From Candidatus Omnitrophota bacterium (GTDB lineage: Bacteria; Omnitrophota; Gorgyraeia; JABMRG01; JAFGKX01), in NCBI GenBank assembly GCA_043797125.1, contig JAZDPX010000006.1, positions 6,921 through 70,920 on the forward strand: a stretch of DNA of 64,000 bases, given 5' to 3'. Below are positions 1 through 64,000 of the stretch, piece after piece. The position numbers and the translations under genes were made by a program. The notes below the pieces were generated by a model. The model had not been told where the DNA came from. It searched no databases and was given only the letters and a program-made list of their open reading frames with translations. How positions within the stretch are numbered: the first letter of the stretch is position 1; each line of letters starts with the position of its first letter.

Positions 1-3000
1 GTCTCTGTTGTTGCGGTTGTTACACCCTCTATATCAAGCGTTTCTGTTATTACGGTCTTTTTCTTCTGTTTGCCGTCAAGCGTTGTTCCGTCGTCCCTGC
101 TGTAATACTCATAATATATTTTCTGGATTTCCCTTGTGCCGTCAGGGTTTAATGTAACCTGGGCTGTTTGTTCCAGCTTTTTATTCTGTCTCTCATCAGG
201 CAATCCGCTATCTGAAACGTATACGAGCACGCTGCCTATCGCGAAACCGAGGTTTTCGGAAACCGCGGCATCCTTGGTATCGCCATCGCCGTTGTAATCC
301 ATATTGTCAGCCACTTCATTCGCATTATCCAGGACGGCATTACCGTTTAAATCCTCAGTATTAACCGAAACATAGGCAACAACAGTGCCGTCTGTCTTAA
401 GCTCCTGTTTATGTGTCCATGCCAGATCTTTATCCTTCGTATAAGCCTTTCGCTCTCTTGAATAGCTCTGCTCCAATAAAGCGTTGTCTGCGCCTGTCTT
501 TTTATATTCGTTGGCGGAGTACAGGAGGCTGCCGTATTTGTTATAGCGTGTCGCGCTGGAGTTTGTTGTGGTACTTACAAGCTCGAAGCCCGGAATCGGA
601 TCTTGCTCGTTTGTTAATCCGAATACAAACTTTAAATTAAAAATATTCCCAGATGCAACATTTACTACTATTTGATCAAGAGCATCGTTCCAGTAGCTGC
701 TTGCTTGGTATGCAAAATTGGTACTGTTTCTTTTTGTCTCAAAGTTGCCTATTTTGGCTTCTGCCTCATTCTTACCAAAATAATAGACCTTCGTGCAAGT
801 CTTTTTATCCGTTACCCTGGTAGTCAACGCGCCGTTTTCATATGACGCGTATGCGTTCTCGGTTGTGGTCTCTTTTACCTCTCCTTCATCTGATATAGAT
901 ATGTCTACTGTCTCTACCACGCTGCCCTGCGCATTGTATATATTGTGCGTGGATTTATAAGATGTGCCGTCGTAATATTTGTTTTTGTCAGTTTCAGCCA
1001 AGTCATAGTTAGTCAAAAGATCATTATTGTTCCACATCCTTGTCTTTAATGTTGTAGCTAAAGTATTTGCTTGGTGTTGCATAGCCCCTACAACTTTTGC
1101 TAATCCAAGTTCACCCGCTGCTGTCATTGCCTCCCAATCCGGACCCGCGATGCCGTCTAAATTCTGGCCAAAATCATATACCTTATTTTTAGTAACAGAA
1201 TTCACCTTTTTGTACTTATCATCTACCAGTTGGTATATATTGTCTGTCCAGCTATCCGTAACCTTACCGTCCGCTGCAACTTTTGTTGTTATCTGGCGTT
1301 TGACCTGTTTTTCCTCGTCTCCTTTGATTTCGCCGTCGTTGTTTGCATCAACATATATGCTCTGAGTCCCGCTAAATGTTATGGTATCAATATAGCCATC
1401 CATATTTATCCCACTTGCTATTATCAGGGCTTTGTGGCCTTCAATTGCATCAATAATCACCGCTGAGGTATATCCGGGAAGGCCATCTTTAATAAAGTCG
1501 TAGGTAGTGGTTGCTGTCCAGTCGATGACCTTTGTGTGCTTATTATCTATTTCCTGATAGCCGTATTCGGTTATGGTCTCTGTCACCTGCGAATCATCCG
1601 TAACACTTATGGATATCTTTTTTACATAGTTTCTTTCTAACTCGCCGCGTATGCCGTTAATGCCGTCGTAATCATTGTACACGTAGCGAGTAAAATTATA
1701 GGTGGTTGTGTCAAAATAACTGTTATGATTGCCGACGAAATTCTCAAGGCTGTTATTATTATTTTTGTAATTATCTACCGTATTTATAAGGTCCTCTAAT
1801 CTTGTTATGGTTTTGCTGTTTACAACTATCTTTTCTTCGTAATCAGCTGTGTTGTTATAATTTAAATCCATTGAAAGATTATAGTTGTTCACTGTTGTTG
1901 TGGTCTGGACGCTTTTATCTGTCCCGTCTATATCCTGGTATTCATACTTATTTATTGTCTGCTTGACCGCTCCGGTTTCCGATATATCAAAGTCTGTTTT
2001 GGTCGCTATAAGTTTTTTTTCGTCGCCGGATACGTTGTCATCGCCGTTTACATTAAATCCGTACTCATACTGCGTGCACTTATAGCTTACTCTTTTATTA
2101 TAGGCGTCCAGATTGATTCCGATATTAGATATCAGTATGAGTTCATTAACTGTTATTTCGCCGTCAGCTGTAATGGAATTTTCATAGTTTGTTAAGTCCT
2201 GCACTAGCTTTCCCCTGCCGCTGCTGGACACGTAATCATCGAGGTCATAATAAGTAGTTCTGGTTGCTGTTGATTTGTTTTTATCCGAACCGTTTATTTT
2301 CTCGTACTGATAACTGCATCTGGTTTGCGTAACCTCGCCATACTCCGTTGTTTTGAGCATAATCTTTTCTTTAATCAGGTTGCCCTCATATATGTACTGG
2401 GTGCAGTTATAGGTAGCTGCGTCGAGCTTAATGCCCAGGACACCTGCAAGCGTATCATTAATAACAAGGGCATTTCCCGTAGATGCGATACCGCCTTCAT
2501 TGTAAATATAATTATTATACAGCTTGCCTGCAACTATGCTGGATTTAGTATTAGCGTTTTTGACAATAAATTCTTTTGTTGTGGTGCTGCTAATGAGCTG
2601 CTTGTATACGCCGTTTATCTGTTGGTCCGTGTAGTTGTTTACGGTTTCCTTAAGATCCGCGAATTCATTTACATCAATGCTTCTCCTTTGCTTAATCCTG
2701 TAGGTACCTTCGTCATATATGCTCTGGTAAACCTTTAGGGTGGTCTCTGTGCCATTGAGGTTAAAAACCGCTGCCGGTTTATTCAGCGCGTTCAGGTAAA
2801 CATAGGTTTCGGTCATCATGGAATCAGCGGCGCTTTGGATAAAAGATTCCATGCCTAATCCGTTGTTTAATTCATCCACAATGTCTTTGGAGCTAATGCC
2901 TGCGGCTGCTATGTAGTTATTTTTTAAAGTAACGGCCAGCGTCTGTCTTTCTCTGTCATCGCCAAACTTTTTATATGTGTAACTAGATACGGTTTCCGTA

Positions 3001-6000
3001 TATTCGCCGTCTTTTGATAAGTTAACGTCAATTTTTGCGGTTAGGTTGTCGCCGGTGTATATGCTCTGCGACGCGTTTATGCTGATATCTTCGGGCTGGC
3101 TGCCAAGACCTAAGCTGGTTTTGCTTACCGTATCAAGATGTACGATAGTTGATGATAAGTTAAAAGGGTTAACTATCTGGTTAACAACAAAATCCGCGAG
3201 ATCATCAACCATATCCTCGGCCGTAACGCTGCTTGATGTAGGCTTATATTCGCTCTTAACGCTGTAATAGAAGACCTGCCTTTTTCTGCCGTTTATTTCT
3301 TTTTGGGTATATCTGTCAATGGTTTGGGTAAAATCGCCTTCTTCCGTAATCCATAAGGAAACTTTTTTATCGAGGTCATCGCCATCATATATGTTCTGGG
3401 TTATTCTGCACGTTGTGGATTCCGAAAAAAGGCTGCTATCAGCGCTGAAATTAAAATCCATTATTTCCGGTTGAGGATCTCTTCCGGCATTAACAGCCTC
3501 TTTTGTGTCAGTTACCATATTCTCCGCGGTGGTTATTAAACTGTTTATCTTTCCGTTGGGGTTATTTGCGGCGGGGACATAACTGTATTTCTGAGTTAAA
3601 ACTGAATTTAAATAAGTCCTTCCTTCGCTATCATAAACATACCCTGTGGTAGTCTGCGTTATATCGCCATCGCTGTTGGCGTATACTGATATTTTCTCTG
3701 AGAGCTTCCCGTCAGAATAGTATTTGTTATGCGCGCAGTTTAAGTTAACAGATTCCGGCGTTGCCCACGTAAAACCATCGAGGTTGCTGTTTTCTGATAG
3801 TGCCCCGTTCGGCTTAAGCCTATTTTTTATTGCGCCCAGTATGCCGTAGCCGGAATCATAATCGTAGTTGCTTGTTTTTGTGGCTGTAACCACCTGCCTG
3901 CTTTGCGTATCATAAGCGTTTTTGGTTTCTCTATAGGTGACGCTGCCCGAGTCAGAGGCTTTTACATATACTGTCGTATCGAGAAGATCGCCTATATAAT
4001 CATTTCTTGTGAATGTTAAATCGCTGCTTTCGGGATCTTTGCCGCTGAAAAAGCTATAAATATCATTCCAGTTGATGGCATGCCAATCCCTGTTAGTGTT
4101 ATAGGCGAAATCTGAAATGGCGTCTATAACATTAGCTATAACATCATCGCAGTCATACTTGTCGGTCAGCGTGAAGGTAACTGTATTTTTATTCTCGCTG
4201 TTGTATTTGTAATCGGTAACTGATTTTGTAATGTTCCCCGTATCAGACGCCGTAATGGATACAAGGCTTGTCTTTCTGAATTTGTCATTTTCGCCGTTTG
4301 CAATACCGTCGCTGTCTGAATCATATTGCTCATAGGCATAACCATTGATAGTGGCTCTCTGGCTTTTAGGGCCCACTACAGTGCCTTCCGCTAAAGTTAA
4401 ATCCGCCAGGCTATAAGATTGGCCTTCATCAATAATAATGTCATCCGAATTGAGACATTGCTCTATATCTGTCTTAATTTGCTGTATGTCCGCTTCCGTT
4501 GCCGCGTCAAAGGTCTTTCTGACGGTAAGGCTATAAACAAGGTTATCGCCCTGCTCATCTGAATAATATTTTGTAGATAAATCCTCTGTTATGTCCCCGG
4601 AATCTTTTATTGTGATGTTTTTTGTCTCAAGGAGCCTTCTTTTGCTGTTGTAAAGCTTTTTCGTGCCCGTGTAATATTCCGAGGTTTTGTTATTTTCATT
4701 AATATCCTCGATGCTGGTAGCGCCGCTGTAATTTGACGTAGTCTTAAATTCCCTGATCTCTTTTTTATAAAATTTTTCATTGCCGTCCGCGTCGAAAAAG
4801 CGAACATACACATAGCCGTAATCAATCAAGGTTTTACGTAAAGAACCGCTGCTTGAGTAACTTTTGCTTTCGTAATGTTTCCTATCTCCCTGCTCGTTGT
4901 ATTCTGTGTAGGTATAATATTCGGAAGAGACCCCTGCGTCATCCGCGTAATTAATCCTGCGCGTTGTGTCCGTTGCACGTTTGCCGTTCTCATGGTATGT
5001 GTATTCAGCGGTTGTCTCCGAGATAATATTATTTCCCTCTATGGAGCATTTGCTGGAAGTATAGCTTTGAAGCTTGCCGTTTTCATCGTACGTCTTTGTG
5101 CTCACATATATATAGCCGTCATCGCTCACTGTCATGTTATCCGATACCAAGCTGTGTTGTGAGTTTCTTACTTCTAATATTTCTATTGTTTTGTCTTTAC
5201 CATCAACTTTGTAACCGCTACTTTTGGCTCTTATTCTCTCGTTGCCGCTTCCCAAATCCTCGGTTTCCAGCACGTTAAAAAGCACGTTTTCGTAATCAGC
5301 CTCTACTCCCTCGAGTTTGCCGTTTTTCCAGATTAATGCGCCATTTTCATTAAGAAATAAAGGTCTTCCGCTGGCATCCCACTCTGTTACCATGTATTTA
5401 GACTGTTTAAAACTAATCAAAACGCCCGATGCAAATACTAAGTTCTTTCTGATTGTGACAAAAAGGACTTTGTCGCTGCTATCTAGATACGCATCAACTA
5501 TGTAATCAACAGAACCTGCGCTGTTGCGACTTACATAGCTGACGACATTGTACGCTTCATCGCAAGCGCCGGAGACATACACCGTGCCCTCCTGGACAAG
5601 AACGGCGTTTCCGTCCTGAATCGCGTACTCTTTGACATACTGGCTTATGATTTCTTGCGTATCCAGGTCGTACTCGATATCTGAAACCTCTAACGTGCCT
5701 ACATGTTCTCCCTCGTCATTGTATATGTATTCTATCCATTCCGCGGGAAGGCCGGTATCTTCGTCGTAAGCCAAATATTCTATTTCATGCTCAAGCTCAT
5801 CCTGCTCGGTCCATGTTTCTGTGGAGTTGCCGTATTCGCGCACCGTATACTGATGATCCAATATATTCTTCACCGCATTGGTTTCATCGGAACCATAAAA
5901 ACGTGAATCTGCCGTGTAGGTAACCCAGTGATGCTCTTCTGTAATATGGCCGTAGATGGAAACCATCGCGCCGCGGTCAACCTCAAATATGCTCATTTTT

Positions 6001-6709
6001 GCTGTGGGGTCATAATGCGTGATGTTATACAGATCAAAATTCGTCTGGCCGTTATGCGTAATTTTTGTATATTCTTTAAGCAGGGCATTTTCGTCATAAA
6101 TCATGTTGAATGTATCGCTATAATAAACTTCGCCGTTTATCTCAATCTTTTCGTTAAGCACTGCTCTTACCAGGCCCGCCTGAAAAAATACCTTCTTACC
6201 GTCAGGGTGCAATACGTAAGAGCTACCCGCCTTATATGCCATCTCTCTTGCGAATGTTACGATCTGTAAAAGTTGCTGATATACAACATGCGAATCATAC
6301 CTGGCATATGAAAGATTATATGCCTGCTGCTGTGTCTCTGGCGTCACGTTGTAAAAAACCTGATTGTATTTTCTCCTGTGCTCAATATTGCGCAGATTAT
6401 TAAGCCTCTCCTGCTCCTGACGCATATGCTTTATAGCTTCAATGGCAGTATAGCCCTGCTTTGTGATATATTTTTCTTCCTGCTGATTCAATGAGCTTAA
6501 ATCAGTGCCTTCATCAACCAGTGATTTTACCTTATCCAGAATTGTCTGTTTATCGACAGCGGGTTTCTGCAGAAATGAAAAGTCTGCGCCGCTGGCAAGC
6601 TGCTGCCAGGAGAAACTAATAATTAAAGTCCACGCTATCGTCTTATATATAAGACTAGCTTTATTAAAACAACTTTTCTCCTGTAACAATTTGTCTTCTT
6701 TGGGATTCA
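1..6709 (-). CDS. Giant secreted repeat-rich surface protein, partial (start ATG at 6709-6707; 3' end beyond window; >2230 aa in window)
   Basis: Manual translation of the reverse complement from ATG 6709 gives an uninterrupted reading frame to position 1. The N-terminus MNPKEDKLLQEKSCFNKASLIYKTIAWTLIISFSWQQLASGA looks like a signal peptide. Downstream is Thr/Ser/Asn/Tyr/Asp-rich repetitive sequence with recurring Y-x-Y-(D/N/H)-E-x-G-(K/R) motifs (e.g. KTYDENGKLQSY, YTYHENGKRATD, YVYDSEGRTYLN) reminiscent of YD-type beta repeats. The ORF track shows no ORF of 115 aa or more on either strand across 6.7 kb, consistent with a single real frame that runs off the window edge. Confidence 0.55.
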
Positions 6710-6995
6710 TTTTAGCCACCGCTATTTGACGTTCCTTTTATTACTACTATATATAACACAATATTATTGAAAATATTCCACTTTTTTACGTGTAATCAAA
6801 AAGTTTTTTAAAGGCTTAAATAATAGGGTAAAAAAAATGATTTGCTGCATCTAGCCCTTTCCATTACACTATAAATATACAGTATGAATATGAAAAAGTC
6901 AAGGCCCCGGACCCACTTTTTTTCACATTTTTTTAAGACAAAAGTATACCCAAAGCGTATGAGGCTTTTGCCATGTTCGGCACTGATTGTTCACC

Positions 6996-7160
6996 CTTAC
7001 GCTTGGGGACGGTTCACCCCAATGAGGCTAAAGTGTCCCCTATGCTCTTTTGACGTTTAGAAGTAAGGTTGAAAAAATTTCTAAGATTAGAATTAACGAA
7101 GCGCACTTCAGCGTTGGGGACACTTTATAATCTCAGGGGTGAACCGTCCCCAAGCGTAGC
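6996..7160. repeat. Nested inverted-repeat (long hairpin) element in the GH94 / giant-gene intergenic region
   Basis: Outer 24-bp IR: cttacgcttggggacggttcacccc (6996-7020) vs ggggtgaaccgtccccaagcgtag (7137-7160). Inner IR: aaagtgtcccc (7033-7043) vs ggggacacttt (7122-7132). A third gtcccct copy lies at 7168. A flanking 25-bp motif at 6962-6986 is the inverse complement of cagtgccgaacatg.caaa, which also ends the 12997-13262 and 27515-27712 elements. Confidence 0.6.
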
Positions 7161-7224
7161 AGTAAAACGTCCCCTAAGTTGGCTAAGTTGGGCGGAGGAG
7201 GTGAGGCTACTTTTTGTATGAGAA

Positions 7225-7400
7225 GGCCTGTGGTAATCCGAGCAGGCACCGTACCATATTAGGTACGGGGTATAGCTTGCGAGGCCGAAGCGGGCATGGT
7301 TCGCCTTTGCTTCCATACAGCCGAGAGCGAAGGCCGAGGTCAGAGCAAAAAAATCCTCGCTGGGGATTTTTTTGCGTCCCTGCGAGGATTGCCACAGGCC
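7225..7400. repeat. MITE-like / structured palindromic element, family A copy 1
   Basis: Terminal inverted repeats (ga)gaaggcctgtggtaatcc ... ggattgccacaggccttctc. An internal 14-bp-stem hairpin gcaaaaaaatcc-tcgctg-gggatttttttgc. A second copy at 42059-42206 is about 85% identical. The small ORFs at 7125-7529 in the track fall inside it and are rejected. Confidence 0.65.
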
Positions 7401-7454
7401 TTCTCAATAATATTAATGGATGATACGGTTGCTCATAACCGTATCACAACCGTA

Positions 7455-9986
7455 TCATTTAACCGGCTTTCCCATGGTAACACGCACATAGTGGGTCTTT
7501 TCATCCTTGAAAACAGGCAGGATATTTGACTTTATCTTCTTGCCGTCTATGAGTATCTCTGCTATACCTGAAGATACATGGCTGCGATTTATAACATCTA
7601 TTATGTATCTTGACCCTCTAAAAGTCCTGTAGACCTTGAACAAACTCCATCTTTTTGGTATGCACGGATCTATAAATAAACCCTGTACTGTAGGTTTTAT
7701 TCCCAGTATCTGCTCAGTTAAAATTTTATTTAACCAGAACGGGCTTCTTCCATACCAGGAATAACGCGCTTGTCCGAATTTGACTGCATCCTGACCATCG
7801 ATATAGCATGATGCGACAAATGGCTCCATTTCATAAATATCTGCGCTATGGGCTCTATGCACCGGATTTAATCTTGAATATATATCCCAGGCATTATGCG
7901 AGCGGCCCAGTAAAACTTCAGCCCAAACTGCCCATGATGCAAATTCAATATTTGTGCCGCCATTCTCTTCTACTCCGGGGGCCAGGCAAGTCAATGTGCC
8001 TATGCTTGAGTCGCAAAGACTATATGAAGGTGTAAGCGCAATAGGCCCGTGATTTTTATAAAGATGTTTGGCAGTAACATCCATCAATTTTTTGGCATCC
8101 TCGCCTTCAACCACGCCGCTTATAACAGCCCATGTTTGAGGATTTAAAAATATCGCGCTGTCATTTTTTCCCGGTTTTCCTATGATAGCGCCTTTTGAAG
8201 TTATCGCCGCAGGATACCATTCGTAGCCCTTAAATAGTTTATTAATATTATCTTTTAACTGTTTTGCCTGCTTGGCATATTCGCCGGCTTCTTTGTCATC
8301 TTTTCCCATCTTGCATATTTTTGAAAATTCATTCAATGTGTAATAGAGAAACTCGCCCAGCCACACGGAAGAGCCTTTTGAATCGCTGCCGATTTTATCG
8401 AGCTTACAGTTGCAGTCTCCCTGCATAATCGCGGGAAGGCCCTTTTTTGGAATTGTAGCCAATGTCCGCTCAAGCGCCTTTATGCAATGTTCCAACACAG
8501 TGTCTGCCGGCGCATCTAGGTACGCTGCCTTTTCCCTTAGTATGGATATATCAGCGGTTTCTTTTATATACTCGCTTATCGCGAAAATAAGCCATAGGGG
8601 TTCGTCTGAAAAAGCGCTGGCTTTAGAATTTCCAGTTAACGGGTCCCAATATGTCAGGACATTGCCGTCCGCATATTGATGCTTTACGCATTCCAATATG
8701 TTCTTTTTGCAGATTTCAGCATTTATAGCAAGGAATACGAGGCTGTTTAACAGAAAATCCTTAAACCTGACTAACCCTTCCGGCCGGTAATAACAGCCCC
8801 TGGCAGTTAATACCGATGAGATCGCCTGATACCTGAACCAGTTATTATTAAGAATATTAGCGCCTTCATCCGGGGTTTTAATATTCATGGATTTTTTAAG
8901 ATAATTTCCCCAGCGGCTGCCCATATTCGAGAACTCGCCTTCTACTTCTTTTACGTTTTTGTATTTTTTAATAAGCGTTTGCGCGGTTTTTAGATCCGGC
9001 GCAGAACCAATAACGAAAATAAGCTCATACTCCTGGCCTGCTTCAAAATCCAGGTCAACATGCAAACATGCCGCAGGGTCAACATACCTGCCTTCCTCTT
9101 TAAAGCACATCCCTTTTTCAACGGAGCGCGGAGAAGACTTTTTCCCATAAACGCCCAAAAACGCCTTTTTATCCGTGGTAAAACTGGAGACTGCTTTACT
9201 TACTGAGTGGAATTTTACCTCGCCATTCGCGGAATAGGCGTAAACTGCCGATAAATCATGGTCAAACGAAGTTTTCAGGAAAGCCTTTTCATTGTTATCC
9301 TGCAAGGCCGGGAAATACCACTCAAGATAACTGAATATGCTTAGGCTTCTTGGTATATCCAGTATGTTTCTGATTCGCAGCTGCCATATCTCGACAGGCT
9401 CCTGCGATGACGCAAAACATACGATGCTGTTTATTATGCCGGCATATCTGTTTGTTATGTTGGTATATCCGACACCATATCTGACTTCATAAAAATCGGG
9501 CTTTTTGCGCACCGGGTTCCATGCAGCTGACCAGATCTGTTGCGTTTTATTATCCCTTATATAAAAGAATTTGCCGTCTGAATCATTATTTAGATCGCCG
9601 CTCCAGCCGGTTACCTTGTCCGAGACGCCGTTTTTAAAACTAAAACCTCCGCCTGTCTGGGTTACAATAAAACCATAATTGTCATTTGTTATTATATTAG
9701 CCCACGGATTGGGGGATTCAGGCGCTGTAATAACATATTCTGAGCCGTCGTAAAGGAAAAATCCGTACCTGGTCCTAAATACCTCTTTTACTTTGTTTAG
9801 TGGTAAAAGCAAAGAGGCCATGGGTTCTTTCTTGACCTTTTTTGCTTTGGGCTTTGCGCTTTGGGCTTTGGGCCTTGAGCTGCGGGCCTTGCGCTTTGGG
9901 CTTTTTTTCTTTTTACTTTTTATTTTAACCTTCATTCTTTTTACTTTTGCCTTTTTACTTTTTACTTTTCTCTTTCTCTTCTTCAT
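7455..9986 (-). CDS. GH94-family glycoside phosphorylase (cellobiose/cellodextrin/chitobiose phosphorylase-like) with a lysine-rich N-terminal tail
   Basis: 843 aa. N-terminal catalytic-core signature RYGFFLYDGSEYVITAPESPNPWANIITNDNYGFIVTQTGGGFSF...FYIRD matches the GH94 (GT36) pattern. First 55 aa are K/R/P/A-rich (KKRKRKVKSKKAKVKRMKVK...PKAKKVKKE) and are encoded by a 7-bp tandem repeat. An alternative start at M56 (MASLLL) is possible. Confidence 0.7.
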   Translation of the reverse strand: MKKRKRKVKSKKAKVKRMKVKIKSKKKKSPKRKARSSRPKAQSAKPKAKKVKKEPMASLLLPLNKVKEVFRTRYGFFLYDGSEYVITAPESPNPWANIITNDNYGFIVTQTGGGFSFKNGVSDKVTGWSGDLNNDSDGKFFYIRDNKTQQIWSAAWNPVRKKPDFYEVRYGVGYTNITNRYAGIINSIVCFASSQEPVEIWQLRIRNILDIPRSLSIFSYLEWYFPALQDNNEKAFLKTSFDHDLSAVYAYSANGEVKFHSVSKAVSSFTTDKKAFLGVYGKKSSPRSVEKGMCFKEEGRYVDPAACLHVDLDFEAGQEYELIFVIGSAPDLKTAQTLIKKYKNVKEVEGEFSNMGSRWGNYLKKSMNIKTPDEGANILNNNWFRYQAISSVLTARGCYYRPEGLVRFKDFLLNSLVFLAINAEICKKNILECVKHQYADGNVLTYWDPLTGNSKASAFSDEPLWLIFAISEYIKETADISILREKAAYLDAPADTVLEHCIKALERTLATIPKKGLPAIMQGDCNCKLDKIGSDSKGSSVWLGEFLYYTLNEFSKICKMGKDDKEAGEYAKQAKQLKDNINKLFKGYEWYPAAITSKGAIIGKPGKNDSAIFLNPQTWAVISGVVEGEDAKKLMDVTAKHLYKNHGPIALTPSYSLCDSSIGTLTCLAPGVEENGGTNIEFASWAVWAEVLLGRSHNAWDIYSRLNPVHRAHSADIYEMEPFVASCYIDGQDAVKFGQARYSWYGRSPFWLNKILTEQILGIKPTVQGLFIDPCIPKRWSLFKVYRTFRGSRYIIDVINRSHVSSGIAEILIDGKKIKSNILPVFKDEKTHYVRVTMGKPVK
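9841..9903. repeat. 7-bp-unit tandem repeat (GCTTTGG-like, ~8 units) encoding the K/P/A-rich tail of the GH94 gene
   Basis: gctttgg gctttgc gctttgg gctttgg gccttga gctgcgg gccttgc gctttgg read directly. Same GCTNTGG unit family as 10481-10535, 20918-20952 and 24800-24830. Confidence 0.7.
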
Positions 9987-10001
9987 TATTTCTCCTCTAT
10001 T

Positions 10002-12524
10002 TTAAACTATTACATTTACCAAGCGTTTAGGCACGATAATAACCTTTTTAGGCTCTGCTTCGCCTATCCACTTTTTCACGACTTCATCTTTTAGCACTTT
10101 TTCTTTAAGCATTTCTTCAGTCGCATCTGCCGGCACAACTACTTTAGAACGCAGTTTGCCGTTTATCTGAACAGGTATAGTAAGCTCTTCTTCCTGTATC
10201 AGGCCTTTATCGAATGCAGGCCATTTTTGTCTAAATATACTTTCTTTATTGCCTAAAATCTGCCATAATTCTTCACTTATGTGCGGAGTAAAGGGAGCTA
10301 ATAATATAACTGCTGTTTGCGCTGCATCCCTGATAACATCAGGCGAAGCTTTTGTCTCGAGCGCAACATAAGAATCATTAATAAGTTCCATGATTGCGCT
10401 TATTGCGGTATTAAATTTAAATCCGCCCTCGATATCATCCGTAACTTTTTTTATGGTCTGGTGAATCTTCCGCGTTAAAGGGCTGTGGGCTTTGGGCTGT
10501 GGGCTTTGGGCTGTGGGCTTTGGGCTGTGGGCTTTAACCGATTCCACCAACCGCCAAACTCTGCCTAAGAATCTATACGATCCCTCAACAGCCCTGTCAT
10601 TCCATTCCGCGTCTCTTTCCGGCGGGCCTATAAATAATGTGTACAGCCTCACTGTATCAACGCCGTAGTTTTTTATCAATTCATCAGGGCTAACTACATT
10701 GCCTTTTGATTTGGACATCTTGGCGCCGTTTTTTATTATCATCCCTTGAGTAAACAGCCTTGCAAACGGCTCTTGGAAACTGACATACCCTAAATCAAAA
10801 AGCACCTTTGTAATAAAACGCGAATATAATAGGTGCAGTATCGCGTGCTCTACGCCTCCGATATATTGATCCACAGGCAGCCATTTATTCACCAGCTGCG
10901 AATCAAACGCCTTTTTATCGTCATTCGGGGATAGATAACGCAGGTAATACCAGCTTGAATCCACGAAAGTATCCATTGTATCAATTTCGCGTCTTGCCTT
11001 TTGTTTGCATTTGGGGCAGCTGGTTTGCACAAACTTCTCTGAATCTGCCAAGGGCGATTCACCAACGCCTTTAAATTTGACATCTTCAGGCAAAACAACA
11101 GGTAAATCCTTTTCAGGCACAGCTACTATGCCGCATTTTTCGCAATATATAATAGGAATAGGCGCGCCCCAGTAGCGCTGCCTTGATATAAGCCAGTCTC
11201 TTAATTTATAGTGCACAGCGCGCCTGCCAATTTTAATTTTTTCCATCCAGTCAGCTATCTTTACCATGGCCACGCGATTATCGAGGCCGTTAAACTGCGC
11301 TGAGTTTACCTGCACGCCGTCGCCTTCGTAAGCCGCTTCTAAGTGGTGACCTGGTGACTTTGTGACCTGGTGACCCTGAATAACTATTTCGATCGGCAGG
11401 CCATATTTTTTCGCAAACTCAAAATCTCGGCTGTCGTGAGCCGGCACAGCCATGACAGCGCCTGTGCCGTATTCAACTAATACATAATTAGCTATCCATA
11501 AAGGTATTTTTTTATTGTTTACAGGGTTTATTGCATGCCTGTTTATGAAGATACCTTCTTTTTCAAATTCCGCGCAAATGCGGTCTTCCTTGCTTTGCTG
11601 CCTTGCCTTTTTTATAAATTCATAAATTTTATTCTTATCCGGCGAGGCCTTAATCAGTTCTTCTATAAGGGGATGTTCCGGCGCAAGCACCATATAAGTC
11701 GCGCCGAAAATAGTGTCCACTCTTGTGGTATAGCAGGTTAATACAATATCGGAATCAGCCACCGGAAAATTTATCTGGACGCCGCTGGATTTTCCTATCC
11801 AGTTAGTCTGCATTGTTTTAACGCGCTGGGGCCAATCCATAAGTTTCTCTATATCATCTAAAAGCCTTTGCGCGTAATCTGTAATCTTAAAAAACCACTG
11901 CTCTAAATCTTTTTCTTCCACCTTTGTGTCGCAGCGCTCACAGCAAGCCCCGACAACCTGCTCGTTTGCCAAAACTGTCTTGCACGAAGGGCACCAGTTT
12001 ACAGCAGCCTTTTTCTTATACGCGAGGCCCTTCTCGTATAATTTTAAAAATATCCACTGCGTCCATTTATAATAATCGGGCCTGCACGCGGCGACTTCCC
12101 TTGCCCAGTCATATCCCACGCCCCAGCTTTTAAGCTGCCTTTTCATCATATTGATATTATTTTCCGTTGACACCTTGGGATGCAGCCCGCCTTTTATAGC
12201 TGCGTTTTCCGCGGGAAGCCCGAACGCATCCCAACCTATCGGAGAAAGCACGTTTAACCCGCGCATGATTTTATATCTGGTAAGGGCGTCGCCTAATATG
12301 TAGTTTCTGCCATGGCCGACATGTAGAGCGCCCGAAGGATACGGAAACATTACAAGGCAGTAATATTTATTAACTGCTTTAGAGGTATCTACTGAAAATA
12401 ATCCGATGTCTTCCCAGTGTTTCTGCCATTTACTATCAATTTTATCGAATGGATATTGCCTTGTTTCTGTCACGAAAATTTTCTCCGATTGACAAACATT
12501 ATGGTGAGTGTTATAATCTCTCAC
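10002..12524 (-). CDS. leuS: Leucyl-tRNA synthetase
   Basis: 840 aa. HIGH motif (ALHVGHGRNY), KMSKS motif (KMSKSKGN), and the CP1 editing and anticodon-binding regions typical of bacterial LeuS. Carries two in-frame microsatellite insertions (see the repeat features). Confidence 0.93.
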   Translation of the reverse strand: MRDYNTHHNVCQSEKIFVTETRQYPFDKIDSKWQKHWEDIGLFSVDTSKAVNKYYCLVMFPYPSGALHVGHGRNYILGDALTRYKIMRGLNVLSPIGWDAFGLPAENAAIKGGLHPKVSTENNINMMKRQLKSWGVGYDWAREVAACRPDYYKWTQWIFLKLYEKGLAYKKKAAVNWCPSCKTVLANEQVVGACCERCDTKVEEKDLEQWFFKITDYAQRLLDDIEKLMDWPQRVKTMQTNWIGKSSGVQINFPVADSDIVLTCYTTRVDTIFGATYMVLAPEHPLIEELIKASPDKNKIYEFIKKARQQSKEDRICAEFEKEGIFINRHAINPVNNKKIPLWIANYVLVEYGTGAVMAVPAHDSRDFEFAKKYGLPIEIVIQGHQVTKSPGHHLEAAYEGDGVQVNSAQFNGLDNRVAMVKIADWMEKIKIGRRAVHYKLRDWLISRQRYWGAPIPIIYCEKCGIVAVPEKDLPVVLPEDVKFKGVGESPLADSEKFVQTSCPKCKQKARREIDTMDTFVDSSWYYLRYLSPNDDKKAFDSQLVNKWLPVDQYIGGVEHAILHLLYSRFITKVLFDLGYVSFQEPFARLFTQGMIIKNGAKMSKSKGNVVSPDELIKNYGVDTVRLYTLFIGPPERDAEWNDRAVEGSYRFLGRVWRLVESVKAHSPKPTAQSPQPKAHSPLTRKIHQTIKKVTDDIEGGFKFNTAISAIMELINDSYVALETKASPDVIRDAAQTAVILLAPFTPHISEELWQILGNKESIFRQKWPAFDKGLIQEEELTIPVQINGKLRSKVVVPADATEEMLKEKVLKDEVVKKWIGEAEPKKVIIVPKRLVNVIV
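10481..10535. repeat. 14-bp-period (7+7) tandem repeat inside leuS, encoding KAHSPKPTAQSPQPKAHSP
   Basis: ggctgtg ggctttg x4 read directly. The reverse complement translates in frame as KAHSPKPTAQSPQPKAHSP within LeuS. Confidence 0.75.
11342..11376. repeat. 8-bp-unit tandem repeat (GTGACNTG x4) inside leuS, encoding QGHQVTKSPGHH
   Basis: gtgacctg gtgacttt gtgacctg gtgaccct. Same unit family as 34692-34730 in aroE. Confidence 0.7.
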
Positions 12525-12528
12525 ACAT

Positions 12529-12605
12529 GGGGCTGTAGCTCAGCTGGAATGAGCGCCTGAAGGGCATTCAGGAGGCCGAGGGTTAGATCCCCTCCAGCTC
12601 CACCA
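12529..12605 (+). tRNA. tRNA-Ala (anticodon GGC) with non-canonical G33 and A56
   Basis: Manual cloverleaf: acceptor GGGGCTG/CAGCTCC with the G3:U70 pair (Ala identity element); D arm GCTC/GAGC; anticodon stem CCTGA/TCAGG with loop AGGGCAT (anticodon GGC); 5-nt variable region; T arm GAGGG/CCCTC with loop TTAGATC; discriminator A plus encoded CCA. Closely resembles E. coli tRNA-Ala(GGC) except U33>G and C56>A. ORF 12521-12742(-) overlaps it and is rejected. Confidence 0.8.
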
Positions 12606-12996
12606 CGAACCACTCGCAAAAATTTCTTATGAAATTTTTGCTCGGATTCGTGGCAGGCCATCGCAAATTTTTGCGAGTGGTGAAGTGCCCCGAACCTGAG
12701 CGAAGCGAATGGTGCGGGGCAAAGCTCATGTTCCTGGCACAACCATTCACTTTTATCAATAACTATCCTTTATCATAAAACATCGTCGATAAAATTGCAA
12801 GTAAAATAGAGGCATTTTTGTAAAATTTTTCACATTTTTGACGTAACCTATTTTATAACAAATAGTTACATAAATATTACATTAAATATTGCAATATTTT
12901 AAAAGCGGATTCCCATTTCCACAAGAATGAGTAAAAAAACTACGGTTTGTGGCAATCCGTGTAAGGACTTGCAAGGCTTAATTATATTTAGCAAAA

Positions 12997-13262
12997 CCTT
13001 TGCGTGCGTTGCCGGAATCTTGCTCCGCCGCAGGTGAGGTCTTTGCGATGCGAGGCACATTAGAAATTTTTTGCCAAATGTCTTTTTAGGACTTATGGCG
13101 AGGAGCGGCTAAGATTTTTTATTCTAGGGTAAGCGACAAGCCATTAAGTCCAAAAAGACGGCAAAAAATTTCAGTGCCGAACATGCAAAGACCGAACCAT
13201 CGGCAAGCGAAGGCAACCACACAAAGGCTAAGGTTCCAGCACCGAACATTGCAAAAACCGAA
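12997..13262. repeat. MITE-like long-hairpin element, family B copy 1
   Basis: Terminal IRs cctttgcgtgcgttgccgg ... ccacacaaagg. Central ~110-bp imperfect palindrome (aaattttttgccaaatgtctttttaggacttatggcg ... gccattaagtccaaaaagacggcaaaaaatttc). Tail motif cagtgccgaacatgcaaagaccgaacc is duplicated. A homologous copy lies at 27515-27712. Confidence 0.6.
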
Positions 13263-13264
13263 CT

Positions 13265-14242
13265 TTAAGTAATTACCTTCTCCACCGCCCGCATCACATC
13301 CTCAACGCCCACTGCTTTCATGCATTCGTAATCACTGCAGGTTTTATCGTAACAAGGAACAACACAGCCTATATCTTTTCTTACCACGACATACCTACCG
13401 CTTCCGTACGGCCCTGTTATATCGGGATTTGTCGGCCCGAAAATCGCCACTGTCGGCGCCTTCTGGCTTACTGCTATGTGCATCGGCCCCGTATCATTGG
13501 CGATAACCGCCCTTGCGCCTTTTAATATAACCGCTAATTGCTTAAGCGTGGTTTCCCCGCAGAGGTTTACGGGCTTATTTCTGCATAATTTACTTATATC
13601 GTTTCCCAGCAGGGCATCTTTTTGCGCCCCGGCTATGATCACCCGAACGCCGTATTTATCAAACAACTCGTCGGCAAGTTTCGCGAAATTTTCCTTCGGC
13701 CATCTTTTCGGAAGCCAGTTTCCGCCCGGATTTATCACAATATACGGCGTTGTTTCCGGCATTCCATTTTTGCTTAATAAGCCTAAGGCCTGCCTTTTAT
13801 GCTCGTTGCTTAAAAAAAATTCATAATCTTTGTTTTTCGTATCTATGCCCGCCGCCCTTACTATATTCAGGTAGTGCTCGACTCTGTGCGGCTCGGCATT
13901 TTTGGGCGTTTGACTGCCTGCCAGCTGCTTAATGCCGGCCATAGCGCACATCCAGCGATAACTCTTTGAGCGCGTAAACAAAAAGGCTAAGTCAAATTTT
14001 TTATTTTTTAATTTAAAGATAAGCCCTGCCTTTTCAAAAAAACCGCTAAGCCCCCTTGGGTTATTAATAGTTATAATCTCGTTTAAGTTTGTATTGCCTT
14101 CTAGTACCGCGATGCAGCGTTTATGCAATATCGCGGTGATACGCGAATCCCTATATTTTTCTTTTATCGCGCGTATGGCCGGCGTGGTAAAAAGCACATC
14201 TCCGAGCCAGTTTGGTTCTATGATAAGTATATTTTTCATCAT
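13265..14242 (-). CDS. GT9 glycosyltransferase (LPS heptosyltransferase, WaaC/WaaF/WaaQ-like)
   Basis: 325 aa. N-terminus ILIIEPNWLGDVLFTTPAIRAIKEKY and C-terminal ANDTGPMHIAVSQKAPTVAIFGPTNP are typical GT9 signatures. Confidence 0.8.
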   Translation of the reverse strand: MMKNILIIEPNWLGDVLFTTPAIRAIKEKYRDSRITAILHKRCIAVLEGNTNLNEIITINNPRGLSGFFEKAGLIFKLKNKKFDLAFLFTRSKSYRWMCAMAGIKQLAGSQTPKNAEPHRVEHYLNIVRAAGIDTKNKDYEFFLSNEHKRQALGLLSKNGMPETTPYIVINPGGNWLPKRWPKENFAKLADELFDKYGVRVIIAGAQKDALLGNDISKLCRNKPVNLCGETTLKQLAVILKGARAVIANDTGPMHIAVSQKAPTVAIFGPTNPDITGPYGSGRYVVVRKDIGCVVPCYDKTCSDYECMKAVGVEDVMRAVEKVIT

Positions 14243-15342
14243 CTTAAGGCGTTCAAATAAAACCTTTCTGTCTTTTCAACCATTCTATTAAGCGTGAATT
14301 TATCCTGCACTGTCTTTTTGCCTTCTTCGCCTAACTTTCTAGCAAATTCCTTGTCATTCAGAAGCCTTAGAATAGCTTCTGCTAAAACTGAGTCATCTTT
14401 CGGCGCAACTAATATCCCGTTTTTCTCGTGCTCTATAACAGAAGATACGCCTCCGACATTCGATGCAACTACCGGTATGCCTACCGCCATTGCCTCAATC
14501 ATAGAAAGCCCCAGGCCCTCCTGAATGGACGGTAAAACAAATACATCCATAACAGAAAGGGCCTTATATATATTCTGTATAGCGGGGTAAAATATAACGC
14601 TATTTTCTATGTTTAGTTTATTGCATATGTCATGGAGGCTGCGTTCGTATTTTTTGCTGCCGCTGCCTACAATTAGAAGTTGGGCTTTTGGAAAAACGTT
14701 TTTTATCCTGGACATCGCCCTTAACAGATATACATGCCCTTTTACGCTGGAAAGTCTCGCTGTTATGCCTATGACAAAATCAGAGGTCAGATTAAATTGT
14801 TCCTTTATCTTTTTATGCTCGGACTCAGAATATTTCTGTCCCAAAAATGACGTATCTATGCCGTTATAAATGAGCTCTATATTTTTTTCGGGGACCTTCA
14901 TTGCTATGACCAGATGCTCTTTTACCGCGTCGCTTATCGCTATTACGCGGCTGCCCCAACACGGTAAAAACATCCTAATAAGCCTGCTCTTAAAAAACCC
15001 ATGACAAGTAGTTACAACCGTGACCTTTGAAAATTTATGCAGATAATGCGCGATGACCTGGCTGACCCTTGTCTGCGCATGGACTATGTCTATTTTTTCA
15101 TTTTTTATAACTTTGAGCAGCTTCATGCCTGCGATCATTACGTGCGGCCCGACCTCTGACGAAGTATCTATAGGCACATCTATATGCTCTATGCCGCAAG
15201 ACGTTAAAACTTCTTTCAGATCTCCGCCGCTGGAGGCCACAATTACCTTGTGCCCTTTCTGCTTAAGGCCGCGCGCCAATGAAACAACATATACGCCTAT
15301 GCCGCCCAAGTTTAACCTTGTGGTAATTATTAATATATTCAT
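14239..15342 (-). CDS. GT4 (GT-B fold) glycosyltransferase
   Basis: 367 aa. EGLGLSMIEAMAVGIPVVASNVGG is the GT4 E-x7-E region. 4-bp overlaps with both neighbours. Confidence 0.8.
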   Translation of the reverse strand: MNILIITTRLNLGGIGVYVVSLARGLKQKGHKVIVASSGGDLKEVLTSCGIEHIDVPIDTSSEVGPHVMIAGMKLLKVIKNEKIDIVHAQTRVSQVIAHYLHKFSKVTVVTTCHGFFKSRLIRMFLPCWGSRVIAISDAVKEHLVIAMKVPEKNIELIYNGIDTSFLGQKYSESEHKKIKEQFNLTSDFVIGITARLSSVKGHVYLLRAMSRIKNVFPKAQLLIVGSGSKKYERSLHDICNKLNIENSVIFYPAIQNIYKALSVMDVFVLPSIQEGLGLSMIEAMAVGIPVVASNVGGVSSVIEHEKNGILVAPKDDSVLAEAILRLLNDKEFARKLGEEGKKTVQDKFTLNRMVEKTERFYLNALR

Positions 15343-17432
15343 TTTAGCTTCAGCATCTTCATGGCAGCCTCAAAAACCTCGTCAACAGATATCATCTGCA
15401 TGCATTTTGCGTTTTTGCACATCCTCCTGTAACATGGCGAGCAAGGCAATTGTTTCTGTATGGATACAACAGAACCCGACGGCACAAGGTGCCTGTTTGA
15501 ATCCGTCGGCCCGAATAAACCTATACAAGGTGTTGACACAGCGCACGCTATATGCAGAGGCGCAGAATCGCCGCTGATAAATAAGTTGCACCTTTTAATC
15601 AGGCTGGCTAATTCCATAAGCGTGGTTCTTGCTACCATATTTATGGGTTTGGTCTCTGTCAATGATATCACCTTTTCTGCTATACGTGTGTCATCATCCG
15701 AGCCTGTAATAACCACCCTTACGCCTTCTTGAGAAAATTTACGGCACAATTTTATAAAATTATCAGTATCCCATCTTTTTGTATGCCAGTTAACGCTTGA
15801 GCCAATATTAATGCCTATCAGAATCTGTTTTTCCCCAACCCATTCATTCTGCAGGACCTTGTCTATTTTCTGCTGTTCTGACTCTGAGGGAAACAGTTCC
15901 AGGCCCCCCGGCGCAGACTGTATCCCAAGGCTGCGAAGCAGCACAAACTGGTGCTCGACGGGAGAAACCTTTAATTTAGCGCCATCGGCTTTATCCGTCA
16001 GCAAAAAATCCAATCTTTTATTTTTAAAACCAATGCGCCGCGGCGCCATTGACAAAAAGCCCAAAAGCCGGCTTGTCCTGTTATTCTGCAGGTCGATAAC
16101 CATATCAAAGTGCTCGCGCCTTAACCCGGTTGCAATATCAAGCACCTTTTTGAGCTTGCCTTTCTGATGCGCATCGTCGAAAATTACCAATTCATCAACA
16201 TACGGGCAATTGCTGACAATCTTGCGGGCCTTTGCACCGACAACCATAACGATCTTGGCCTTGTTGAAATGTTTACGCAGGGCTGATAAAGAGGGTATGC
16301 TTAATACAACGTCTCCGATGGCAGATATCTTTATTATCAATATAGAAATTTTATTTTTTGCCTCTTCGTAAACGCCAATTGTCCTGTTGAACATTTTCTC
16401 TAAATTAAATTCCTTTTCAACGTCCTGGCGCGCCTGTTCTGTCAAGCCTTGAGCCAGTTTAGCATCTTTAAAAATCCTGATTATCGCTTCAGACATAGCG
16501 CTCCAGTCGCAGGGCGCAACCAGTAGGCCGCTTTTTTCGTGCCTTATAATGTCGACTACGCCGCCGACTTTTGTGGCGATTACAGGCACGCCTGTCGCCT
16601 GCGCCTCAATAATAGTCCTGCCGAACGCTTCGGGCGTGGTTGTTGGCAGCACTAGAAGATCAAAAGTTTTTAAAAGCTGTGGTATGTCGTCGCGCTTTCC
16701 TAAAAAAATTATGTTTTTGGAGAGGGAAAGCCTCTTTACCAGCGCCTCTAACTCAAGCTTGTATTTCTCTTTCTTTGCGGGCGCCTCGCCGATAATAAGG
16801 GCTTTTGCATTCGGTATGGTCCTTACAACTTTCGACATAGCGCGTATAAAATGCTTATGGCCTTTTAAAGGCGTTATGCGCGCTATAACGCCTATTGTAA
16901 ATCCCGCGTGCTCCTTCCTTGAAGAAAGAGGCGTATATTCAAATTTCTCCAGATCCACGCCTCTTGGTATAAGCCTTATCCGTTCTCTCGGAACGCCAAA
17001 ATCCTCTATCATGTGTTTAGCGATAACATGGCTTGCGACTATTACAAATTTACCCCAACCCATTACCCTGCTTAATAAATGATTTGAATAGTAGCCGTGG
17101 CAGGTAGTAATAAAAGGGACATTTTCCCGGTAAGAGGCTAAAAAGGATGAAAACGCAGGCGCCCTGCTCCTTGCGTGGATTATATCTATGTCTTCTTTTT
17201 TTATTACATCGCATATTTTCCCTACCATCCCCAGTATGGTAAGCGGGTTTTTTCTATCTACCTGCAATTCATAATGTATACCGCCGGCTTTTACTATTTT
17301 CTCAACCAGGGTTCCGCCTGCAGAAATTACCACAGACTTATGATTTTTTTTCACAAGCTCCTTATTGAGGTCCACAACGCCTGTCTCGACCCCGCCGGAT
17401 TTTAGTTCTGGTAGAACTTGCAGGATATTCAT
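15339..17432 (-). CDS. Bifunctional GT4 glycosyltransferase (N-terminal) fused to a GT9 heptosyltransferase-like domain (C-terminal)
   Basis: 697 aa. aa 1-370 carry the GT4 motif EAFGRTIIEAQATGVPVIATKVGG. aa 370-697 carry GT9 motifs ISILIIKISAIGDVVLSIPSLSALRKHF and GDSAPLHIACAVSTPCIGLFGPTDSNRH. Confidence 0.75.
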   Translation of the reverse strand: MNILQVLPELKSGGVETGVVDLNKELVKKNHKSVVISAGGTLVEKIVKAGGIHYELQVDRKNPLTILGMVGKICDVIKKEDIDIIHARSRAPAFSSFLASYRENVPFITTCHGYYSNHLLSRVMGWGKFVIVASHVIAKHMIEDFGVPRERIRLIPRGVDLEKFEYTPLSSRKEHAGFTIGVIARITPLKGHKHFIRAMSKVVRTIPNAKALIIGEAPAKKEKYKLELEALVKRLSLSKNIIFLGKRDDIPQLLKTFDLLVLPTTTPEAFGRTIIEAQATGVPVIATKVGGVVDIIRHEKSGLLVAPCDWSAMSEAIIRIFKDAKLAQGLTEQARQDVEKEFNLEKMFNRTIGVYEEAKNKISILIIKISAIGDVVLSIPSLSALRKHFNKAKIVMVVGAKARKIVSNCPYVDELVIFDDAHQKGKLKKVLDIATGLRREHFDMVIDLQNNRTSRLLGFLSMAPRRIGFKNKRLDFLLTDKADGAKLKVSPVEHQFVLLRSLGIQSAPGGLELFPSESEQQKIDKVLQNEWVGEKQILIGINIGSSVNWHTKRWDTDNFIKLCRKFSQEGVRVVITGSDDDTRIAEKVISLTETKPINMVARTTLMELASLIKRCNLFISGDSAPLHIACAVSTPCIGLFGPTDSNRHLVPSGSVVSIQKQLPCSPCYRRMCKNAKCMQMISVDEVFEAAMKMLKLK

Positions 17433-19394
17433 TTATATTATTTTCCTTAACCCTTCTCTAATAACCGGATTATCATCCAGCGCTTTCACCTTTGTCCTAT
17501 CCTTGAAAAATTCTTTAATATGCCGGCTGATATCTTTATGTTCAACGAGTTTTATATAACCTTTTTTGCCAAGATTCGCCAAAAACAGCCTGTGCCTTCT
17601 ATCGATAGCGCTTCCTGCGTCAAACACTAGCACCTGGCAACCCGATGAAGCTGCTTCTGAAACCATGGATATACTGTCAGGCGAAATTACAACAACATCA
17701 CAAACACCAAGAATGCCTCCGACCGCCCCTTCTCTGTTCTCCTGGTTTGCTATTATCAGCAATTTGCATCTTTCGTCACCACTAAGCTGCTTGCTTAATG
17801 CCTTTTCTATTTTTTGCGGCGTTCTCCTTGAGGTCGTTGCTAATATACCGGCGTCGACAGCGCAAGAGGCGTTTTTAACCTGTTCTATTATTGAAGAGAT
17901 AACATCTTCCTGCATGCGGAAATTTTTATAATCCCCTCCCAAAAGCAGGCCTATATTAAATTTTTTCGTTGGGGCGCCTTTAAGTTCATATCTTAAGGCG
18001 TTTGCCTGGTATTCCACGAGTTTTCTATCGATTAAATTTGGCGCGCCTTCGGTTATAATTACATTTTTCATCTTTTTCCATTGATCGTGCCTTGGAATGA
18101 CACAAAGGTTAAATCTTTTTACCAAAAAAGCTCCCGGGTTCATTATTACAACTGATTTTGCCCTGCATTCCTTAGACAGCAAAAGGTTAACCGGCGCTAT
18201 CTTGCTGCCGCAGGAAATAATAATATCCGCCGACACCTTCATTAAGCGTTTATAGGTTTGCCTGTTAAGGTAAGTCCTTAAACATACCATACAACCCTGG
18301 CAAAGAGGGGTCACAAAATAGCTTTCCACGCAAAGCATTTCCCTGAAAAAGCTGTTTTTAAATTTTACAGGTATAACTTCCGTTAATATGTCGGATTCCG
18401 ATATCCCTTTTTCGATAAACAACTCCCTTATCTGCTTTAACGCCGCCTGCGACTGGCGCAGGTGCCCTGTCCTTGAGTCATCCAAAACCACGATTTTTTT
18501 CTGCGGCGATGATTTCCATCTCTTATGCTGCCATAACCATTGGTCGGGGTATTTCAGTATCATTTCCTCCAGGCGGGCGGCAAACTGCCTGAAGCCTTCT
18601 TTCATTTTCTCTTCTTTTGAACCTGCGCCCGGAAAAATTATCGGTTCGTTTACAATGAATTTAAATTTACCGGGCCCCTGCCTGATAGGAAAACCCGGTA
18701 ATATAACACATCCTGTGCTTAAACCAAATTCCATAACGCCTCTGTGCCAAGAGGCGGGTTTATTAAAAAGATCGACAAAGACCCCGGTCTTGCCGGCATC
18801 CTGGTCAACAAGCATGCCTACAACTTCATTATTTTTTAAGGCCTTGATAATCTCTCTTAAGGGCATGCCTTTAGAAATTATTTTGCATCCGTGCGATTCG
18901 CGGTAGGCGTTGAGCAGCCTGTTTATCAAAAACGGCTTTTGCTCTCTTGCAATTGCCTTAAAGCAATATCCTTTAAACGGAAGGGCCGCGTTTGACAGTT
19001 CCCAGTTTCCGAAATGCGCGGTTAAAAGAATAACGCCCTTGCCTTTTTTAAGCGCATTGTCGATATTTTCAAAACCTACATACGTAAAATTCTTTTGCGC
19101 GTATTTTTTGTTTAGTTTCGGCAAAAGCAGAGTCTCCACCAAGGCCTGCCCTATATTTACATATGTCTGCTTTAATATCTTTTTAAGCTGGTATGGTTCA
19201 TACTTGTGCCCAAGGGCGCATTTCAAATTTGAATAAGCAATGCTTCTGCGCTTTAGGTTCAGATACTCGCCAGCTGCCCCGAGCTTTCTTCCTGCAGCCA
19301 GGCTTAATTTAACCGGCAGCCACTGGAAAACAACCGCAAAAAACCTAAAAAGCGAGTAAAGAAGATATTCTGTTAAAAAACTTTTCTTCATCAA
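17433..19394 (-). CDS. Lipid A late acyltransferase (LpxL/LpxM family) fused to a C-terminal ELM1/DUF1022-like domain
   Basis: 653 aa. N-terminal ~300 aa carry the HFGNWE catalytic motif and WLWQHKRW, typical of HtrB/LpxL. The C-terminal ~350 aa is a second domain I tentatively call ELM1/DUF1022-like (from memory, low confidence). 50-bp overlap with lpxK suggests a downstream start. Confidence 0.65.
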   Translation of the reverse strand: MMKKSFLTEYLLYSLFRFFAVVFQWLPVKLSLAAGRKLGAAGEYLNLKRRSIAYSNLKCALGHKYEPYQLKKILKQTYVNIGQALVETLLLPKLNKKYAQKNFTYVGFENIDNALKKGKGVILLTAHFGNWELSNAALPFKGYCFKAIAREQKPFLINRLLNAYRESHGCKIISKGMPLREIIKALKNNEVVGMLVDQDAGKTGVFVDLFNKPASWHRGVMEFGLSTGCVILPGFPIRQGPGKFKFIVNEPIIFPGAGSKEEKMKEGFRQFAARLEEMILKYPDQWLWQHKRWKSSPQKKIVVLDDSRTGHLRQSQAALKQIRELFIEKGISESDILTEVIPVKFKNSFFREMLCVESYFVTPLCQGCMVCLRTYLNRQTYKRLMKVSADIIISCGSKIAPVNLLLSKECRAKSVVIMNPGAFLVKRFNLCVIPRHDQWKKMKNVIITEGAPNLIDRKLVEYQANALRYELKGAPTKKFNIGLLLGGDYKNFRMQEDVISSIIEQVKNASCAVDAGILATTSRRTPQKIEKALSKQLSGDERCKLLIIANQENREGAVGGILGVCDVVVISPDSISMVSEAASSGCQVLVFDAGSAIDRRHRLFLANLGKKGYIKLVEHKDISRHIKEFFKDRTKVKALDDNPVIREGLRKII

Positions 19395-20370
19395 TAATCC
19401 TTATGCTGACATCGAGCAAAAATACATCCGGCGTTGGTGTATAATGCCGGCGTAACCTAATCCAGTCCTTTGTTGTTGTTATTATTGCGTCTGAGTTTGA
19501 ATCTTTGGCTCTTGCCTTAATTATTTCTACATCGCGCGCAGTATATTTATGGTGATCGGGATATTCAATTTTATCTGTTACCCGCGCATTTAAACTAAAA
19601 AGCATTTTAAAGAAAGAATCGTTATCGCCGACAGATGCGACAGCGCACAATCTTTTGCCTGATATATGGCTTAAATCAAATCTTTTATCCTCAAGCGGGG
19701 CAATTATTGAAACTGCCTTGTACTGCGCCTGGAAAACCTCCGCTTTGGGCGCTACTTTAGCGATGACATCTTTTGCGTACTGAATATTTTCCTTATCAGC
19801 CAGGTTAATCTTGGTAATCAGGATTATATCTGCCCTTGCAAGCGCGGATAGAGGCTCTCTTAATATCCCGGCGGGTATTAATCTTTCGTTGCCAAACGGG
19901 TTATTCGCATTTACTGTCACTATGTCCAGGTCTCTTTTTAATCGCCAGTGCTGAAATCCGTCGTCGAGAATTAATACGTCTGCGCCATGTCTGCCTTCTG
20001 CTTCCTTGGCGTTCGTTACGCGGTTTTTACCCGATAAAACCAGGGCATTGGCAAATTCTTTTAACATTCTATCTTCATCATCTCCGTAGCCCCTTATTAA
20101 AATTGCCGGCCTTTTGCCTTTTGCGCGCAGAAAATTATTCAAAAATATCGAAAGGCTGCTCTTGCCTGTGCCTCCCCATGTGATATTTCCCACGCTTATC
20201 ACTTTTGCCCTGGGCCTTGCGGATTTTAACAGGCCCAATCGAAAAAAAAGCTTAATAAACTCTATTGAGCCAAGGTAGACAAAAGAAAAAATTAATAAAA
20301 GCGGAGCCAGCAACACGTAAAAGTGCGAATAATTTGCTTTTGTCAGTAAGGAATAAATGAATTTTCTCAT
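19345..20370 (-). CDS. lpxK: Tetraacyldisaccharide 4'-kinase
   Basis: 341 aa. P-loop VGNITWGGTGKSS matches the LpxK GNxxVGGTGKT signature. N-terminal membrane anchor. Sits in the waaA-lpxK operon context. Confidence 0.8.
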   Translation of the reverse strand: MRKFIYSLLTKANYSHFYVLLAPLLLIFSFVYLGSIEFIKLFFRLGLLKSARPRAKVISVGNITWGGTGKSSLSIFLNNFLRAKGKRPAILIRGYGDDEDRMLKEFANALVLSGKNRVTNAKEAEGRHGADVLILDDGFQHWRLKRDLDIVTVNANNPFGNERLIPAGILREPLSALARADIILITKINLADKENIQYAKDVIAKVAPKAEVFQAQYKAVSIIAPLEDKRFDLSHISGKRLCAVASVGDNDSFFKMLFSLNARVTDKIEYPDHHKYTARDVEIIKARAKDSNSDAIITTTKDWIRLRRHYTPTPDVFLLDVSIRIIDEEKFFNRISSLLAF

Positions 20371-20377
20371 GGTTTTT

Positions 20378-20500
20378 GCGCAGATTAGAAGTCACAGATG
20401 ATCGCAGATTAGAAGAAACAGATGATCGCAGATTTTAACCAAAGTAAACATCTGTGATCATCTTGCATCCTTTAATCTGTGATCATCTGCGTAAAAAATT
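20378..20500. repeat. REP-like palindromic intergenic element, family C copy 1 (between waaA and lpxK)
   Basis: Left half cagattagaag.acagatgatcgcagat x2; right half atctgtgatcatct x2 (inverse). Family members also at 31845-31936, 40112-40212 and 41885-41975. Confidence 0.65.
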
Positions 20501-20550
20501 TATTTTACGATAAGTAAATAATTTCGTGATGGCTAATTATAACACATAGT

Positions 20551-21831
20551 CTAAGAATGTAAAATAGTTTTTATAATATTAAGTGTTTTATTCGCGGCGC
20601 CCTGGTTTGCATAAACTGTCATTTTGGCCAAATGGCCGGTCTGTTTCGCTAATGCCTCGTTTTCATAAAGCATTTCTATGGCGCCCAGTAAGGAAGGCTG
20701 GTCTTTTACAAGGAAGGCCCCCTCTTTATCTAGGAGGAGGTTTGCTATATCTTCAAAATTCGACGTATACGGCCCAAAAAGAATACATTTGCCTAAAGAT
20801 GCCGGCTCTATCATATTTTGTCCGCCGTGTTTTATCAGGCTTCCTCCTACAAATACGAGCCATGCCAGACTGTAGAAAAGTTTGAGCTGGCCTATTGAGT
20901 CTAGTAAAAACACGGGACTGCTGTGGGCTGTGGGCTGGGGGCTGTGGGCTAATTCAGAAATTTTTACCGGAGTAAATCCATAGGATTTCACCAGTTTTAC
21001 CAGACTATCAGTACGCTCGATATGGCGGGGTGCGATTAAAAGAGATAGATCGTTATGCCTTTTTCCAAGTTCTTTATACGATTCAAGCAGAATCTGTTCT
21101 TCGCCCGGATGGGTGCTGCCCGCGACAATGAGTTTTTTCCCGCCGATGTTTAAGGCCTCGCGCATCTTTTGATTCTGGGCGTGGTCAACGCGGGAATCCA
21201 CGCTGTCAAATTTAATATTTCCGAAAATCTTGATTCTATCCGCGTCAGCGCCCAAAGAGGCTAATCTTCGCGCGTCTTCTTGCGTCCTGACCAAAAATAC
21301 GGTTACGCGGTTTAATATGCTTTTTAAAATAGGCTTTACGAACATATACCGTTTGTATGAATTCTGCGAAATTCTGCCGTTTGATAAAATTACCGGTATG
21401 TTACTTTTATGCAGTATCCTGATTAAATTCGGCCATATTTCGGTTTCAATTATTATAAAAATATGCGGATTTATCTGCCTTATAGCCCGTCTTACGCAGA
21501 ATGAGAAATCAAGCGGCATATAAATAACGGTTGTGTCAGCGGGCATTATTGTTTTGGCGAGATTATTGCCTGTCTCTGTTACTGTGGATATTACTATATT
21601 AAAATTTAAGTCTTTCTTAACGCTGTCCACAAGCGTTTTCGCGAGCATAACCTCGCCGACACTTACCGCGTGTACCCATATATTGCGCCCGGCCTCGAGT
21701 TTCTGTTTTACCTCATCCGGATACACCCCAAAGCGCATAGGTATCCCTTGCCTCTTTCGCCTCTTAAACGCAAAGACTGTGAGATAGAAGAGAATGAATA
21801 TTGAATATAATATTTGATAGATTATGTACAT
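20551..21831 (-). CDS. waaA: 3-deoxy-D-manno-octulosonic acid (Kdo) transferase
   Basis: 426 aa. N-terminal TM, then IWVHAVSVGEVMLAKTLVD (KdtA W-x-H-A-x-S-x-G-E signature). Carries the in-frame microsatellite insertion AHSPQPTAHSS. Confidence 0.85.
   Translation of the reverse strand: MYIIYQILYSIFILFYLTVFAFKRRKRQGIPMRFGVYPDEVKQKLEAGRNIWVHAVSVGEVMLAKTLVDSVKKDLNFNIVISTVTETGNNLAKTIMPADTTVIYMPLDFSFCVRRAIRQINPHIFIIIETEIWPNLIRILHKSNIPVILSNGRISQNSYKRYMFVKPILKSILNRVTVFLVRTQEDARRLASLGADADRIKIFGNIKFDSVDSRVDHAQNQKMREALNIGGKKLIVAGSTHPGEEQILLESYKELGKRHNDLSLLIAPRHIERTDSLVKLVKSYGFTPVKISELAHSPQPTAHSSPVFLLDSIGQLKLFYSLAWLVFVGGSLIKHGGQNMIEPASLGKCILFGPYTSNFEDIANLLLDKEGAFLVKDQPSLLGAIEMLYENEALAKQTGHLAKMTVYANQGAANKTLNIIKTILHS
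20918..20952. repeat. 7-bp-unit tandem repeat (GCTGTGG x4) inside waaA
   Basis: gctgtgg gctgtgg gctgggg gctgtgg read directly. Encodes AHSPQPTAHS in frame. Confidence 0.7.
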
Positions 21832-21891
21832 GTTGAAAATTAAAAATTTAAAAGTAAAAAGTAAAAATTACAATTCAAAATTAAAAATTGT

Positions 21892-21924
21892 TTCTGACCT
21901 GGCAATTTCTGACCTGGTCAGAGT
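21892..21924. promoter_or_regulatory. Direct repeat TTTCTGACCTGG x2 (second copy palindromic, ctgacctggtcag) in the waaA upstream region, preceded by phased A-tracts
   Basis: gtttctgacctggcaatttctgacctggtcagag. A related motif with covarying palindrome ctaaccaggttag lies at 24944-24971. Candidate regulator-binding site; function not established. Confidence 0.3.
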
Positions 21925-22019
21925 ATCATTTGCGCCTTTATATATTACTCTTTAAGGCAAGATTTGCAACAAAAAAACAGAATTAGTTAAAATCACAGGT
22001 TAAGTCTGTGGGTTAATGA

Positions 22020-22071
22020 GTACGCTTCTATTTCCGCCGTCGGTTTTGCTTATCGGAAAATAGAAACGTAC
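22020..22071. repeat. Terminator-like hairpin element, family D copy 1 (3' of gene 22109-23071)
   Basis: gtacgcttctatttcc...ggaaaatagaaacgtac followed by cccttttt. Copies at 23184-23240 and, degenerate, at 26471-26545. Confidence 0.6.
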
Positions 22072-22108
22072 CCTTTTTATTTAAGTGGATGGGGAGGTAG
22101 GCGGGGTT

Positions 22109-23071
22109 TTAGGCAGCGGAATTAATCATATTTTGTATAGGGCTCTCTATAAAAAAGCTTGCGATATATTCTACTTTTATTCCGGTATCTTTTGGGCTAT
22201 CCGTTACAATTCTGTTCTCCTTGCAATATGTATTTTCACCAAGAGCCTCCTGTATAATCAACATGCCGGGAACATTAAGGGCATATTCAATTTGTTTGGC
22301 AAAATCCGCTGCTTTGTACGCTGAGATCTTACCGCCTCTTATAACCCAGGTATTACGCCAAACATTAATATGTGACCGGATAATATATATCATAGGCCCC
22401 CAGCACTTTTCATTTGTAATATCTCCGTAGAAAAAGTTATAGGTTGTTTGACCGCGCCATGGTTCAGGAAGATTGTCTACAAATTTCTTTAACCGTAGCG
22501 GAGACTCTTTCAACACCTTTGCATTAATATCAAACGCAACGATGTCTATATGTATTTTCTTGTTTGATTTTGTCGAAAAATTTATGATGGTATTCACTAC
22601 GTTCTTTATTTCATCACACCTTCTTCCCACGCCAAAGGTCTTGATGGTGACTTTGTCTTTTTTAGAATCAACGATAAGGCAAATGGTCTTTTCGATCGCT
22701 TTTATTTGCTCTTTATCAAACGGACAATTTGTCTGAGGAGTACTTGCCAAAAAGCATTTCTTAATAAGCTCCAACAAAAATATGTCATCCATATAGGTAT
22801 ATGGTAAAAACCATCTGGCTTTTTCTCCGATTTCCATATCAGATGTAATATGCAACGTAAAATGTCGGGAGAGCTCTTGTTCCGCAATTGTTATCAGGTT
22901 TTCCAAGTGCGTTGTATCTGCTGAAAGAATTTCTTCCGTCGATAAGATGCCTTCTTGGTCTGTGGTAGCCATCGGCCGCAGGGCGTAAGAGTGCGAAGCG
23001 TTAAGCGGTAAGGCCACTGCAATCGCTATTATTATCGCTATTATATTCCTCATGAATTTTCCATTGACCAT
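22109..23071 (-). CDS. Secreted hypothetical protein (signal peptide; Rossmann-like G-rich loop); paralog of 23261-24625
   Basis: 320 aa. Signal peptide MRNIIAIIIAIAVALPLNASHSYA. C-terminus ...IASFFIESPIQNMINSAA aligns with ...RAWYIEHPLLTEIAFNSAA of the neighbouring gene. Both share the same 3' hairpin element. Confidence 0.5.
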   Translation of the reverse strand: MVNGKFMRNIIAIIIAIAVALPLNASHSYALRPMATTDQEGILSTEEILSADTTHLENLITIAEQELSRHFTLHITSDMEIGEKARWFLPYTYMDDIFLLELIKKCFLASTPQTNCPFDKEQIKAIEKTICLIVDSKKDKVTIKTFGVGRRCDEIKNVVNTIINFSTKSNKKIHIDIVAFDINAKVLKESPLRLKKFVDNLPEPWRGQTTYNFFYGDITNEKCWGPMIYIIRSHINVWRNTWVIRGGKISAYKAADFAKQIEYALNVPGMLIIQEALGENTYCKENRIVTDSPKDTGIKVEYIASFFIESPIQNMINSAA

Positions 23072-23149
23072 TGACTATCTTTTAATCACCATTGATTAAA
23101 TGTTTTAATTTAGCCGAAAATAAATCATCCCGAATGTAGAAGCTTCGCA

Positions 23150-23169
23150 CCTGCCTGCCGGCAGGCAGG
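23150..23169. promoter_or_regulatory. Perfect 20-bp GC-rich palindrome CCTGCCTGCCGGCAGGCAGG upstream of gene 22109-23071
   Basis: Read directly; perfectly self-complementary. Sits in otherwise AT-rich intergenic DNA. Candidate operator or hairpin. Confidence 0.35.
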
Positions 23170-23183
23170 AGTATTGAGTAGTG

Positions 23184-23240
23184 CGTACCGCTTCTATTTC
23201 CGCCGTCGGTTTTGCTTATCGGAAAATAGAACCGCCCCCT
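23184..23240. repeat. Terminator-like hairpin element, family D copy 2 (3' of gene 23261-24625)
   Basis: gtgcgtaccgcttctatttccgccgtcggttttgcttatcggaaaatagaaccgccccctttt. The central 40 nt are identical to copy 1. Confidence 0.6.
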
Positions 23241-23260
23241 TTTCACGTTTTCATTCAAGC

Positions 23261-24625
23261 TTATGCTGCTGAGTTGAAAGCTATTTCGGTTAGCAGGGGA
23301 TGCTCAATATACCAAGCACGCGCATATCCTACTATTCTATTGCGTATGAAAAGCTGTGTAAGTTCATCGCGATACTGCTTATCTTCCATGGCTTCAATTG
23401 TATCAAACAACGCATGGAGGACATGTATGCCCCTGTTGCTTATAACAAAACGGGATAAACGAAACAAATCCCTATCATAAATTAAGCTAAACATCTCGAA
23501 TACGAGCTCCATCACCGATTCATCCGCAATGTCGAACCAAACATTATCGGATACGGCGTTAGGATATTTTTCGGCCAACTTTACAAATTCTTTATAGCTG
23601 ATTTTTGTCAATATTATTATCGGTTTTCTATGCTTTGCCGCTTCGGCAAGAAAACCTGTTGTTTCTCCGCCTGGTTCTGATGAATGCGATGGTAGGCTTA
23701 CTAACCTATAAGTAGTTGTTTTATATGGCACTTTTATATCTTTTTCCATCTCTTCCTGTATTTTGCCTGTTTGTTCAAATTTTGGAAATTTAAAACCGGG
23801 AATTTTTACGATTTTTAACATATTGCCCCTACTAAGAAGGCTGACACCGGGCATATCAAGGCTATCGATGTATTTCGTCGCTTCTTCAGGTGCGCCATCG
23901 TGTATTATATTGGTCCTTCCCAAATCAGAATATATAACGCCGTATGTCTTGGTTACGCGTATTGTCTCTTCCAGCGCCGGTATTTTCTTTCCAATATACA
24001 GCGATACCGAATGGCAATAAAAAGCTATATCATATGTGCCATCCGGCATTGGAAGCTTATCATCCATATCCTGCCTTAGGTATCTTTTGTTTTTTCTTAA
24101 TCTATCTATATAGGATTGCGCCTGTTTAAGAGTAATTGCTCTGTTGCCTGTTTTTTTGAAAAAATCTGCTGATTTGTCTGCAGATCTGCATAATAAATCT
24201 TCCAGCGATGTAGCCGTAATATCTATGTTATCGCCATATCTTTGCATAAGCGAAAATGCTTCGAAGCCGCCGCCAATGCCTATTAATAATATTTTGATCG
24301 GGGTTCCGTTAGCATGCCTAATCATTAATTCTATCTCTTCGCATAAATTATACATACCCCTGTGCCCATAGCCGAATCCGCTGTTATTAGTCCTGTCTTC
24401 TGTGTATGGATTATCTGTTATCGGCTCAGGCGTTTCAGGCCAAAATGCAGCCTTTTGAGCATATGAATTGTCTACGGATACAGGGCGTAATCCTACTGCA
24501 TTTTGCGGCGTAATTAACACAGCCGTTATCGTTATTGCCAGTAGTTTCTTCAACATTATCTTTCTATCACCTTTAACAAAATGCCTTAAAAAAGCCGAAA
24601 ATGAAACAAGCCCCTGGCTGCGCAT
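23261..24625 (-). CDS. Secreted hypothetical protein with a class-I-methyltransferase-like (Rossmann) motif; paralog of 22109-23071
   Basis: 454 aa. Likely true start MLKKLLAITITAVLITPQNAVGL (signal peptide). KILLIGIGGGFEAFSL resembles SAM-MTase motif I. C-terminal ...EIAFNSAA is shared with the neighbouring gene. Confidence 0.45.
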   Translation of the reverse strand: MRSQGLVSFSAFLRHFVKGDRKIMLKKLLAITITAVLITPQNAVGLRPVSVDNSYAQKAAFWPETPEPITDNPYTEDRTNNSGFGYGHRGMYNLCEEIELMIRHANGTPIKILLIGIGGGFEAFSLMQRYGDNIDITATSLEDLLCRSADKSADFFKKTGNRAITLKQAQSYIDRLRKNKRYLRQDMDDKLPMPDGTYDIAFYCHSVSLYIGKKIPALEETIRVTKTYGVIYSDLGRTNIIHDGAPEEATKYIDSLDMPGVSLLSRGNMLKIVKIPGFKFPKFEQTGKIQEEMEKDIKVPYKTTTYRLVSLPSHSSEPGGETTGFLAEAAKHRKPIIILTKISYKEFVKLAEKYPNAVSDNVWFDIADESVMELVFEMFSLIYDRDLFRLSRFVISNRGIHVLHALFDTIEAMEDKQYRDELTQLFIRNRIVGYARAWYIEHPLLTEIAFNSAA

Positions 24626-25068
24626 ACAGCCAAGAGCTTGCCCTTTTCATTTTCTAAATTGTAATATTATTATAACACAAATATTAGGAATTTCAAGGGA
24701 AATCGGACGCTCGAGTAGAACGCTCGAGATTAGTTATGAGTATTGAGTAGTGCTTAACAGAGGTCACAAGTTAGTCGATAGTCAATGGTCGATGGTCTAT
24801 AGTCACCCGTAGGCTATGTGCTATGGGCTGTGGGCTCTCGGACAGGCCAAAACGGGGCGTCCCTAATCAGACATGCTGGCGATTCGTTGTGCGTCGTGCG
24901 TATTGCGTTGTGCGTATTAAAAACGTCAATCCCAATTCCTAATCTGGCAATTCTAACCAGGTTAGAGTACCGTCAAAGCACCATTAGAATATCATTGGAC
25001 AGGTTACCGATTGGCTGCGTAAACGGTACGTACTCGTACTCGCTCGCGCACACTTATGATATTTATAT

Positions 25069-26388
25069 CTAGCATGACCTAATACTTACTTCTTTTCCAA
25101 GCATTTCCTTTTCGTTTTCAGTCCATAGACCAGTAAATTGAAGCTCAAATTTTTGCAGTATAGGTCTAGCATTAAAAGCCGCTACTTTTATCTCCAAAAT
25201 ATATTCTCCTGGTTCAATTAAATAGCCTTTATTATTCGACTTAACGATTTGTTCAAAACTAAATAGTGCCTTCCCTATATCCTCAACATCTTTGTTTTCT
25301 GCATCAATTAGCTGTCTTTTCTGCGGATCAAGAATATGCCCTAAATCACAATGTTTGTACATTGCCGGCGCAATTGCTGGAAAATACATTCCTCCGACAT
25401 ACGCCCAGACAAAATTCATTGGCAAAAAAAGTTCAACTGGTATTAGTTTTCCATTTTTACGTCTCTTTAAGGATTTGGCAAATACTTCTACTTTTTCTGC
25501 AACCGAGTTGCCATAATTCTCTATCCTAAACCTAAAATAAAAACCGTTGCAAATGTGTTTGCCATTTTCCCTATTTGTTACAGGTATCCTATGGCAATCC
25601 GGAGGGCTAAGAAAAATGTGAGCTTTTAGCTTGGGCCTGCTAACGTAAGAACGCATTTTATCTTGAAAAATTGCAATAGAAGCTAAAATTAGCGTTCCTA
25701 TAAAGCCGAGCACCTCACCAATTGTAATTGGTGTTAAACTAATAAACTTAGATACCATTTTTTCCTCCTTAGGGGGAATTTTTCCTAATGCAAATTCAGG
25801 AATATTTCTTGTTCGTAATGCATTGAATATTTTTGTAAAAAATTCGGGGTACATGGTTTGCGAAGAAGTAACCCAACTTTTATTTTCCTTATCATATTGA
25901 AAAACACCTTCATATATGTGCTTTGGGAAAAATGGGAAAAGTTTAAACTGCGGATATTTAAAATATATTGAAAGAAATATAAAATCTAATTCTTCAATTT
26001 TTTTAAAATCTACAGGATACATCAAAATTAAACCTGCAGAAGATTTGCCTGTGGGATAAAAAATGACACTTTGTCTCGTGTTCATAGAATTAGCACTAAT
26101 AACCTTTTCTTTCGAAGTTTTTTGCACCGACGGTTCCGCGTTTGATGTAATAATAAAGCCGCCTTCGACACAATATGCAGGTATGTTCCCAGTGTTTTGG
26201 ACATAAAAATATATTTTATCAGGACCACTAATAACTCTGCTTACATATAAAATTGGGGAAAACTGGAGAAGCAAGATAATAAACGAAATCCCCGCTGGCA
26301 ACCCCCATTTTACTAACACTTCTAGAAGTTTTCTTACTTTTTTATACCAAATTTTCTTAATAATATTTTTAAGATTCAAAGATAACAT
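25069..26388 (-). CDS. Hypothetical membrane protein (2 predicted TM segments)
   Basis: 439 aa. No recognisable motif. TM segments around aa 25-50 and 215-240. Long uninterrupted ORF inside the island. Confidence 0.45.
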   Translation of the reverse strand: MLSLNLKNIIKKIWYKKVRKLLEVLVKWGLPAGISFIILLLQFSPILYVSRVISGPDKIYFYVQNTGNIPAYCVEGGFIITSNAEPSVQKTSKEKVISANSMNTRQSVIFYPTGKSSAGLILMYPVDFKKIEELDFIFLSIYFKYPQFKLFPFFPKHIYEGVFQYDKENKSWVTSSQTMYPEFFTKIFNALRTRNIPEFALGKIPPKEEKMVSKFISLTPITIGEVLGFIGTLILASIAIFQDKMRSYVSRPKLKAHIFLSPPDCHRIPVTNRENGKHICNGFYFRFRIENYGNSVAEKVEVFAKSLKRRKNGKLIPVELFLPMNFVWAYVGGMYFPAIAPAMYKHCDLGHILDPQKRQLIDAENKDVEDIGKALFSFEQIVKSNNKGYLIEPGEYILEIKVAAFNARPILQKFELQFTGLWTENEKEMLGKEVSIRSC

Positions 26389-26470
26389 TTTATCTCACTG
26401 TTCATTTAAAAATACATGATTCGTGGCACGCTTCTATTTAGCAAAGGTTCATAATTTTAAATGGTAGCTG

Positions 26471-26545
26471 TCTAATTAATATGTACGCTTCTATTTTTGG
26501 CTTGCTTTTAATTTTCAAAAAACAGAAACGTACCCTTTACTGCTT
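26471..26545. repeat. Degenerate family D hairpin (3' of gene 26554-27327)
   Basis: atgtacgcttctatttttggcttgcttttaattttcaaaaaacagaaacgtaccc. Arms gtacgcttctattt / aaaacagaaacgtac. Confidence 0.45.
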
Positions 26546-26553
26546 TTCGTCAG

Positions 26554-27327
26554 TTAAATTCTGCTGTATCTACCTTTGCCAAAAAATCTCAAATAACCTT
26601 TGTCTCTCAAAAATTGTAACTGTTGCCGTATTTTGTCTTTAATGTGCTTATTATTAGGATGTTTTTCTTGTAAAATTTTTTCGAACGAGTAAACTTCATC
26701 AAGGTTAAATTCTTGTTTGTCAAGCCTATCAACACAATTCATAACATCCAAAATCCACCCTTTTGTCGTAGCCTCTTTCTCTTCTCTTAAAAATAATGTT
26801 TTCTTCCAGTTTATCAGTATTTCGTTTTTGGGTTCAATCTGTCTATCCTTAATATAAAAAATTTTGCCTGACGGCGGAATATCTTGCAACGAAATATTAC
26901 AACCAACCCAGCCAAACCGTCTTGCCAGCCGCGAAAGAGGCTTTCTTTTCTCAATTATTTCTGGAACAAAGAAATGTTTTGGGATCACGAAAAAATTTAT
27001 AACTTCGAAATTTTTTAGATTATAATTTAGCAGAAAAAGATTAGGATTATTATAGCTTTGCAAGCGTTCAATCATTGTTTTATAAGCGCCATCAACAATC
27101 TTACTGCCTATATGATCTTTTTTGCTCTTCAATTCGTATTCTTCCTTGCAATCCATGCAGTAAAAATCAGCAACTGGCCTATTGTGTTCATATCGACAAA
27201 CACAGCGTCCGCAAGCTGGGCAAAAAACTTCTTTACCAACCCAATCTTCGCTTAAAACTCTTATCTTTTGCGAAGCGCTTTTATATGCCGCTGCCACATG
27301 CTTATTTAAATTAATATTCATATTCAA
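26554..27327 (-). CDS. Hypothetical Zn-ribbon plus C-terminal winged-helix protein (possible restriction-type nuclease or DNA-binding protein)
   Basis: 257 aa. CPACGRCVCRY...CMDCKEEY gives two Cys pairs. The C-terminus KIRQQLQFLRDKGYLRFFGKGRYSRI looks like a winged helix. Possible PD-(D/E)xK-like residues (IVDGAY ... FEVINFFVIPK) are not confidently assignable. Confidence 0.4.
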   Translation of the reverse strand: MNMNINLNKHVAAAYKSASQKIRVLSEDWVGKEVFCPACGRCVCRYEHNRPVADFYCMDCKEEYELKSKKDHIGSKIVDGAYKTMIERLQSYNNPNLFLLNYNLKNFEVINFFVIPKHFFVPEIIEKRKPLSRLARRFGWVGCNISLQDIPPSGKIFYIKDRQIEPKNEILINWKKTLFLREEKEATTKGWILDVMNCVDRLDKQEFNLDEVYSFEKILQEKHPNNKHIKDKIRQQLQFLRDKGYLRFFGKGRYSRI

Positions 27328-27514
27328 CAGCTTTCGCCAAGCGTTTCATAACTCTAAAAATATGTTTTTTGCAATATCCGCTTTCTTGATAGTGCCTCTT
27401 TTCGTCACGCCAAAGGTAGCTTAAAAGAATGTTTATATCCTGTTTTATTTTTTTATTTAACATACAAATTTCCTTTCTAGTGAGGTTTTTGCAGTGTGAG
27501 GTACGTCACTGGAA

Positions 27515-27712
27515 GCCTTTGTGTGCGTTGCCGGAGCGACTGTGCTGAGTGAGGCTTTCGCAATGCGAGGTGCATTAGAAATTTTTTTCCAAATGTCTTT
27601 TTAGAACTTACGACGAGGGAACGGCTAAGTTTAGATGTTTGGGAAAGTGACCGAGTCGTAAGTTCAAAAAGACGGAAAAAAATTTCAGCACCGAGCATGC
27701 GAAAGCCGAACC
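27515..27712. repeat. MITE-like long-hairpin element, family B copy 2 (abuts the xerC stop codon)
   Basis: cctttgtgtgcgttgccgg ... gcattagaaatttttttccaaatgtctttttagaacttacgacgagg ... tcgtaagttcaaaaagacggaaaaaaatttcagcaccgagcatgcgaaagccgaaccc. Homologous to 12997-13262. ORF 27477-27698(-) lies within it and is rejected. Confidence 0.6.
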
Positions 27713-28579
27713 CTACGCCCTCGGGTGCACCTTATCATAAACCTCTTTTAATCTCTCTGTCGTAACATGCGTGTATATCTGCGTTGTCGATAAACTGGAA
27801 TGCCCCAGAAGCTCCTGCACGGAACGCAGGTCCGCGCCCCTGTTTAAAAGATGAGTCGCGAATGAATGCCTCAAGGTGTGAGGCGAGATATTTTCTTTTT
27901 TACAGGTCATTGCGATATATTTGTTAACTATCCGCCTTATTGTGCGGTCTGTCAGCCTTTTACCTTTTTTATTAAGGAACAGCTCTTTCTTGGATGAAAA
28001 CTCATTTTTTAGTTTATCCCGGTATCTTTTTACAGCCAACAGGGCCTTACTGCCTATCGGCACAATTCTTTCCTTTTTGCCTTTTCCGCGCAGCTTCACA
28101 ACCTCACCGACAAAGTCAATATTGTCGATATCTAAGCTGGTCAGCTCCGAAACCCTCATGCCTGAACTGTAAAGAGTTTCCAATACAGCCTTGTTTCTTA
28201 AGCCGGTCAGGTCGCCGGCAGGGGTATCCAACAACCTGGACACCTCGCCTTCTTCTAAAAATGCCGGAAGCTTTTTATCCTTTTTTGGACTGGAAATGCC
28301 GGAGACCGGATTTACCTTAATATATCCTTCCCTCATTAAAAATCTAAAAAAACTTCTTAAGCAGGATATCTTTCTTGCGACAGAGGCCTTGTCCAGATTC
28401 ATGGTGCGAAGGTGCGCAAGGAATTTTCTTATGACAAGATGGTCGACCTCTTCGATTTTTTTCTCGCCAAGGAATTGAGCAAACGCATATAGGTCAATAT
28501 TATAATTTCTTATAGTATGCGGCGAGGCTTCCCTCTCAATCTGCAGGTATCTTATAAATTTATCGATATAGCGTTTCAT
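27713..28579 (-). CDS. xerC: Tyrosine site-specific recombinase (XerC/XerD family)
   Basis: 288 aa. C-terminal [39 protein letters not shown] carries the R-H-R-Y catalytic residues. XerC vs XerD cannot be told apart from sequence alone. Confidence 0.8.
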
Positions 28580-28587
28580 GCGCCGGC

Positions 28588-30738
28588 CTAACTCTCTGGT
28601 AACTTCCTAGCGGTATACTTGCAGCTCGGATAATTGGAACAGCCGTAAAATAACCTACCCCTGCCGCGCCTTTCCAGAAGCTCTCCGCTGCAGCCTTCCT
28701 GGGGACATTTAATGCCGGTAGATATCGCTTTCGCGTTTTTGCATTTGGGATAATCGGAGCAGCTTAAGAACCTGCCATACCTGGAATGTTTTATTATCAT
28801 AGGTTTGCAGCATTTATCACATATCTGGTCTGTCTTTTCCTCCTCCAGCACCTCAAAAGAACCGTCGGTATTCTCGTGTATGCGTTTCGCGCTTTTGCAT
28901 TTGGGAAAACCGCTGCAGCTTAAGAACCTGCCCCTTCTTGACCATTTCAAAACCATAGGCCTTTGGCAAAGTTCGCATTTATACTCGGTTGGGACTTGGG
29001 TCTTTCTGATTTCCTGCATCTTTTTCTGGGCAATAACGAGTTTTTCAGAGAAAGGAGAATAAAAGTCCTTCAATACATCCTGCCATTTCATCGAGCCTTC
29101 CTCCACCTTGTCAAGCTCATCCTCCATTTTCGCGGTAAATTTCACGTCGAAGATGCGCGGAAAAAACTCTACCAGCATATCATTAACGGTGAAACCAAGG
29201 TTAGTGGGATAAAGAGCGCCTTTTTCTCTTTTTACATAATGTCTTTGTGTTATTATAAAAATTGTAGGCGCATAAGTACTAGGCCGACCTATGCCCTTTT
29301 CTTCCAATTCCTTTATAAGCGATGCATCTGTATAGCGGGCCGGGGGTTTGGTAAAATGCTGGGTGGGTAAAAGTTTTACAAGATCCAGCTCTTCCTTTAT
29401 CGAAAGTGCGGGGATATTAATGAAATCCGACCTTTCCTCCTTAGGAACCAATGCCAAAAACCCCTCAAAAATAATTTGAGTGCCGACACTTCTGAATAAA
29501 TAATTGTTATGCATCTTTTCTGTGTTATTAGGCGTAGCTGTTATGTCTATACTTTTTACTGACACTATGGCTGCGCTCATTTGGCTTTGCAGAAAACGCT
29601 GCCATATAAGCGTGTATAATTTGTGCTGGTCGCTGTTAAGGAAGCTCTTAATCTTATCAGGATGCCTGAAAACAGAGGTTGGCCTTATGGCTTCGTGCGC
29701 GCCCTGAACCCTTTGCTTGGTCTTAAACTTGTGCGGTACCTTCGGGATGAACTTGCTGCCAAACTCTTTGCTGATATACGAGGCGGCTTCTTTCTGCGCT
29801 GAAATATCAATATGCACCGAGTCCGTTCTCATATAAGTTATGAGGCCTACGCTTCCTTCGCCCTCTATGTCCAGGCCTTCGTATAGCTGCTGCGCCGTGC
29901 GCATTGTGCGCGATGCCGGAAATTTCAGTTTATTATACGCATCCTGCTGCATCTTGCTGGTGGTATAGGGCGGCGCGGGGGTTCTTACCTTTTTGGCCTC
30001 CCTTATATCCGTGACAATAAAATCGCTTTTGCCTATCTCGCCTACTATTAAATCCGCGTTCTCCTTATTGCTTATTTGGGCCTTTTTATCGTCTATCTTT
30101 TCTAATTTTGCGGTGAAAATATCGCCCTTTGCAACCTGCCTTTTCTTAAGACTCGCCTCTATCTCCCAATATTCCTGCGGAATAAATGCCTTGATTGCGT
30201 TTTCCCTTTCCACAATAAGCCTGACAGCAACTGATTGCACCCTGCCCGCGCTTAAGCCAAAACTTATTTTTTTCCACAATAAAGGCGAAATGCTATATCC
30301 TACTATCCTGTCTAAGATGCGCCTGGCTTGCTGGGCATTTACCTTATTCATGTCTATGTCCCGGGGCGCGGAAAAAGCTAAAGCAATGGCATCTTTTGTA
30401 ATCTGGTGAAACTCGACCCGCAGCATCTGGTTATCTTTAGTCTTAAGCTCTTTGGATAAATGCCAGCTTATAGCCTCTCCTTCCCTGTCAGGATCGGTTG
30501 CCAGATATATCTTTGTCTTCTGCTTTGCTTTATTTTTAAGTTCGCTCAGTATTTTTTTGCGCCCTTTTACCACCACATATTCGGGCTTGAAGTTATTTTC
30601 TATATCCACCCCCATCTTGCTGTGAGGCAAATCCATTAAATGGCCCATTGAAGAAGTCACCTCGTAGGCGTCTCCTAAAAATTTACTTATTGTTCTGCCC
30701 TTCGTCGGAGATTCTACTATCACGAGTGATTTTGACAT
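28588..30738 (-). CDS. topA: DNA topoisomerase I
   Basis: 716 aa. Toprim N-terminus [22 protein letters not shown], the active-site Tyr region, and three C-terminal C4 zinc ribbons (CELCQRP..., CDKCCKP..., CPQEGC...). Confidence 0.93.
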
Positions 30739-30746
30739 TATTTCTC

Positions 30747-31856
30747 CTATACCCTCACATACAATTTTCCTGGCAGCTGCTTCACTAATCCCGTCATTTC
30801 AAGATTTAATAAACTTAAACACGCCTTCTGTGAATTTAGGCTAAGCCCTTCTATCAAACTGTCTATTGTCACAGGCGTATCGGAAAGGGCTTTATAAATT
30901 ACTTTGTCTTCTTCCGAAATATTAGAAAGAAGATGCTCCTTTTCCAGTTCTTTCTTATCTTTGGCAGAAAAATCTCTCAATAATTCCGGGAACAGCTCTT
31001 CGATGATATCGGATGCGTCCAAAGTCAGCTTTGCCCCTTGTTTTATTAGGTTATTGCACCCTAAAGATGTGTCTGAATCAGCATTTGCGCAAACCGCAAA
31101 AACATCTTTTCCCTGCTTTAACGCAAAATCAGCTGTTATTAAAGCGCCGCTTTTTTCCGGGGCCTCTACCACAAGCACGCCTTTTGATAAGCCGCTTATT
31201 ATCCTGTTTCTGCGCGGAAAATTTTCCTTTAAAGGCGGGGTGTCCATGGGAAATTCAGATATCAAAGCCCCGTTTAATTGAATCTCGTCCGACAGCTTCC
31301 TGTTTTCCGGAGGATATATATTATTTAACCCGCTTCCCAAGACTGCTATTGTTTTCGCGCCTTGCGCAAGCGCCTGTTTATGGGCAACAGTATCTATGCC
31401 CCTGGCCAAGCCCGAACAAATGGTTATGCCTAATTTTGCCAACACGGCGCAGATGCGCTTGGTCATCCTTATGCCATATTGCGTGCAGCTGCGCGAACCT
31501 ACAACAGCCAATGAATTCTTTGTTATGTTTTCAATATTTCCCTTTACATATAAAACTATCGGCGGGCTGCTGATGTTTTTCAAGGTATCCGGATACTCTT
31601 TATCAAAAATAGTGATTATCTTCACATGCTCTTTTTTAATAAGGTCCAATTCTTTCTGCAGGTTAAAGGCTGCCTTTGCCCTTAAGATATCATTCTCAAG
31701 AGGCCTGGCGATACCGTTATCGGAATCCGATAATTTTTTATAACCAAAGTCCGGTAAGCTGTTAAGGAGTATAAGGTCGTTTGCGGAAATTTTCACCGCT
31801 AATCCTTTTCTAAGATAACGCCAAAAATCTTGCTGACTTTTTGCACAGATAATCAC
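30747..31856 (-). CDS. dprA: DNA processing protein DprA (Smf)
   Basis: 369 aa. Rossmann-like core GLARGIDTVAHKQALAQGAKTIAVLGSGLNNIYPPEN. Conserved dprA-topA synteny. Confidence 0.85.
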   Translation of the reverse strand: MIICAKSQQDFWRYLRKGLAVKISANDLILLNSLPDFGYKKLSDSDNGIARPLENDILRAKAAFNLQKELDLIKKEHVKIITIFDKEYPDTLKNISSPPIVLYVKGNIENITKNSLAVVGSRSCTQYGIRMTKRICAVLAKLGITICSGLARGIDTVAHKQALAQGAKTIAVLGSGLNNIYPPENRKLSDEIQLNGALISEFPMDTPPLKENFPRRNRIISGLSKGVLVVEAPEKSGALITADFALKQGKDVFAVCANADSDTSLGCNNLIKQGAKLTLDASDIIEELFPELLRDFSAKDKKELEKEHLLSNISEEDKVIYKALSDTPVTIDSLIEGLSLNSQKACLSLLNLEMTGLVKQLPGKLYVRV

Positions 31857-31936
31857 AGATTAGAAGATACAGATGATCGCAGATTTTATATCTGTGATCA
31901 TCTTGTATCCTTTCATCTGTGCTAATCTGTGTATAC
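31845..31936. repeat. REP-like palindromic element, family C copy 2 (between dprA and aroK)
   Basis: cacagattagaagatacagatgatcgcagattttatatctgtgatcatcttgtatcctttcatctgtgctaatctgtg. Confidence 0.65.
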
Positions 31937-31957
31937 ATAAATGACCAACATGATTTT

Positions 31958-32476
31958 TTACAGTACCTTTTCTAATGATGCCATATATTCAATAATTTTC
32001 TGCGCTGCTTCTTCCGGTGTAAGGTTGGTTGTATCAAGTATATGGTCTGCTCTTTTATAAAATTTTTCACGCTCGTTAAGCAGCTGTTCAATCTTCGCTT
32101 TTGGATCGGTAACATTAAGCAGCGGCCTGTCGTTTGTGCGGCTTGTCCTCTGGATAATAGCATCGACGGAGGCTGTCAGGCAAAATATCACGCCGCGCTC
32201 TTTAAGGCGCTTGAGATTATCCTCGTTTATTATTGCGCCGCCGCCTGCGTCAATTATTACATTTTTATCTTTTGCCGCAGCCGCCACCATCTGGGACTCT
32301 ATTTTTCTAAAGTAACCCTCACCATTGTCTTTGAATATTTCGGCAATGGGTTTGCCTGTTTTCCACTGGATCATATCATCCAGGCAAAGGCGCTGGCGCT
32401 TCAGCTTCTCGGCCAAAATCTTTCCTATAACTGTCTTGCCGGTTCCCATAAAACCGGTTAATATTATGTTTTTCAT
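31958..32476 (-). CDS. aroK: Shikimate kinase
   Basis: 172 aa. P-loop ILTGFMGTGKTVIGKILA. Confidence 0.85.
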   Translation of the reverse strand: MKNIILTGFMGTGKTVIGKILAEKLKRQRLCLDDMIQWKTGKPIAEIFKDNGEGYFRKIESQMVAAAAKDKNVIIDAGGGAIINEDNLKRLKERGVIFCLTASVDAIIQRTSRTNDRPLLNVTDPKAKIEQLLNEREKFYKRADHILDTTNLTPEEAAQKIIEYMASLEKVL

Positions 32477-32506
32477 GGAATATTCGCCGCCATGAGGCGG
32501 CTCCTA

Positions 32507-33628
32507 CTAAAACCTCTTCACTTGTTCAATATACCCTAAATAATTTCTCTTAATCTCCGTCAATGAGTCGGAACCGAATTTTTCTAAAAAGGCGCCTGCG
32601 AGCACGATTGCGGCAACATTCTCGGCTACTACGCCGGCGGCGAAAAGAGCGCAAGTATCCGAACGCTCTGTTGCTGCCCGCTGCGGATTTTTGGTTTTTA
32701 TATTTACTGAATCAAGCGGGTTCATTAAGGTGGATATGGGTTTCATAACGCAACTTACGCGAATTGGTTCGCCGTTGGTCATGCCGCCTTCTATGCCGCC
32801 TGCATTATTCGTCTTTCTCAAGAAACGCCCATTTTTAAAATATATCGCGTCGTGGAACCTGCTTCCTCTTAACGACGACGCTTCAAAACCTCTGCCGAAT
32901 GATATTGCCTTTATCGCCTGTATTGAAAACAGTTCAAGCCCCAGGCGAGCATCCAGCTTTTTCTCTCGATCCATGCAGCTGCCCAGGCCTGCGGGCACGC
33001 CAAGAGCTATAACCTCAAAAATTCCGCCTACAGTATCGCCTTCGGCCTTTGCCTTGTCTATCGCCTTTTTCATAAGCGCTTGGGCATTTTTATCCGCGCA
33101 AGAGAGCTCTGATTTCTGTATCAATGTCTTTATTTTTATCGGAGTCAAATCATCAACCTTCGCCTCTACGCCGGCCAAGGCCTTTATGTGGCTAAGCAGG
33201 TCTATACTAAATAAGGATAAAAATTGCCTGCACACGCTGCCAACCGCTACTCTTGCAGCGGTTTCGCGCGCGCTGGCGCGTTCTAATATATCCCTGGCAT
33301 CCTGCGTATTATATTTAAGCATGCCTGCCAAATCCGCGTGCCCCGGGCGCGGGCAAATTACAGGCGCCAAAGTATCCAAACTTTTATCCTTGTTATCAAT
33401 AACAAGCGTTATGGGGCTTGCTATAGTAAGGCCTTTTCTTAATCCGGATAAAATCCTGACTTTGTCAGATTCTATCTGCATCCTTTTGCCCCTGCCGTAA
33501 CCTGACTGGCGCCTTTTAAGCTGCTCGTTTATTAAATCCGGATTTATTCTTACGCCATGCGGCATGCCTTGCAATATGGCAACCAGACAACTCCCGTGCG
33601 ATTCACCAGCAGTCATGTATTTTAGCAT
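32507..33628 (-). CDS. aroC: Chorismate synthase
   Basis: 373 aa. N-terminus MTAGESHG and internal signatures. The antisense ORF 32691-33500(+) is rejected. Confidence 0.9.
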   Translation of the reverse strand: MLKYMTAGESHGSCLVAILQGMPHGVRINPDLINEQLKRRQSGYGRGKRMQIESDKVRILSGLRKGLTIASPITLVIDNKDKSLDTLAPVICPRPGHADLAGMLKYNTQDARDILERASARETAARVAVGSVCRQFLSLFSIDLLSHIKALAGVEAKVDDLTPIKIKTLIQKSELSCADKNAQALMKKAIDKAKAEGDTVGGIFEVIALGVPAGLGSCMDREKKLDARLGLELFSIQAIKAISFGRGFEASSLRGSRFHDAIYFKNGRFLRKTNNAGGIEGGMTNGEPIRVSCVMKPISTLMNPLDSVNIKTKNPQRAATERSDTCALFAAGVVAENVAAIVLAGAFLEKFGSDSLTEIKRNYLGYIEQVKRF

Positions 33629-33660
33629 AGTGACCTCCAGAATTTTCGAAGAAAATTTTG

Positions 33661-34425
33661 TTAAAAAAACAAATACCCCAAAATATTCCTGCCCCAGAAT
33701 ACGACAACAACGGTTGCTAAAGACAAATACGGGCCGTATGGAATTATCTCAACCTTATACTTTATTTTCATAATAATGCCGACAACAGAACCAAAAAACG
33801 GGGCAATAAAAAATACAAGAAGCGCGTATTTCCATCCCAAGAACGCGCCAACCATTGCCATTAATTTTATATCCCCTCCGCCCATAGCGTCTTTTTTATA
33901 TATAAGCTTGCCGATTACGCCTATAACGTATATGGACGCGCCTGCAATAACGAGCCCCAGTATGGATTTAATAAGGCCCATATACCACAGATGCTGCTTT
34001 TGCAGCGCTGGCCATATCGCGCTAAATATCAAACCCAGAACCATTCCCGAATACGTAATCTCATCAGGTATAATCTGGTGTTTAAAATCAACAAATGTAG
34101 CTACGATAAGCCCGCCAAAAAGTATGGAATACACAAAAAACTTGATATGAGGCCCGAACACCTTATAGGTTATTGCTAATAAAACCGCTGTTAAAATTTC
34201 TACTATTATATATCGCGGGGAAATCAATTTTTTGCAAAAGCGGCACTTTCCTCTTAATAATATATAACTTACGACAGGGATATTATCCCGCCATGGGATA
34301 GGGGTTTTGCATTCAGGGCAATGGGAAGCAGGCATTACAATAGACTCTTCTTTTGGCATGCGGTATATGCATACGTTTAAGAAGCTGCCGATTATAAGGC
34401 CGAATATAAAAATTAAAAAAATCAT
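33661..34425 (-). CDS. pilD: Prepilin peptidase (A24 family, PilD/GspO)
   Basis: 254 aa. N-terminal C4 zinc motif CPECKTPIPW...CRFCKK. Polytopic membrane core with the catalytic Asp region GGGDIKLMAMVGAFLGW. Confidence 0.8.
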   Translation of the reverse strand: MIFLIFIFGLIIGSFLNVCIYRMPKEESIVMPASHCPECKTPIPWRDNIPVVSYILLRGKCRFCKKLISPRYIIVEILTAVLLAITYKVFGPHIKFFVYSILFGGLIVATFVDFKHQIIPDEITYSGMVLGLIFSAIWPALQKQHLWYMGLIKSILGLVIAGASIYVIGVIGKLIYKKDAMGGGDIKLMAMVGAFLGWKYALLVFFIAPFFGSVVGIIMKIKYKVEIIPYGPYLSLATVVVVFWGRNILGYLFF

Positions 34426-35267
34426 ATATGTCTCTCCAACGCCTGCTTCATTACCTCAACAGGGGCTTTTCTACGCGTCCATAACTTAAACGCCTCAGCC
34501 CCCTGATAAAGCAGCATTCCTAAGCCATTGGCGGCATTTACGCCCTTTGCTTTAGCGGCTTTAACGAGTTTTGTCGGAGACGGATTATATACTAAATCAT
34601 AAACAGCAAGCCCTTTGCGTAAAAGTTTTGGATTAATCGGCAAGGGGTCTGTCTTTTTCATGCCCAGCGGAGTGGCATTGACGATTAAATCAGCGCGACT
34701 TGTGACGTTGTGACTTTGTGACGTGGTGACCACTTCAATTAAACATTTCGGGAAATTTTTCCGGATATTTCTTGCCAAAGAAACCGCCTTGCTTTTAATT
34801 ACATCCACGATAAAAATCTCGCGAGCGCCTTCCTTTGCCAGCGCAAAACAAACAGCCCTGGCAGCGCCGCCTGCTCCCAACACAAATACGCTTTTACCTT
34901 TTGGCGAAAACCCGAGGTCAGCTTTAAGGCTCTTTATAAAACCTGCTGCGTCTGTGTTGTAACCGGAGAGTTTGTTCTTTTTAAGTACTACGGTGTTTAC
35001 AGCGCCAATCATGGAAACCAGCTTATCTATTCTGTCGAGATAGCGCATGCAGCTGGTCTTAAAAGGTATGGTAACATTAAAGCCGCAGATACCGGCTGTC
35101 TTGAGCGTGTTTATCGCGCTTTTTAAATTTTTCGGCTCTACGGATAACGGTAAATATATAGCCTTTATCTTTAATTTAGAAAAGGCGTCATTGTGCATAT
35201 ACGGCGACAGCGTATGCCCTAGCGGATACCCGATGACCCCATATATTTTTAATTTTGAATTTTGCAT
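34422..35267 (-). CDS. aroE: Shikimate dehydrogenase
   Basis: 281 aa. KIYGVIGYPLGHTLSPYMHN (substrate-binding signature). NADP-binding GAGGAARAV. Contains the in-frame 8-bp microsatellite insertion VVTTSQSHNVTS. Confidence 0.85.
   Translation of the reverse strand: MQNSKLKIYGVIGYPLGHTLSPYMHNDAFSKLKIKAIYLPLSVEPKNLKSAINTLKTAGICGFNVTIPFKTSCMRYLDRIDKLVSMIGAVNTVVLKKNKLSGYNTDAAGFIKSLKADLGFSPKGKSVFVLGAGGAARAVCFALAKEGAREIFIVDVIKSKAVSLARNIRKNFPKCLIEVVTTSQSHNVTSRADLIVNATPLGMKKTDPLPINPKLLRKGLAVYDLVYNPSPTKLVKAAKAKGVNAANGLGMLLYQGAEAFKLWTRRKAPVEVMKQALERHI
34692..34730. repeat. 8-bp-unit tandem repeat (TTGTGACN x4) inside aroE
   Basis: ttgtgacg ttgtgact ttgtgacg tggtgacc read directly. Same family as 11342-11376 in leuS. 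Confidence 0.7.
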
Positions 35268-35378
35268 TTTAAACTTTATCCGCCTTCGCTGTTAATGAGA
35301 ACTTCATAGTAGATATGCTTCGGCGGATAACCCGCCGTAGGCTATCTACTACGAGCCCACCCGATACACGAAGGCGGG

Positions 35379-36911
35379 TTAAGTGCATTGTTTGAGCTTT
35401 GGCTCGTGCCCGGAAACGATTTTGTTCATGGCATTAAGATATGCCTTAACGCTGGCTTCTATTATATCGGTGCTTGTGCCGCGGCCTGTAACCATATCGT
35501 CTTTTATCTGCACCTTTACAGACACTTCTCCTAATGCATCCTTGCCGCTTGTGATGGAGCGGATGGAATAATCCTTAAGCTTTCCTGTGATACGAGTTAC
35601 CTTGTCTATTGCCTTATAACAGGCGTCAACAGGCCCGTCCCCGGCAGCTTCTGTATCTATTATATTTTTATCTGCCTTGATTTTTAATTTTGCATACGGG
35701 GTATCTTTGGTCCCGCCCTGCACATAAAAATATAAGAGCTTATATCTTTCGGTAACTACTATTAACTCATCCTCGATAATGGCCTTCAGGTCTTCGTCAA
35801 AAATTGTCTTTTTCTTATCAGCCAAAACCTTAAAACGGTTAAAGGCATTATCGAGTTCCTTATCGCTGAGTTTGTACCCTAATTTTTCAAACCGCTTGCT
35901 AAGGGCATGCCTGCCTGAATGCTTTCCCAGGACAAGCCTGGTTTCTCCGAAGCCGACATCCTCGGGCCTCATAATTTCATATGTAATGGCCTTCTTTAAA
36001 ATTCCGTCCTGGTGTATCCCGGCCTCATGGCTGAAGGCATTCATTCCGACAACTGCCTTGTTAGGCTGGACATTGATGCCTGTAAGCCTGCTTACCATGC
36101 GGGATGTTTCGCTAAGCAATTTTGTATCAATGCCGGTGTTCAGATTGAAAAAATCTTTTCTGGTCTTAATCGCCATCACAACTTCTTCCAAAGAGGCGTT
36201 GCCCGCGCGTTCGCCTATGCCGTTAATGCAGCATTCTATCTGGCGCGCCCCGTTTTTAACGGCGCTCAATGAATTGGAAACAGAAAGCCCCAGGTCATTA
36301 TGGCAATGGACGCTTATAACAGCCTTGTTTATATTCGGAACGTTGTTTATAATACCGTGTATAAGTTTGCCGAATTCATCGGGTATGGCATAACCAACCG
36401 TATCGGGTATATTTACCGTTTTTGCGCCCGCATTAATAACAGCCTCCACCACTTTATAAAGAAATTCTTTTTCTGTTCTTGACGCGTCTTCAGGCGAAAA
36501 TTCAACATCATCCACAAGCGTCTTTGCGTATCTCACCGCGTCTTGCGCCTGTTTTAGAATTTCTTCCTCTGCCTTTTTTAGTTTATATTTCATATGAATC
36601 TTTGAGGTTGCTAAAAATACATGTATGCGCCCGCGTTTAGCAAAACGCACAGCTTCGAAAGCTGCGTCTATGTCTTTTTTAAGAGAGCGCGCAAGAGCGC
36701 ATATAACAGGGCCTTTTACCTTTTTTGCAATCTGTTTAACTGCCTCAAGGTCATCCGGAGAAGCAATGGGAAACCCGGCTTCTATTACATCCACCCCAAG
36801 CCTTGCAAGCTGATACGCAATCTCCAGCTTCTCATTCTTCTGAAGGCTCGCCCCCGGAGACTGCTCCCCGTCTCTTAGTGTCGTATCGAATATTGTCACA
36901 TTATCGCTCAT
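35379..36911 (-). CDS. leuA: 2-isopropylmalate synthase (LeuA/CimA family, long form with C-terminal regulatory domain)
   Basis: 510 aa. N-terminus VTIFDTTLRDGEQSPGASL, the HxH metal site (HCHNDLG), and a C-terminal LeuA dimerisation/regulatory domain. Confidence 0.8.
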   Translation of the reverse strand: MSDNVTIFDTTLRDGEQSPGASLQKNEKLEIAYQLARLGVDVIEAGFPIASPDDLEAVKQIAKKVKGPVICALARSLKKDIDAAFEAVRFAKRGRIHVFLATSKIHMKYKLKKAEEEILKQAQDAVRYAKTLVDDVEFSPEDASRTEKEFLYKVVEAVINAGAKTVNIPDTVGYAIPDEFGKLIHGIINNVPNINKAVISVHCHNDLGLSVSNSLSAVKNGARQIECCINGIGERAGNASLEEVVMAIKTRKDFFNLNTGIDTKLLSETSRMVSRLTGINVQPNKAVVGMNAFSHEAGIHQDGILKKAITYEIMRPEDVGFGETRLVLGKHSGRHALSKRFEKLGYKLSDKELDNAFNRFKVLADKKKTIFDEDLKAIIEDELIVVTERYKLLYFYVQGGTKDTPYAKLKIKADKNIIDTEAAGDGPVDACYKAIDKVTRITGKLKDYSIRSITSGKDALGEVSVKVQIKDDMVTGRGTSTDIIEASVKAYLNAMNKIVSGHEPKLKQCT

Positions 36912-36912
36912 G

Positions 36913-37905
36913 CTATTTCCTCATCCACGGCATCATTTCTCTTAGCTGCTGGCCTACCTTTTCTATTTTGTGCTCATCGCCGGCTTTTAAAAGCCTGTCA
37001 AAATTCTGGCGGCCTGTTTCATTTTCTTTAATCCACTCTCTTGCAAATTTACCGGACTTAATATCTTTAAGCATCTTCTGCATTGTCTTGCGGGTTTTAG
37101 CTGTAATAATCATGGGCCCGCGCGTTAAATCGCCGTAGCAGGCAGTATTGGAAACCCTCCTGCGCATTCCTGAAATACCGGTTTCCTGAATTAAATCCGT
37201 GATGAGTTTAAGCTCATGCAAAACCTCAAAATAGGCAATCTCCGGCTGATACCCTGCTTCCATTAACGTGTCAAATCCCGCTTTAATTAATTCCGTTACC
37301 CCGCCGCAAAGCACTGCCTGCTCGCCGAATAAATCTGTCTCTGTCTCTTCATCGAAAGTAGTTTCAATAACTCCGGCGCGCGTTGCGCCTATAGCTTTAG
37401 CATAAGCTAACCCGATTTGCTTTGCATTGCCTGTAGCATCCTGGAATATCGCCAAAAGGCACGGTACGCCTTTTCCCTCTTCATACATGCGCCTTACTAA
37501 AGCCCCCGGGCCTTTTGGCGCGACCATAAACACATCAACGTTCTTTGGGGGCTTAATCTGTTTAAAACGTATGTTAAAACCATGCGAAAAACAAAGAGCC
37601 TTACCTTTTTTTAGATTCGGTTTAATGTTTTCCTTATACACCTTTGCCTGGACATGGTCTTGCGTAAGTATCTGTATAATATCCGCCTGCTTAGCTGCTT
37701 CGTCGACGGAAACAGGATTAAATCCGTCTTTTTTCGCCTGCTCGAAATTCGGAGTGCCTGCAAGTTCGGAAACAACCACCTTGCACCCGGAATCCTTTAA
37801 ACAAAGCGCCTGGCCCCTGCCCTGGATGCCGTAACCTATAATTGCAATTGTTTTGTCTTTTATAATATTTAAATCCGCGTCCTTGTCGTAATAAATCTTA
37901 GCCAT
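36913..37905 (-). CDS. ilvC: Ketol-acid reductoisomerase
   Basis: 330 aa. [21 protein letters not shown] (NADP-binding) and the class I KARI core. Confidence 0.9.
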
Positions 37906-37918
37906 TTGTTCTCCTCTC

Positions 37919-38392
37919 TTAATATGCTAATGCAATTCTTCCTGTTCGCGCTAATTCCTTAATCCCATATTGATCCAGCGCCGTAAGCAAAGCCTTTATC
38001 TGCTGCTGGTCACCAACCGCTTCAATGATGGCTGTATCGCCCTTATGCTGAATGGCCTTGCCCACATATTTATTTAATATTGCTTCTAATTTCGGCTTAA
38101 TTTTTGCTGAATAACTCACCTTCACCAGAATCAGTTCGCGGTCAACATGTTCCTTCTTCGTAAAATCCGTAACCGTAATTACGTCGATAAGCTTGTTGAG
38201 CTGCTTTTTTATCTGCTCCAGTATGTTTTCGTTTTCTGCCTCTACCACGATGGTCATATAAGAAACGCACGGGTCCAGTGTTTCGCTCACTGCCAAAGAG
38301 GCGATATTATACCCTCGCGCGCTGAATAATCCTGAAACGCGCGCCAGCACGCCGAATTTATTTTCCACTAATACAGAAATCGTATGTCTCAC
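37919..38392 (-). CDS. ilvN: Acetolactate synthase small (regulatory) subunit
   Basis: 157 aa. N-terminal ACT domain [28 protein letters not shown]. Confidence 0.85.
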
Positions 38393-38419
38393 ATCTAGCT
38401 CCGTTTCACTTTTTAAGCC

Positions 38420-40090
38420 TTAAGCCAGGCCCTGGATTATCTGGTTTATTGCCTGGCCGGCAGGCACCATCGGAAAAACGTTTTCCTCGGGCTCAACCTT
38501 AAAATCAATTAACACGGTGTTATCTATGCTAAGCGCCTTTTCGATAGCTGTGCGCACCTGTTCTTTTTTAGTTACCCGCATGCCTGCTGCGCCGTAACTT
38601 TCCGCCAGTTTTACAAAATCCGGATTATATAAACTGACCTGGGAATAGCGTTTTTTATAAAATAATTCCTGCCACTGCCTGACCATCCCCAGATAACCGT
38701 TATTTAATATCGCAACCTTGACATTGATTTTATTAAAGACACAAGTAGCTAATTCCTGGATATTCATCTGTATTGAGCCGTCGCCCGCAATATCAAACAC
38801 CGTCTTTTTCGGGCATCCCAATTTAGCGCCCATTGCCGCAGGAAGGCCAAACCCCATGGTGCCTAACCCTCCCGATGAAATAAAGGTCCTGGGCTGATTA
38901 TATTTATACCACTGGCATGCCCACATCTGATTTTGTCCAACCTCCGTCACTATAACAGCGTCTCCCTTTGTAATGTCATAAATCTGCTCGATAACATACT
39001 GAGGTTTAATAATACCGTCATCTTTATAAGCTAAGGGGTGTTTTTTCTTCCACGCTTTTATTGTCTTTAACCAGTCCGTAGTATCCGGAGCCTTTTTAAT
39101 CTCCTCCAATAGCTGCCCTAAGATATTTTTAGCGTCGCCTACTATAGGAATATCAACTTTAACGTTTTTGCTTATTGATGACGGGTCAATGTCTATGTGT
39201 ATGACTTTGGCTGAAGGCGCAAATGCATCAAGCCTGCCTGTAACGCGGTCGTCAAAACGCGCGCCAACAGCAATAATAAGGTCAGATTCCATAATCGCGT
39301 GATTGGCAAAAGCTGTCCCATGCATGCCCAGCATGCCTAAGGAAAGCTCATGCTCACCCGGAAACCCGCCCAAGCCCATCAAAGTTGTAGTTACCGGAGC
39401 GTGTATTTTCTCGGCTAATTCTTTTAATTTAATATTCGCGCCTGAAGTAATAACTCCGCCGCCTGCATATATGATAGGCCTTTTGCTCGCTGCGATTAAC
39501 CTCACAGCCTTTTTAATCTGGCCCGGGTGGCCGAAAAGCGTAGGTTTATACCCTTTAATTTTTATTTCTTCCGGCCAGATAAATTCTACCTCCTGCAATT
39601 GCACATCAGAAGGTATATCAATTAAAACCGGGCCCGGCCTGCCGCTGGAAGCAATATAAAACGCTTCTCTTACAATTCTGGCCAGGTCATTGGCGTCTTT
39701 GACCAAAAAATTATGTTTGGTAATCGGCCGCGTAATTCCGGTAACATCCGCTTCCTGAAATGCGTCGTTACCGATAAGGAATGTCTTCACCTGGCCTGTA
39801 ATAGCGACCATAGGAATGGAATCCATATATGCATTAGCAATACCGGTTGTTAAATTAGTGGCCCCTGGCCCGGATGTGGCAAGGCAGACTCCAACCTTGC
39901 CTGTCGCGCGGCTATAACCGTCTGCAGCGTGAGCAGCGCCTTGTTCATGGCGCACCAGGATAAACTTAAAATCAGCGTCGTAAAGTTTATCAAATATAGG
40001 CAGAACCTGGCCCCCGGGATAACCAAAAATTATTTCAACGCCTTCCCTTTTCAGCGATTCTATTAATATCCCCGCTCCTGTGAGTTTCAT
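38420..40090 (-). CDS. ilvB: Acetolactate synthase large subunit (ThDP-dependent)
   Basis: 556 aa. [13 protein letters not shown]-terminus, ThDP motif [14 protein letters not shown]...NN, FAD-binding region. Confidence 0.9.
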
Positions 40091-40111
40091 ATTCGTCGCT
40101 TCGCTCCTTGT

Positions 40112-40212
40112 TGCGCAGATGATCGCAGATTATAAGACGCGGATGATCGCAGATAAATTCTTACAACATCTGTGATCATCTTGTATCTTTTAATCTGTGC
40201 TAATCTGTGTAA
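40112..40212. repeat. REP-like palindromic element, family C copy 3 (between ilvD and ilvB)
   Basis: gcgcagatgatcgcagattataagacgcggatgatcgcagataaattcttacaacatctgtgatcatcttgtatcttttaatctgtgctaatctgtg. Confidence 0.65.
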
Positions 40213-40214
40213 AA

Positions 40215-41897
40215 TCATTTATACACCGCTCCTGTTGACGCTGACTGCACCAATTTTGCGTATCTCGCTAAACAGCCTGATGTTATTTTCGGTTTCGCCG
40301 GTTTTAATTTTTTAAGGCGCGCGTCTAATTCAGCCTTCGCTATTTTAAGTTCTATTTTTCTTTTTGGTATGTCTATTCGAATATAGTCGTTGTCTTTAAT
40401 AACTGCGATAGGCCCGCCTGCCGCTGCTTCAGGAGATATGTGCCCTATGCACGGGCCCTGCGTTCCTCCTGAAAAACGGCCGTCTGTTATTAATGCGACT
40501 GACGAAGATAATCCCATGCCTACTATCGCCGATGTCGGAGAAAGCATCTCTCTCATGCCCGGACCGCCCTTCGGGCCTTCATACCTAATAACAATAACAG
40601 TGCCTTTTTTTATTTTACCATCCATAATGGCTTTCATGGCAGTTTCTTCGGAATCAAAACATTTCGCCTTTCCTGAAAAAGACATCATGCTGCTTCCGAC
40701 AGCGCTTTGCTTAACAACGCAGCCATCAGGCGCTAAATTGCCCTTTAACACAGCAATACCACCTGTCTTGTGATACGCCTTTGCAAGCGGCCTTATAACA
40801 TCGTCGTTGTAAATAATAGCTGACTTTGCAATATGCTTTATGCTTAAGCCGCTGACAGTCATGTTGTCCTTAAGTTTTCCTATTAACCTGTTAAGGCATC
40901 CCGGCACCCCGCCGGCATATTCCAGGTCCTCCATCATATAATCGCCGGCAGGCTGAATATTAGTTATATGCGGCGTATTTCTGCTTATTTTATCCATTTC
41001 ATCCAAAGATATTTCAATTCCTGCCTCATGCGCTATCGCGGGAATATGAAGCATTGTATTTGTGGAGCCGCCTAAAGCCATATCCATTAAAACCGCGTTG
41101 TGTATGGAATTTTTTGTCATTATCTTTCTTGCGGTAATGTTCTTTTTAACAAGCTCGACTATTCTCTCTCCGCTATCCTTGGCAATTCTTGTCTTTTTAG
41201 AAAAGTTTGCCAATGCGGTAGCGCATCCGGGCAAAGACATGCCCATTGCCTCGCTGACGCATGCCATGGTATTGGCTGTGTACAAACCCTGGCATGAACC
41301 TGCTCCCGGGCATGCGCATAGCTCAAGCTGCTCCATGTCATGCGCTGAGATTTGGCCCATTCTTCTTTTTGCCAACGCCTCAAACGTATCCCTTACTAAT
41401 GAACGCCGTATATTTTTATACATACCTGAATGCATAGGCCCTGCTGTAACAACTATCGCGGGAATATCAAGCCTTGCCGCTGCCATAAGCATGCCCGGAG
41501 TAATTTTATCGCAATTAGTAAGCAGAATGAGCCCATCCAGCGCATGCGCCATTGTCACTGCCTCTATGCAGTCAGCAATAAGCTCTCTTGTAATAAGGGA
41601 ATACTTCATTCCCGTATGCCCCATTGCTATGCCATCGCACACACCGGGTATGCCGAAGATAAACGGCTGGCCGCCGCCGGCATTTACACCGGCCTCAATA
41701 GAGCGCTCAAGCGCCCTCATGCCTATATGGCCTGGAATAAGGTCTGAAAAGCTTGAGGCAATGCCTATAAAAGGCTTAGCTATATCAGCCTTTCTTAACC
41801 CTGTAGCGTGTAAAAGCGCCCTGTTTGGCGCTCGTTCCAATCCGATTTTTGCGGTATCGCTTCTCATGGTTATTCTCCGGTTTACGCAGATTATCAC
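40215..41897 (-). CDS. ilvD: Dihydroxy-acid dehydratase
   Basis: 560 aa as listed. ILV/EDD signatures ([15 protein letters not shown]; Cys ligands for the Fe-S cluster). True start is probably the internal MRSDTAK (about 41867), because the REP-like element begins at 41885. The antisense ORF 41062-41982(+) is rejected. Confidence 0.9.
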
Positions 41898-41975
41898 AGA
41901 TAAAAAAATACAGGATGATCACAGATATTATATCTGCGATCATCTGCTTCTTTCAATCTGCGATCATCTGTGTTT
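41885..41975. repeat. REP-like palindromic element, family C copy 4 (upstream of ilvD)
   Basis: cgcagattatcacagataaaaaaatacaggatgatcacagatattatatctgcgatcatctgcttctttcaatctgcgatcatctgtg. Confidence 0.6.
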
Positions 41976-42058
41976 TCTCTAATATAATACTTAGGGTTAG
42001 ATTATAGCACACGATTTTTTGATGTCAACTATTTTACGTAAAACCCCCGTATAGCAAA

Positions 42059-42206
42059 GGCCTGTGGTAATTCGAGCAGGGCTTGCGAGGCCGAAGCGGG
42101 CATGGTTCGCCCTTGTTTCAATACAGGCGAGAGCGAAGGCCGAGGTCAGAGCGCAAAAATCCACGCTGGGGATTTTTGCGCGTCCCTGCGAGAATTGCCA
42201 CAGGCC
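42059..42206. repeat. MITE-like / structured palindromic element, family A copy 2
   Basis: Terminal IRs (gc)aaaggcctgtggtaattc ... gaattgccacaggcctttg(c). Internal hairpin gcgcaaaaatcc-acgctg-gggatttttgcgc. Lacks the 29-bp sub-hairpin present in copy 1. ORFs 41997-42269(-) and 42064-42309(+) lie within it and are rejected. Confidence 0.65.
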
Positions 42207-42250
42207 TTTGCTTTGCAGATCTCTCTTTTGTAAGAATGACAGCCGGGGCC

Positions 42251-42279
42251 TTGAAATTTTAGAAAACATAGTGTATATT
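42251..42279 (+). promoter_or_regulatory. Sigma70-like promoter (TTGAAA - 17 nt - TATATT)
   Basis: TTGAAA at 42251-42256, a 17-nt spacer, TATATT at 42274-42279, with TG at 42272-73 immediately upstream of the -10 (extended -10-like). Confidence 0.45.
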
Positions 42280-42286
42280 TATAGTA

Positions 42287-42377
42287 CAAGATTAAGAAAG
42301 GGAGGGTAGCCAAGTAGCGAAAGCTATCTAGGTTTACAACCTAAAGTAAAGCCTCCGATATTTCGGGGGCTTTTTTT
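42287..42377 (+). ncRNA. Candidate small structured RNA or riboswitch-like leader with an intrinsic terminator, upstream of the GT-C gene
   Basis: No ATG/GTG/TTG-initiated ORF. Contains a GNRA-capped hairpin (guagc-GAAA-gcuau), a second hairpin (uagguu-uac-aaccua), and the purine tract AAGAAAGGGAGGG that could pair with the terminator 5' arm CCUCC (anti-terminator). Terminator gcctccgata-ttt-cgggggc plus a T7 run at 42351-42377. Confidence 0.35.
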
Positions 42378-42418
42378 ATTTGCTTGGATTCTATGCAAAA
42401 ATATGCTATATTAAAAAA

Positions 42419-43504
42419 ATGAACGACTCCGAGCTAATGTATGGCAAAGGCACATATTTGCTGCTGTTTTGCTTGATATTTGTAATTGCGCTCGGTGCTG
42501 TCCTCTACAGCTTACAATATATCACCTATAACATAAGAGGCAACGAAGGCTGTTACTTAAAATATGCCGCGTTTATCAAAGATAACGGCATTGCTAAGTT
42601 TCCTACCCTTTACGAGTTTTTACTGGAAAATGAAAAAGGCCGCGCTTATCCTTCTTTGTTAAGGCTTGGCTTTGTGCTTTTGTGTTCTTTCTGGATCAGG
42701 GTATTCGGGCAGACGTTTTCAGCTCTTTCGTCTTTGTCTGTTTTTAGCTACTGCCTGCTTCTTGTAATATGTTATTACTTCTCTAAAAAGCATTTCAGCG
42801 ACAAAATTGCCCTCTGGTTTACAATGCTTGTGGCGTTTTCTCCTTTAAATATGTATATGGCAAGGCGCGCTTTACCGGATAGCACCGCTACCATGCTTTT
42901 TTCTCTCGCTATATGGGCCTTTTATGATTTAGTGAAAAAGAAAACCCCCGTTAAATACCTCATATTCGGTTTGGCTCTTTCAAACGCCATATTAATAAAA
43001 GAACCCGCTGTCATTTTATCTCTAGCCTTTTCTTTATACCTTTTATATATGATCTTCTATATGAAAAAAGGCTTTTATATAAAAGGCTGGATGTACACAA
43101 GCCTGTTACTGCTTCTTATCGTCGGGGTATTGTATCTTATAAGTACGGGCGGCTTTGTCTTGTTTTCGCCTTGGGTATTTACTCTCGCGGTGGGCTTTAT
43201 GCTGTATTCTATATTAAGAAAACGCCTGGATGAAAAGGTAATGTATTTTTTATTTATCTTTATTTTTGTCCTGGCATTTTTGTGCAGCGGTATTTTTACA
43301 TCAAACATCAGGCATATTGTTGTTCTTGATATGCTCTTGAGGATCTTTTTTGTATTGATGCTTAAAGAGCTGTTTGAAACCTATACCCCCAAGTATTCAA
43401 ATACGCTTATATCGGTCGTTGTCATTACAATATCCGTCTTCGGCTATCTGGCCTTTATGGAATTATTTTTTGCAAAAGGCATATATGACCCTATGAGCTT
43501 TTAG
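42419..43504 (+). CDS. Polytopic membrane protein, probable GT-C-fold glycosyltransferase (ArnT/PMT-like)
   Basis: The ORF track gives 42380-43504 with a TTG start; the first ATG is at 42419 (MNDSELMYGKG...). About 10 predicted TM helices. This is the only plus-strand gene in the window. Confidence 0.45.
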   Translation: MNDSELMYGKGTYLLLFCLIFVIALGAVLYSLQYITYNIRGNEGCYLKYAAFIKDNGIAKFPTLYEFLLENEKGRAYPSLLRLGFVLLCSFWIRVFGQTFSALSSLSVFSYCLLLVICYYFSKKHFSDKIALWFTMLVAFSPLNMYMARRALPDSTATMLFSLAIWAFYDLVKKKTPVKYLIFGLALSNAILIKEPAVILSLAFSLYLLYMIFYMKKGFYIKGWMYTSLLLLLIVGVLYLISTGGFVLFSPWVFTLAVGFMLYSILRKRLDEKVMYFLFIFIFVLAFLCSGIFTSNIRHIVVLDMLLRIFFVLMLKELFETYTPKYSNTLISVVVITISVFGYLAFMELFFAKGIYDPMSF

Positions 43505-43521
43505 TGTTTATTTTCTTATAA

Positions 43522-45771
43522 TCATAAAAAACGCTTGAAAGACTTTAAAAACCAAAAGCCCAAAATAAGGAAAAGCCCTGCAAAATAAAAGATGAGGCTC
43601 GCTATATAGAATCCCGGTTCATAAATGAACTGAACTCGGTGAGTCCCTTTTTCCATCACAATAGATTTAAAAGCCAAATTTGCTTTGTAGACTTTTTGTC
43701 TTTGCTCATCGATAAAAACCTTCCAGTCTTTATCAAAACCATCGCTGTAAAAAAGAAAACAGTCCTCGAGACAATGCACATCCATAAGTATTTCATTCGG
43801 TCCAAACCGTATAACCTCTATTTCGCCTTCTTTGGTGCTAAGATTCTGAATATCGTCCCGAGAGACAAGAATCAAATGAGAATATTTTAATGGCAGGGCC
43901 TCTTCAAGAAAAACAACTTTTTCCAAAATCGCAGAATCAGCTTTTTCCAACTCCACAACTATTACAGGCTGGGGCAACACAACGGCCTTGGGGACAAGGC
44001 GTAACTTCGGGGCCGAAATACCCATCAGGTCAGACTTAACACTAAAAGAAATCCGTTGATTATTAAAAAAATAAAAAAAATTTTTCATTTCATAAAAATG
44101 CGTTGTCACCCAAGGTATATTTGTACTATAGGCCGCATCTTTCTTAAGCATAGCCGGCGAAAAAGCATAAAAAGGGTATTCGGGGCTTATGAAGGCAATT
44201 CTTTTATCCCGGTATACAAAGTCCGTTGGTTGAGTGACGGCATCCTGTCTTCTTGGCATTGTAACAAAAGACAAGACAACTTGGTGAAATAGGGACAAGT
44301 CAACAAAAATAAACAATATAAGAAAAAAAACTTTTAAGGACATTCGGATTTGCGGCTTTGTAAAGGCAAAGAATATTATCGAACTACCTAAAATAAATAT
44401 ACAGGAATTTACATCTGATTGATAAAACAATGGTTCTAAAAAGGACGTGAGAGCTTTTGTTGTAATAGTAGCATAATCCTTAAGAATATTGTATGGAGTA
44501 ATAATGAGAGGATAAACACGAATAAGCTGTCTGTTGGCCAAAATTGCGAAATAACCGATTCCGATAACGATAAGATAAATGGGGCGGATAAAACTATTTA
44601 TTTGCGATAAAAAAGTTTTTTCAAAAAAAATATCTAGGCCAAAACACTCCAAAACGATTAAACAAAAAATAAAAAAAGGGCCAAACGTAAGAGTATTACG
44701 GATAGCGGAAAAAAAAGGCAGAATCTTGCAGCACAAGGTAAAGAGATGCGTGTTATCATTCAACATGATTAAGGCAATGACAACGCAAGCAAAGGCGAAT
44801 CCCCGTTTATAGGGATGGTGGGAATAAATCAAGCCTATACAAACAAAAACCAGAGGAATTAACCCTATATAAAGAAAAGATTCTGACATAAAATGCCAGT
44901 TAAAAAAATGGAGGGCAAAAGAATAAGGAATAAATAGGTTCAAAAAGTCAGCAAAAAAAGCGGGCGCAGCCAAGGGGGCTTCAAATAAACGCGAAGTGGG
45001 CACAACATCATTTTTGTATGTGAGGTAAACAACAAAAATATTTAATGTCAAAAGGCATAAGTAAAATAAAGCCCCCAGCACATAAATAATCCCTTTTTTA
45101 AAAGCGAAAACCTTTCTGACAGAAAGCCCCTTTGTTAAAAAAAGGCAAGCCAGGACAACAGCTAAAGATAAAATGACGTAGGCTCCGTGATAAGAAGAAA
45201 GGGCAATCCCGGAAAAAAAAGTCAAATAAACAAGAAACCTCAGGCGGTATTCCGTTAAAAATTTTAAAGTAGACCACAAAATCCAAGGAAATAAATAAGA
45301 AGATAAAATTAAGGAATTTTGTTTTAAATAGGCGGTGGCCAAAGAAGAAAAAGACAAACTCACAAAAGCGATTACGGCGCTGAGCCTGTATTTTGCAACG
45401 GAAAGAAAAAACGTATAGGCTCCGGCGATAAAAATCATATAACGCAGGAACAGGTCAAAATGATAAATAGTCAGGAAATCTAACCTGAAAACCTTGGCGG
45501 CTAATATCAAAAGGAGAACTTGAGGGTCCAAAAGATGAAGAATATTGATATTTAAAAAGAAGGCCTCGCCGCAGTTCATAAAAGGGTTCCAAAAAGGAAA
45601 AATTCCATGAAGCAAGCTATCCGCAAAATAAGCAAATACGCCGTACCATATAATGGTATCGTGGGTTGCCATCAGCTCCTTTGTCACAAGCAAGCCCCTC
45701 TGCAAAAGAAATAGAGTCGCTCCTACGGCCAGGGCCACGGCCCATGTTTTTATTTGCTGGATTTTTTTCAT
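43522..45771 (-). CDS. YfhO-family large membrane protein (GT-C-like glycosyltransferase)
   Basis: 749 aa. N-terminal motif HGIFPFWNPFMNCGEAF matches the YfhO W-N-P-x-x-F-x-G signature. Many TM helices. Confidence 0.6.
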   Translation of the reverse strand: MKKIQQIKTWAVALAVGATLFLLQRGLLVTKELMATHDTIIWYGVFAYFADSLLHGIFPFWNPFMNCGEAFFLNINILHLLDPQVLLLILAAKVFRLDFLTIYHFDLFLRYMIFIAGAYTFFLSVAKYRLSAVIAFVSLSFSSLATAYLKQNSLILSSYLFPWILWSTLKFLTEYRLRFLVYLTFFSGIALSSYHGAYVILSLAVVLACLFLTKGLSVRKVFAFKKGIIYVLGALFYLCLLTLNIFVVYLTYKNDVVPTSRLFEAPLAAPAFFADFLNLFIPYSFALHFFNWHFMSESFLYIGLIPLVFVCIGLIYSHHPYKRGFAFACVVIALIMLNDNTHLFTLCCKILPFFSAIRNTLTFGPFFIFCLIVLECFGLDIFFEKTFLSQINSFIRPIYLIVIGIGYFAILANRQLIRVYPLIITPYNILKDYATITTKALTSFLEPLFYQSDVNSCIFILGSSIIFFAFTKPQIRMSLKVFFLILFIFVDLSLFHQVVLSFVTMPRRQDAVTQPTDFVYRDKRIAFISPEYPFYAFSPAMLKKDAAYSTNIPWVTTHFYEMKNFFYFFNNQRISFSVKSDLMGISAPKLRLVPKAVVLPQPVIVVELEKADSAILEKVVFLEEALPLKYSHLILVSRDDIQNLSTKEGEIEVIRFGPNEILMDVHCLEDCFLFYSDGFDKDWKVFIDEQRQKVYKANLAFKSIVMEKGTHRVQFIYEPGFYIASLIFYFAGLFLILGFWFLKSFKRFL

Positions 45772-45774
45772 CGC

Positions 45775-46647
45775 CTAAAAATCTTTTACCTCGACGGAAG
45801 TATGGCCAAACTGCTGGAATCGGTTTGTCTTGACTTTTACATCGCAGGGATTGCAGTGGCCAAAAAGCAGGCATTCTCTGAACTTATCATCAACCTGAAA
45901 ATCGGGATCGCATATGTGGCCGATAGGATCAAGGCCCGTATAAAGATCCGCATGACAGCGAAATATATGGCCGGCGCTATCCATTAATAGCTCTGTCGTG
46001 CGGCATAAAACAGCTTTCTTAAACTTCTTGTCGCAGGCACCATTGTACCTGTAGTTGCCGTATAACTTACCTTGAAACTCTCCTAAAAATTCTTTTTCGC
46101 GGAAATCTATACCCAATTTTAAACATTTCTCCCTGGCGCTGACAATGGCGTTCTTATGAGAGGGGTGCGTTACTACCCAGATACCAATGCTAAAATGCGC
46201 GTCTTGCATCCGGAGGACTTTGGCGACTAAATCGTTGAAATCCATTGTTTCGGGATGATAACTGACACGGATAGACGCATAAGGCGCTTTCCTCCTGATG
46301 CGTTGTGGGCTGACTTTCTTGATGAATTCCTTTATATCGAACTGCAGATTGGTCAAGATATCAATATTTAACTCGGGTTTAAGATTATTAATTATATAGA
46401 TAAAATCAGGGTGCAGGCTCGGCTCGCCTCCCTGCAGGGTAACCGGTAAATCGTCCCTTGATATGATGCGGTTTAGCCCTTTAACCCACTCTTGGCCTGA
46501 CATAATCGGGCGTTTGATAGCACTCTGCTGAAAATAATTGATGCAATAACTACACTTTAGATTACACGCAAACGTCAAAAAAAAATGCAATATAATTGTA
46601 GCGAGACGGAATATGTATAGGTTTAAGATTCTCCGAAGCCATAACAA
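45775..46647 (-). CDS. Radical SAM protein with a Cys-rich C-terminal (SPASM/twitch-like) region
   Basis: 290 aa. CNLKCSYC (CxxxCxxC) at aa 27-34. C-terminal cysteines in CDKKFKKAVLC...RCHADL...CDPD...CLLFGHCNPC. Confidence 0.7.
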   Translation of the reverse strand: MLWLRRILNLYIFRLATIILHFFLTFACNLKCSYCINYFQQSAIKRPIMSGQEWVKGLNRIISRDDLPVTLQGGEPSLHPDFIYIINNLKPELNIDILTNLQFDIKEFIKKVSPQRIRRKAPYASIRVSYHPETMDFNDLVAKVLRMQDAHFSIGIWVVTHPSHKNAIVSAREKCLKLGIDFREKEFLGEFQGKLYGNYRYNGACDKKFKKAVLCRTTELLMDSAGHIFRCHADLYTGLDPIGHICDPDFQVDDKFRECLLFGHCNPCDVKVKTNRFQQFGHTSVEVKDF

Positions 46648-46665
46648 AACTCTCTCTTATGAGGT

Positions 46666-47196
46666 TTAATAAAATTCGCTTTTCTTACCCAAAAGGATTA
46701 TTTTTAACAAAACGATTACTTTGGCTGCCCACAACAGGACCGGTTGGCCGATATAGAATGCGTTGTCCTTGACAATCACTTGTCTGTTCTTTAACAAGCG
46801 CGAAAGCCTGCGCTCAACAATTTCCTGGGCGTTATAACGTTTCAATAGTTGAGCCAAAACAAGGCCCTCGGGAGATGCCCTAAGCTCTATTAGAATCCTG
46901 ATGCGCCTGGCTGTCTCGCCCAAATTAATAAAATTAAAATAACAATAAGACAGCGAAATATACGTAATCACATGGACCGCAGTTGCGGCCGCCTGCTTAT
47001 GCCATGCGATAGAATTTAAAAACAAAAAAAAGAAATCAAATAAAAAAATGCATGCCAGCCCGACACCAAAACCCAGAAAAATAGATTTAAGCATGCCAAA
47101 TTTGCTAACAAGCCGATAAGCGCATATTTGACTTATGCTATTCACCGCCAAAGCTATAACAGGAATAACCGTAACAAGATAATTTTTCATAGCCAA
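46666..47196 (-). CDS. Membrane-anchored winged-helix-like protein (paralog of 47199-47681)
   Basis: 176 aa. About 3 N-terminal TM segments, then RRIRILIELRASPEGLVLAQLLKRY...RRLSRLLKNRQVIVKDNAFYIG (helix-turn-helix plus wing pattern), then a C-terminal hydrophobic segment. Confidence 0.4.
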   Translation of the reverse strand: MAMKNYLVTVIPVIALAVNSISQICAYRLVSKFGMLKSIFLGFGVGLACIFLFDFFFLFLNSIAWHKQAAATAVHVITYISLSYCYFNFINLGETARRIRILIELRASPEGLVLAQLLKRYNAQEIVERRLSRLLKNRQVIVKDNAFYIGQPVLLWAAKVIVLLKIILLGKKSEFY

Positions 47197-47198
47197 CG

Positions 47199-47681
47199 CT
47201 ACCCGCCTTTGGGCGCCTTGAGCAAACGGCGAAAGTTAATAAAAATATCTGCCAATAAAACCCCTTTTGGCGTCGGGCGGTATAGCCCCTTATCAAGAAC
47301 AACCATTCCGTCCTTAACTAAATCGTTTAAACGCGGCAGCACGAGCAGCTCATCCGAAAACCCGGCATAAAATTCTTCTTTTGTAAGGCCCAGGGGATAT
47401 GCCTTAGCAATATCCAGGATCATAATAAGCGATGGGCTATCCACCTCAATCGCCGAATAAGAGACTATATAAGCCAATGCCAAGGATGAATAGAACAAAA
47501 CAAGCTGAAAACAGAATGCGGGGTCTTTTCTGAAGCACCATATGCCGACGGATAAAACGCCGAAAAAAATAATTAATAAAACTTTCGTGTGATTTTTTCG
47601 CGGCAGGTAAACTTTCCATATTAGGAAGTGGATTCCGAAAGAAAAAAGAAAAAGAATTGTCCCGTAAATTAAAACCGACAT
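47199..47681 (-). CDS. Membrane-anchored winged-helix-like protein (paralog of 46666-47196)
   Basis: 160 aa. About 3 N-terminal TM segments, then SLIMILDIAKAYPLGLTKEEF...LVLPRLNDLVKDGMVVLDKGLYRPTPKG (wHTH-like). Confidence 0.4.
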   Translation of the reverse strand: MSVLIYGTILFLFSFGIHFLIWKVYLPRKNHTKVLLIIFFGVLSVGIWCFRKDPAFCFQLVLFYSSLALAYIVSYSAIEVDSPSLIMILDIAKAYPLGLTKEEFYAGFSDELLVLPRLNDLVKDGMVVLDKGLYRPTPKGVLLADIFINFRRLLKAPKGG

Positions 47682-47697
47682 TTTGATGCCTTTAACG

Positions 47698-48801
47698 TTA
47701 AATAAAATTTATATGTTTCGGCGGTCTGCCCAAAGGCGCATCCATACAGACATCTTGGTGCTTTAAATCCCATAAAAATTCATTCACTTTATGCTGAAGG
47801 CACAACGTGCCACACATGCATCGTGCGTCAAATTCATCGGAGCCTATGAGGCGCAGCACTTCCCGGTAGCGCTCGCTCTTCCAGATTTCTTTAAAAGATT
47901 TTTCTGTAATATTACCTATATGATATTTTGAGTATCTCTTGTTAAACAACATGCCGCAAGGCGCCACAAGACCTGACCCTGAAAACTGCATAATAAACGC
48001 AGGCCCGTAACAACGGGTGTAGCGGCGTTTTCCGCTGCTTAGGATCTTTGACCATTTCACCGCGACTTCATAACCTTCGCTGGAAATTTTTTGGGCCTCT
48101 TTTAAAATACCCTCGCATTGTTCATATTTTAAATAATCAACACCTAAAGACCCTTTTTCATCGTCGCTACAATGTTTGAAAATCGTATAATCGACCCCCA
48201 GTTCCCTGCCCAGTTTGGCCAACGGTATCACTTGATCAGAAAATGCCGGCAGGAAAACCATCTGAAGTCCGATCGTAACATCTAATTTTAGATTTTTCTT
48301 GATTTGAACGCACTCTCGGATAATGCTGCAGACCTTCTCATAGCAAGAGATGCTGCAACCATGAATCTCTGCGTAGCGTTTTGCTTTAGCCGCGGACATA
48401 TTAAAACGTATATAGGTAAGGGCGGGTAAAATCTCAACCAGCCTCTCTTCTTTTAGAAGGTAACCGTTGGTTCCGACGGCTATATCAAGGCCGTTTGCCT
48501 TACCTCGTAAGATGGCATCGTAAAAATGCGGCGAGCATGTGCTTTCTCCGTCGCTGACAAAGCTGATTGCCTTAACGCCGATTTCGGCCGCATCATCCAA
48601 AAATCTAAAGATGGCGTCCTTGGTCATCTTTTTCTCATCATTAGCCTGCAGCATGCCGTAACAGTAAATGCATCTATACGTGCAGCGGCGCGTTAAGGCG
48701 CAATCTATCGTGACCGGTGCGATGCGCTCGCCTTTTAACCAAGCATCTACGCGCTCTTTATGCCACGCTAATTTTTGTCCATCAAGAATTAAATCGCTCA
48801 A
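47698..48801 (-). CDS. Radical SAM / SPASM-domain enzyme (paralog of 51634-52701)
   Basis: 367 aa. CTYRCIYCYG cluster motif. C-terminal Cys-rich region (CMCGTLC). N-terminus SDLILDGQKLAWHKERVDAWLKGE aligns with SDFFRIDSHKLIFHVDRVNEWLRGK of the paralog. Confidence 0.7.
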   Translation of the reverse strand: MSDLILDGQKLAWHKERVDAWLKGERIAPVTIDCALTRRCTYRCIYCYGMLQANDEKKMTKDAIFRFLDDAAEIGVKAISFVSDGESTCSPHFYDAILRGKANGLDIAVGTNGYLLKEERLVEILPALTYIRFNMSAAKAKRYAEIHGCSISCYEKVCSIIRECVQIKKNLKLDVTIGLQMVFLPAFSDQVIPLAKLGRELGVDYTIFKHCSDDEKGSLGVDYLKYEQCEGILKEAQKISSEGYEVAVKWSKILSSGKRRYTRCYGPAFIMQFSGSGLVAPCGMLFNKRYSKYHIGNITEKSFKEIWKSERYREVLRLIGSDEFDARCMCGTLCLQHKVNEFLWDLKHQDVCMDAPLGRPPKHINFI

Positions 48802-48819
48802 TTATAACCTAATGATGCC

Positions 48820-49599
48820 TTAAAAATTTTTCCTTCTTGCCGCTGTTTGGGAATCGCTGTGAAATTTAGACGTAGAGTCAAATTTTTCTTTTCGCAAGGA
48901 AAAATCTTTCAGCAACCTTAAATAGCCCCTGACAACCTGAAAAAATGACGGAAAGCTCACGGCTTTTGAAACTCCTTTATTCCTGACTCTTACCCTGTAA
49001 GGGACCTCGGCAAAAAGATATCCTTTTTTGACTAACCTGATCAAGATATCCGTCTGAAAAAAGAAACCGCTGGAGTAGACATTCGATTCTTTGAGAATAG
49101 ATTTTCTATAAAGGATGGTGCCGTTAGTATAATTAAAATTCACAAAAAAAGTCGTGTTGATTATAAAACGAAACAAATATGAAAGCGCGTTTCTAAAAAT
49201 AGACCTGACCTCCCTGTTAAAAAGAAATGGTATAACGATATCCACATGCTCCAAGAGCTTGTAATATCGCAAAATTTCTTGAGGATCGTTTTCATTATCC
49301 CCTGGCAGCATAACGATAAAATTGCCTGTAGCTGCATCGACACCCTCCCAGAAAGAAGCGCCGAGGCCCTGTGGCTTAAGATGTTTAAGGATTACTATCT
49401 TCTCGGGATGCTCTCGCGCTTTCTCTTCTGCTATTGCCTGCGTGCGGTCAGCGCTGCCATCATTAATCACAATAATTTCGCCAATAATCCCAAAAATCTC
49501 AAAGGCTTCCAGGGTATCCTTGATAGCCCCTAAAATATTGTGTTCTTCATTAAGGGCCGGCATTATAACGCTCAGCTTATTCCTTTTCTCTGTATTCAA
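48820..49599 (-). CDS. GT2 glycosyltransferase, polyprenyl-phosphate sugar synthase-like (DPM1/GtrB type)
   Basis: 259 aa. LSVIMPALNEEHNI...EIIVINDGSADRT (DXD region). 4-bp overlap with the E1 beta gene. Confidence 0.8.
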   Translation of the reverse strand: MNTEKRNKLSVIMPALNEEHNILGAIKDTLEAFEIFGIIGEIIVINDGSADRTQAIAEEKAREHPEKIVILKHLKPQGLGASFWEGVDAATGNFIVMLPGDNENDPQEILRYYKLLEHVDIVIPFLFNREVRSIFRNALSYLFRFIINTTFFVNFNYTNGTILYRKSILKESNVYSSGFFFQTDILIRLVKKGYLFAEVPYRVRVRNKGVSKAVSFPSFFQVVRGYLRLLKDFSLRKEKFDSTSKFHSDSQTAARRKNF

Positions 49600-50633
49600 A
49601 ACATCTCCTTAACAGACTTGACTATGTCCGTCGCGTTGCGATAAAATGCATCTTCCAGCACCGGGCTGCAAGGCGTGGGCGTATCGGGAAGAGCAACTGT
49701 GCGGATGCCAGATTTAAGATAAGGTCTTATTTTATTGAAAAGGCGCCCTGCCAGAATTTCTGCAGCGCCTGAACTTTGCCAGCCCAGGTCGGCAATCACT
49801 AAACGGCCTGTTTTCTTAACTGATCCTATTACAATATCCTCATCTAATGGATTGAGTGCGCGTAAATCTATAATTTCAATATCGATGCCATCCTGCTTTA
49901 ATACACCAGCAGCTTTCTGGGCCTCCGACACCATTAAAGACAGTGCGACAACCGTCGCATCGCTGCCGGATTTTCTTATGAATCCTTTCCCGATAGGAAT
50001 CAAATATTCGTTTTTTGGAACATGTTGACGCATATCGTAAAGCCAGCGATGTTCAATAAAGACAACAGGATTATTATCGGCGATGCTAGCCAGTAATAAT
50101 CCCTTGGCATCATAAGCGCATGACGGCATAACAACCTTTAGTCCCGGCATATGCATGAATAAAGCGTGAAGGCTCTGGGAGTGCTGAGCTGCCGAACCCC
50201 AGCCTCTACCGATAAGTGCGCGTATAACTAAAGGGACACGCACTTTTCCACCGGACATATAACAAAACTTCGCCGCGTGGTTCAAGATCTGGTCAAAAGA
50301 CAAAGGAATAAAATCCATTCTCATGTGCACAAGAACCGGCCTCATGCCGGCAAGGGCCGCCCCTGTTACAAAACCTGTAAGTGCGTTTTCTGCTATTGGC
50401 GTATCAAAAACCCTACCCTTAAATTCTTTGTGCAGGTTAAGCGTTGAACCAAAAACCCCTCCCGGATCATCTACGCCCTCCCCCATAACAAAAACATTTG
50501 CATCTTTTTTTAATGCCTGAAAAAGGGCTTCTCGTAAGGCCTCCGCATAAGACAATGGCCTTGCCCCTTTTGGCGGCTGGCCTTGTGATAAATCTTCAAC
50601 GGCATTATCAACGGCAATCTTTGTCCATGGCAT
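49596..50633 (-). CDS. 2-oxoacid dehydrogenase E1 component beta subunit-like (transketolase-like Pyr and C-terminal domains)
   Basis: 345 aa. FVMGEGVDDPGGVFGSTLNLHKEFKGRVFDTPIAENALTGFVTGAALAGMRPV is the PDH/acetoin-DH E1 beta signature. No E2/E3 genes nearby. Confidence 0.85.
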   Translation of the reverse strand: MPWTKIAVDNAVEDLSQGQPPKGARPLSYAEALREALFQALKKDANVFVMGEGVDDPGGVFGSTLNLHKEFKGRVFDTPIAENALTGFVTGAALAGMRPVLVHMRMDFIPLSFDQILNHAAKFCYMSGGKVRVPLVIRALIGRGWGSAAQHSQSLHALFMHMPGLKVVMPSCAYDAKGLLLASIADNNPVVFIEHRWLYDMRQHVPKNEYLIPIGKGFIRKSGSDATVVALSLMVSEAQKAAGVLKQDGIDIEIIDLRALNPLDEDIVIGSVKKTGRLVIADLGWQSSGAAEILAGRLFNKIRPYLKSGIRTVALPDTPTPCSPVLEDAFYRNATDIVKSVKEMF

Positions 50634-50635
50634 GA

Positions 50636-51616
50636 TTAATCCTCGTAATAAACATTTCGATAAACATCTTCTTTTTCTGGAAACGGGCTATTTTTGGCAA
50701 AACGGACTGCTACTTCAATTTCTTTTTGAATTAGTGAATGCAAATTAACAATCTGCTGTTGCGTCAATATATTTTTTTTCAAACAATACGCCTCAATTCT
50801 TTTGAGAGGACATCGCCGTATCCAAATATCCACTTCATGTTTTGGGCGATACCCTTTTTCCGCATCGCAATCAGGTCCCACGTGGCTCTTCCAACGGTAC
50901 GTGCGGCACTCCAGAAGAAACGGCCCTTTACCTTCTCTTACCTTCTTCAGTAACCTTCCTGACAATTCCCATATTTTTAAAGCGTCGTTGCCGTCACACC
51001 GAAAACCCGGAATACCAAAAATCTTCCCTCTTTTAAAAATATTATCCAGAGGCTGGCGGGCTTTCTGCGAAGAGTTGGTGGCATAAAAGTTATTCTCACA
51101 GACAAATAAAACACGCAATTTTTTCAAGGCGGCAAAATTAAGGCTTTCGTAAAATACGCCTTCATCAGTTGCGCCATCCCCAAAAAACGCGACTGCCACA
51201 CGTTTTTCCTTCCTAAATTTTATGCTCAGAGCGGCCCCCACTGCCAATGGAATACCGCCTCCGACAATCGCCGATGTAGCAAAAATCCCTACGCTAGGAT
51301 CAGCCAAATGCATAGAACCGCCCTTCCCGCGGCAAGAACCGGTCCTTTTGCCGTAGAGTTCGGCCATCATCGCGTCTGTCGCCATGCCCTTGGCGATACA
51401 GTGGCCGTGGCATCGGTGTGTCGTAAATACGTAATCCTCTTTTGTTAAATGCGCGCAAACCGCTGCGGCAGGCGCCTCCTGCCCTAGACATAAATGAACA
51501 GGCGTTCTTATCTCCTGCTGCGGATAGAGGGCAACTATGCGCTCTTCAAAGAGACGAATCTTAAGCATTGTCGCGTAAATGGCCCTTATGCAATCCTTGT
51601 GTGAACCTGAATTCAT
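50636..51616 (-). CDS. 2-oxoacid dehydrogenase E1 component alpha subunit-like (ThDP-binding)
   Basis: 326 aa. ThDP motif FFGDGATDEGVFYESLNFAALKKLRVLFVCENNFYA and HRCHGHCIAKG. Confidence 0.85.
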   Translation of the reverse strand: MNSGSHKDCIRAIYATMLKIRLFEERIVALYPQQEIRTPVHLCLGQEAPAAAVCAHLTKEDYVFTTHRCHGHCIAKGMATDAMMAELYGKRTGSCRGKGGSMHLADPSVGIFATSAIVGGGIPLAVGAALSIKFRKEKRVAVAFFGDGATDEGVFYESLNFAALKKLRVLFVCENNFYATNSSQKARQPLDNIFKRGKIFGIPGFRCDGNDALKIWELSGRLLKKVREGKGPFLLECRTYRWKSHVGPDCDAEKGYRPKHEVDIWIRRCPLKRIEAYCLKKNILTQQQIVNLHSLIQKEIEVAVRFAKNSPFPEKEDVYRNVYYED

Positions 51617-51633
51617 ATTCTACTTTTTTTGCC

Positions 51634-52701
51634 TTAAATAAAGTTAATATGCAAAGCTGGGTGCTTTAGCTCCCAAAGATAACTGTTAATCTTATCCAAG
51701 CGACAAACCTCGCGACACTTACCCGCATCCAGCTTAACAGCAGCTCTGTGGATAATGGCTGCTCGGCGTTTGCCGGCCATTATTTTCTTAAAGCTGTCTT
51801 GATAAATATTGCCGTAACAAAACTCTTTCTTTCCCAAAAACGCACTGCAGGCATATATATCACCGCAAGCGTTAATATACGCCCAAAACGGCAGCCCTAA
51901 ACAATGCTGATAATCCCTGCCCTTACCGATGCGATTCATCGTCTCGCTCCGAAAAATAACCTTAAATGTCTTATCCTCCGTCTTCTTCAGGGTTTTTGCT
52001 AGCGCCGTATGATCTTCGCAAGCAAAGCGCTGGTCTATCGCAGAATTGCTAAGGGGATGTTGCGAATATGGCTTGATTGTCAGGTAATCAACACCCATAC
52101 CTTTTAAAATTTTTGCCAGAGTAAGCGCCTCATGCACATTCTCCGGGATCATCAAGAATTGAACGCCAATAACGACCGGTGATTTCTTTTGTTTTTTGAT
52201 CAAGACAGCCGCCTTAATGTTATCTAAAACTATTGAGAAATCCTGTTTCCTGGCGCGGTGGACGCGCGCATAATTCCCGGGCGTTGCGGCATTAAGGCTT
52301 ATGCGTATCCAGGCAAGAGAACTCAATATCTTTTCCGAAACGGCCTTACTCAATAACACCCCGTTTGTAGTTATCGCAACATCAATCTCGCATTTTTTTG
52401 TGAATAACACAATTTTATCAATATCCTTGTTCAGCAAAGGCTCTCCTTCTCCCGCATACATAATACTTTTGACGCCTAAGGACGCCGCTTGCGTAACAGT
52501 TTTTCTTAAGATGTCAAAATCCAAAAACCTCGTCTGATAACTCAAGTAATCAAGGGCGCAAAAAATGCAACGTTGGTTACAACCGCCTGCAGGAGCTATT
52601 TCTAAATAGATAGGACAGATACTTTTACCCCGTAGCCATTCATTGACCCTATCAACATGAAAAATAAGTTTATGGCTGTCTATCCTGAAAAAATCACTCA
52701 T
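51634..52701 (-). CDS. Radical SAM / SPASM-domain enzyme (paralog of 47698-48801)
   Basis: 355 aa. CNQRCIFCA cluster motif. C-terminal Cys-rich region CSAFLGKKEFCYG...CREVCRLDK. Confidence 0.7.
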   Translation of the reverse strand: MSDFFRIDSHKLIFHVDRVNEWLRGKSICPIYLEIAPAGGCNQRCIFCALDYLSYQTRFLDFDILRKTVTQAASLGVKSIMYAGEGEPLLNKDIDKIVLFTKKCEIDVAITTNGVLLSKAVSEKILSSLAWIRISLNAATPGNYARVHRARKQDFSIVLDNIKAAVLIKKQKKSPVVIGVQFLMIPENVHEALTLAKILKGMGVDYLTIKPYSQHPLSNSAIDQRFACEDHTALAKTLKKTEDKTFKVIFRSETMNRIGKGRDYQHCLGLPFWAYINACGDIYACSAFLGKKEFCYGNIYQDSFKKIMAGKRRAAIIHRAAVKLDAGKCREVCRLDKINSYLWELKHPALHINFI

Positions 52702-53642
52702 CGCCTTGCGCCTTTGTGGTGAATCAATGCCTCCACATTTTTATTAACCTTTTCAGGGCTAATAAATTCCATACAATTTTTCTTTTGCGTGCATGTTGTG
52801 TGCAAACAAGGAACGCACTTATAAGGGGCATCGGGAAGAATTTTAACACCTCTTTCATAAAGATATATCTCTCTTGAAGATGTCGGCCCAAAGAGCACAA
52901 TAATCTTTTTTTTCAGCGCAATTCCCAAATGCATTCCTAAGCTGTCATTTGTAATAACCAGCCGGCATGAATTAATCCAATCCATATACTCATGCAGGTT
53001 GGTAAGTCCCTTCTGCCACGTGATTGAAAATTGCCTTTTAAGCAAACGTTCTAGCGCCTTCCAATGCTTTTTAGGCCAGGCTTTATTAGGCCATTTACTG
53101 CCTACAGCCCAGTTAAAACCTATATCATATTTAATTTTAGAATGAGGGGTATATCCCAAGACATAATCATCTTTCTCTGTCCATTTATTTTTAATGATGG
53201 AAGCCAATGCTTCCTGCCAGTATCTCATATTGCCCCTTTTTATGTCAGGGTCTAAACACAGCGCCAGATATTTCTCCGCGCCGTCATAGGCTTGTGCTAC
53301 GCCCCGCTCAGTATCAAACCTGAATCCAAAACGACGCCAGGCATTAATAGAATCGGAAAACGCGCAAATTCCTGGGCTTTTCTCAAGATTGATAACCGTA
53401 TCAAACCTTTCCCGCTGCAACTGTAAAACTGACTCAAGATTAAAAATTAATATCCGCCGTATAAGGGGATTGCCTTCCAGCAACGGATATGCCTTTTCAT
53501 CCACAAGCCAGGTGACATCATCGTTTTTCAGGTAATGAAGGATAACTGTAGTCCTTAGAATATCGCCCAGGCTCGTCGTAGTTCCGACCTCTTTATCCAG
53601 CGTTTCCGAGTAGCCTAATTTAATAATAAGTACCTTTTCCAT
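52698..53642 (-). CDS. GT9-family glycosyltransferase (heptosyltransferase-like)
   Basis: 314 aa. C-terminal NDSLGMHLGIALKKKIIVLFGPTSS is the GT9 signature. Confidence 0.7.
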   Translation of the reverse strand: MEKVLIIKLGYSETLDKEVGTTTSLGDILRTTVILHYLKNDDVTWLVDEKAYPLLEGNPLIRRILIFNLESVLQLQRERFDTVINLEKSPGICAFSDSINAWRRFGFRFDTERGVAQAYDGAEKYLALCLDPDIKRGNMRYWQEALASIIKNKWTEKDDYVLGYTPHSKIKYDIGFNWAVGSKWPNKAWPKKHWKALERLLKRQFSITWQKGLTNLHEYMDWINSCRLVITNDSLGMHLGIALKKKIIVLFGPTSSREIYLYERGVKILPDAPYKCVPCLHTTCTQKKNCMEFISPEKVNKNVEALIHHKGARR

Positions 53643-53671
53643 TTTTTCACCTCTATATATATCATCTATAA

Positions 53672-55612
53672 TTATGAACTCAAACGGACTTTTCCTAATA
53701 TCACTCTTCCCAGAGAATCAACCCGCTCATCCTGGCCTACAGGTAAAATCTGGCCGTCGCCCAAAACAAATAGACTCATCTTTACCTCGCAGCTTCCCTG
53801 CATAATGTTGTCGGGAATACTAACATAATGATGTTCTTGGATGACTTCGCCTTCAGGGAATGCATCGGGAGGATAAATCCTATAACCAAAACTATGCATT
53901 TTTTGAAAAATAATATCTCCTTTTGGCCCTAAAAAATTCAGGGAAAGCCCAAGCGGATGCCCAGCTTCACCCAGGCGCTTCCAGTAGTAAACAAAATGAA
54001 TAACGTTTCCAGACGCATTGTGTTCCCTGATGATATCATACCCTAAAAAAGCTATCTTGTCAGCGAAGTTTATATTGAATTTGCTTTTAACAGACAAGTC
54101 CGATCCCGGCTTGCACAATGCATCTGTTTTTGCGCCATCCTTTGTAAATAACACTACATCGTCCCTTGCATCCTGCACGCGCCAGTTCCCGCGCTCAAGA
54201 AAAGTACGGATGTTGGCAGGGGCATCCGGCGGAAAAAAGGAACCAACCATCAAAGACTCATTAAAATCCACCAATACATATTCCAGGCCTTCCGGTGGTA
54301 CGTATTTTGTCTGAGTATACATTTTATACCCCATTGACACCAAGTGCAACGAATAAAGGTCCTTCCTGTTAGCCAGGTGCGGCAAAAATTGAAAAGTGGC
54401 CATTACGGATGCGTTAGGGGGAATACTTTGAACTAATCTCTGCTTCGCCCTAGCCGCATCGTCAATTGAAAATGATCTGACATACTCTCGAATGCGCAGC
54501 TGAGGCGCCTCCAAAAAAAATCCGGCCAGAATAGAGACTGACAAAAAAGCGGCCAAAAAAAAGTAACGATAAGCATGACCAGCTTTTAATCCCAAATTTT
54601 TCTTTAATGTCCATACCGTAGATACGAATATGAAAGGCACAAGTAAGGCCGTATAGTGATAATTAATCTGAGAGTGCGGCCACATCGAGGATAGAAGATT
54701 CTGGGCAAAAATCGGCAAGGTCATCAATAAAACTCCCGGGCTAAAAAATCCCAGAAAACCAACGGGGAGAAAAAGAAAAAGGGGATAAAAATATTTTCCG
54801 CGACTGAAAGCAAAACGCAAAACCGCCAGAGGATGCACCATGGTTGTTTGAAGCATCGCCAGCATAGTGCTGCCTAAGTGGCGGTAATAACTGCTAAAGA
54901 TAAAACCTTCCTGATATAAGTTAGAGTCTTTGGCAAAATACGGAATGACGATTTTAACCGCCAGGAAAAACCATCCTGCGCCTAATAAGAGCGGCGTCAC
55001 AATCCACCGTAAAGACCTTCGCCGCAGAATACCATAGAAACCAAACATAAAAACCACAAGGCTGACATTCTCTTTGCACAAAAGAGCCAAAAGAATAAAG
55101 ATCATGAACTTTTTAAAATTTCCCCTTTCAAAATAAAGAATCGCAAAAAAGAGAAAAAATATTTCATATATTTCAAAATGGGTTTCAAAAAGATTGATGA
55201 ATCCTATGGAAGGATACAATAAATAAGCAAGGCTGACCGCCAGCGCAAAGGGTCTATCAAGTTTAGATGCGGCAAAAAGGTATAAAGGATAGGCAGCCAA
55301 CCCCAGGAAAAGGCTTTGCAAAAAAAGCAGCGTCAGAGGATGTTGAAAAACCGCGTAAATAGGGATTATAAAAAAAATGATTAGATACAGGTGGGCCCCA
55401 AAGATATTTTGTTCCAAAAAAGGATAATATAACAGCCGGCCATGAGCGCTGTTGTAGAGAATAGTCAAATCACTGGCGAAATCCCAGTCAAAATAGCCGA
55501 AGGCATAATATTTTAAAAAAGAGAGGTAGCAAAAAATGACGACATGAGCAGCAATCATCAGCCAAATGATTTTATCGCAAGTCACCTTCGGTATTTTACT
55601 GTTTTTATCCAT
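53672..55612 (-). CDS. Large polytopic membrane protein (tentatively DUF2079-like, putative GT-C glycosyltransferase) with a C-terminal soluble domain
   Basis: The ORF track gives 53672-55678; the likely start is the internal MDKNSK, which abuts the stop of the upstream gene. About 12 TM helices over 400 aa, then a ~250-aa beta-rich C-terminal domain. The AHGRLLYYPFLEQNIFGAHLYL motif is in the first loop. Confidence 0.45.
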   Translation of the reverse strand: MDKNSKIPKVTCDKIIWLMIAAHVVIFCYLSFLKYYAFGYFDWDFASDLTILYNSAHGRLLYYPFLEQNIFGAHLYLIIFFIIPIYAVFQHPLTLLFLQSLFLGLAAYPLYLFAASKLDRPFALAVSLAYLLYPSIGFINLFETHFEIYEIFFLFFAILYFERGNFKKFMIFILLALLCKENVSLVVFMFGFYGILRRRSLRWIVTPLLLGAGWFFLAVKIVIPYFAKDSNLYQEGFIFSSYYRHLGSTMLAMLQTTMVHPLAVLRFAFSRGKYFYPLFLFLPVGFLGFFSPGVLLMTLPIFAQNLLSSMWPHSQINYHYTALLVPFIFVSTVWTLKKNLGLKAGHAYRYFFLAAFLSVSILAGFFLEAPQLRIREYVRSFSIDDAARAKQRLVQSIPPNASVMATFQFLPHLANRKDLYSLHLVSMGYKMYTQTKYVPPEGLEYVLVDFNESLMVGSFFPPDAPANIRTFLERGNWRVQDARDDVVLFTKDGAKTDALCKPGSDLSVKSKFNINFADKIAFLGYDIIREHNASGNVIHFVYYWKRLGEAGHPLGLSLNFLGPKGDIIFQKMHSFGYRIYPPDAFPEGEVIQEHHYVSIPDNIMQGSCEVKMSLFVLGDGQILPVGQDERVDSLGRVILGKVRLSS

Positions 55613-55614
55613 TA

Positions 55615-57075
55615 TTAAAATAGGTTTCTGAAAAAGGACTTGAGTAAACTCATGCTTAGGCGCGTTAAAGAAGACCACTCCTGCAGGCTTAAATACCAGC
55701 GCTCAGGAAGGTAAAACCATCCTGCAGGGCCAACGCGTTTTACCAAAAGCCTAAAAACCTTTTTAGGCCTTAGGGAAAAAAACAGATTGGCTCTGACAAT
55801 ATCCCTTTTTAAAATTTTCTCATCGCAGTCCACAGGCACATAGGGCAGTCTTGTCTCTGTAAGAGAATCGCTTACAAGCGAGCCGCAGGCATTCAAATTA
55901 GACCAATCTTTTTCCGCAAAAATACGTCCTTCTTTCTTGGCCATTTCATAGAGTTGCGTGCCGGGATACGGAGTCGCGTTGTTAAACCTCACATAATCTA
56001 AATCCATCTGCCTGGCCATGCGGTAAGCGCTTAAGCGATCAGCTCTTGTCTCTGTCGGGAGGCCGAAAATAAAAGTCCCTGAAACGCCGAGTCCGTGTTT
56101 TTTGACCAGCTTCACGGCCTCGATGTTCTGGCGCACAGTTTCTTTTTTATTGAGTAAAACCATTAACCTTTCCGAAGAGGTCTCAAAACCGAAATTAATC
56201 AAACGGAATCCGGCCTTTCTAAGCAGGCTCAAGATTTGGCCATTGACGGCATCTGCTCTTGTCTGACAATCAAACGTCACCTTCTCATGTAGCTTACTGT
56301 TAATAATTCCTTCGCATAGTTGAATAACTCTTTGTTGATTAGCGGTGAAGTTATCGTCAACAAAATTGATATGTATTTGATGATATTTATTTACGAGAAG
56401 ATCTATATCTCTTAGCACTGCTTCTGCTGGAAAATAGCGGTATCTCTGTCCGGAAATATTTCGTTGACTGCAGAATATACAATCGTAGGGGCAGCCTCTG
56501 GAGCTGGCGATAAAACCAAAATTGTACCTGTTAGGCTTATTATTAAAAAGATGGTATGGGAAAGGGGCAAGAACGCTTAAATCAGGCAATTCGGCATTAG
56601 GATTATGAATAATCCGGCCATTGGTTCTATAAGAAAGGCCGCAAATACGAGTTACATCCCTGTTTTCTTTAATGGCCTCGCAAAACTCAAGCAGCGTATT
56701 CTCTGCCTCTCTTCTAAGTACATAATCAATATCCCTGTTGCCCAATACCTCATCGGGCATAACCGTCGGATGAATGCCACCCATTACTATTTTTGATTCC
56801 GGGTAAAGGCCCTTGATTATCCCGACTATTTCATAGCTTCTTTTTGCGCAAGCAGTCAACGTTGAAATTCCAAAAAGATAAGGAGGGGAAAATAATGCAG
56901 CGCTCTTTCTAATTAGCTCTTCGGATATAGGGTTAATGTGCTCATCAAGGACGCTAACCTTATGCCCTTTTGAAAGCAGAGAACCGGCCAAATACCCTAA
57001 TCCTATAGGGACGCTTAAAGGGACGTAACGCTCAAATATGCCAAATTTTGTTGATTTCGGATTGATTAAAATCAT
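55615..57075 (-). CDS. B12-binding-domain radical SAM enzyme (class B; probable methyltransferase or tailoring enzyme)
   Basis: 486 aa. N-terminal cobalamin-binding Rossmann domain (MILINPKST...SVPIGLGYLAGSLLSKGHKV), then CPYDCIFCSQ, the CxxxCxxC radical SAM motif. Confidence 0.8.
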   Translation of the reverse strand: MILINPKSTKFGIFERYVPLSVPIGLGYLAGSLLSKGHKVSVLDEHINPISEELIRKSAALFSPPYLFGISTLTACAKRSYEIVGIIKGLYPESKIVMGGIHPTVMPDEVLGNRDIDYVLRREAENTLLEFCEAIKENRDVTRICGLSYRTNGRIIHNPNAELPDLSVLAPFPYHLFNNKPNRYNFGFIASSRGCPYDCIFCSQRNISGQRYRYFPAEAVLRDIDLLVNKYHQIHINFVDDNFTANQQRVIQLCEGIINSKLHEKVTFDCQTRADAVNGQILSLLRKAGFRLINFGFETSSERLMVLLNKKETVRQNIEAVKLVKKHGLGVSGTFIFGLPTETRADRLSAYRMARQMDLDYVRFNNATPYPGTQLYEMAKKEGRIFAEKDWSNLNACGSLVSDSLTETRLPYVPVDCDEKILKRDIVRANLFFSLRPKKVFRLLVKRVGPAGWFYLPERWYLSLQEWSSLTRLSMSLLKSFFRNLF

Positions 57076-57110
57076 GCTGTAAGTATATCAAAAAACACAT
57101 ATTAACACAA

Positions 57111-59138
57111 CTAAACTTTGTGTAACGATTTAACCCTTTTTGGCTCCTTAAGCAATCTCTTTGCTTCCTTTATAAACATTTTTACCTGTTCGTCTGTGGG
57201 GTCTAACAATAATGCCGTCTCAAATTCCCTCAATGCCTCCCTAAAACGATTAAGGCGCGTGTAGGTTACGCCTAAGTTTTTATGGACATCAATATCAAGC
57301 GGACTAATCTTTGCCGCCTTTAAAAAGGCGTCAAATGCCTCGTCGTAATTGCCCAGTTTCGATAACGCAATACCTTTGGCATTTTGAACCATAACATTCA
57401 TTGGGCATATATCTTCTGCTATTTTTATAGCCAGCAGCGTATTTTTTGGCATATCAAGATCATAAAAAAATCTTGCCATGTTAATATAAGAGGCGGGATA
57501 ATATGCTTCTTTTTTGGCTATTTTTATGAGATTTTGCGACGGCTCTATTTTAAAATTTTCTAATTTAATCCTGTTTTTCTTTATCATACCTTTAAGTTGA
57601 GGGATATTGCGCGCAAATATAACAGAGTTTACATCCAAAAATACCAATTCCCAGTTTTTGCTGTGATATAGAAAATTAAAAAGTTCTTTAGAAATACCGG
57701 ATATCTCTGCGAAATATAATACAACAAAACCTACATTTTTCTCTTTGGCAAGTTGGTCTATTTTTTCTGGATTCATAAAATAGCTGTGGTATTCTTCGAT
57801 AAAATCATCACCGTAGACCTCTGTCCTCCCATCTATAAAAACCTTATAATCAGGGAAGAGCTTGCGCACCATATAAGCGCCGCAGTTAAAATGATTAAAT
57901 ATATTGACATGCGCCTTGGAATCTTTTATAAAATTTGCGCAAGCTTCAGGGCAAATAAGTTCATTGACTCCAAAAACAATGCTTTTTGCGTCTCCTTTTA
58001 AATTATATATATACTTTGTCCTTAAAAAGCCGTTTGCTTCGCTTGTGCAACCCAATATTATAAGCAAACAAGCAACTGTTGCAATCAGATTACAATACAA
58101 AGGTTTTATTGTCGGAATATCATAATTTAAAATTTTTATCCTTATTCCGTTAAATTCTTTTAAGTTAAATAAAGCAAACATACCGCTAGATAAGGCGAAT
58201 ATTGCAACGTGCCTTCTGGCTTTCAAAAAAAGCGCAAGGCAGATAAAAAAAACAATTATGTCAAATATGCATATCCTCTTTATGTTTAAAAGCAGGCTTG
58301 AGAAAAAAATAAAAAGGAGCAAAAAAAGGCAAAGATCTCTCCCGAAAACTACATCAAATAAGTTAGTCGGCCTTAATTCCGCTATAAACTTGAATGCAAA
58401 CTCATCTTCTTTTTGCAGCGTTGATGACATAACCCTAAATGGATAGCTTAGGCCTTCTAAGAAATTTGGGTTAACTAAACAGGCAAGTATTAATAAAAAT
58501 AAAAGCCATGTAAGCCTTTTTAAATTGTTATAACTTATTTTATTCTCATTCCAGAAAAATGGTAATGGGACATTGCGTTCTATAATCTTGGATATAAGGT
58601 ATAAAAATAAAATAACAGGGCCTGTTATAAAGTAGCCGTGGATATTAACCCATAAAATTTGAAGCGGTATAAGTAAAAATATACGCCTTTTATCATAATG
58701 TTCCTTTATAAGATAAAGAAATATGCCGGTAAACAGCAGAGATACGATATCAGGCCGGCAAAATAGCCTCGCGCGCATTAACTGAAATGAGGCAAAAATA
58801 ACAAGCAAAGAAAGGATAAAATATTTGTTTCGCCTTGCTATTAAATATAAAATAAAAAGAAGTGCTGACATGACAATAAAACATAAAATAACCAGCCCGC
58901 TAAAACCCGCTATTTTAAAAATAAGGTATGTGAAAAGCTGGAAAAGCCATTCATGGTCAACCCATTTCTTTCCTTCAATCATATAGGAATAAAGCTGCTC
59001 GGTGGGAACTCTAAGGTTCTGGAAAATCCATTCGCCGGTTTTAATATGAAGGTTTATATCATATTCCTGGATTTGCACCAAAGCAAACAAGCTTGCAATA
59101 AAACAAATATATATATAAACTGCCTTTTTTAGATACAT
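57111..59138 (-). CDS. Polytopic membrane protein with C-terminal TPR repeats (TMTC/PMT-like GT-C protein O-glycosyltransferase candidate)
   Basis: 675 aa. About 11 TM helices. Acidic loop-1 motif KKWVDHEWLFQ after TM1. The C-terminal ~130 aa are TPR-like (AYYPASYINMARFFYDL...NYDEAFDAFLKAAKISP...FREALREFETALLLDP). Lies directly downstream of the two pseudopilin genes. Confidence 0.5.
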   Translation of the reverse strand: MYLKKAVYIYICFIASLFALVQIQEYDINLHIKTGEWIFQNLRVPTEQLYSYMIEGKKWVDHEWLFQLFTYLIFKIAGFSGLVILCFIVMSALLFILYLIARRNKYFILSLLVIFASFQLMRARLFCRPDIVSLLFTGIFLYLIKEHYDKRRIFLLIPLQILWVNIHGYFITGPVILFLYLISKIIERNVPLPFFWNENKISYNNLKRLTWLLFLLILACLVNPNFLEGLSYPFRVMSSTLQKEDEFAFKFIAELRPTNLFDVVFGRDLCLFLLLFIFFSSLLLNIKRICIFDIIVFFICLALFLKARRHVAIFALSSGMFALFNLKEFNGIRIKILNYDIPTIKPLYCNLIATVACLLIILGCTSEANGFLRTKYIYNLKGDAKSIVFGVNELICPEACANFIKDSKAHVNIFNHFNCGAYMVRKLFPDYKVFIDGRTEVYGDDFIEEYHSYFMNPEKIDQLAKEKNVGFVVLYFAEISGISKELFNFLYHSKNWELVFLDVNSVIFARNIPQLKGMIKKNRIKLENFKIEPSQNLIKIAKKEAYYPASYINMARFFYDLDMPKNTLLAIKIAEDICPMNVMVQNAKGIALSKLGNYDEAFDAFLKAAKISPLDIDVHKNLGVTYTRLNRFREALREFETALLLDPTDEQVKMFIKEAKRLLKEPKRVKSLHKV

Positions 59139-59141
59139 AAT

Positions 59142-59171
59142 AAAAAGGCCGGGATCTAAAAATCTCGGCCT
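59142..59171 (-). terminator. Intrinsic-terminator-like hairpin plus U-run, 3 nt upstream of the start codon of 57111-59138
   Basis: Minus-strand RNA: aaggccgagau-uuuuag-aucccggccuu followed by UUUUUAUU, then AUG. No Shine-Dalgarno sequence between the hairpin and the AUG. Confidence 0.5.
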
Positions 59172-59200
59172 TTAAAAAACATTTGCTATATTAATGATTA

Positions 59201-59635
59201 TTAGTTCCAGGTTATTTCCATATTTGCAGAACCGTTAGTAGTAGCGACCATAGTAACAAACGCAGTTTTACCGCCAACTATGGGCGTATAAATAGTGCCA
59301 TTTCGCACAGCGGTAATTGTGATATTCACAGCCCTGTCTGCAGCGCTTCCTGCCGGCCAAGAATAAGAAAATAAGCTTTTATTCTTATCATCAATAATAC
59401 CGCCGATTGCAGTTTCTATTTCATAAATGTTATCAGCGGCAGCAGTGGGAAAGGCACCATTATGTTCAAGCTTATACGCCATTAGGCCTGATCTCATTGA
59501 CCCTAAAACCATTCTGCCCTCTCCTGTCCTGATTCTTTCAATCAAGCTGCCTAGTTGCGGCAGGAGCAAAGTAACTAAAATGCCTATTAAAATAACGACT
59601 AGTAAAAGTTCTATTAATGTAAAACCCTTTTTCAT
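59201..59635 (-). CDS. Type II secretion pseudopilin / type IV pilin-like protein
   Basis: 144 aa. Class III signal and N-methylation motif MKKGFTLIELLLVVILIGILVTLLLPQ (G-F-T-L-I-E). Confidence 0.8.
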   Translation of the reverse strand: MKKGFTLIELLLVVILIGILVTLLLPQLGSLIERIRTGEGRMVLGSMRSGLMAYKLEHNGAFPTAAADNIYEIETAIGGIIDDKNKSLFSYSWPAGSAADRAVNITITAVRNGTIYTPIVGGKTAFVTMVATTNGSANMEITWN

Positions 59636-59672
59636 ACATATCCCCCTTTTTTTATATTATAATAAAGCTAAA

Positions 59673-60077
59673 TTATGTCCACGAAACATTCATATCTGCT
59701 GCGCCATTTGCTTCAATCACCATATATATATGGGATTGCTTGCCTGTCCATGTACCATTACGATTGGCATTTACAAACATTCTATCTGCATTGCCGCCCG
59801 CTGGCCAACTATAATCAAACAAACTCCTGGTATCATCAGCTATATCGCCTAAAGTGCCTTCTATTGCCGCTAGACCAATGTTAGCAGCATTAGGAAATGT
59901 GCCTTCATCCATGCGATACGCCATTAACGCAGCTCTCATGGCGCCCAAGACCTGCTTTGCTTCAGCCAATCTCGCTCTTTCTTGCATACCTGATATTTGT
60001 GGTAATAATAATGTAGCTAATATACCTATTAAAATAACTACGATTAAAACTTCAATCAATGTAAAACCTCTTTTCAT
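59673..60077 (-). CDS. gspG: Major pseudopilin GspG-like / type IV pilin-like protein
   Basis: The ORF track gives 59673-60140; the true start is likely the internal MKRGFTLIEVLIVVILIGILATLLLPQ (prepilin motif). About 134 aa. Confidence 0.75.
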   Translation of the reverse strand: MKRGFTLIEVLIVVILIGILATLLLPQISGMQERARLAEAKQVLGAMRAALMAYRMDEGTFPNAANIGLAAIEGTLGDIADDTRSLFDYSWPAGGNADRMFVNANRNGTWTGKQSHIYMVIEANGAADMNVSWT

Positions 60078-60176
60078 ATAAAACCTCCATGCCTCGCCAA
60101 CAGGCGGGCTTATTTTTACTTTGTATATTATTATACACAAAGTATGTATGATGTCAACTATTTTACTATAAAATTT

Positions 60177-61391
60177 TTATTTCAACGCGCTTGCCAAATT
60201 AAATATCGGCAAATACATCGCGACAACCAATGCCCCGACTATGACCCCTATGCCGACTATCAGCGCGGGCTCAAACAGGGCAGTGAGCCTGGTAATGGTG
60301 GCGTCGACTCTCTCCTGATAAAACAAAGCAGCCTTCTCAAGCATATTAGCCAGCTCCCCTGATTCCTCGCCTACCCCAACCATATGCGAAAGCATATCAG
60401 GAAACACGTCGCTTTCAATCATAGGCGCTGACATTGTCTTTCCCTGTCTTACGTTTTCCTTGACCTTGGTAAGCACATCCATTATTATTACGTTCCCGGC
60501 GCTCTCTATAACTATATCCATTGCGTGCAAAATCGGGGTGCCGCTTTTTATAAGCATGCTCAGGCCTTTCGCGAACCTGACTCCTGAAATCTGCCGAACA
60601 AGATTTCCCACTATAGGGGCTGCTAATAAAAATTTGTCTATTGTCCTTTTTCCTGAAGCTGTCCTTTGATAGGAACGAAACATAAAAATTATCCCCACAA
60701 TTAAACCTATCTCCAGTAAAATGAATTTTTTTATCGTCATGCTGATATTAAATACTATCTGCGTAAAAAGCGGCAGTTCTGCCCCAAACCCGGAATATAT
60801 ATTCGCGAACATCGGTATAAGTTTCATGACAAATACTATAATCGCGACAAAAGCAACGCCTAAAATCACTGCCGGGTAAATAAGGGCGTTTATAATCTTT
60901 CGCTTGAAAGCCGCTGTTGCTTCAAGATACGGCGCAAGCTGCTCCAATGCAAATCCAAGCTGGCCTGTTGCCTCGCCTGTTTCTATTATATTTACCCAGA
61001 ACCTGGAAAATATCTTAGGATATTTCGCTATTGAATCGCTTAAGGAGCTGCCTCCTGCAACATCCTTCTTTGTACCTAACAGCGCTTCATTAAGCCGGCG
61101 GCTTGTGACCTGCTCACTGGTTATCTCCAGGCTGCGCAGCAGGCTTATGCCCGCGTTTATAAGGGTTGTAAGCTGCCTTGCGAAAATTATTAAATCATCC
61201 TGCGAAACTTTTGTGTGGAAACGTTTGCCCTTCTTTGCCCTTCTATTGCTTTTTTCCGTAAGCGCGAAAGATATAACAATTAGCCCGCGGGACTGAAGGG
61301 CCTCAACCAGATCATCTTCATTATTAGATGAAAACACTCCGCGTTTTAAGCTGCCGTCTTTTGTTCTTGCCGTATACCTGAAATTAGGCAT
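60177..61391 (-). CDS. gspF: Type II secretion / type IV pilus inner-membrane platform protein (GspF/PilC)
   Basis: 404 aa. Two T2SSF repeats and 3 TM segments. Typical spacing after the GspE gene. Confidence 0.85.
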   Translation of the reverse strand: MPNFRYTARTKDGSLKRGVFSSNNEDDLVEALQSRGLIVISFALTEKSNRRAKKGKRFHTKVSQDDLIIFARQLTTLINAGISLLRSLEITSEQVTSRRLNEALLGTKKDVAGGSSLSDSIAKYPKIFSRFWVNIIETGEATGQLGFALEQLAPYLEATAAFKRKIINALIYPAVILGVAFVAIIVFVMKLIPMFANIYSGFGAELPLFTQIVFNISMTIKKFILLEIGLIVGIIFMFRSYQRTASGKRTIDKFLLAAPIVGNLVRQISGVRFAKGLSMLIKSGTPILHAMDIVIESAGNVIIMDVLTKVKENVRQGKTMSAPMIESDVFPDMLSHMVGVGEESGELANMLEKAALFYQERVDATITRLTALFEPALIVGIGVIVGALVVAMYLPIFNLASALK

Positions 61392-61401
61392 TTTATACCT
61401 C

Positions 61402-63102
61402 TTATATTTCGTACGCTGTGCTCAATACTTCCTGAATGCTTGTTACCCCGTCTTGAACCTTTTGCAGGCCGTTGTACAAAAGAGACTTCATGCCTTCCTC
61501 TTGCGCAAGCTTATTAATCTGGGCGATAGTGGCATTTTGCGATATCATTTCTTTCAGCTTCGCGGAAACTACTACAATCTCTGTCAGGGCCGTCCTTCCA
61601 GAATAACCTGTATTATGGCATTTTTGGCAGCCTTTAGCTTTAAAAATCTGCCTTTTAGGTAAATTGTATTTTTTTATCAAATCAACCTGCGTTTCATCCG
61701 GTTCTTTGCAGATTTGGCATAATTTTTTTACTAACCGCTGGGCCATTATCATAATAAGGCCTGAAGCAACAAGGTAAGGTTCAACTCCTATATCAATCAA
61801 TCTTGTAGCCGCGGAGGGAGCATCATTGGTATGCAGCGTTGAAAAGACAAGATGCCCTGTAAGCGCCGCTCTCATGCAAATCTGCGCTGTCTCAAGATCC
61901 CTGATTTCTCCTACCATCATAATATCGGGGTCCTGCCTTAAAAAGGAGCGCAGAGCGTTTGCGAATGTCAGGCCTATGTTTGGCTTTACCTGAACCTGGT
62001 TAATGCCCTCTATATTATATTCAACGGGGTCTTCGATTGTTATAATATTTTTGCTCGGGCTTTTGATGAAATTTAAAGCGGAATAAAGTGTTGTGGATTT
62101 ACCGCTTCCAGTAGGCCCTGTAATAAGTATAAGCCCGTACGGGTGCAATATGGCTTCTTTAAATTTCTTTGCGTCGTCCTCTGAAAATCCTAATTTATCC
62201 AATTCAAAAGAAATAATCCCCTTATCCAATATCCTTAATACCGCCTTTTCGCCGAATATCGTAGGAATTACAGAAGCGCGTATGTCAATGCCTCTGTCTT
62301 CCACCTGTATGCTGAAACCGCCGTCCTGTGGAAGCCTTTTTTCAGCTATATCCATTTTGGATAAAATCTTTATTCTTGAAATCAAGGCCGGCAAAAGATG
62401 CTGGGATGGCGGGGCTATATTATGAAGAACGCCGTCTATCCTGAAACGCACGTTTATCTTCTGTTTAAAAGGCTCGACATGTATATCGCTTGCCCTTTCC
62501 TTCACTGCCTGGATCAGCAAAAGATTCACCAGTTTTATAACAGGGGCCTCCTCTGCCTTAGCCACCATATCCTCAAGGCTGACCTTGTCGTCTCTTTCTT
62601 CAATTATGCCTTCTTTTGCAGAATAGCTCTCTTCTACAGCGTCTCTGAGCATCTCTCTTTTGCCATAGAATTTATCTATTGCCTCACGCAAATCAACTCT
62701 TGTAGCTATTATAGGATTTACCTCGCAGCCGGTAATCCTTCTAAGATTATCGATAACAAGAAGGTCAAGCGGGTTAAATAGCGCTACATTTAGAAAATTG
62801 GCGTGCTTAGAAAGCGGCAAGACCATCTGCTGCCTGGCGAAATCTTCGGGAACCAATCTGTGGAGGTCTTGTTCCTCGGACGGGACTAACGAACCTGCCT
62901 TGATGCTTGCGAAAGGTATGTCCAGCTGCCTTGCCAAAGCATCGCATACATCTTTTTCAGTAACAAAATTGTTTTTAATCAGGATATCGCCTATAGGACG
63001 GCCGCTTTGCTTCTGAAGGCGCAGGACTTCCTCAAGCTGTGAATTTGTTATCAGGCCCTGCTTGATTAATATCTCGCCTAATTTAAACTTTGATTTTCTC
63101 AT
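61402..63102 (-). CDS. gspE: Type II secretion / type IV pilus assembly ATPase (GspE/PilB)
   Basis: 566 aa. N-terminal GSPII_E_N domain. Walker A GPTGSGKSTTLYSALN, Asp box, Walker B. Tetracysteine CQICK...CQKCHNTGY. Confidence 0.9.
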   Translation of the reverse strand: MRKSKFKLGEILIKQGLITNSQLEEVLRLQKQSGRPIGDILIKNNFVTEKDVCDALARQLDIPFASIKAGSLVPSEEQDLHRLVPEDFARQQMVLPLSKHANFLNVALFNPLDLLVIDNLRRITGCEVNPIIATRVDLREAIDKFYGKREMLRDAVEESYSAKEGIIEERDDKVSLEDMVAKAEEAPVIKLVNLLLIQAVKERASDIHVEPFKQKINVRFRIDGVLHNIAPPSQHLLPALISRIKILSKMDIAEKRLPQDGGFSIQVEDRGIDIRASVIPTIFGEKAVLRILDKGIISFELDKLGFSEDDAKKFKEAILHPYGLILITGPTGSGKSTTLYSALNFIKSPSKNIITIEDPVEYNIEGINQVQVKPNIGLTFANALRSFLRQDPDIMMVGEIRDLETAQICMRAALTGHLVFSTLHTNDAPSAATRLIDIGVEPYLVASGLIMIMAQRLVKKLCQICKEPDETQVDLIKKYNLPKRQIFKAKGCQKCHNTGYSGRTALTEIVVVSAKLKEMISQNATIAQINKLAQEEGMKSLLYNGLQKVQDGVTSIQEVLSTAYEI

Positions 63103-63114
63103 AAGACCATTGAC

Positions 63115-64000
63115 CTACTCAATTTCTCTCTTTTTCCTAAGCTTCTGAACTGCCTTGCTTATTTCCTCATCCCTCTCTGTTACAGCGGCTTCTTGTTCAA
63201 TTGTTGCATCCTGCGCCTGCGCAAGGCCTATCCCTTGAGCCTGCTGATCAATTTTTATGACATGCGCCGTGACAAATATAATTATCTCCGTAATAGTGTT
63301 ATCTTTTTCATGCGACTTGAACATATTTCCCAATAGCGGTATTTTGCTTAAACCAGGAACTGCCCTCTCATTAGCCACATCATCTTTCTTGAGAAGCCCG
63401 CCTATAGCTATTGTCTGGCCGTTTTTCATCATAACCGTTGTCTTGGCGCTTCGTTTTGCAGGGTCAAAAAAACCGGTCACATTAGAATCTATTACCCTGG
63501 AAACTTCCGGCTCCAATGTCATGGTTATATAATCATCCTTATTCACGGTGGGAGTAACCCTCAAAAGCACTCCTGTCTCAACTCTTTCTGCCGCAGAGCT
63601 AACCGTTCCTGTATCTGTCTGGCTTGTTGTTGTTGTTCCGATTGCTGAATTTGCTGAAATCTTGATTTCCGCTGTTTCATTATTAACAACCATAATCTTT
63701 GGCTTTGCCAGGTACTCAGCATCGTCTGTGGTCTCAAGGGCCTTAAGCACAACCTGAAATTCCGCCAAAGATAAATTGCCGAATGTATTGCCTGTGGCTG
63801 AAGTAGCTAATGTGCGGCCCCTTGTATCTGCCAGCGAACTGCCTAATAATGAACGTGAAAGAATACCGTTTTCTCTTACAAACGGGAATCCCGTATCCCT
63901 GGTAGGCCCGGTAAACGAGAAAAAATTACCCTCTGTAGTGCTGCCCCAATCAAGCCCTAAATTCTTTATAGCCTGCGTATTAACTTCAATTATCTCAGCC
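63115..64000 (-). CDS. gspD: Secretin (GspD/PilQ family), partial - 5' end beyond window
   Basis: The frame stays open from 63768 to the window end (manual translation: AEIIEVNTQAIKNLGLDWGSTTEGNFF...). C-terminal secretin-domain motifs VPGLSKIPLLGNMFKSHEKDNTITEIIIFVTAHVI. The ORF track lists only 63115-63768 from an internal TTG. Confidence 0.8.
   Translation of the reverse strand, partial: AEIIEVNTQAIKNLGLDWGSTTEGNFFSFTGPTRDTGFPFVRENGILSRSLLGSSLADTRGRTLATSATGNTFGNLSLAEFQVVLKALETTDDAEYLAKPKIMVVNNETAEIKISANSAIGTTTTSQTDTGTVSSAAERVETGVLLRVTPTVNKDDYITMTLEPEVSRVIDSNVTGFFDPAKRSAKTTVMMKNGQTIAIGGLLKKDDVANERAVPGLSKIPLLGNMFKSHEKDNTITEIIIFVTAHVIKIDQQAQGIGLAQAQDATIEQEAAVTERDEEISKAVQKLRKKREIE

Follow-up and report, generated by a model that had tools for sequence, protein, structure and literature searches.

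A family of small, hairpin-closed elements with a covarying single-strand fold, found in uncultured bacteria and probably representing a new mobile structured RNA

Introduction

Bacterial MITEs such as Correia/NEMIS, RUP, ERIC, and Nezha are small, noncoding, multicopy intergenic elements that form a long hairpin if transcribed; each is confined to one species or genus, and the ends are its conserved part. REP and REPIN sequences, the partners of RAYT proteins (Y1 HUH enzymes), are intergenic hairpin repeats with a strand-specific structure and no target-site duplication, and REPs, as well as the ends of IS200/IS605 elements, are simple, species-specific hairpins. Structured RNAs of 100 to 250 nt, including HEARO/omega RNA (IscB), IS605-orfB, and the bridge/seek RNAs of IS110/IS1111, occur in many phyla, travel with mobile DNA, and are defined by covariation; they adjoin a nuclease or recombinase gene and carry programmable guides. 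Repetitive or mobile DNA can also host self-cleaving ribozymes (hammerhead in retrozymes and Sm-alpha, twister, and HDV-like), in which invariant loops and junctions are combined with freely covarying stems in hairpin-closed units that are repetitive, patchily distributed, and free of any gene association.

The family described here resembles each of these systems in the respects just given and departs from each in others. Its ends are variable where those of known MITEs are conserved, and its branched interior is common to lineages labeled as at least eight phyla. Compared with REP/REPIN, it has no GTAG-type motif and no adjoining RAYT gene, occurs in far fewer copies, and keeps a complex core, built on a three-way junction, across phyla. 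Unlike HEARO, IS605-orfB, and the bridge RNAs, it lacks an associated gene, a guide-like variable loop, and an Rfam match, and it differs from repeat-embedded ribozymes in matching no known ribozyme model and, from the HDV-like class, in its nested topology. It also resembles the three-way junction of 5S rRNA with its loop E, in having a closing helix and two arms, one of them with a purine-rich non-Watson-Crick internal loop of the protein-binding kind (AUGGU / GAGAG-like strings), but the Rfam 5S model gives no match, the sequences are nonhomologous, and a plain hairpin forms the second arm. A search of the full-text literature found no published description of the motif.

Results

The window, a 64-kb stretch of a Candidatus Omnitrophota MAG, contains exactly two copies of the element, W1 and W2, both on the + strand (Table 1); no third copy within it was returned by pattern searches, by nhmmer, or by a covariance model run without filters. 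A preliminary description had located them at 7225-7400 and 42059-42206, with about 85% identity. Both sites are right, the extents are short of the full elements, and the identity is near the measured value (89.9% over 158 aligned nt, with 16 substitutions). W1 carries an insertion that is missing from W2 and has no other occurrence in the window, and its outer stem holds one U.G wobble (T7234-G7391). W1 and W2 are paralogs within one element family with a single-strand fold, absent from Rfam 15, and the pair is not a private duplication, as relatives were recovered in many lineages.

Table 1. Coordinates of the two elements and their parts in the window
Feature	Positions	Strand	Remarks
W1, whole element, 188 nt	7219-7406	+	Covariance model E 1.4e-7 on core 7282-7372
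W1 P1 5' arm, TGAGAAGGCCTGTGGTAATCC	7219-7239	+	Pairs with 7386-7406; inverted repeat I9
W1 GA of symmetric GA/GA internal loop	7240-7241	+	Partner GA 7384-7385
W1 P2 5' strand, GCAGG	7242-7246	+	Partner CCTGC 7379-7383
W1-specific 28-nt insertion, extra hairpin CCGTACC/GGTACGG	7247-7274	+	
W1 P3 5' strand GCTT, junction GCGA, P4 5' strand GGCC (7283-7286)	7275-7286	+	
W1 invariant core loop, long strand, GAAGCGGGCATGG	7287-7299	+	Same in all retrieved members
W1 hairpin P5	7300-7325	+	One C.C mismatch in W1
W1 invariant core loop, short strand, AGCGAA	7326-7331	+	
W1 P4 3' strand, GGCC	7332-7335	+	
W1 P3 3' strand AGGT (7337-7340) and junction CAGA	7336-7344	+	
W1 hairpin P6, 12-bp stem GCAAAAAAATCC/GGATTTTTTTGC	7345-7375	+	Two compensated pairs versus W2
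W1 P6 conserved 7-nt loop, TCGCTGG	7357-7363	+	
W1 P1 3' arm, GGATTGCCACAGGCCTTCTCA	7386-7406	+	
W2, whole element, 160 nt	42053-42212	+	Covariance model E 5.9e-8 on core 42088-42178
W2 P1 5' arm, AGCAAAGGCCTGTGGTAATTC	42053-42073	+	Pairs with 42192-42212; inverted repeat I13
W2 P4 GGCC strands	42089-42092 and 42138-42141	+	
W2 invariant core loop, long strand, GAAGCGGGCATGG	42093-42105	+	
W2 core loop, short strand, AGCGAA	42132-42137	+	
W2 hairpin P6, stem GCGCAAAAATCC/GGATTTTTGCGC	42151-42181	+	Loop ACGCTGG at 42163-42169
W2 P1 3' arm, GAATTGCCACAGGCCTTTGCT	42192-42212	+	

Ten of the 16 substitutions between W1 and W2 amount to five base-pair swaps, each with a change on both sides and with pairing preserved; one of the others breaks a pair in W1, and five are unpaired. 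When 16 substitutions were placed at random on 158 sites, five or more doubly hit pairs arose in 0 of 20,000 trials. Three of the compensated swaps lie in the 21-bp outer stem, so that the terminal arms, whose sequences had been quoted correctly in the preliminary description, do differ and still pair, and the other two lie in P6, the internal hairpin for which covariation had been claimed. The suggestion that shared U.G wobbles favor the + strand is also borne out, since both copies fold more stably on that strand (W1, -102.1 kcal/mol, z -10.6; W2, -87.4 kcal/mol, z -7.6) than on the - strand (-88.4 and -73.1 kcal/mol, respectively).

Elements of the family are small (~110 to 190 nt) and fold on one strand, with the same predicted architecture in every member. 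From the outside, a long closing stem, made up of P1, a GA-rich internal loop, and P2, leads to a three-way junction with two arms. The first arm consists of P3-P4-P5 and holds an asymmetric internal loop that is invariant (GAAGCGGGCAUGG opposite AGCGA(A)); the second is the hairpin P6, which follows a conserved "GA" and is topped by a conserved 7-nt loop (NCGCNGG). About 30 unpaired nucleotides are invariant across the family. The long strand of the core loop shows no variation among retrieved members, an invariance that is partly made by the search, because every relative was found by an exact match to 16 to 20 nt of the core. The base of P5 (UUC/GAG, with an invariant U.G in the core) is likewise invariant in the retrieved family, its 5' UUC lying inside both search patterns and hence being unable to vary, and the remaining stem and loop of P5 do vary. 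In four diverged copies, the conserved core shrinks to GCGGGCANGG...AGCRA. The conserved portion of the element is its interior, and the arms are the fast-evolving portion; loop nucleotides are under strong purifying selection, whereas helix sequences change freely as long as pairing holds.

Two other uses of the core were rejected. A small protein starting at the conserved core ATG is incompatible with the length of P5, which varies by non-multiples of 3, and in sequences read by eye, no reading frame is conserved through the core, its frame relative to the conserved blocks differing among lineages. A pseudoknot between the CGC of the hairpin loop and either core GCG shows no covariation, as AGCAA variants are uncompensated and position 5 of the loop has no more than a Y bias.

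The sequences of P4, P5, P6, and the outer stems differ strongly between lineages, with pairing kept. Plain MAFFT alignments mis-register the variable helices, which defeats RNAalifold, and pair counts were therefore anchor-registered. Among 43 distinct sequences, 85.5% of cells were paired versus 55.9% in shuffles, and changes on both sides were seen at 18 of the 21 pairs. The covariation score was 0.663 versus 0.148 in shuffled data (reached by none of 500 shuffles; slid controls, 0.09 to 0.17), so the helices stay paired in the further copies, as the preliminary description had proposed to check. Across 52 anchor-registered members, positions 1 to 5 of P6 were 90 to 100% canonical with five to seven pair types, and positions 3 to 6 of P5 were 77 to 92% canonical. 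In 52 of 52 members, the + strand gave the more stable fold, by a mean of 13.3 kcal/mol (266 G.U pairs versus 77), and the outer stems contain 155 G.U pairs versus 10 A.C mismatches. The registered composite alignment yielded a covariance model that finds both window copies but mis-aligns P4 and P5, so it served for detection only. The fold is thus conserved by covariation over lineages labeled as at least eight phyla and is supported by the + strand only. With ~65 relatives, covarying helices, and a + strand fold, the earlier idea of selection on secondary structure, in a noncoding RNA (ncRNA) or a hairpin-dependent mobile element, is supported, and covariation-supported structure in independent lineages, one mark of a structured ncRNA, was found.

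The ~65 relatives come from exact-pattern scans of metagenomes and MAGs, in which true relatives made up ~26 of the 42 metagenome loci and 42 of the 45 found in GTDB species genomes. Phylum assignments are the labels in record titles, which name Patescibacteria (genome-reduced bacteria), Actinomycetota, Omnitrophota, Aminicenantes, Planctomycetia, Bdellovibrionales, Auribacterota, and Gammaproteobacteria. The distribution is broad and patchy, and genomes hold from one to at least eight copies (MAG-54, eight; two FK_Sedi bins, five to seven; Bin_050, three to four). The exact 24-mer GAGAGCGAAGGCCGAGGTCAGAGC, which includes variable P3 and P4 bases, had no match in GTDB representative genomes, a set to which the source MAG does not belong. 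Three exact patterns had no match in viral contigs, and blastn gave no credible match in plasmids and phages.

At gathering thresholds, Rfam 15 identified only tRNAs in the window and 20 loci, and at E<=10 with permissive filters, nothing overlapped the element (window 6800-7500 and 12 loci). The models without a match include hammerhead, twister, twister-sister, pistol, hatchet, HDV-like, and HEARO, as well as IS605-orfB, 5S, 6S, and Y RNA. Resemblances to ssoA (CS-6 TAGCGT) and to 5S/loop E fail on topology or in the model search. An intrinsic terminator was rejected, since the scan flags just a chance site within the core (GCGGGCATGGTTCGC) and GC-rich members have no U-rich strand behind P6.

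No neighbor protein recurs, as judged by all-against-all BLASTP of 633 flanking ORFs within 2.5 kb of ~66 copies, and a retron- or reverse transcriptase-associated ncRNA was rejected on this ground. The largest "cluster" of flanking ORFs consists of spurious ORFs overlapping the element itself. The family sits in unrelated intergenic contexts, and its orientation relative to the downstream gene is roughly random (32 same, 29 opposite). Neighbors in the window are a GH94 phosphorylase, a giant ORF, ilvD, and a PMT_2 protein, and both copies fold on the strand opposite nearly all genes. W1 is antisense to the upstream GH94 gene and lies at the 3' end of a convergent gene; its sole + strand promoter-like site falls within a neighboring hairpin element. 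The promoter scan found no convincing + strand promoter immediately upstream of W2, which is flanked by two divergent promoters that both face outward.

A related Omnitrophota species (GH94 protein 73% identical) has an orthologous copy whose interior is ~95% identical; its P1 arm matches at ~9 of 19 positions, and its flanks are beyond alignment. Four to five other related Omnitrophota lack the element at the orthologous sites, and it is therefore dispensable at the window loci. In two related Omnitrophota, these intergenic hot spots contain Y1_Tnp genes (PF01797; L089, 2594-3094; L095, 9318-9947), the second directly upstream of ilvD, the place that W2 takes in the window. These genes were found only in relatives without the element at that site.

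The term "MITE-like" fits in part. Both window copies are small and noncoding, with 21-bp terminal inverted repeats, and there are two of them; no flanking direct repeat that could represent a target-site duplication was found at W1, W2, or most non-Actinomycetota members. In an Actinomycetota-labeled and saline-sediment lineage, the core lies within a true MITE, which has terminal inverted repeats; 9-bp target-site duplications were seen only around the outer shell of this type (L007, TGCTCTATT; L019, AGGCATATC; L076, AAAAATAGT). In the Actinomycetota-labeled lineage, the unit rides inside a DDE-type MITE. Several cores of that lineage (L023, L028, L029, L035, and L046) are truncated or replaced, and individual copies can therefore decay like selfish repeats. 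Arms are wholly different between lineages and also within a genome (L049 versus L078; L043 versus L044 and L045), and a sharply delimited unit of 120 nt is common to L049 and L078, set in inverted flanks specific to each locus. A REP/REPIN-RAYT system was rejected, there being no Y1 gene beside any copy and no conservation of arms between copies of the same genome.

Discussion

The family probably represents a novel functional RNA that travels on a small mobile unit. In its full form, as a new, mobile, hairpin-clamped structured RNA module in which the conserved loops are the functional core, we hold this reading with somewhat more belief than doubt. The element would act as an RNA, with transcription reaching it by read-through or starting at promoters nearby. 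Its 5' and 3' ends would be clamped by the long P1, which could either protect the RNA or serve as an RNase III-type processing stem, and such clamping would account for the compensatory evolution of P1. The distance to the junction is similar for both conserved loops, and on this geometry they may dock into a compact tertiary core; covariation lends no support to loop-loop docking. The docked core could be the functional site, as a platform that binds a conserved protein or ligand or as a catalytic center. The module would spread as a small, nonautonomous mobile unit, moving horizontally between phyla.

If true, this would define a new class of structured nucleic acid with a very broad reach in uncultured bacteria, outside Rfam 15. 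The family combines an unusual trio of features: an identical core of 16 to 20 nt (also the search criterion), freely covarying helices, and repeat-like mobility without a protein gene. An identical core with covarying helices is the signature that earlier led to new ribozymes and ribonucleoprotein scaffolds. The outer stem offers a natural case of rapid compensatory evolution, with near-neutral divergence and intact pairing. Annotators gain a concrete model, and such elements in MAGs need no longer be anonymous repeats.

The conserved core might itself be catalytic. By analogy with the hammerhead, twister, and HDV-like ribozymes of repetitive DNA, the internal loop, junction, and hairpin loop would form the catalytic site of a novel class of ribozyme (self-cleaving, ligating, circularizing, or otherwise catalytic) borne by repeated hairpin units that hop between phyla, Patescibacteria included. 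We consider this unlikely. The ~30 invariant, purine-rich nucleotides in these three places, amid helices that covary freely, are what such a ribozyme would show, as are the multiple copies, oriented independently of flanking genes and without an associated gene, and the broad but patchy distribution; some copies lie in sense orientation within operons, such as L054, between ORFs read by eye as atpH and atpA. The conserved loops would suit protein or ligand binding equally, however, no cleavage site can be named, and no Rfam ribozyme model was matched at E<=10 in the window region and 12 relatives. The short strings GGCAUGGU, CCUCGCUGG, and GCGAA resemble the HDV ribozyme, and 8- to 9-mers are shared with it. 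In HDV-like ribozymes, the strand order is P1-P2-P3-L3-P3'-P1'-P1.1-P4-J4/2-P2'. By hand, the helices of the family proved to be strictly nested (P4 encloses P5, and P6 follows), so they do not thread onto the HDV double pseudoknot; P6 is 8 to 12 bp rather than 3, and the hairpin loop has no CC for P1.1. We rejected an HDV-like ribozyme on these grounds.

The fold could instead be that of single-stranded DNA, a hairpin-dependent mobile or replicative signal for an HUH/Y1 enzyme (IS200/IS605 or RAYT type) or another single-stranded DNA machine, with the conserved loops as its recognition or nicking site. Strand-specific, G.T-tolerant folding fits this explanation as well (W2 as DNA, -48.7 kcal/mol, z -7.0), and so do the lack of a target-site duplication or obvious promoter at the window copies, the Y1_Tnp genes at the same hot spots (L089 and L095), and the 120-nt unit of L049 and L078, which looks as if inserted into hairpins. 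Against it, no Y1, Rep, or other transposase family recurs beside the ~66 copies, and a three-way junction with ~30 loop nucleotides invariant across phyla is unlike IS200/IS605 ends or REPs. In addition, the Actinomycetota-labeled unit moves by DDE-type double-stranded transposition, for which the internal fold is unneeded, and the window copies both fold on the strand opposite nearly all genes. This origin of the fold seems improbable to us.

An ordinary, lineage-specific MITE would have arms that are transposase-binding repeats around a filler interior, with no selection on a folded product. Double changes would then arise at the DNA level, through both ends tracking one transposase or through template switching at a quasi-palindrome, in which one arm is copied onto the other and both can change simultaneously. 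The 21-bp inverted repeats, two copies in 64 kb among many other hairpin repeats, and the related Actinomycetota-labeled type, a bona fide MITE that has target-site duplications and copies in decay, are in keeping with this account. It is very unlikely and is largely refuted because the core crosses phyla: the interior is conserved across at least eight labeled phyla, while the arms differ even within one genome. Moreover, P4, P5, and P6 covary though they are not transposon ends, the asymmetry between G.U pairs and A.C mismatches is unexpected for double-stranded protein-binding sites, and the window copies lack a target-site duplication.

A cis-regulatory mRNA element acting on the adjacent gene, as a terminator, insulator, attenuator, or riboswitch, might be read from the copies that precede co-oriented housekeeping genes by 46 to 125 nt or lie between them (L054, L080, L084, and L086) and from the terminator-like, U-rich P2 strand after P6 in some lineages, but it deserves very little credence given functionally incoherent neighbor genes, the 32-to-29 split in downstream-gene orientation, an unconserved U-run that GC-rich members do not have, and the positions of the window copies, with W1 at the 3' end of a gene convergent to it and W2 upstream of each of its two flanking promoters. 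The window is also rich in other families of hairpin repeats.

RESULTS

The two copies reported in the window by the preliminary description, W1 and W2, are both there, and no others were returned within the window by pattern searches, by nhmmer or by a covariance model with its filters off. With the hairpin peculiar to W1 left out, the copies are 89.9% identical, 16 differences being spread over 158 positions. Ten of the 16 make up 5 base-pair swaps that altered both partners without loss of pairing; 1 more breaks a W1 pair and 5 lie at unpaired positions. Three of the fully compensated swaps fall in the 21-bp outer stem, bearing out the compensatory changes described for the terminal inverted repeats, and two in the internal hairpin, likewise said to covary. 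With 16 changes placed at random, at least 5 doubly hit pairs arose in 0 of 20,000 trials. Folding compared with shuffles gave z values of -10.6 (W1) and -7.6 (W2), and in both copies the + strand is favoured over the - strand by ~14 kcal/mol.

Coordinates of the element copies and of other features discussed in the window
Feature	Position	Strand	Remark
W1, full element	7219-7406	+	
W2, full element	42053-42212	+	
28-nt hairpin	7247-7274		Present in W1 only; unique within the window
Giant ORF	3-6737	-	>2245 aa, runs off the window; no Pfam match
43-nt promoter module, first copy	6868-6910	-	
43-nt promoter module, second copy	42243-42285	+	
Long imperfect hairpin	6998-7158		49-nt arms, 84% complementary; 63-nt spacer
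Promoter-like site	7050-7078	+	Inside the long imperfect hairpin, directed at W1
Tandem TGATACGGTT repeats	7420-7449		Directly 3' of the GH94 stop
GH94 phosphorylase gene	7455-9986	-	
Short unit	42286-42378	+	
Strong terminator	42348-42373		Ends the short unit
CACAGATGATCGCAGAT-type repeats	20369-20496, 31844-31936, 40114-40214, 41880-41978		Intergenic; both orientations
Second two-copy repeat	13034-13198, 27549-27712		Intergenic; ~165 nt, 85-86% identical
GCTTTGGGCTGTGG-type 14-nt tandem repeats	9830-9902, 10475-10547, 20920-20950, 24806-24850		Inside coding regions

Further copies exist beyond the window. In metagenomes, 42 loci matched an exact interior 20-mer, ~26 of them true relatives and the others chance matches within GC-rich genes; in GTDB, with one genome per species, a gapped pattern gave 45 loci, 42 of them true. 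Exact matching finds 1 to 8 copies per MAG. Additional, diverged copies came from nhmmer, and judged by these only GCGGGCA(N)GG ... AGC(R)A is truly conserved in the core. By record title, the GTDB hosts are Patescibacteria (Saccharibacteria, Yanofskybacteria, Liptonbacteria), Actinomycetota MAGs, Omnitrophota, Aminicenantes, Planctomycetia, Bdellovibrionales, Auribacterota and one gammaproteobacterium. Stem composition tracks the host, being GC-rich in Aminicenantes and AT-rich in Actinomycetota-labelled bins, which argues against contamination. The element was not found in plasmid, phage or IMG/VR collections at the sensitivity used.

Every member is predicted to fold alike. Inward from a long closing stem (P1) come an internal loop rich in GA (GA/GA in W1 and W2), helix P2 and a three-way junction that is nearly perfect. 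Arm 1 begins with P3, a small loop containing GA, and P4. Beyond P4 lies an asymmetric, invariant loop with GAAGCGGGCAUGG as its 5' strand and AGCGA or AGCGAA as its 3' strand. The arm is capped by hairpin P5; the first three of its pairs (U.G, U-A, C-G) are invariant, the 5' UUC being fixed in both search patterns and thus unable to vary. Hairpin P6 (8-12 bp, loop NCGCNGG) forms arm 2; it is preceded by a conserved GA and usually sits directly against P2 with zero unpaired bases (junction ...GC abutting GU...). Lineage-specific hairpins occur at three places, namely P2-P3 (W1), the P5 loop (locus L020) and P6 (L044 and L045), a tolerance typical of structured RNAs.

Because MAFFT mis-registers the variable helices, P4, P5 and P6 were registered on invariant anchors. 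At P6 positions 1-5, canonical pairs make up 90-100% across 52 distinct members, and five to seven pair types occur; at P5 positions 3-6 canonical pairs make up 77-92%, the exceptions being mostly tandem G.A. In the 43 distinct registered sequences, which are mutually related and had their P4 register (0 or +1) picked individually, 85.5% of cells are paired versus 55.9% in shuffles, both sides have changed in 18 of 21 pairs, and the covariation score is 0.663 versus 0.148 in shuffles, none of 500 attaining 0.663; with the partners slid as a control it was 0.09-0.17. The + strand is the more stable in 52 of 52 members (mean 13.3 kcal/mol) and carries 266 G.U pairs versus 77 on the other strand, and the outer stems contain 155 G.U pairs versus only 10 A.C mismatches. 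Stability and G.U excess together indicate that the fold is that of a single-stranded nucleic acid, and of one strand only. Selection on secondary structure, as initially proposed from two copies, is therefore supported and much extended by cross-lineage covariation and strand asymmetry.

The surroundings of the elements are ordinary housekeeping genes, relative to which orientation is near random, and no recurrent protein family was found nearby. In an Actinomycetota-labelled and saline-sediment lineage, the module is central in a ~290-bp MITE with ~25-bp terminal inverted repeats and 9-bp target-site duplications (three independent copies), several copies of this type having lost part of the core. 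Outside that lineage, the unit is a bare 140-190-nt hairpin without target-site duplications. One Bdellovibrionales MAG holds two copies with an identical, sharply bounded 120-nt inner unit, a P6 apex differing by five fully compensated pairs, and outer 12-bp stems that are unrelated in sequence, each still paired; copies in Patescibacteria Bin_050 behave similarly. At the LeuRS-GH94-giant-gene locus, one of six related Omnitrophota (GH94 73% identical) has the element at the site and in the orientation of W1. Its interior is ~95% identical to that of W1, with a compensated 1-bp shortening of P6, and its P1 arm matches at ~9/19 positions only, the contig ending within the element. The other relatives have different hairpin repeats at this site, and the element is absent from the ilvD locus of two relatives. 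Overall, purifying selection acts on the interior, the clamp stem changes at a near-neutral rate yet remains paired, and intergenic hot spots acquire and lose the element.

DISCUSSION

We lean toward reading the element as a new structured RNA module, clamped by a hairpin and horizontally mobile. MITE-like repeats and orphan structured noncoding RNAs are known kinds; what is unusual here is the deep and wide pattern of conservation. The data establish that the fold is conserved and strand-specific, that the loops are under selection and that the element is multi-copy and behaves as a mobile unit; we infer that the module is transcribed and has a biochemical role. P1 may clamp and protect the ends or act as a processing stem, which would explain why pairing alone is conserved there. 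Measured from the junction, the invariant internal loop and the conserved hairpin loop are similarly far out; they probably dock, and the functional core so formed could serve as a platform that binds a protein or ligand, or else be catalytic.

A ribozyme, the sharper form of this structured RNA reading, would fit such a core but is unlikely: Rfam 15 returned zero matching families, at gathering thresholds or E<=10, a negative that covers all curated ribozyme classes, HEARO, IS605 RNAs, 5S, 6S and Y RNA. Short strings of the element, which we take to resemble the HDV ribozyme and 5S loop E, fail on topology. The element encodes no conserved peptide, the terminator scan rejected an intrinsic terminator for the window copies, and no description of the motif was found in the literature searched. 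A fold confined to one strand would also suit a signal in single-stranded DNA recognised by an HUH-type enzyme, a reading we consider just as doubtful; the housekeeping neighbours include no shared protein family. An ordinary MITE with DNA-level homogenisation of its arms would account for the one lineage with target-site duplications, and is improbable given the bare hairpins elsewhere and the strand asymmetry. Least probable by our estimate is a cis-regulatory element, with orientation being near random.

In the window, which is Candidatus Omnitrophota MAG sequence, W1 is flanked by the 3' end of the GH94 phosphorylase gene and the promoter of the giant ORF, and W2 by the divergent promoters of ilvD-ilvB (-) and of the short unit preceding a PMT_2 membrane-protein gene; both are thus intergenic. 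Their strand is opposite to almost all genes of the window, and the promoter scan found no convincing + strand promoter directly upstream of either.

Several minor observations concern these surroundings. The long imperfect hairpin, 60 nt from W1, is unrelated to the element and gave only spurious sub-threshold Rfam matches to plant miRNA precursors. The two promoter modules (81% identical, TTGAC/AA-17-TATATT) drive the giant ORF and the short unit, and in relatives L089, L091, L093 and L094 the module likewise stands ahead of the giant gene; orthologues of the giant ORF in L091 and L092 have gene calls of up to 4581-7437 residues. The tandem TGATACGGTT repeats, which may be a protein-binding site or terminator, are kept in all six related Omnitrophota (including L088, L089, L091, L093 and L094), the remaining spacer being unrelated. 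In relatives, Y1_Tnp genes (PF01797, IS200/RAYT-type HUH; L089 2594-3094, L095 9318-9947) occupy intergenic hot spots where the window genome has hairpin repeats, one of them directly upstream of ilvD, the position of W2.

In L054 (Saccharibacteria MAG, reverse strand; core at ~1898 in that orientation), a sense-oriented element occupies a ~200-nt spacer between ORFs read by eye from their termini as ATP synthase delta and alpha; if so, it lies inside an essential operon. L047 (1-116) and L057 (reverse strand), from Patescibacteria of different classes, have in common ~60 nt upstream of the element (CCGCATAAAAC...TTTGGAATAAGG), which in L057 lies ~100 nt upstream of it and downstream of an ORF whose C-terminus was read by eye as recA; this may reflect a longer unit in these lineages or recent transfer.

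Other repeats were also noted. The CACAGATGATCGCAGAT-type repeats, just upstream of several - strand genes including the ilvD adjoining W2, may be a regulatory or REP-like family. Sequence similar to the second two-copy repeat seems to fill the GH94/giant-gene spacer of relative L093 (3480-3600). Low-complexity inserts rich in K/P/A/Q are encoded by the GCTTTGGGCTGTGG-type repeats, LeuRS and the GH94 N-terminus being examples of where they occur.

Follow-up and report, generated by a model that had tools for sequence, protein, structure and literature searches.

Gene Content of the Locus

The window analyzed here is a 64-kb stretch of a Candidatus Omnitrophota metagenome-assembled genome. All genes listed in a first-pass annotation of this region were present on the minus strand where it had placed them, and its gene content was confirmed (Table 1). 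The 13-gene pseudopilin-linked operon claimed there is in fact two separable units, a pilus operon (unit A) and a glycan cassette (unit B). The family and fold assignments, synteny, insertion, and distribution across genomes described below are observed directly. Unit A, which extends upstream of the operon originally proposed, comprises a secretin, PilB/GspE, PilC/GspF, two pilins, and a TPR membrane protein, in that order. Unit B spans ~15 kb and contains 12 genes, from the B12-binding radical SAM (B12-rSAM) through the YfhO-like gene, together with a convergent PMT_2 gene. Spacing within the cassette is −4 to 35 nt, while pilin B and the TPR gene are 62 nt apart. The packing is tight; translational coupling had been proposed previously, and true 4-nt overlaps occur at two junctions only (GT9/SPASM1 and E1β/GT2). 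Literature searches on these gene combinations gave nothing relevant and no description of the module or its radical-SAM/thiamine core, in keeping with the initial impression that this is not a described system.

Table 1. Features of the pilus operon, the glycan cassette, and their surroundings (window coordinates).
Feature	Position	Strand	Basis
Secretin, C-terminal part (gene runs past window end)	63115-64000	-	Pfam Secretin 146 bits
PilB/GspE-type assembly ATPase, MshEN c-di-GMP-binding N-terminal domain	61402-63102	-	T2SSE 465 bits + MshEN
PilC/GspF platform protein	60177-61391	-	T2SSF 178 bits
Candidate pilin promoter, sigma-70 consensus TTGACA-16-TATAAT	60130-60157	-	12/12 match, just upstream of pilin A
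Pilin A, small GspG-like type IV pilin or pseudopilin	59673-60077	-	N_methyl motif
Pilin B, paralog of pilin A	59201-59635	-	N_methyl motif + alignment
GT-C-fold membrane protein, periplasmic alpha/beta domain, C-terminal TPRs; conserved last pilus-operon gene	57111-59138	-	AlphaFold model
Class B (B12-binding) radical SAM, first cassette gene	55615-57075	-	B12-binding 63 bits + Radical_SAM 76 bits
DUF2079 polytopic membrane protein	53672-55678	-	PF09852 213 bits
GT9-family (heptosyltransferase-like) GT-B enzyme	52698-53642	-	PF01075 57.6 bits
rSAM-SPASM 1 (SPASM1), anchor of conserved core	51634-52701	-	Radical_SAM + SPASM
Stand-alone ThDP-dependent E1 alpha	50636-51616	-	E1_dh 240 bits
E1 beta	49596-50633	-	Transket_pyr + Transketolase_C
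GT2, polyprenyl-phosphate glycosyltransferase type, 259 a.a.	48820-49599	-	Glycos_transf_2 76 bits
rSAM-SPASM 2, most conserved protein of the module	47698-48801	-	Radical_SAM + SPASM
sm1, three TM helices + cytoplasmic winged-helix domain	47199-47681	-	AF2 pLDDT 87
sm2, second small membrane protein, architecture as sm1	46666-47196	-	2-3 TM segments
rSAM3, third small radical SAM	45775-46647	-	Radical_SAM 37.6 bits
YfhO-like polytopic membrane protein, last cassette gene	43522-45771	-	PF09586 27.5 bits, cutoff 28.5
PMT_2-family GT-C membrane protein, convergent with cassette, within insertion	42380/42419-43504	+	PF13231 45 bits
ilvD, ancestral neighbor of TPR gene, far edge of insertion	40215-41897	-	ILVD_EDD 403 bits
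Prepilin peptidase PilD, flanked by aroE and aroC	33661-34425	-	A24_N_bact + Peptidase_A24

The Pilus Operon and Its Terminal Gene

Judged by sequence, unit A is a type IV pilus/T2SS-like operon. The truncated secretin aligns with residues 222–527 of the secretin in the related locus L087 (tblastn, nt. 63118–63999). The assembly ATPase matches both PilB (638 bits) and GspE (617 bits) slightly under the equivalog cutoffs and shares 65–66% identity with the syntenic gene of L087, L088, and L091, and the platform protein is 54–60% identical to its syntenic counterparts. Pilin A can be aligned with the pilins of L087, L088, and L091–L093, and no conserved Ser/Thr site was obvious in the aligned pilin orthologs. 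The candidate promoter is a consensus match only, in a region whose total site count is not above shuffle expectation. The position of pilD is the same in L171 and L172.

The last gene of unit A is conserved and encodes a predicted membrane enzyme of GT-C fold, not modelled before, that also has a periplasmic domain and TPRs. The TPR repeats (residues 576–655) are all that Pfam recognizes, with no match in the membrane part, for which ~8 TM segments were predicted by hydropathy. The GT-C-like character suggested in the first-pass annotation was borne out by structure prediction, not HMMs: the AlphaFold model (pLDDT 92) adopts a GT-C fold with STT3, DPY19, and PglB as the closest structures, upon which ~460 residues superpose. 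An acidic residue after TM1 (IxDxD, D27), E254, R309, D436, and R438 are invariant; such charged positions, both acidic and basic, are spread over the N-terminal membrane region and the following domain. The noted layout of pilin genes followed directly by this gene is conserved, with one or more pilins just upstream in all seven loci carrying an ortholog of at least 37% identity; in five of these, secretin, GspE, and GspF are also visible within the available stretch. Pilin linkage is absent from all ~77 paralogs at ≤36% identity.

We regard the TPR protein, whose model is nearest to protein glycosyltransferases, as a candidate pilin or protein glycosyltransferase. Working in the periplasm, it would transfer a glycan from a polyprenyl-(di)phosphate-linked donor to the pilins or to some other protein associated with the pilus. 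The order of pilin then GT-C is shared with TfpW, itself of GT-C type, whereas PglL, PilO, and TfpO, which had also been cited as parallels, are Wzy_C enzymes, for which a Pfam profile search gave no match in the window; only the TfpW analogy holds.

It is rather doubtful that this protein is instead a factor for pilus or secretin assembly whose TPRs act like the pilotin and docking proteins PilF, PilW, or TadD, without enzymatic action on pilins, and that the cassette decorates only LPS or a lipid-anchored glycan. The TPR domain does resemble TPR proteins of the pilotin type, PilW and TadD among them, the region matching PilW (E 8e-5) and MamA-type TPRs, some homologs carry the JGI name "Tfp pilus assembly protein PilF", and a distant secretin lies ~5 kb away in seven paralog loci. 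However, the extensive superposition on STT3, DPY19, and PglB and the invariant charged residues are hard to explain for a scaffold, and paralogs occur in housekeeping contexts without secretins.

Enzymes of the Glycan Cassette

The B12-rSAM has BchE and HpnJ as its best NCBIfam matches, both far under cutoffs, and orthologs with 64–69% identity in L005, L009, L012, and L060. For SPASM1, homologs at E ≤ 1e-10 number more than 5000 and are led by Omnitrophota sequences; among solved structures, its family profile is closest to BlsE (E 3e-14), MoaA, and DesII, of which BlsE and DesII are sugar and nucleoside rSAMs. The second rSAM-SPASM retains 60–81% identity across phyla, including Lachnospiraceae, finds nothing stronger in the PDB than a weak match to PqqE, and is 29% identical to SPASM1 (E 9e-50), in line with the paralogy first proposed. 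Orthologs of rSAM3 occur in 15 loci (54–75% identity).

The E1 subunits fall under the equivalog cutoffs (PDH E1α, 322 bits, cutoff 394; E1β, 303 bits, cutoff 321), and no E2 or E3 gene was found near the pair. In avilamycin and paulomycin, two-carbon branches are added to sugars by E1 pairs that have no E2 or E3 partner, and the paulomycin proteins Pau11/12 measure 325/345 a.a., compared with 326/345 a.a. here (PMC4425429). In half of the related loci, a split transketolase replaces the E1 pair. The C2 unit donated by an E1 would differ from that of a transketolase, which counts against our preferred reading.

The GT9 lies far under the cutoffs of the WaaC, WaaF, and WaaQ equivalogs and is always directly upstream of SPASM1 in Omnitrophota-type loci. 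The GT2 had been annotated as a polyprenyl-phosphate glycosyltransferase type, and its best matches are of this kind (ArnC in NCBIfam; ArnC, Pyrococcus DPMS, and GtrB in the PDB); no TM segment was predicted by hydropathy. The DUF2079 protein (~8 TM segments), of a family which we take to be a GT-C clan member in Pfam, has orthologs in 7 cassette loci. The protein initially called YfhO (~12 TM segments) matches that family in its C-terminal part only and just under the cutoff, with orthologs in L005, L009, L012, and L014 (42–47% identity). In L008 and L010, homologs of the PMT_2 protein (30–31% identity) are encoded next to the cassette. Because the DUF2079 and PMT_2 matches are clear, the periplasmic glycosylation logic of GT2 plus GT-C enzymes outlined in the first-pass annotation is present; none of the membrane proteins of the locus was placed in a transporter family. 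As for the two wHTH-like membrane proteins, the AF2 model of sm1 contains a winged helix, but sm1 and sm2 share no significant similarity. Foldseek matched sm1 to wHTH regulators only (best E 0.025), none of its 65 homologs has a Pfam domain, and sm2 shows a weak GtrA match (20.6 bits against a cutoff of 50). The two occur together in 8 loci.

Distribution and Insertion of the Cassette

The cassette core, consisting of an rSAM-SPASM, a ThDP enzyme (E1αβ or split transketolase), and a second rSAM-SPASM, occurs across five or more phyla, is common among anaerobes, and usually lies beside HldE/GmhA/GmhB-like heptose genes. Of 72 non-redundant loci, the ThDP enzyme is present in 62 (31 E1, 31 split transketolase), HldE/GmhA-like genes in 36, and a GT9 in 24. 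GT9 and HldE/GmhA-like genes never occur together (25 GT9 only, 39 HldE/GmhA only, 0 both), an exclusivity that tracks taxonomy and so may be phylogenetic rather than functional. In 11 Firmicutes loci, the core lies among flagellin, Maf, FliW, CsrA, PseB, and DegT genes (flagellin glycosylation islands), which suggests that it serves surface-filament glycosylation there. These islands, showing the core sugar used on proteins in other phyla, speak against decoration of LPS alone, although the GT9 and ArnC-like GT2 are classic LPS enzymes, Lip_A_acyltrans and MGDG_synth genes adjoin the core in L001 and L007, and the window itself holds an LPS core locus.

It is highly improbable that the rSAM-SPASM and small winged-helix proteins act on a peptide, in a RiPP-like pathway, or on a lipid instead of a sugar, with the winged helices as RRE-like elements for substrate recognition. 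The best-known role of SPASM enzymes is peptide maturation, many NCBIfam matches here are to maturases, sm1 does contain a winged-helix domain, and the B12-rSAM matches the lipid-related HpnJ and a ladderane-type family. Nevertheless, every maturase match is far under cutoff, no precursor-peptide gene is evident, SPASM1 has BlsE and DesII among its best solved relatives, and the conserved neighbors are genes for sugar-nucleotide enzymes and glycosyltransferases (HldE/GmhA/GmhB-like, epimerase/dehydratase, TylF, DegT, GT2, GT9, and GT-C).

In four of the seven TPR ortholog loci (L091, L093, L171, and L172), the TPR gene is followed directly by ilvD-ilvB-ilvN-ilvC-leuA-aroE-pilD-aroC, the same order as beyond the cassette in the window, and the ilvD promoter is conserved. 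The cassette was seen between the TPR gene and ilvD in this genome alone, and in L087 the site is occupied by another glycan cassette, made up of a Wzx-like flippase, GT2, and Bac_transf; no direct repeats or mobility genes were found flanking the insertion. Adjacent pilin, GspE, or secretin genes were found in none of the 86 SPASM1 cassette loci; in one of them, L026, a GspF gene lies at a distance and a pilin-like ORF occupies the opposite strand. The full cassette recurs in L005, L009, L012, L013, and L060 with unrelated flanks (e.g., ParB, NDK/PEPCK). Given the four genomes with ilvD directly after the TPR gene and the 86 loci without pilin linkage, pseudopilin synteny is therefore lost for the cassette only and kept for the TPR GT-C, and the claim that the 12 genes following the TPR gene belong to a conserved pilin system is not supported.

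The cassette starts 35 nt after the TPR gene, on the same strand and with no terminator-like site in the gap, and its co-transcription and functional coupling with the pilins are possible in this organism. This close abutment favors the single integrated system first envisaged, in which the cassette makes a heavily tailored polyprenyl-linked sugar that the GT-C/TPR protein and the other GT-Cs attach to the two pilins, as do the resemblance of the TPR protein to protein glycosyltransferases, the other glycan cassette in L087 (as in glycosylation islands), the Firmicutes flagellin islands, and the TMTC-like GT-C/TPR protein that ends the cassette in other Omnitrophota and is absent here. We nonetheless consider such a system unlikely, given that no cassette locus elsewhere is pilin-linked, that the pilin-GT-C pair has no adjoining glycan genes in four of seven ortholog loci, that the cassette has three GT-C genes of its own, and that the juxtaposition occurs in a single genome. 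Our preferred reading, with a probability of roughly 0.6, is that unit A carries a pilin-glycosylating GT-C candidate and that unit B is a heptose-type sugar-tailoring cassette inserted behind it, the pilin link being best read as a property of the TPR GT-C and not of the cassette.

Proposed Sugar Pathway

The cassette is best read as tailoring a heptose-type sugar and delivering it via the GT9 and via the GT2 plus GT-C enzymes; from the above, we infer all substrates, chemistry, and acceptors, for unit B and the GT-C/TPR enzyme alike. A heptose-type starting sugar is proposed because the LPS core locus in the window contains two further GT9 genes and related loci contain HldE/GmhA/GmhB-like genes. 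No gmhA, hldE, or gmhB was found in the window, so that the case for heptose in Omnitrophota is drawn from the GT9 and from other phyla. SPASM1 would activate the sugar, with C-H abstraction or oxidation to a keto sugar as the probable route, and the second rSAM-SPASM, rSAM3, and the B12-rSAM may process it further (epimerization, deoxygenation, or C-methylation). The GT9 would transfer a sugar at the cytoplasmic face, and the TM-less GT2 would load a sugar onto polyprenyl phosphate, perhaps with the aid of sm1 and sm2, for periplasmic transfer to envelope acceptors by the DUF2079, YfhO-like, and PMT_2 proteins. In Ca. Scalindua, the module also includes a TylF-type O-methyltransferase and a protein with a full YfhO match, and the sm1-sm2-rSAM trio is present there as well.

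Organization of the Gene Row

The pilin-adjacent gene row is one single run of co-directional, tightly packed minus-strand genes, and almost all of the gene labels given in the first-pass annotation were borne out by Pfam and NCBIfam scans (see the table of coordinates). Upstream of the two pilin genes, the row continues with PilC/GspF, PilB/GspE, and a secretin cut by the window end; together with the pilins and the TPR membrane protein that follows them, these form a pilus operon. The next 12 genes, from a B12-binding radical SAM (rSAM) enzyme to a YfhO-like protein (43522–57075), and a convergent PMT_2 gene are here termed the cassette. The B12-binding rSAM carries B12-binding + Radical_SAM domains, and the two rSAM-SPASM enzymes (SPASM1 and SPASM2) carry Radical_SAM + SPASM and share 29% identity (E 9e-50). 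A Candidatus Omnitrophota MAG encodes a protein with 100% identity to SPASM1. The DUF2079 protein is presumably a GT-C enzyme, DUF2079 being, as we take it, a member of the Pfam GT-C clan. Orthologs of the YfhO-like protein are also weak for YfhO, while a full YfhO match is present in the corresponding module of Ca. Scalindua. An Rfam scan of the window returned a tRNA only, with no riboswitch.

Coordinates of the features discussed (window positions; the last five rows give positions within the named related locus)
Feature	Position	Strand	Support or remark
Promoter upstream of pilin A	60130–60157	minus	12/12 sigma-70 consensus
N_methyl pilins (two)	59673–60077, 59201–59635	minus	Pfam/NCBIfam
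TPR membrane protein, 675 aa	57111–59138	minus	HMM matches to C-terminal TPRs only
B12-binding rSAM		minus	Pfam/NCBIfam
DUF2079		minus	213 bits, above Pfam gathering score
GT9	52698–53642	minus	Pfam/NCBIfam
SPASM1	51634–52701	minus
E1 alpha/beta pair	49596–51616	minus	Pfam/NCBIfam
GT2		minus	Pfam/NCBIfam
SPASM2	47698–48801	minus
Small membrane protein sm1	47199–47681	minus	within cassette
Small membrane protein sm2	46666–47196	minus	within cassette
Third rSAM (rSAM3)	45775–46647	minus	within cassette
YfhO-like	43522–45771	minus	PF09586, 27.5 bits vs. cutoff 28.5, last ~58 residues only
PMT_2			convergent with cassette; 45 bits, above Pfam gathering score
Hairpin, then T-run	42348–42373		strong
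29-nt inverted repeat	42053–42081 / 42184–42212		90% complementary, 102 nt apart
Small junction ORF	42064–42309	plus	no Pfam match
Small junction ORF	41997–42269	minus	no Pfam match
Promoter upstream of ilvD	42001–42028	minus	12/12 sigma-70 consensus
ilvD 5′ leader	about 41885–41975	minus	repeated motif
PilD	33661–34425	minus	prepilin peptidase
Lipid A/LPS core locus	13265–21831	minus	several genes
WaaA (Kdo transferase)	20551–21831	minus
LpxK	19345–20370	minus
Lip_A_acyltrans + ELM1-like fusion	17433–19394	minus
GT4-GT9 fusion	15339–17432	minus
GT4	14239–15342	minus
GT9 (LPS locus)	13265–14242	minus
tRNA	12529–12602	plus	Rfam
leuS	10002–12524
GH94-family glycoside phosphorylase	7455–9986
Stop-free frame, ≥2245 aa	3–6737	minus	runs off window start
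525–532 aa protein gene, L088	8314–9891
525–532 aa protein gene, L091	4138–5724
525–532 aa protein gene, L171	488–2086
525–532 aa protein gene, L172	163–1749
11-TM + TPR protein gene, L005	16789–18720

The Pilin Link Is Confined to One Gene

The first-pass annotation had read the pilins and the genes that follow them as one pseudopilin-linked 13-gene glycosylation system. The pairing of a pseudopilin with a GT-C gene is real, being kept at all seven loci that encode homologs of the TPR protein at ≥37% identity (L087, L088, L091, L092, L093, L171, and L172), with secretin, GspE, and/or GspF visible within the sequence covered at five of them, but it is confined to that one gene. In each of the seven, the TPR gene lies downstream of a pilin gene, the position typical of TfpW, and none of ~77 paralogs at ≤36% identity adjoins pilins. 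At four of these loci, an opposite-strand gene encoding a 525–532 aa protein with ~10 TM segments and no Pfam match lies between the pilin and the TPR gene; it is missing from the window, L087, and L093.

For the cassette, the synteny with pseudopilins is not kept in relatives. Our survey was anchored on SPASM1 and began with three neighbourhoods; it was then extended to 80 loci, taken from genomes that represent their species, which were compared to the window by tblastn and clustering of all ORFs. Pilin, GspE, or secretin genes lie beside the cassette in none of the 86 SPASM1 loci, and the single 13-gene system is not supported. The complete cassette recurs in the Omnitrophota loci L005/6, L009, L012, L013, and L060 (partly in L011, L014, and L032) in the order B12-rSAM, YfhO, DUF2079, GT9, SPASM1, E1a, E1b, GT2, SPASM2, sm1, sm2, rSAM3, with unrelated flanks, such as ParB and, at the opposite end, NDK/PEPCK. 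The single exception-like locus, in Desulfobacterales, has a distant GspF and an opposite-strand pilin-like ORF. A prepilin-motif search by regular expression gave six matches, all at ~10.5–12.5 kb in loci of the transketolase type (L023, L047, L048, L051, L059, and L082). Since their positions match that of the gene for the transketolase N-terminal part, they were treated as false positives. We regard the tailoring cassette as an independent module that has landed beside the pilin–GT-C pair in this genome, and the pilin link, over-merged in the earlier reading, belongs to one GT-C/TPR gene. That the cassette product reaches the pilins here is unlikely.

The Cassette as an Insertion beside the Pilus Operon

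In L091, L093, L171, and L172, ilvD directly follows the TPR gene (74% identity to the ilvD of the window in L091; 63% in L093, over the first 68 residues only). Given this adjacency, the ~15 kb between the two genes in the window (57075 to about 42040) is an insertion relative to these relatives; besides the 12 cassette genes, it includes PMT_2 and a short junction. After ilvD come ilvB, ilvN, ilvC, leuA, aroE, PilD, and aroC, in the same order as in the window beyond the cassette, where PilD lies between aroE and aroC, ~23 kb from the pilins; the ilv-leuA-aroE-pilD-aroC order is kept in L171 and L172. Neither direct repeats nor mobility genes flank the insertion, and its base composition is not distinctive. 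At the same site, L087 carries a different glycan cassette comprising a Wzx-like flippase, methyltransferases, a GT2, and Bac_transf.

Perfect sigma-70 consensus promoters lie upstream of both pilin A and ilvD, the latter conserved in place in L091 and L093. The inverted repeat and the hairpin lie in the junction that separates the ilvD promoter from PMT_2, at one edge of the insertion; the two small ORFs are also located there. Within the ilvD leader, GATGATCGCAGAT occurs as a repeated motif along with its inverted copy, ATCTGTGATCATC, both of which are missing from the matching leaders of L091 and L093 by alignment.

Predicted Fold of the TPR Membrane Protein

Residues 1–556 of the TPR protein showed no Pfam match at E ≤ 10, and none of 147 homologs of its membrane domain carries a Pfam domain in that part. 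An AlphaFold2 model built with 52 homologs as input (pLDDT 92, pTM 0.91) combines a helical, polytopic membrane domain with an alpha/beta domain and the TPRs, i.e., the membrane fold plus periplasmic/luminal domain of GT-C enzymes. Foldseek concurs, and the model places the protein in the GT-C fold, nearest to the protein-modifying members STT3, DPY19, and PglB. Directly after the first TM helix (residues 2–20), an IxDxD motif contains the invariant D27; E254, R309, D436, and R438 are also invariant in the family. By hhalign, the DUF2079, YfhO-like, TMTC-like, and TPR-protein families show no relation beyond the TPRs, and a common GT-C origin is not demonstrable at the sequence level.

One standing alternative is that the TPR part acts non-catalytically, in the manner of a pilotin, given its similarity to PilW and TadD and the secretins found at a distance near seven paralogs. 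These paralogs (L099, L102, L103, L128, L129, L158, and L169; ~28–32% identity) have a secretin-like gene ~4–5 kb downstream, 26–32% identical to the secretin of the window, which suggests a wider association of the family with secretins. A different protein with 11 TM segments and TPRs, TMTC/PMT_2-like and with an FIWDD first-loop motif, accompanies the cassette in other Omnitrophota (L005, L013, L020, and L031); it is tied to the TPR protein of the window via TPRs alone and is absent from the window's cassette.

Family Assignments of the Cassette Enzymes

Every cassette protein fell below NCBIfam equivalog level, and the rSAM enzymes reached no characterised subfamily at that level. The best solved relatives of the SPASM1 profile are BlsE, MoaA, and DesII, enzymes whose substrates are nucleoside or nucleotide sugars. 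The GT2 matched Glycos_transf_2 (76 bits), with ArnC as its top NCBIfam match (AglJ and PpgS were also listed) and ArnC (E 1.7e-12), DPMS (6e-11), and GtrB (9e-7) in the PDB. As all equivalog cutoffs were missed, this protein, which has no TM segment, is assigned at the family level only, as a putative polyprenyl-phosphate glycosyltransferase. The GT9 domain (57.6 bits) matched in the C-terminal half only; judging from its profile scores, the product is a GT9 member and not a Waa equivalog (TIGR02195, 48.6 vs. 134.6; TIGR02193, 40.7 vs. 185.3).

The E1 pair was likewise rejected as the E1 of a pyruvate dehydrogenase complex (E1a, 322 vs. 394 bits; E1b, 303 vs. 321), and no E2 or E3 is present among the cassette genes or in the immediate flanks. 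It is a stand-alone alpha/beta pair within a sugar-biosynthesis cluster, as in AviB/Pau-type systems. Against models for the small, four-TM GtrA and ArnE/F proteins (GtrA, EamA/SMR), sm2 scored 20.6 bits for GtrA (cutoff 50) and sm1 gave no match. The sm1 model (pLDDT 87) has three TM helices and a winged helix, and no function is assignable to it because its Foldseek neighbours, winged-helix regulators only, were non-significant. BLASTP gave no significant similarity between sm1 and sm2.

Distribution of the Cassette Core

Across 72 non-redundant SPASM1 loci of at least 9 kb, a ThDP enzyme occupies the same position in 62, being an E1 pair in 31 and a split transketolase in 31, and a second SPASM enzyme is present in 40. 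SPASM2 is 60–81% identical, even in Lachnospiraceae, and sm1, sm2, and an rSAM travel together. The core, two rSAM-SPASM enzymes around the ThDP enzyme, is 45–80% identical across Omnitrophota, Bacillota, Desulfobacterota, Elusimicrobiota, and Planctomycetota; it adjoins heptose-nucleotide genes and occurs in flagellin glycosylation islands. Half of the loci (36/72) carry HldE-like, GmhA-like, and often GmhB-like genes with an NAD epimerase/dehydratase, the HldE-like protein having a reversed domain order (nucleotidyltransferase, then PfkB kinase), and 24/72 carry a GT9. Just upstream of SPASM1, GT9 and the HldE/GmhA-like genes use the same slot, and among L001–L086 they occur in 25 and 39 loci, respectively, with both in none. 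Eleven Firmicutes loci lie amid flagellin, Maf, FliW, CsrA, PseB-like, and DegT genes, neighbours that mark them as flagellin glycosylation islands. In Ca. Scalindua, the module comprises HldE-like, SPASM, split transketolase, TylF-type O-methyltransferase, SPASM, sm1, sm2, rSAM-SPASM, full YfhO, and GT2. The presence of the core in a cultured Lachnospiraceae isolate (L072, Lachnospiraceae bacterium XBB1006) makes it testable.

Comparison with Known Glycosylation Systems

In pilin glycosylation of the TfpW type, as in the group IV pilins of Pseudomonas aeruginosa, the GT-C transferase gene lies directly downstream of the pilin gene. The window shares this layout, a polyprenyl-phosphate-linked donor would apply, and the donor-synthesis genes need not adjoin, as in the four relatives with ilvD next. 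The likeness to TfpW is one of layout; the family described here differs in its C-terminal TPR domain, has no Pfam model, and has STT3, DPY19, and PglB as its nearest structures. The first-pass comparison to PglL/PilO/TfpO fails, given that no protein of the region matched Wzy_C, leaving only the TfpW-type analogy. A known O-antigen or capsule locus was also considered and rejected, since Wzy, Wzz, and Wzy_C are all absent and the cassette lacks an initiating phosphoglycosyl transferase.

With the three-component systems GtrB/GtrA/GtrC, CsbB/GtcA/YfhO, ArnC/ArnEF/ArnT, and PpgS/Rv3632/Rv3779, the cassette shares an ArnC/DPMS/GtrB-like GT2, GT-C proteins (DUF2079, PMT_2, and YfhO-like), and two adjoining small membrane proteins. 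However, the latter belong to neither GtrA nor ArnE/F, and the cassette has three GT-Cs where one is usual and encloses an E1 pair, a GT9, and four radical SAM enzymes.

AviB1/AviB2 and Pau11/Pau12 are E1 alpha/beta pairs that add a two-carbon branch to a keto sugar (PMC4425429). The cassette pair resembles them in lying in a sugar cluster without E2 or E3 and in size (326/345 aa, compared to 325/345 aa for Pau11/12; PMC4425429), a likeness of size and context. Those pairs work in antibiotic pathways of aerobic actinomycetes, alongside the non-heme iron partner AviO2, whereas the cassette has two rSAM-SPASM enzymes and occurs in anaerobes, and half of the related loci swap the E1 pair for a split transketolase.

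Related loci also resemble the ADP-heptose pathway with its GT9 heptosyltransferases, and flagellin glycosylation islands of the Maf/Pse type, with GmhA-, HldE-, and GmhB-like genes, GT9 in Omnitrophota, and Firmicutes loci amid flagellin, Maf, FliW, CsrA, PseB, and PseC. They differ from heptose and nonulosonic acid pathways in the reversed HldE-like domain order and in that all matches fall below equivalog cutoffs. We know of no counterpart of the rSAM/ThDP core in those pathways.

Proposed Chemistry and Its Implications

Based on the precedent of the AviB1/B2 and Pau11/12 pairs, we infer a sequence of steps in which a heptose-type sugar would receive a C2 unit from the ThDP enzyme, with anaerobic C–H activation (oxidation or epimerisation) around that step by the rSAM-SPASM enzymes and further tailoring by the B12-rSAM and rSAM3. 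GT9 would act as a cytoplasmic transferase, GT2 would load a sugar onto polyprenyl phosphate, and DUF2079, YfhO-like, and PMT_2 proteins would serve as periplasmic transferases. Speculatively, sm1 and sm2 may, with an rSAM, tether the soluble enzymes to a membrane substrate. The organism probably uses heptose, given the lipid A/LPS core locus with two more GT9 domains (making the cassette GT9 the third in the window), yet no gmhA or hldE is present in the window, where tblastn with HldE/GmhA/GmhB/epimerase-like proteins found nothing.

The overall logic of a polyprenyl-P-sugar synthase with GT-C enzymes, the heptose genes, and E1-type branching are already known. Neither the rSAM/ThDP/rSAM core nor the GT-C/TPR family of the pilus operon reached any curated equivalog or Pfam model, and the core probably encodes new anaerobic sugar chemistry. 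A search of the full-text literature on rSAM enzymes with transketolase and heptose, on rSAM enzymes in flagellin glycosylation, and on DUF2079 found no description of the module. In the fullest reading, which we hold to be quite improbable (probability about 0.15), the rSAM-SPASM/ThDP/rSAM-SPASM core would use anaerobic radical chemistry to turn a heptose nucleotide into a new type of two-carbon-branched or chain-extended (C9) sugar for surface filaments, and the GT-C/TPR family, encoded at the pilus-operon end beside a glycan-cassette hot spot, would attach glycans to pilins as a new family of pilin glycosyltransferases. If true, anaerobes of at least five phyla would decorate filaments with this sugar, flagellin in Firmicutes and type IV-like pilins here. 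Apart from this reading, the GT-C/TPR family offers a concrete candidate for glycosylating pilins in the Omnitrophota, a phylum of nanobacteria that are largely uncultured and may depend on hosts, and for which pili are considered important.

Other Features of the Window

The stop-free frame at the window start, with a strong AT skew (−0.23 to −0.27), looks like a giant gene typical of Omnitrophota. Following it, the GH94-family glycoside phosphorylase gene adjoins leuS.
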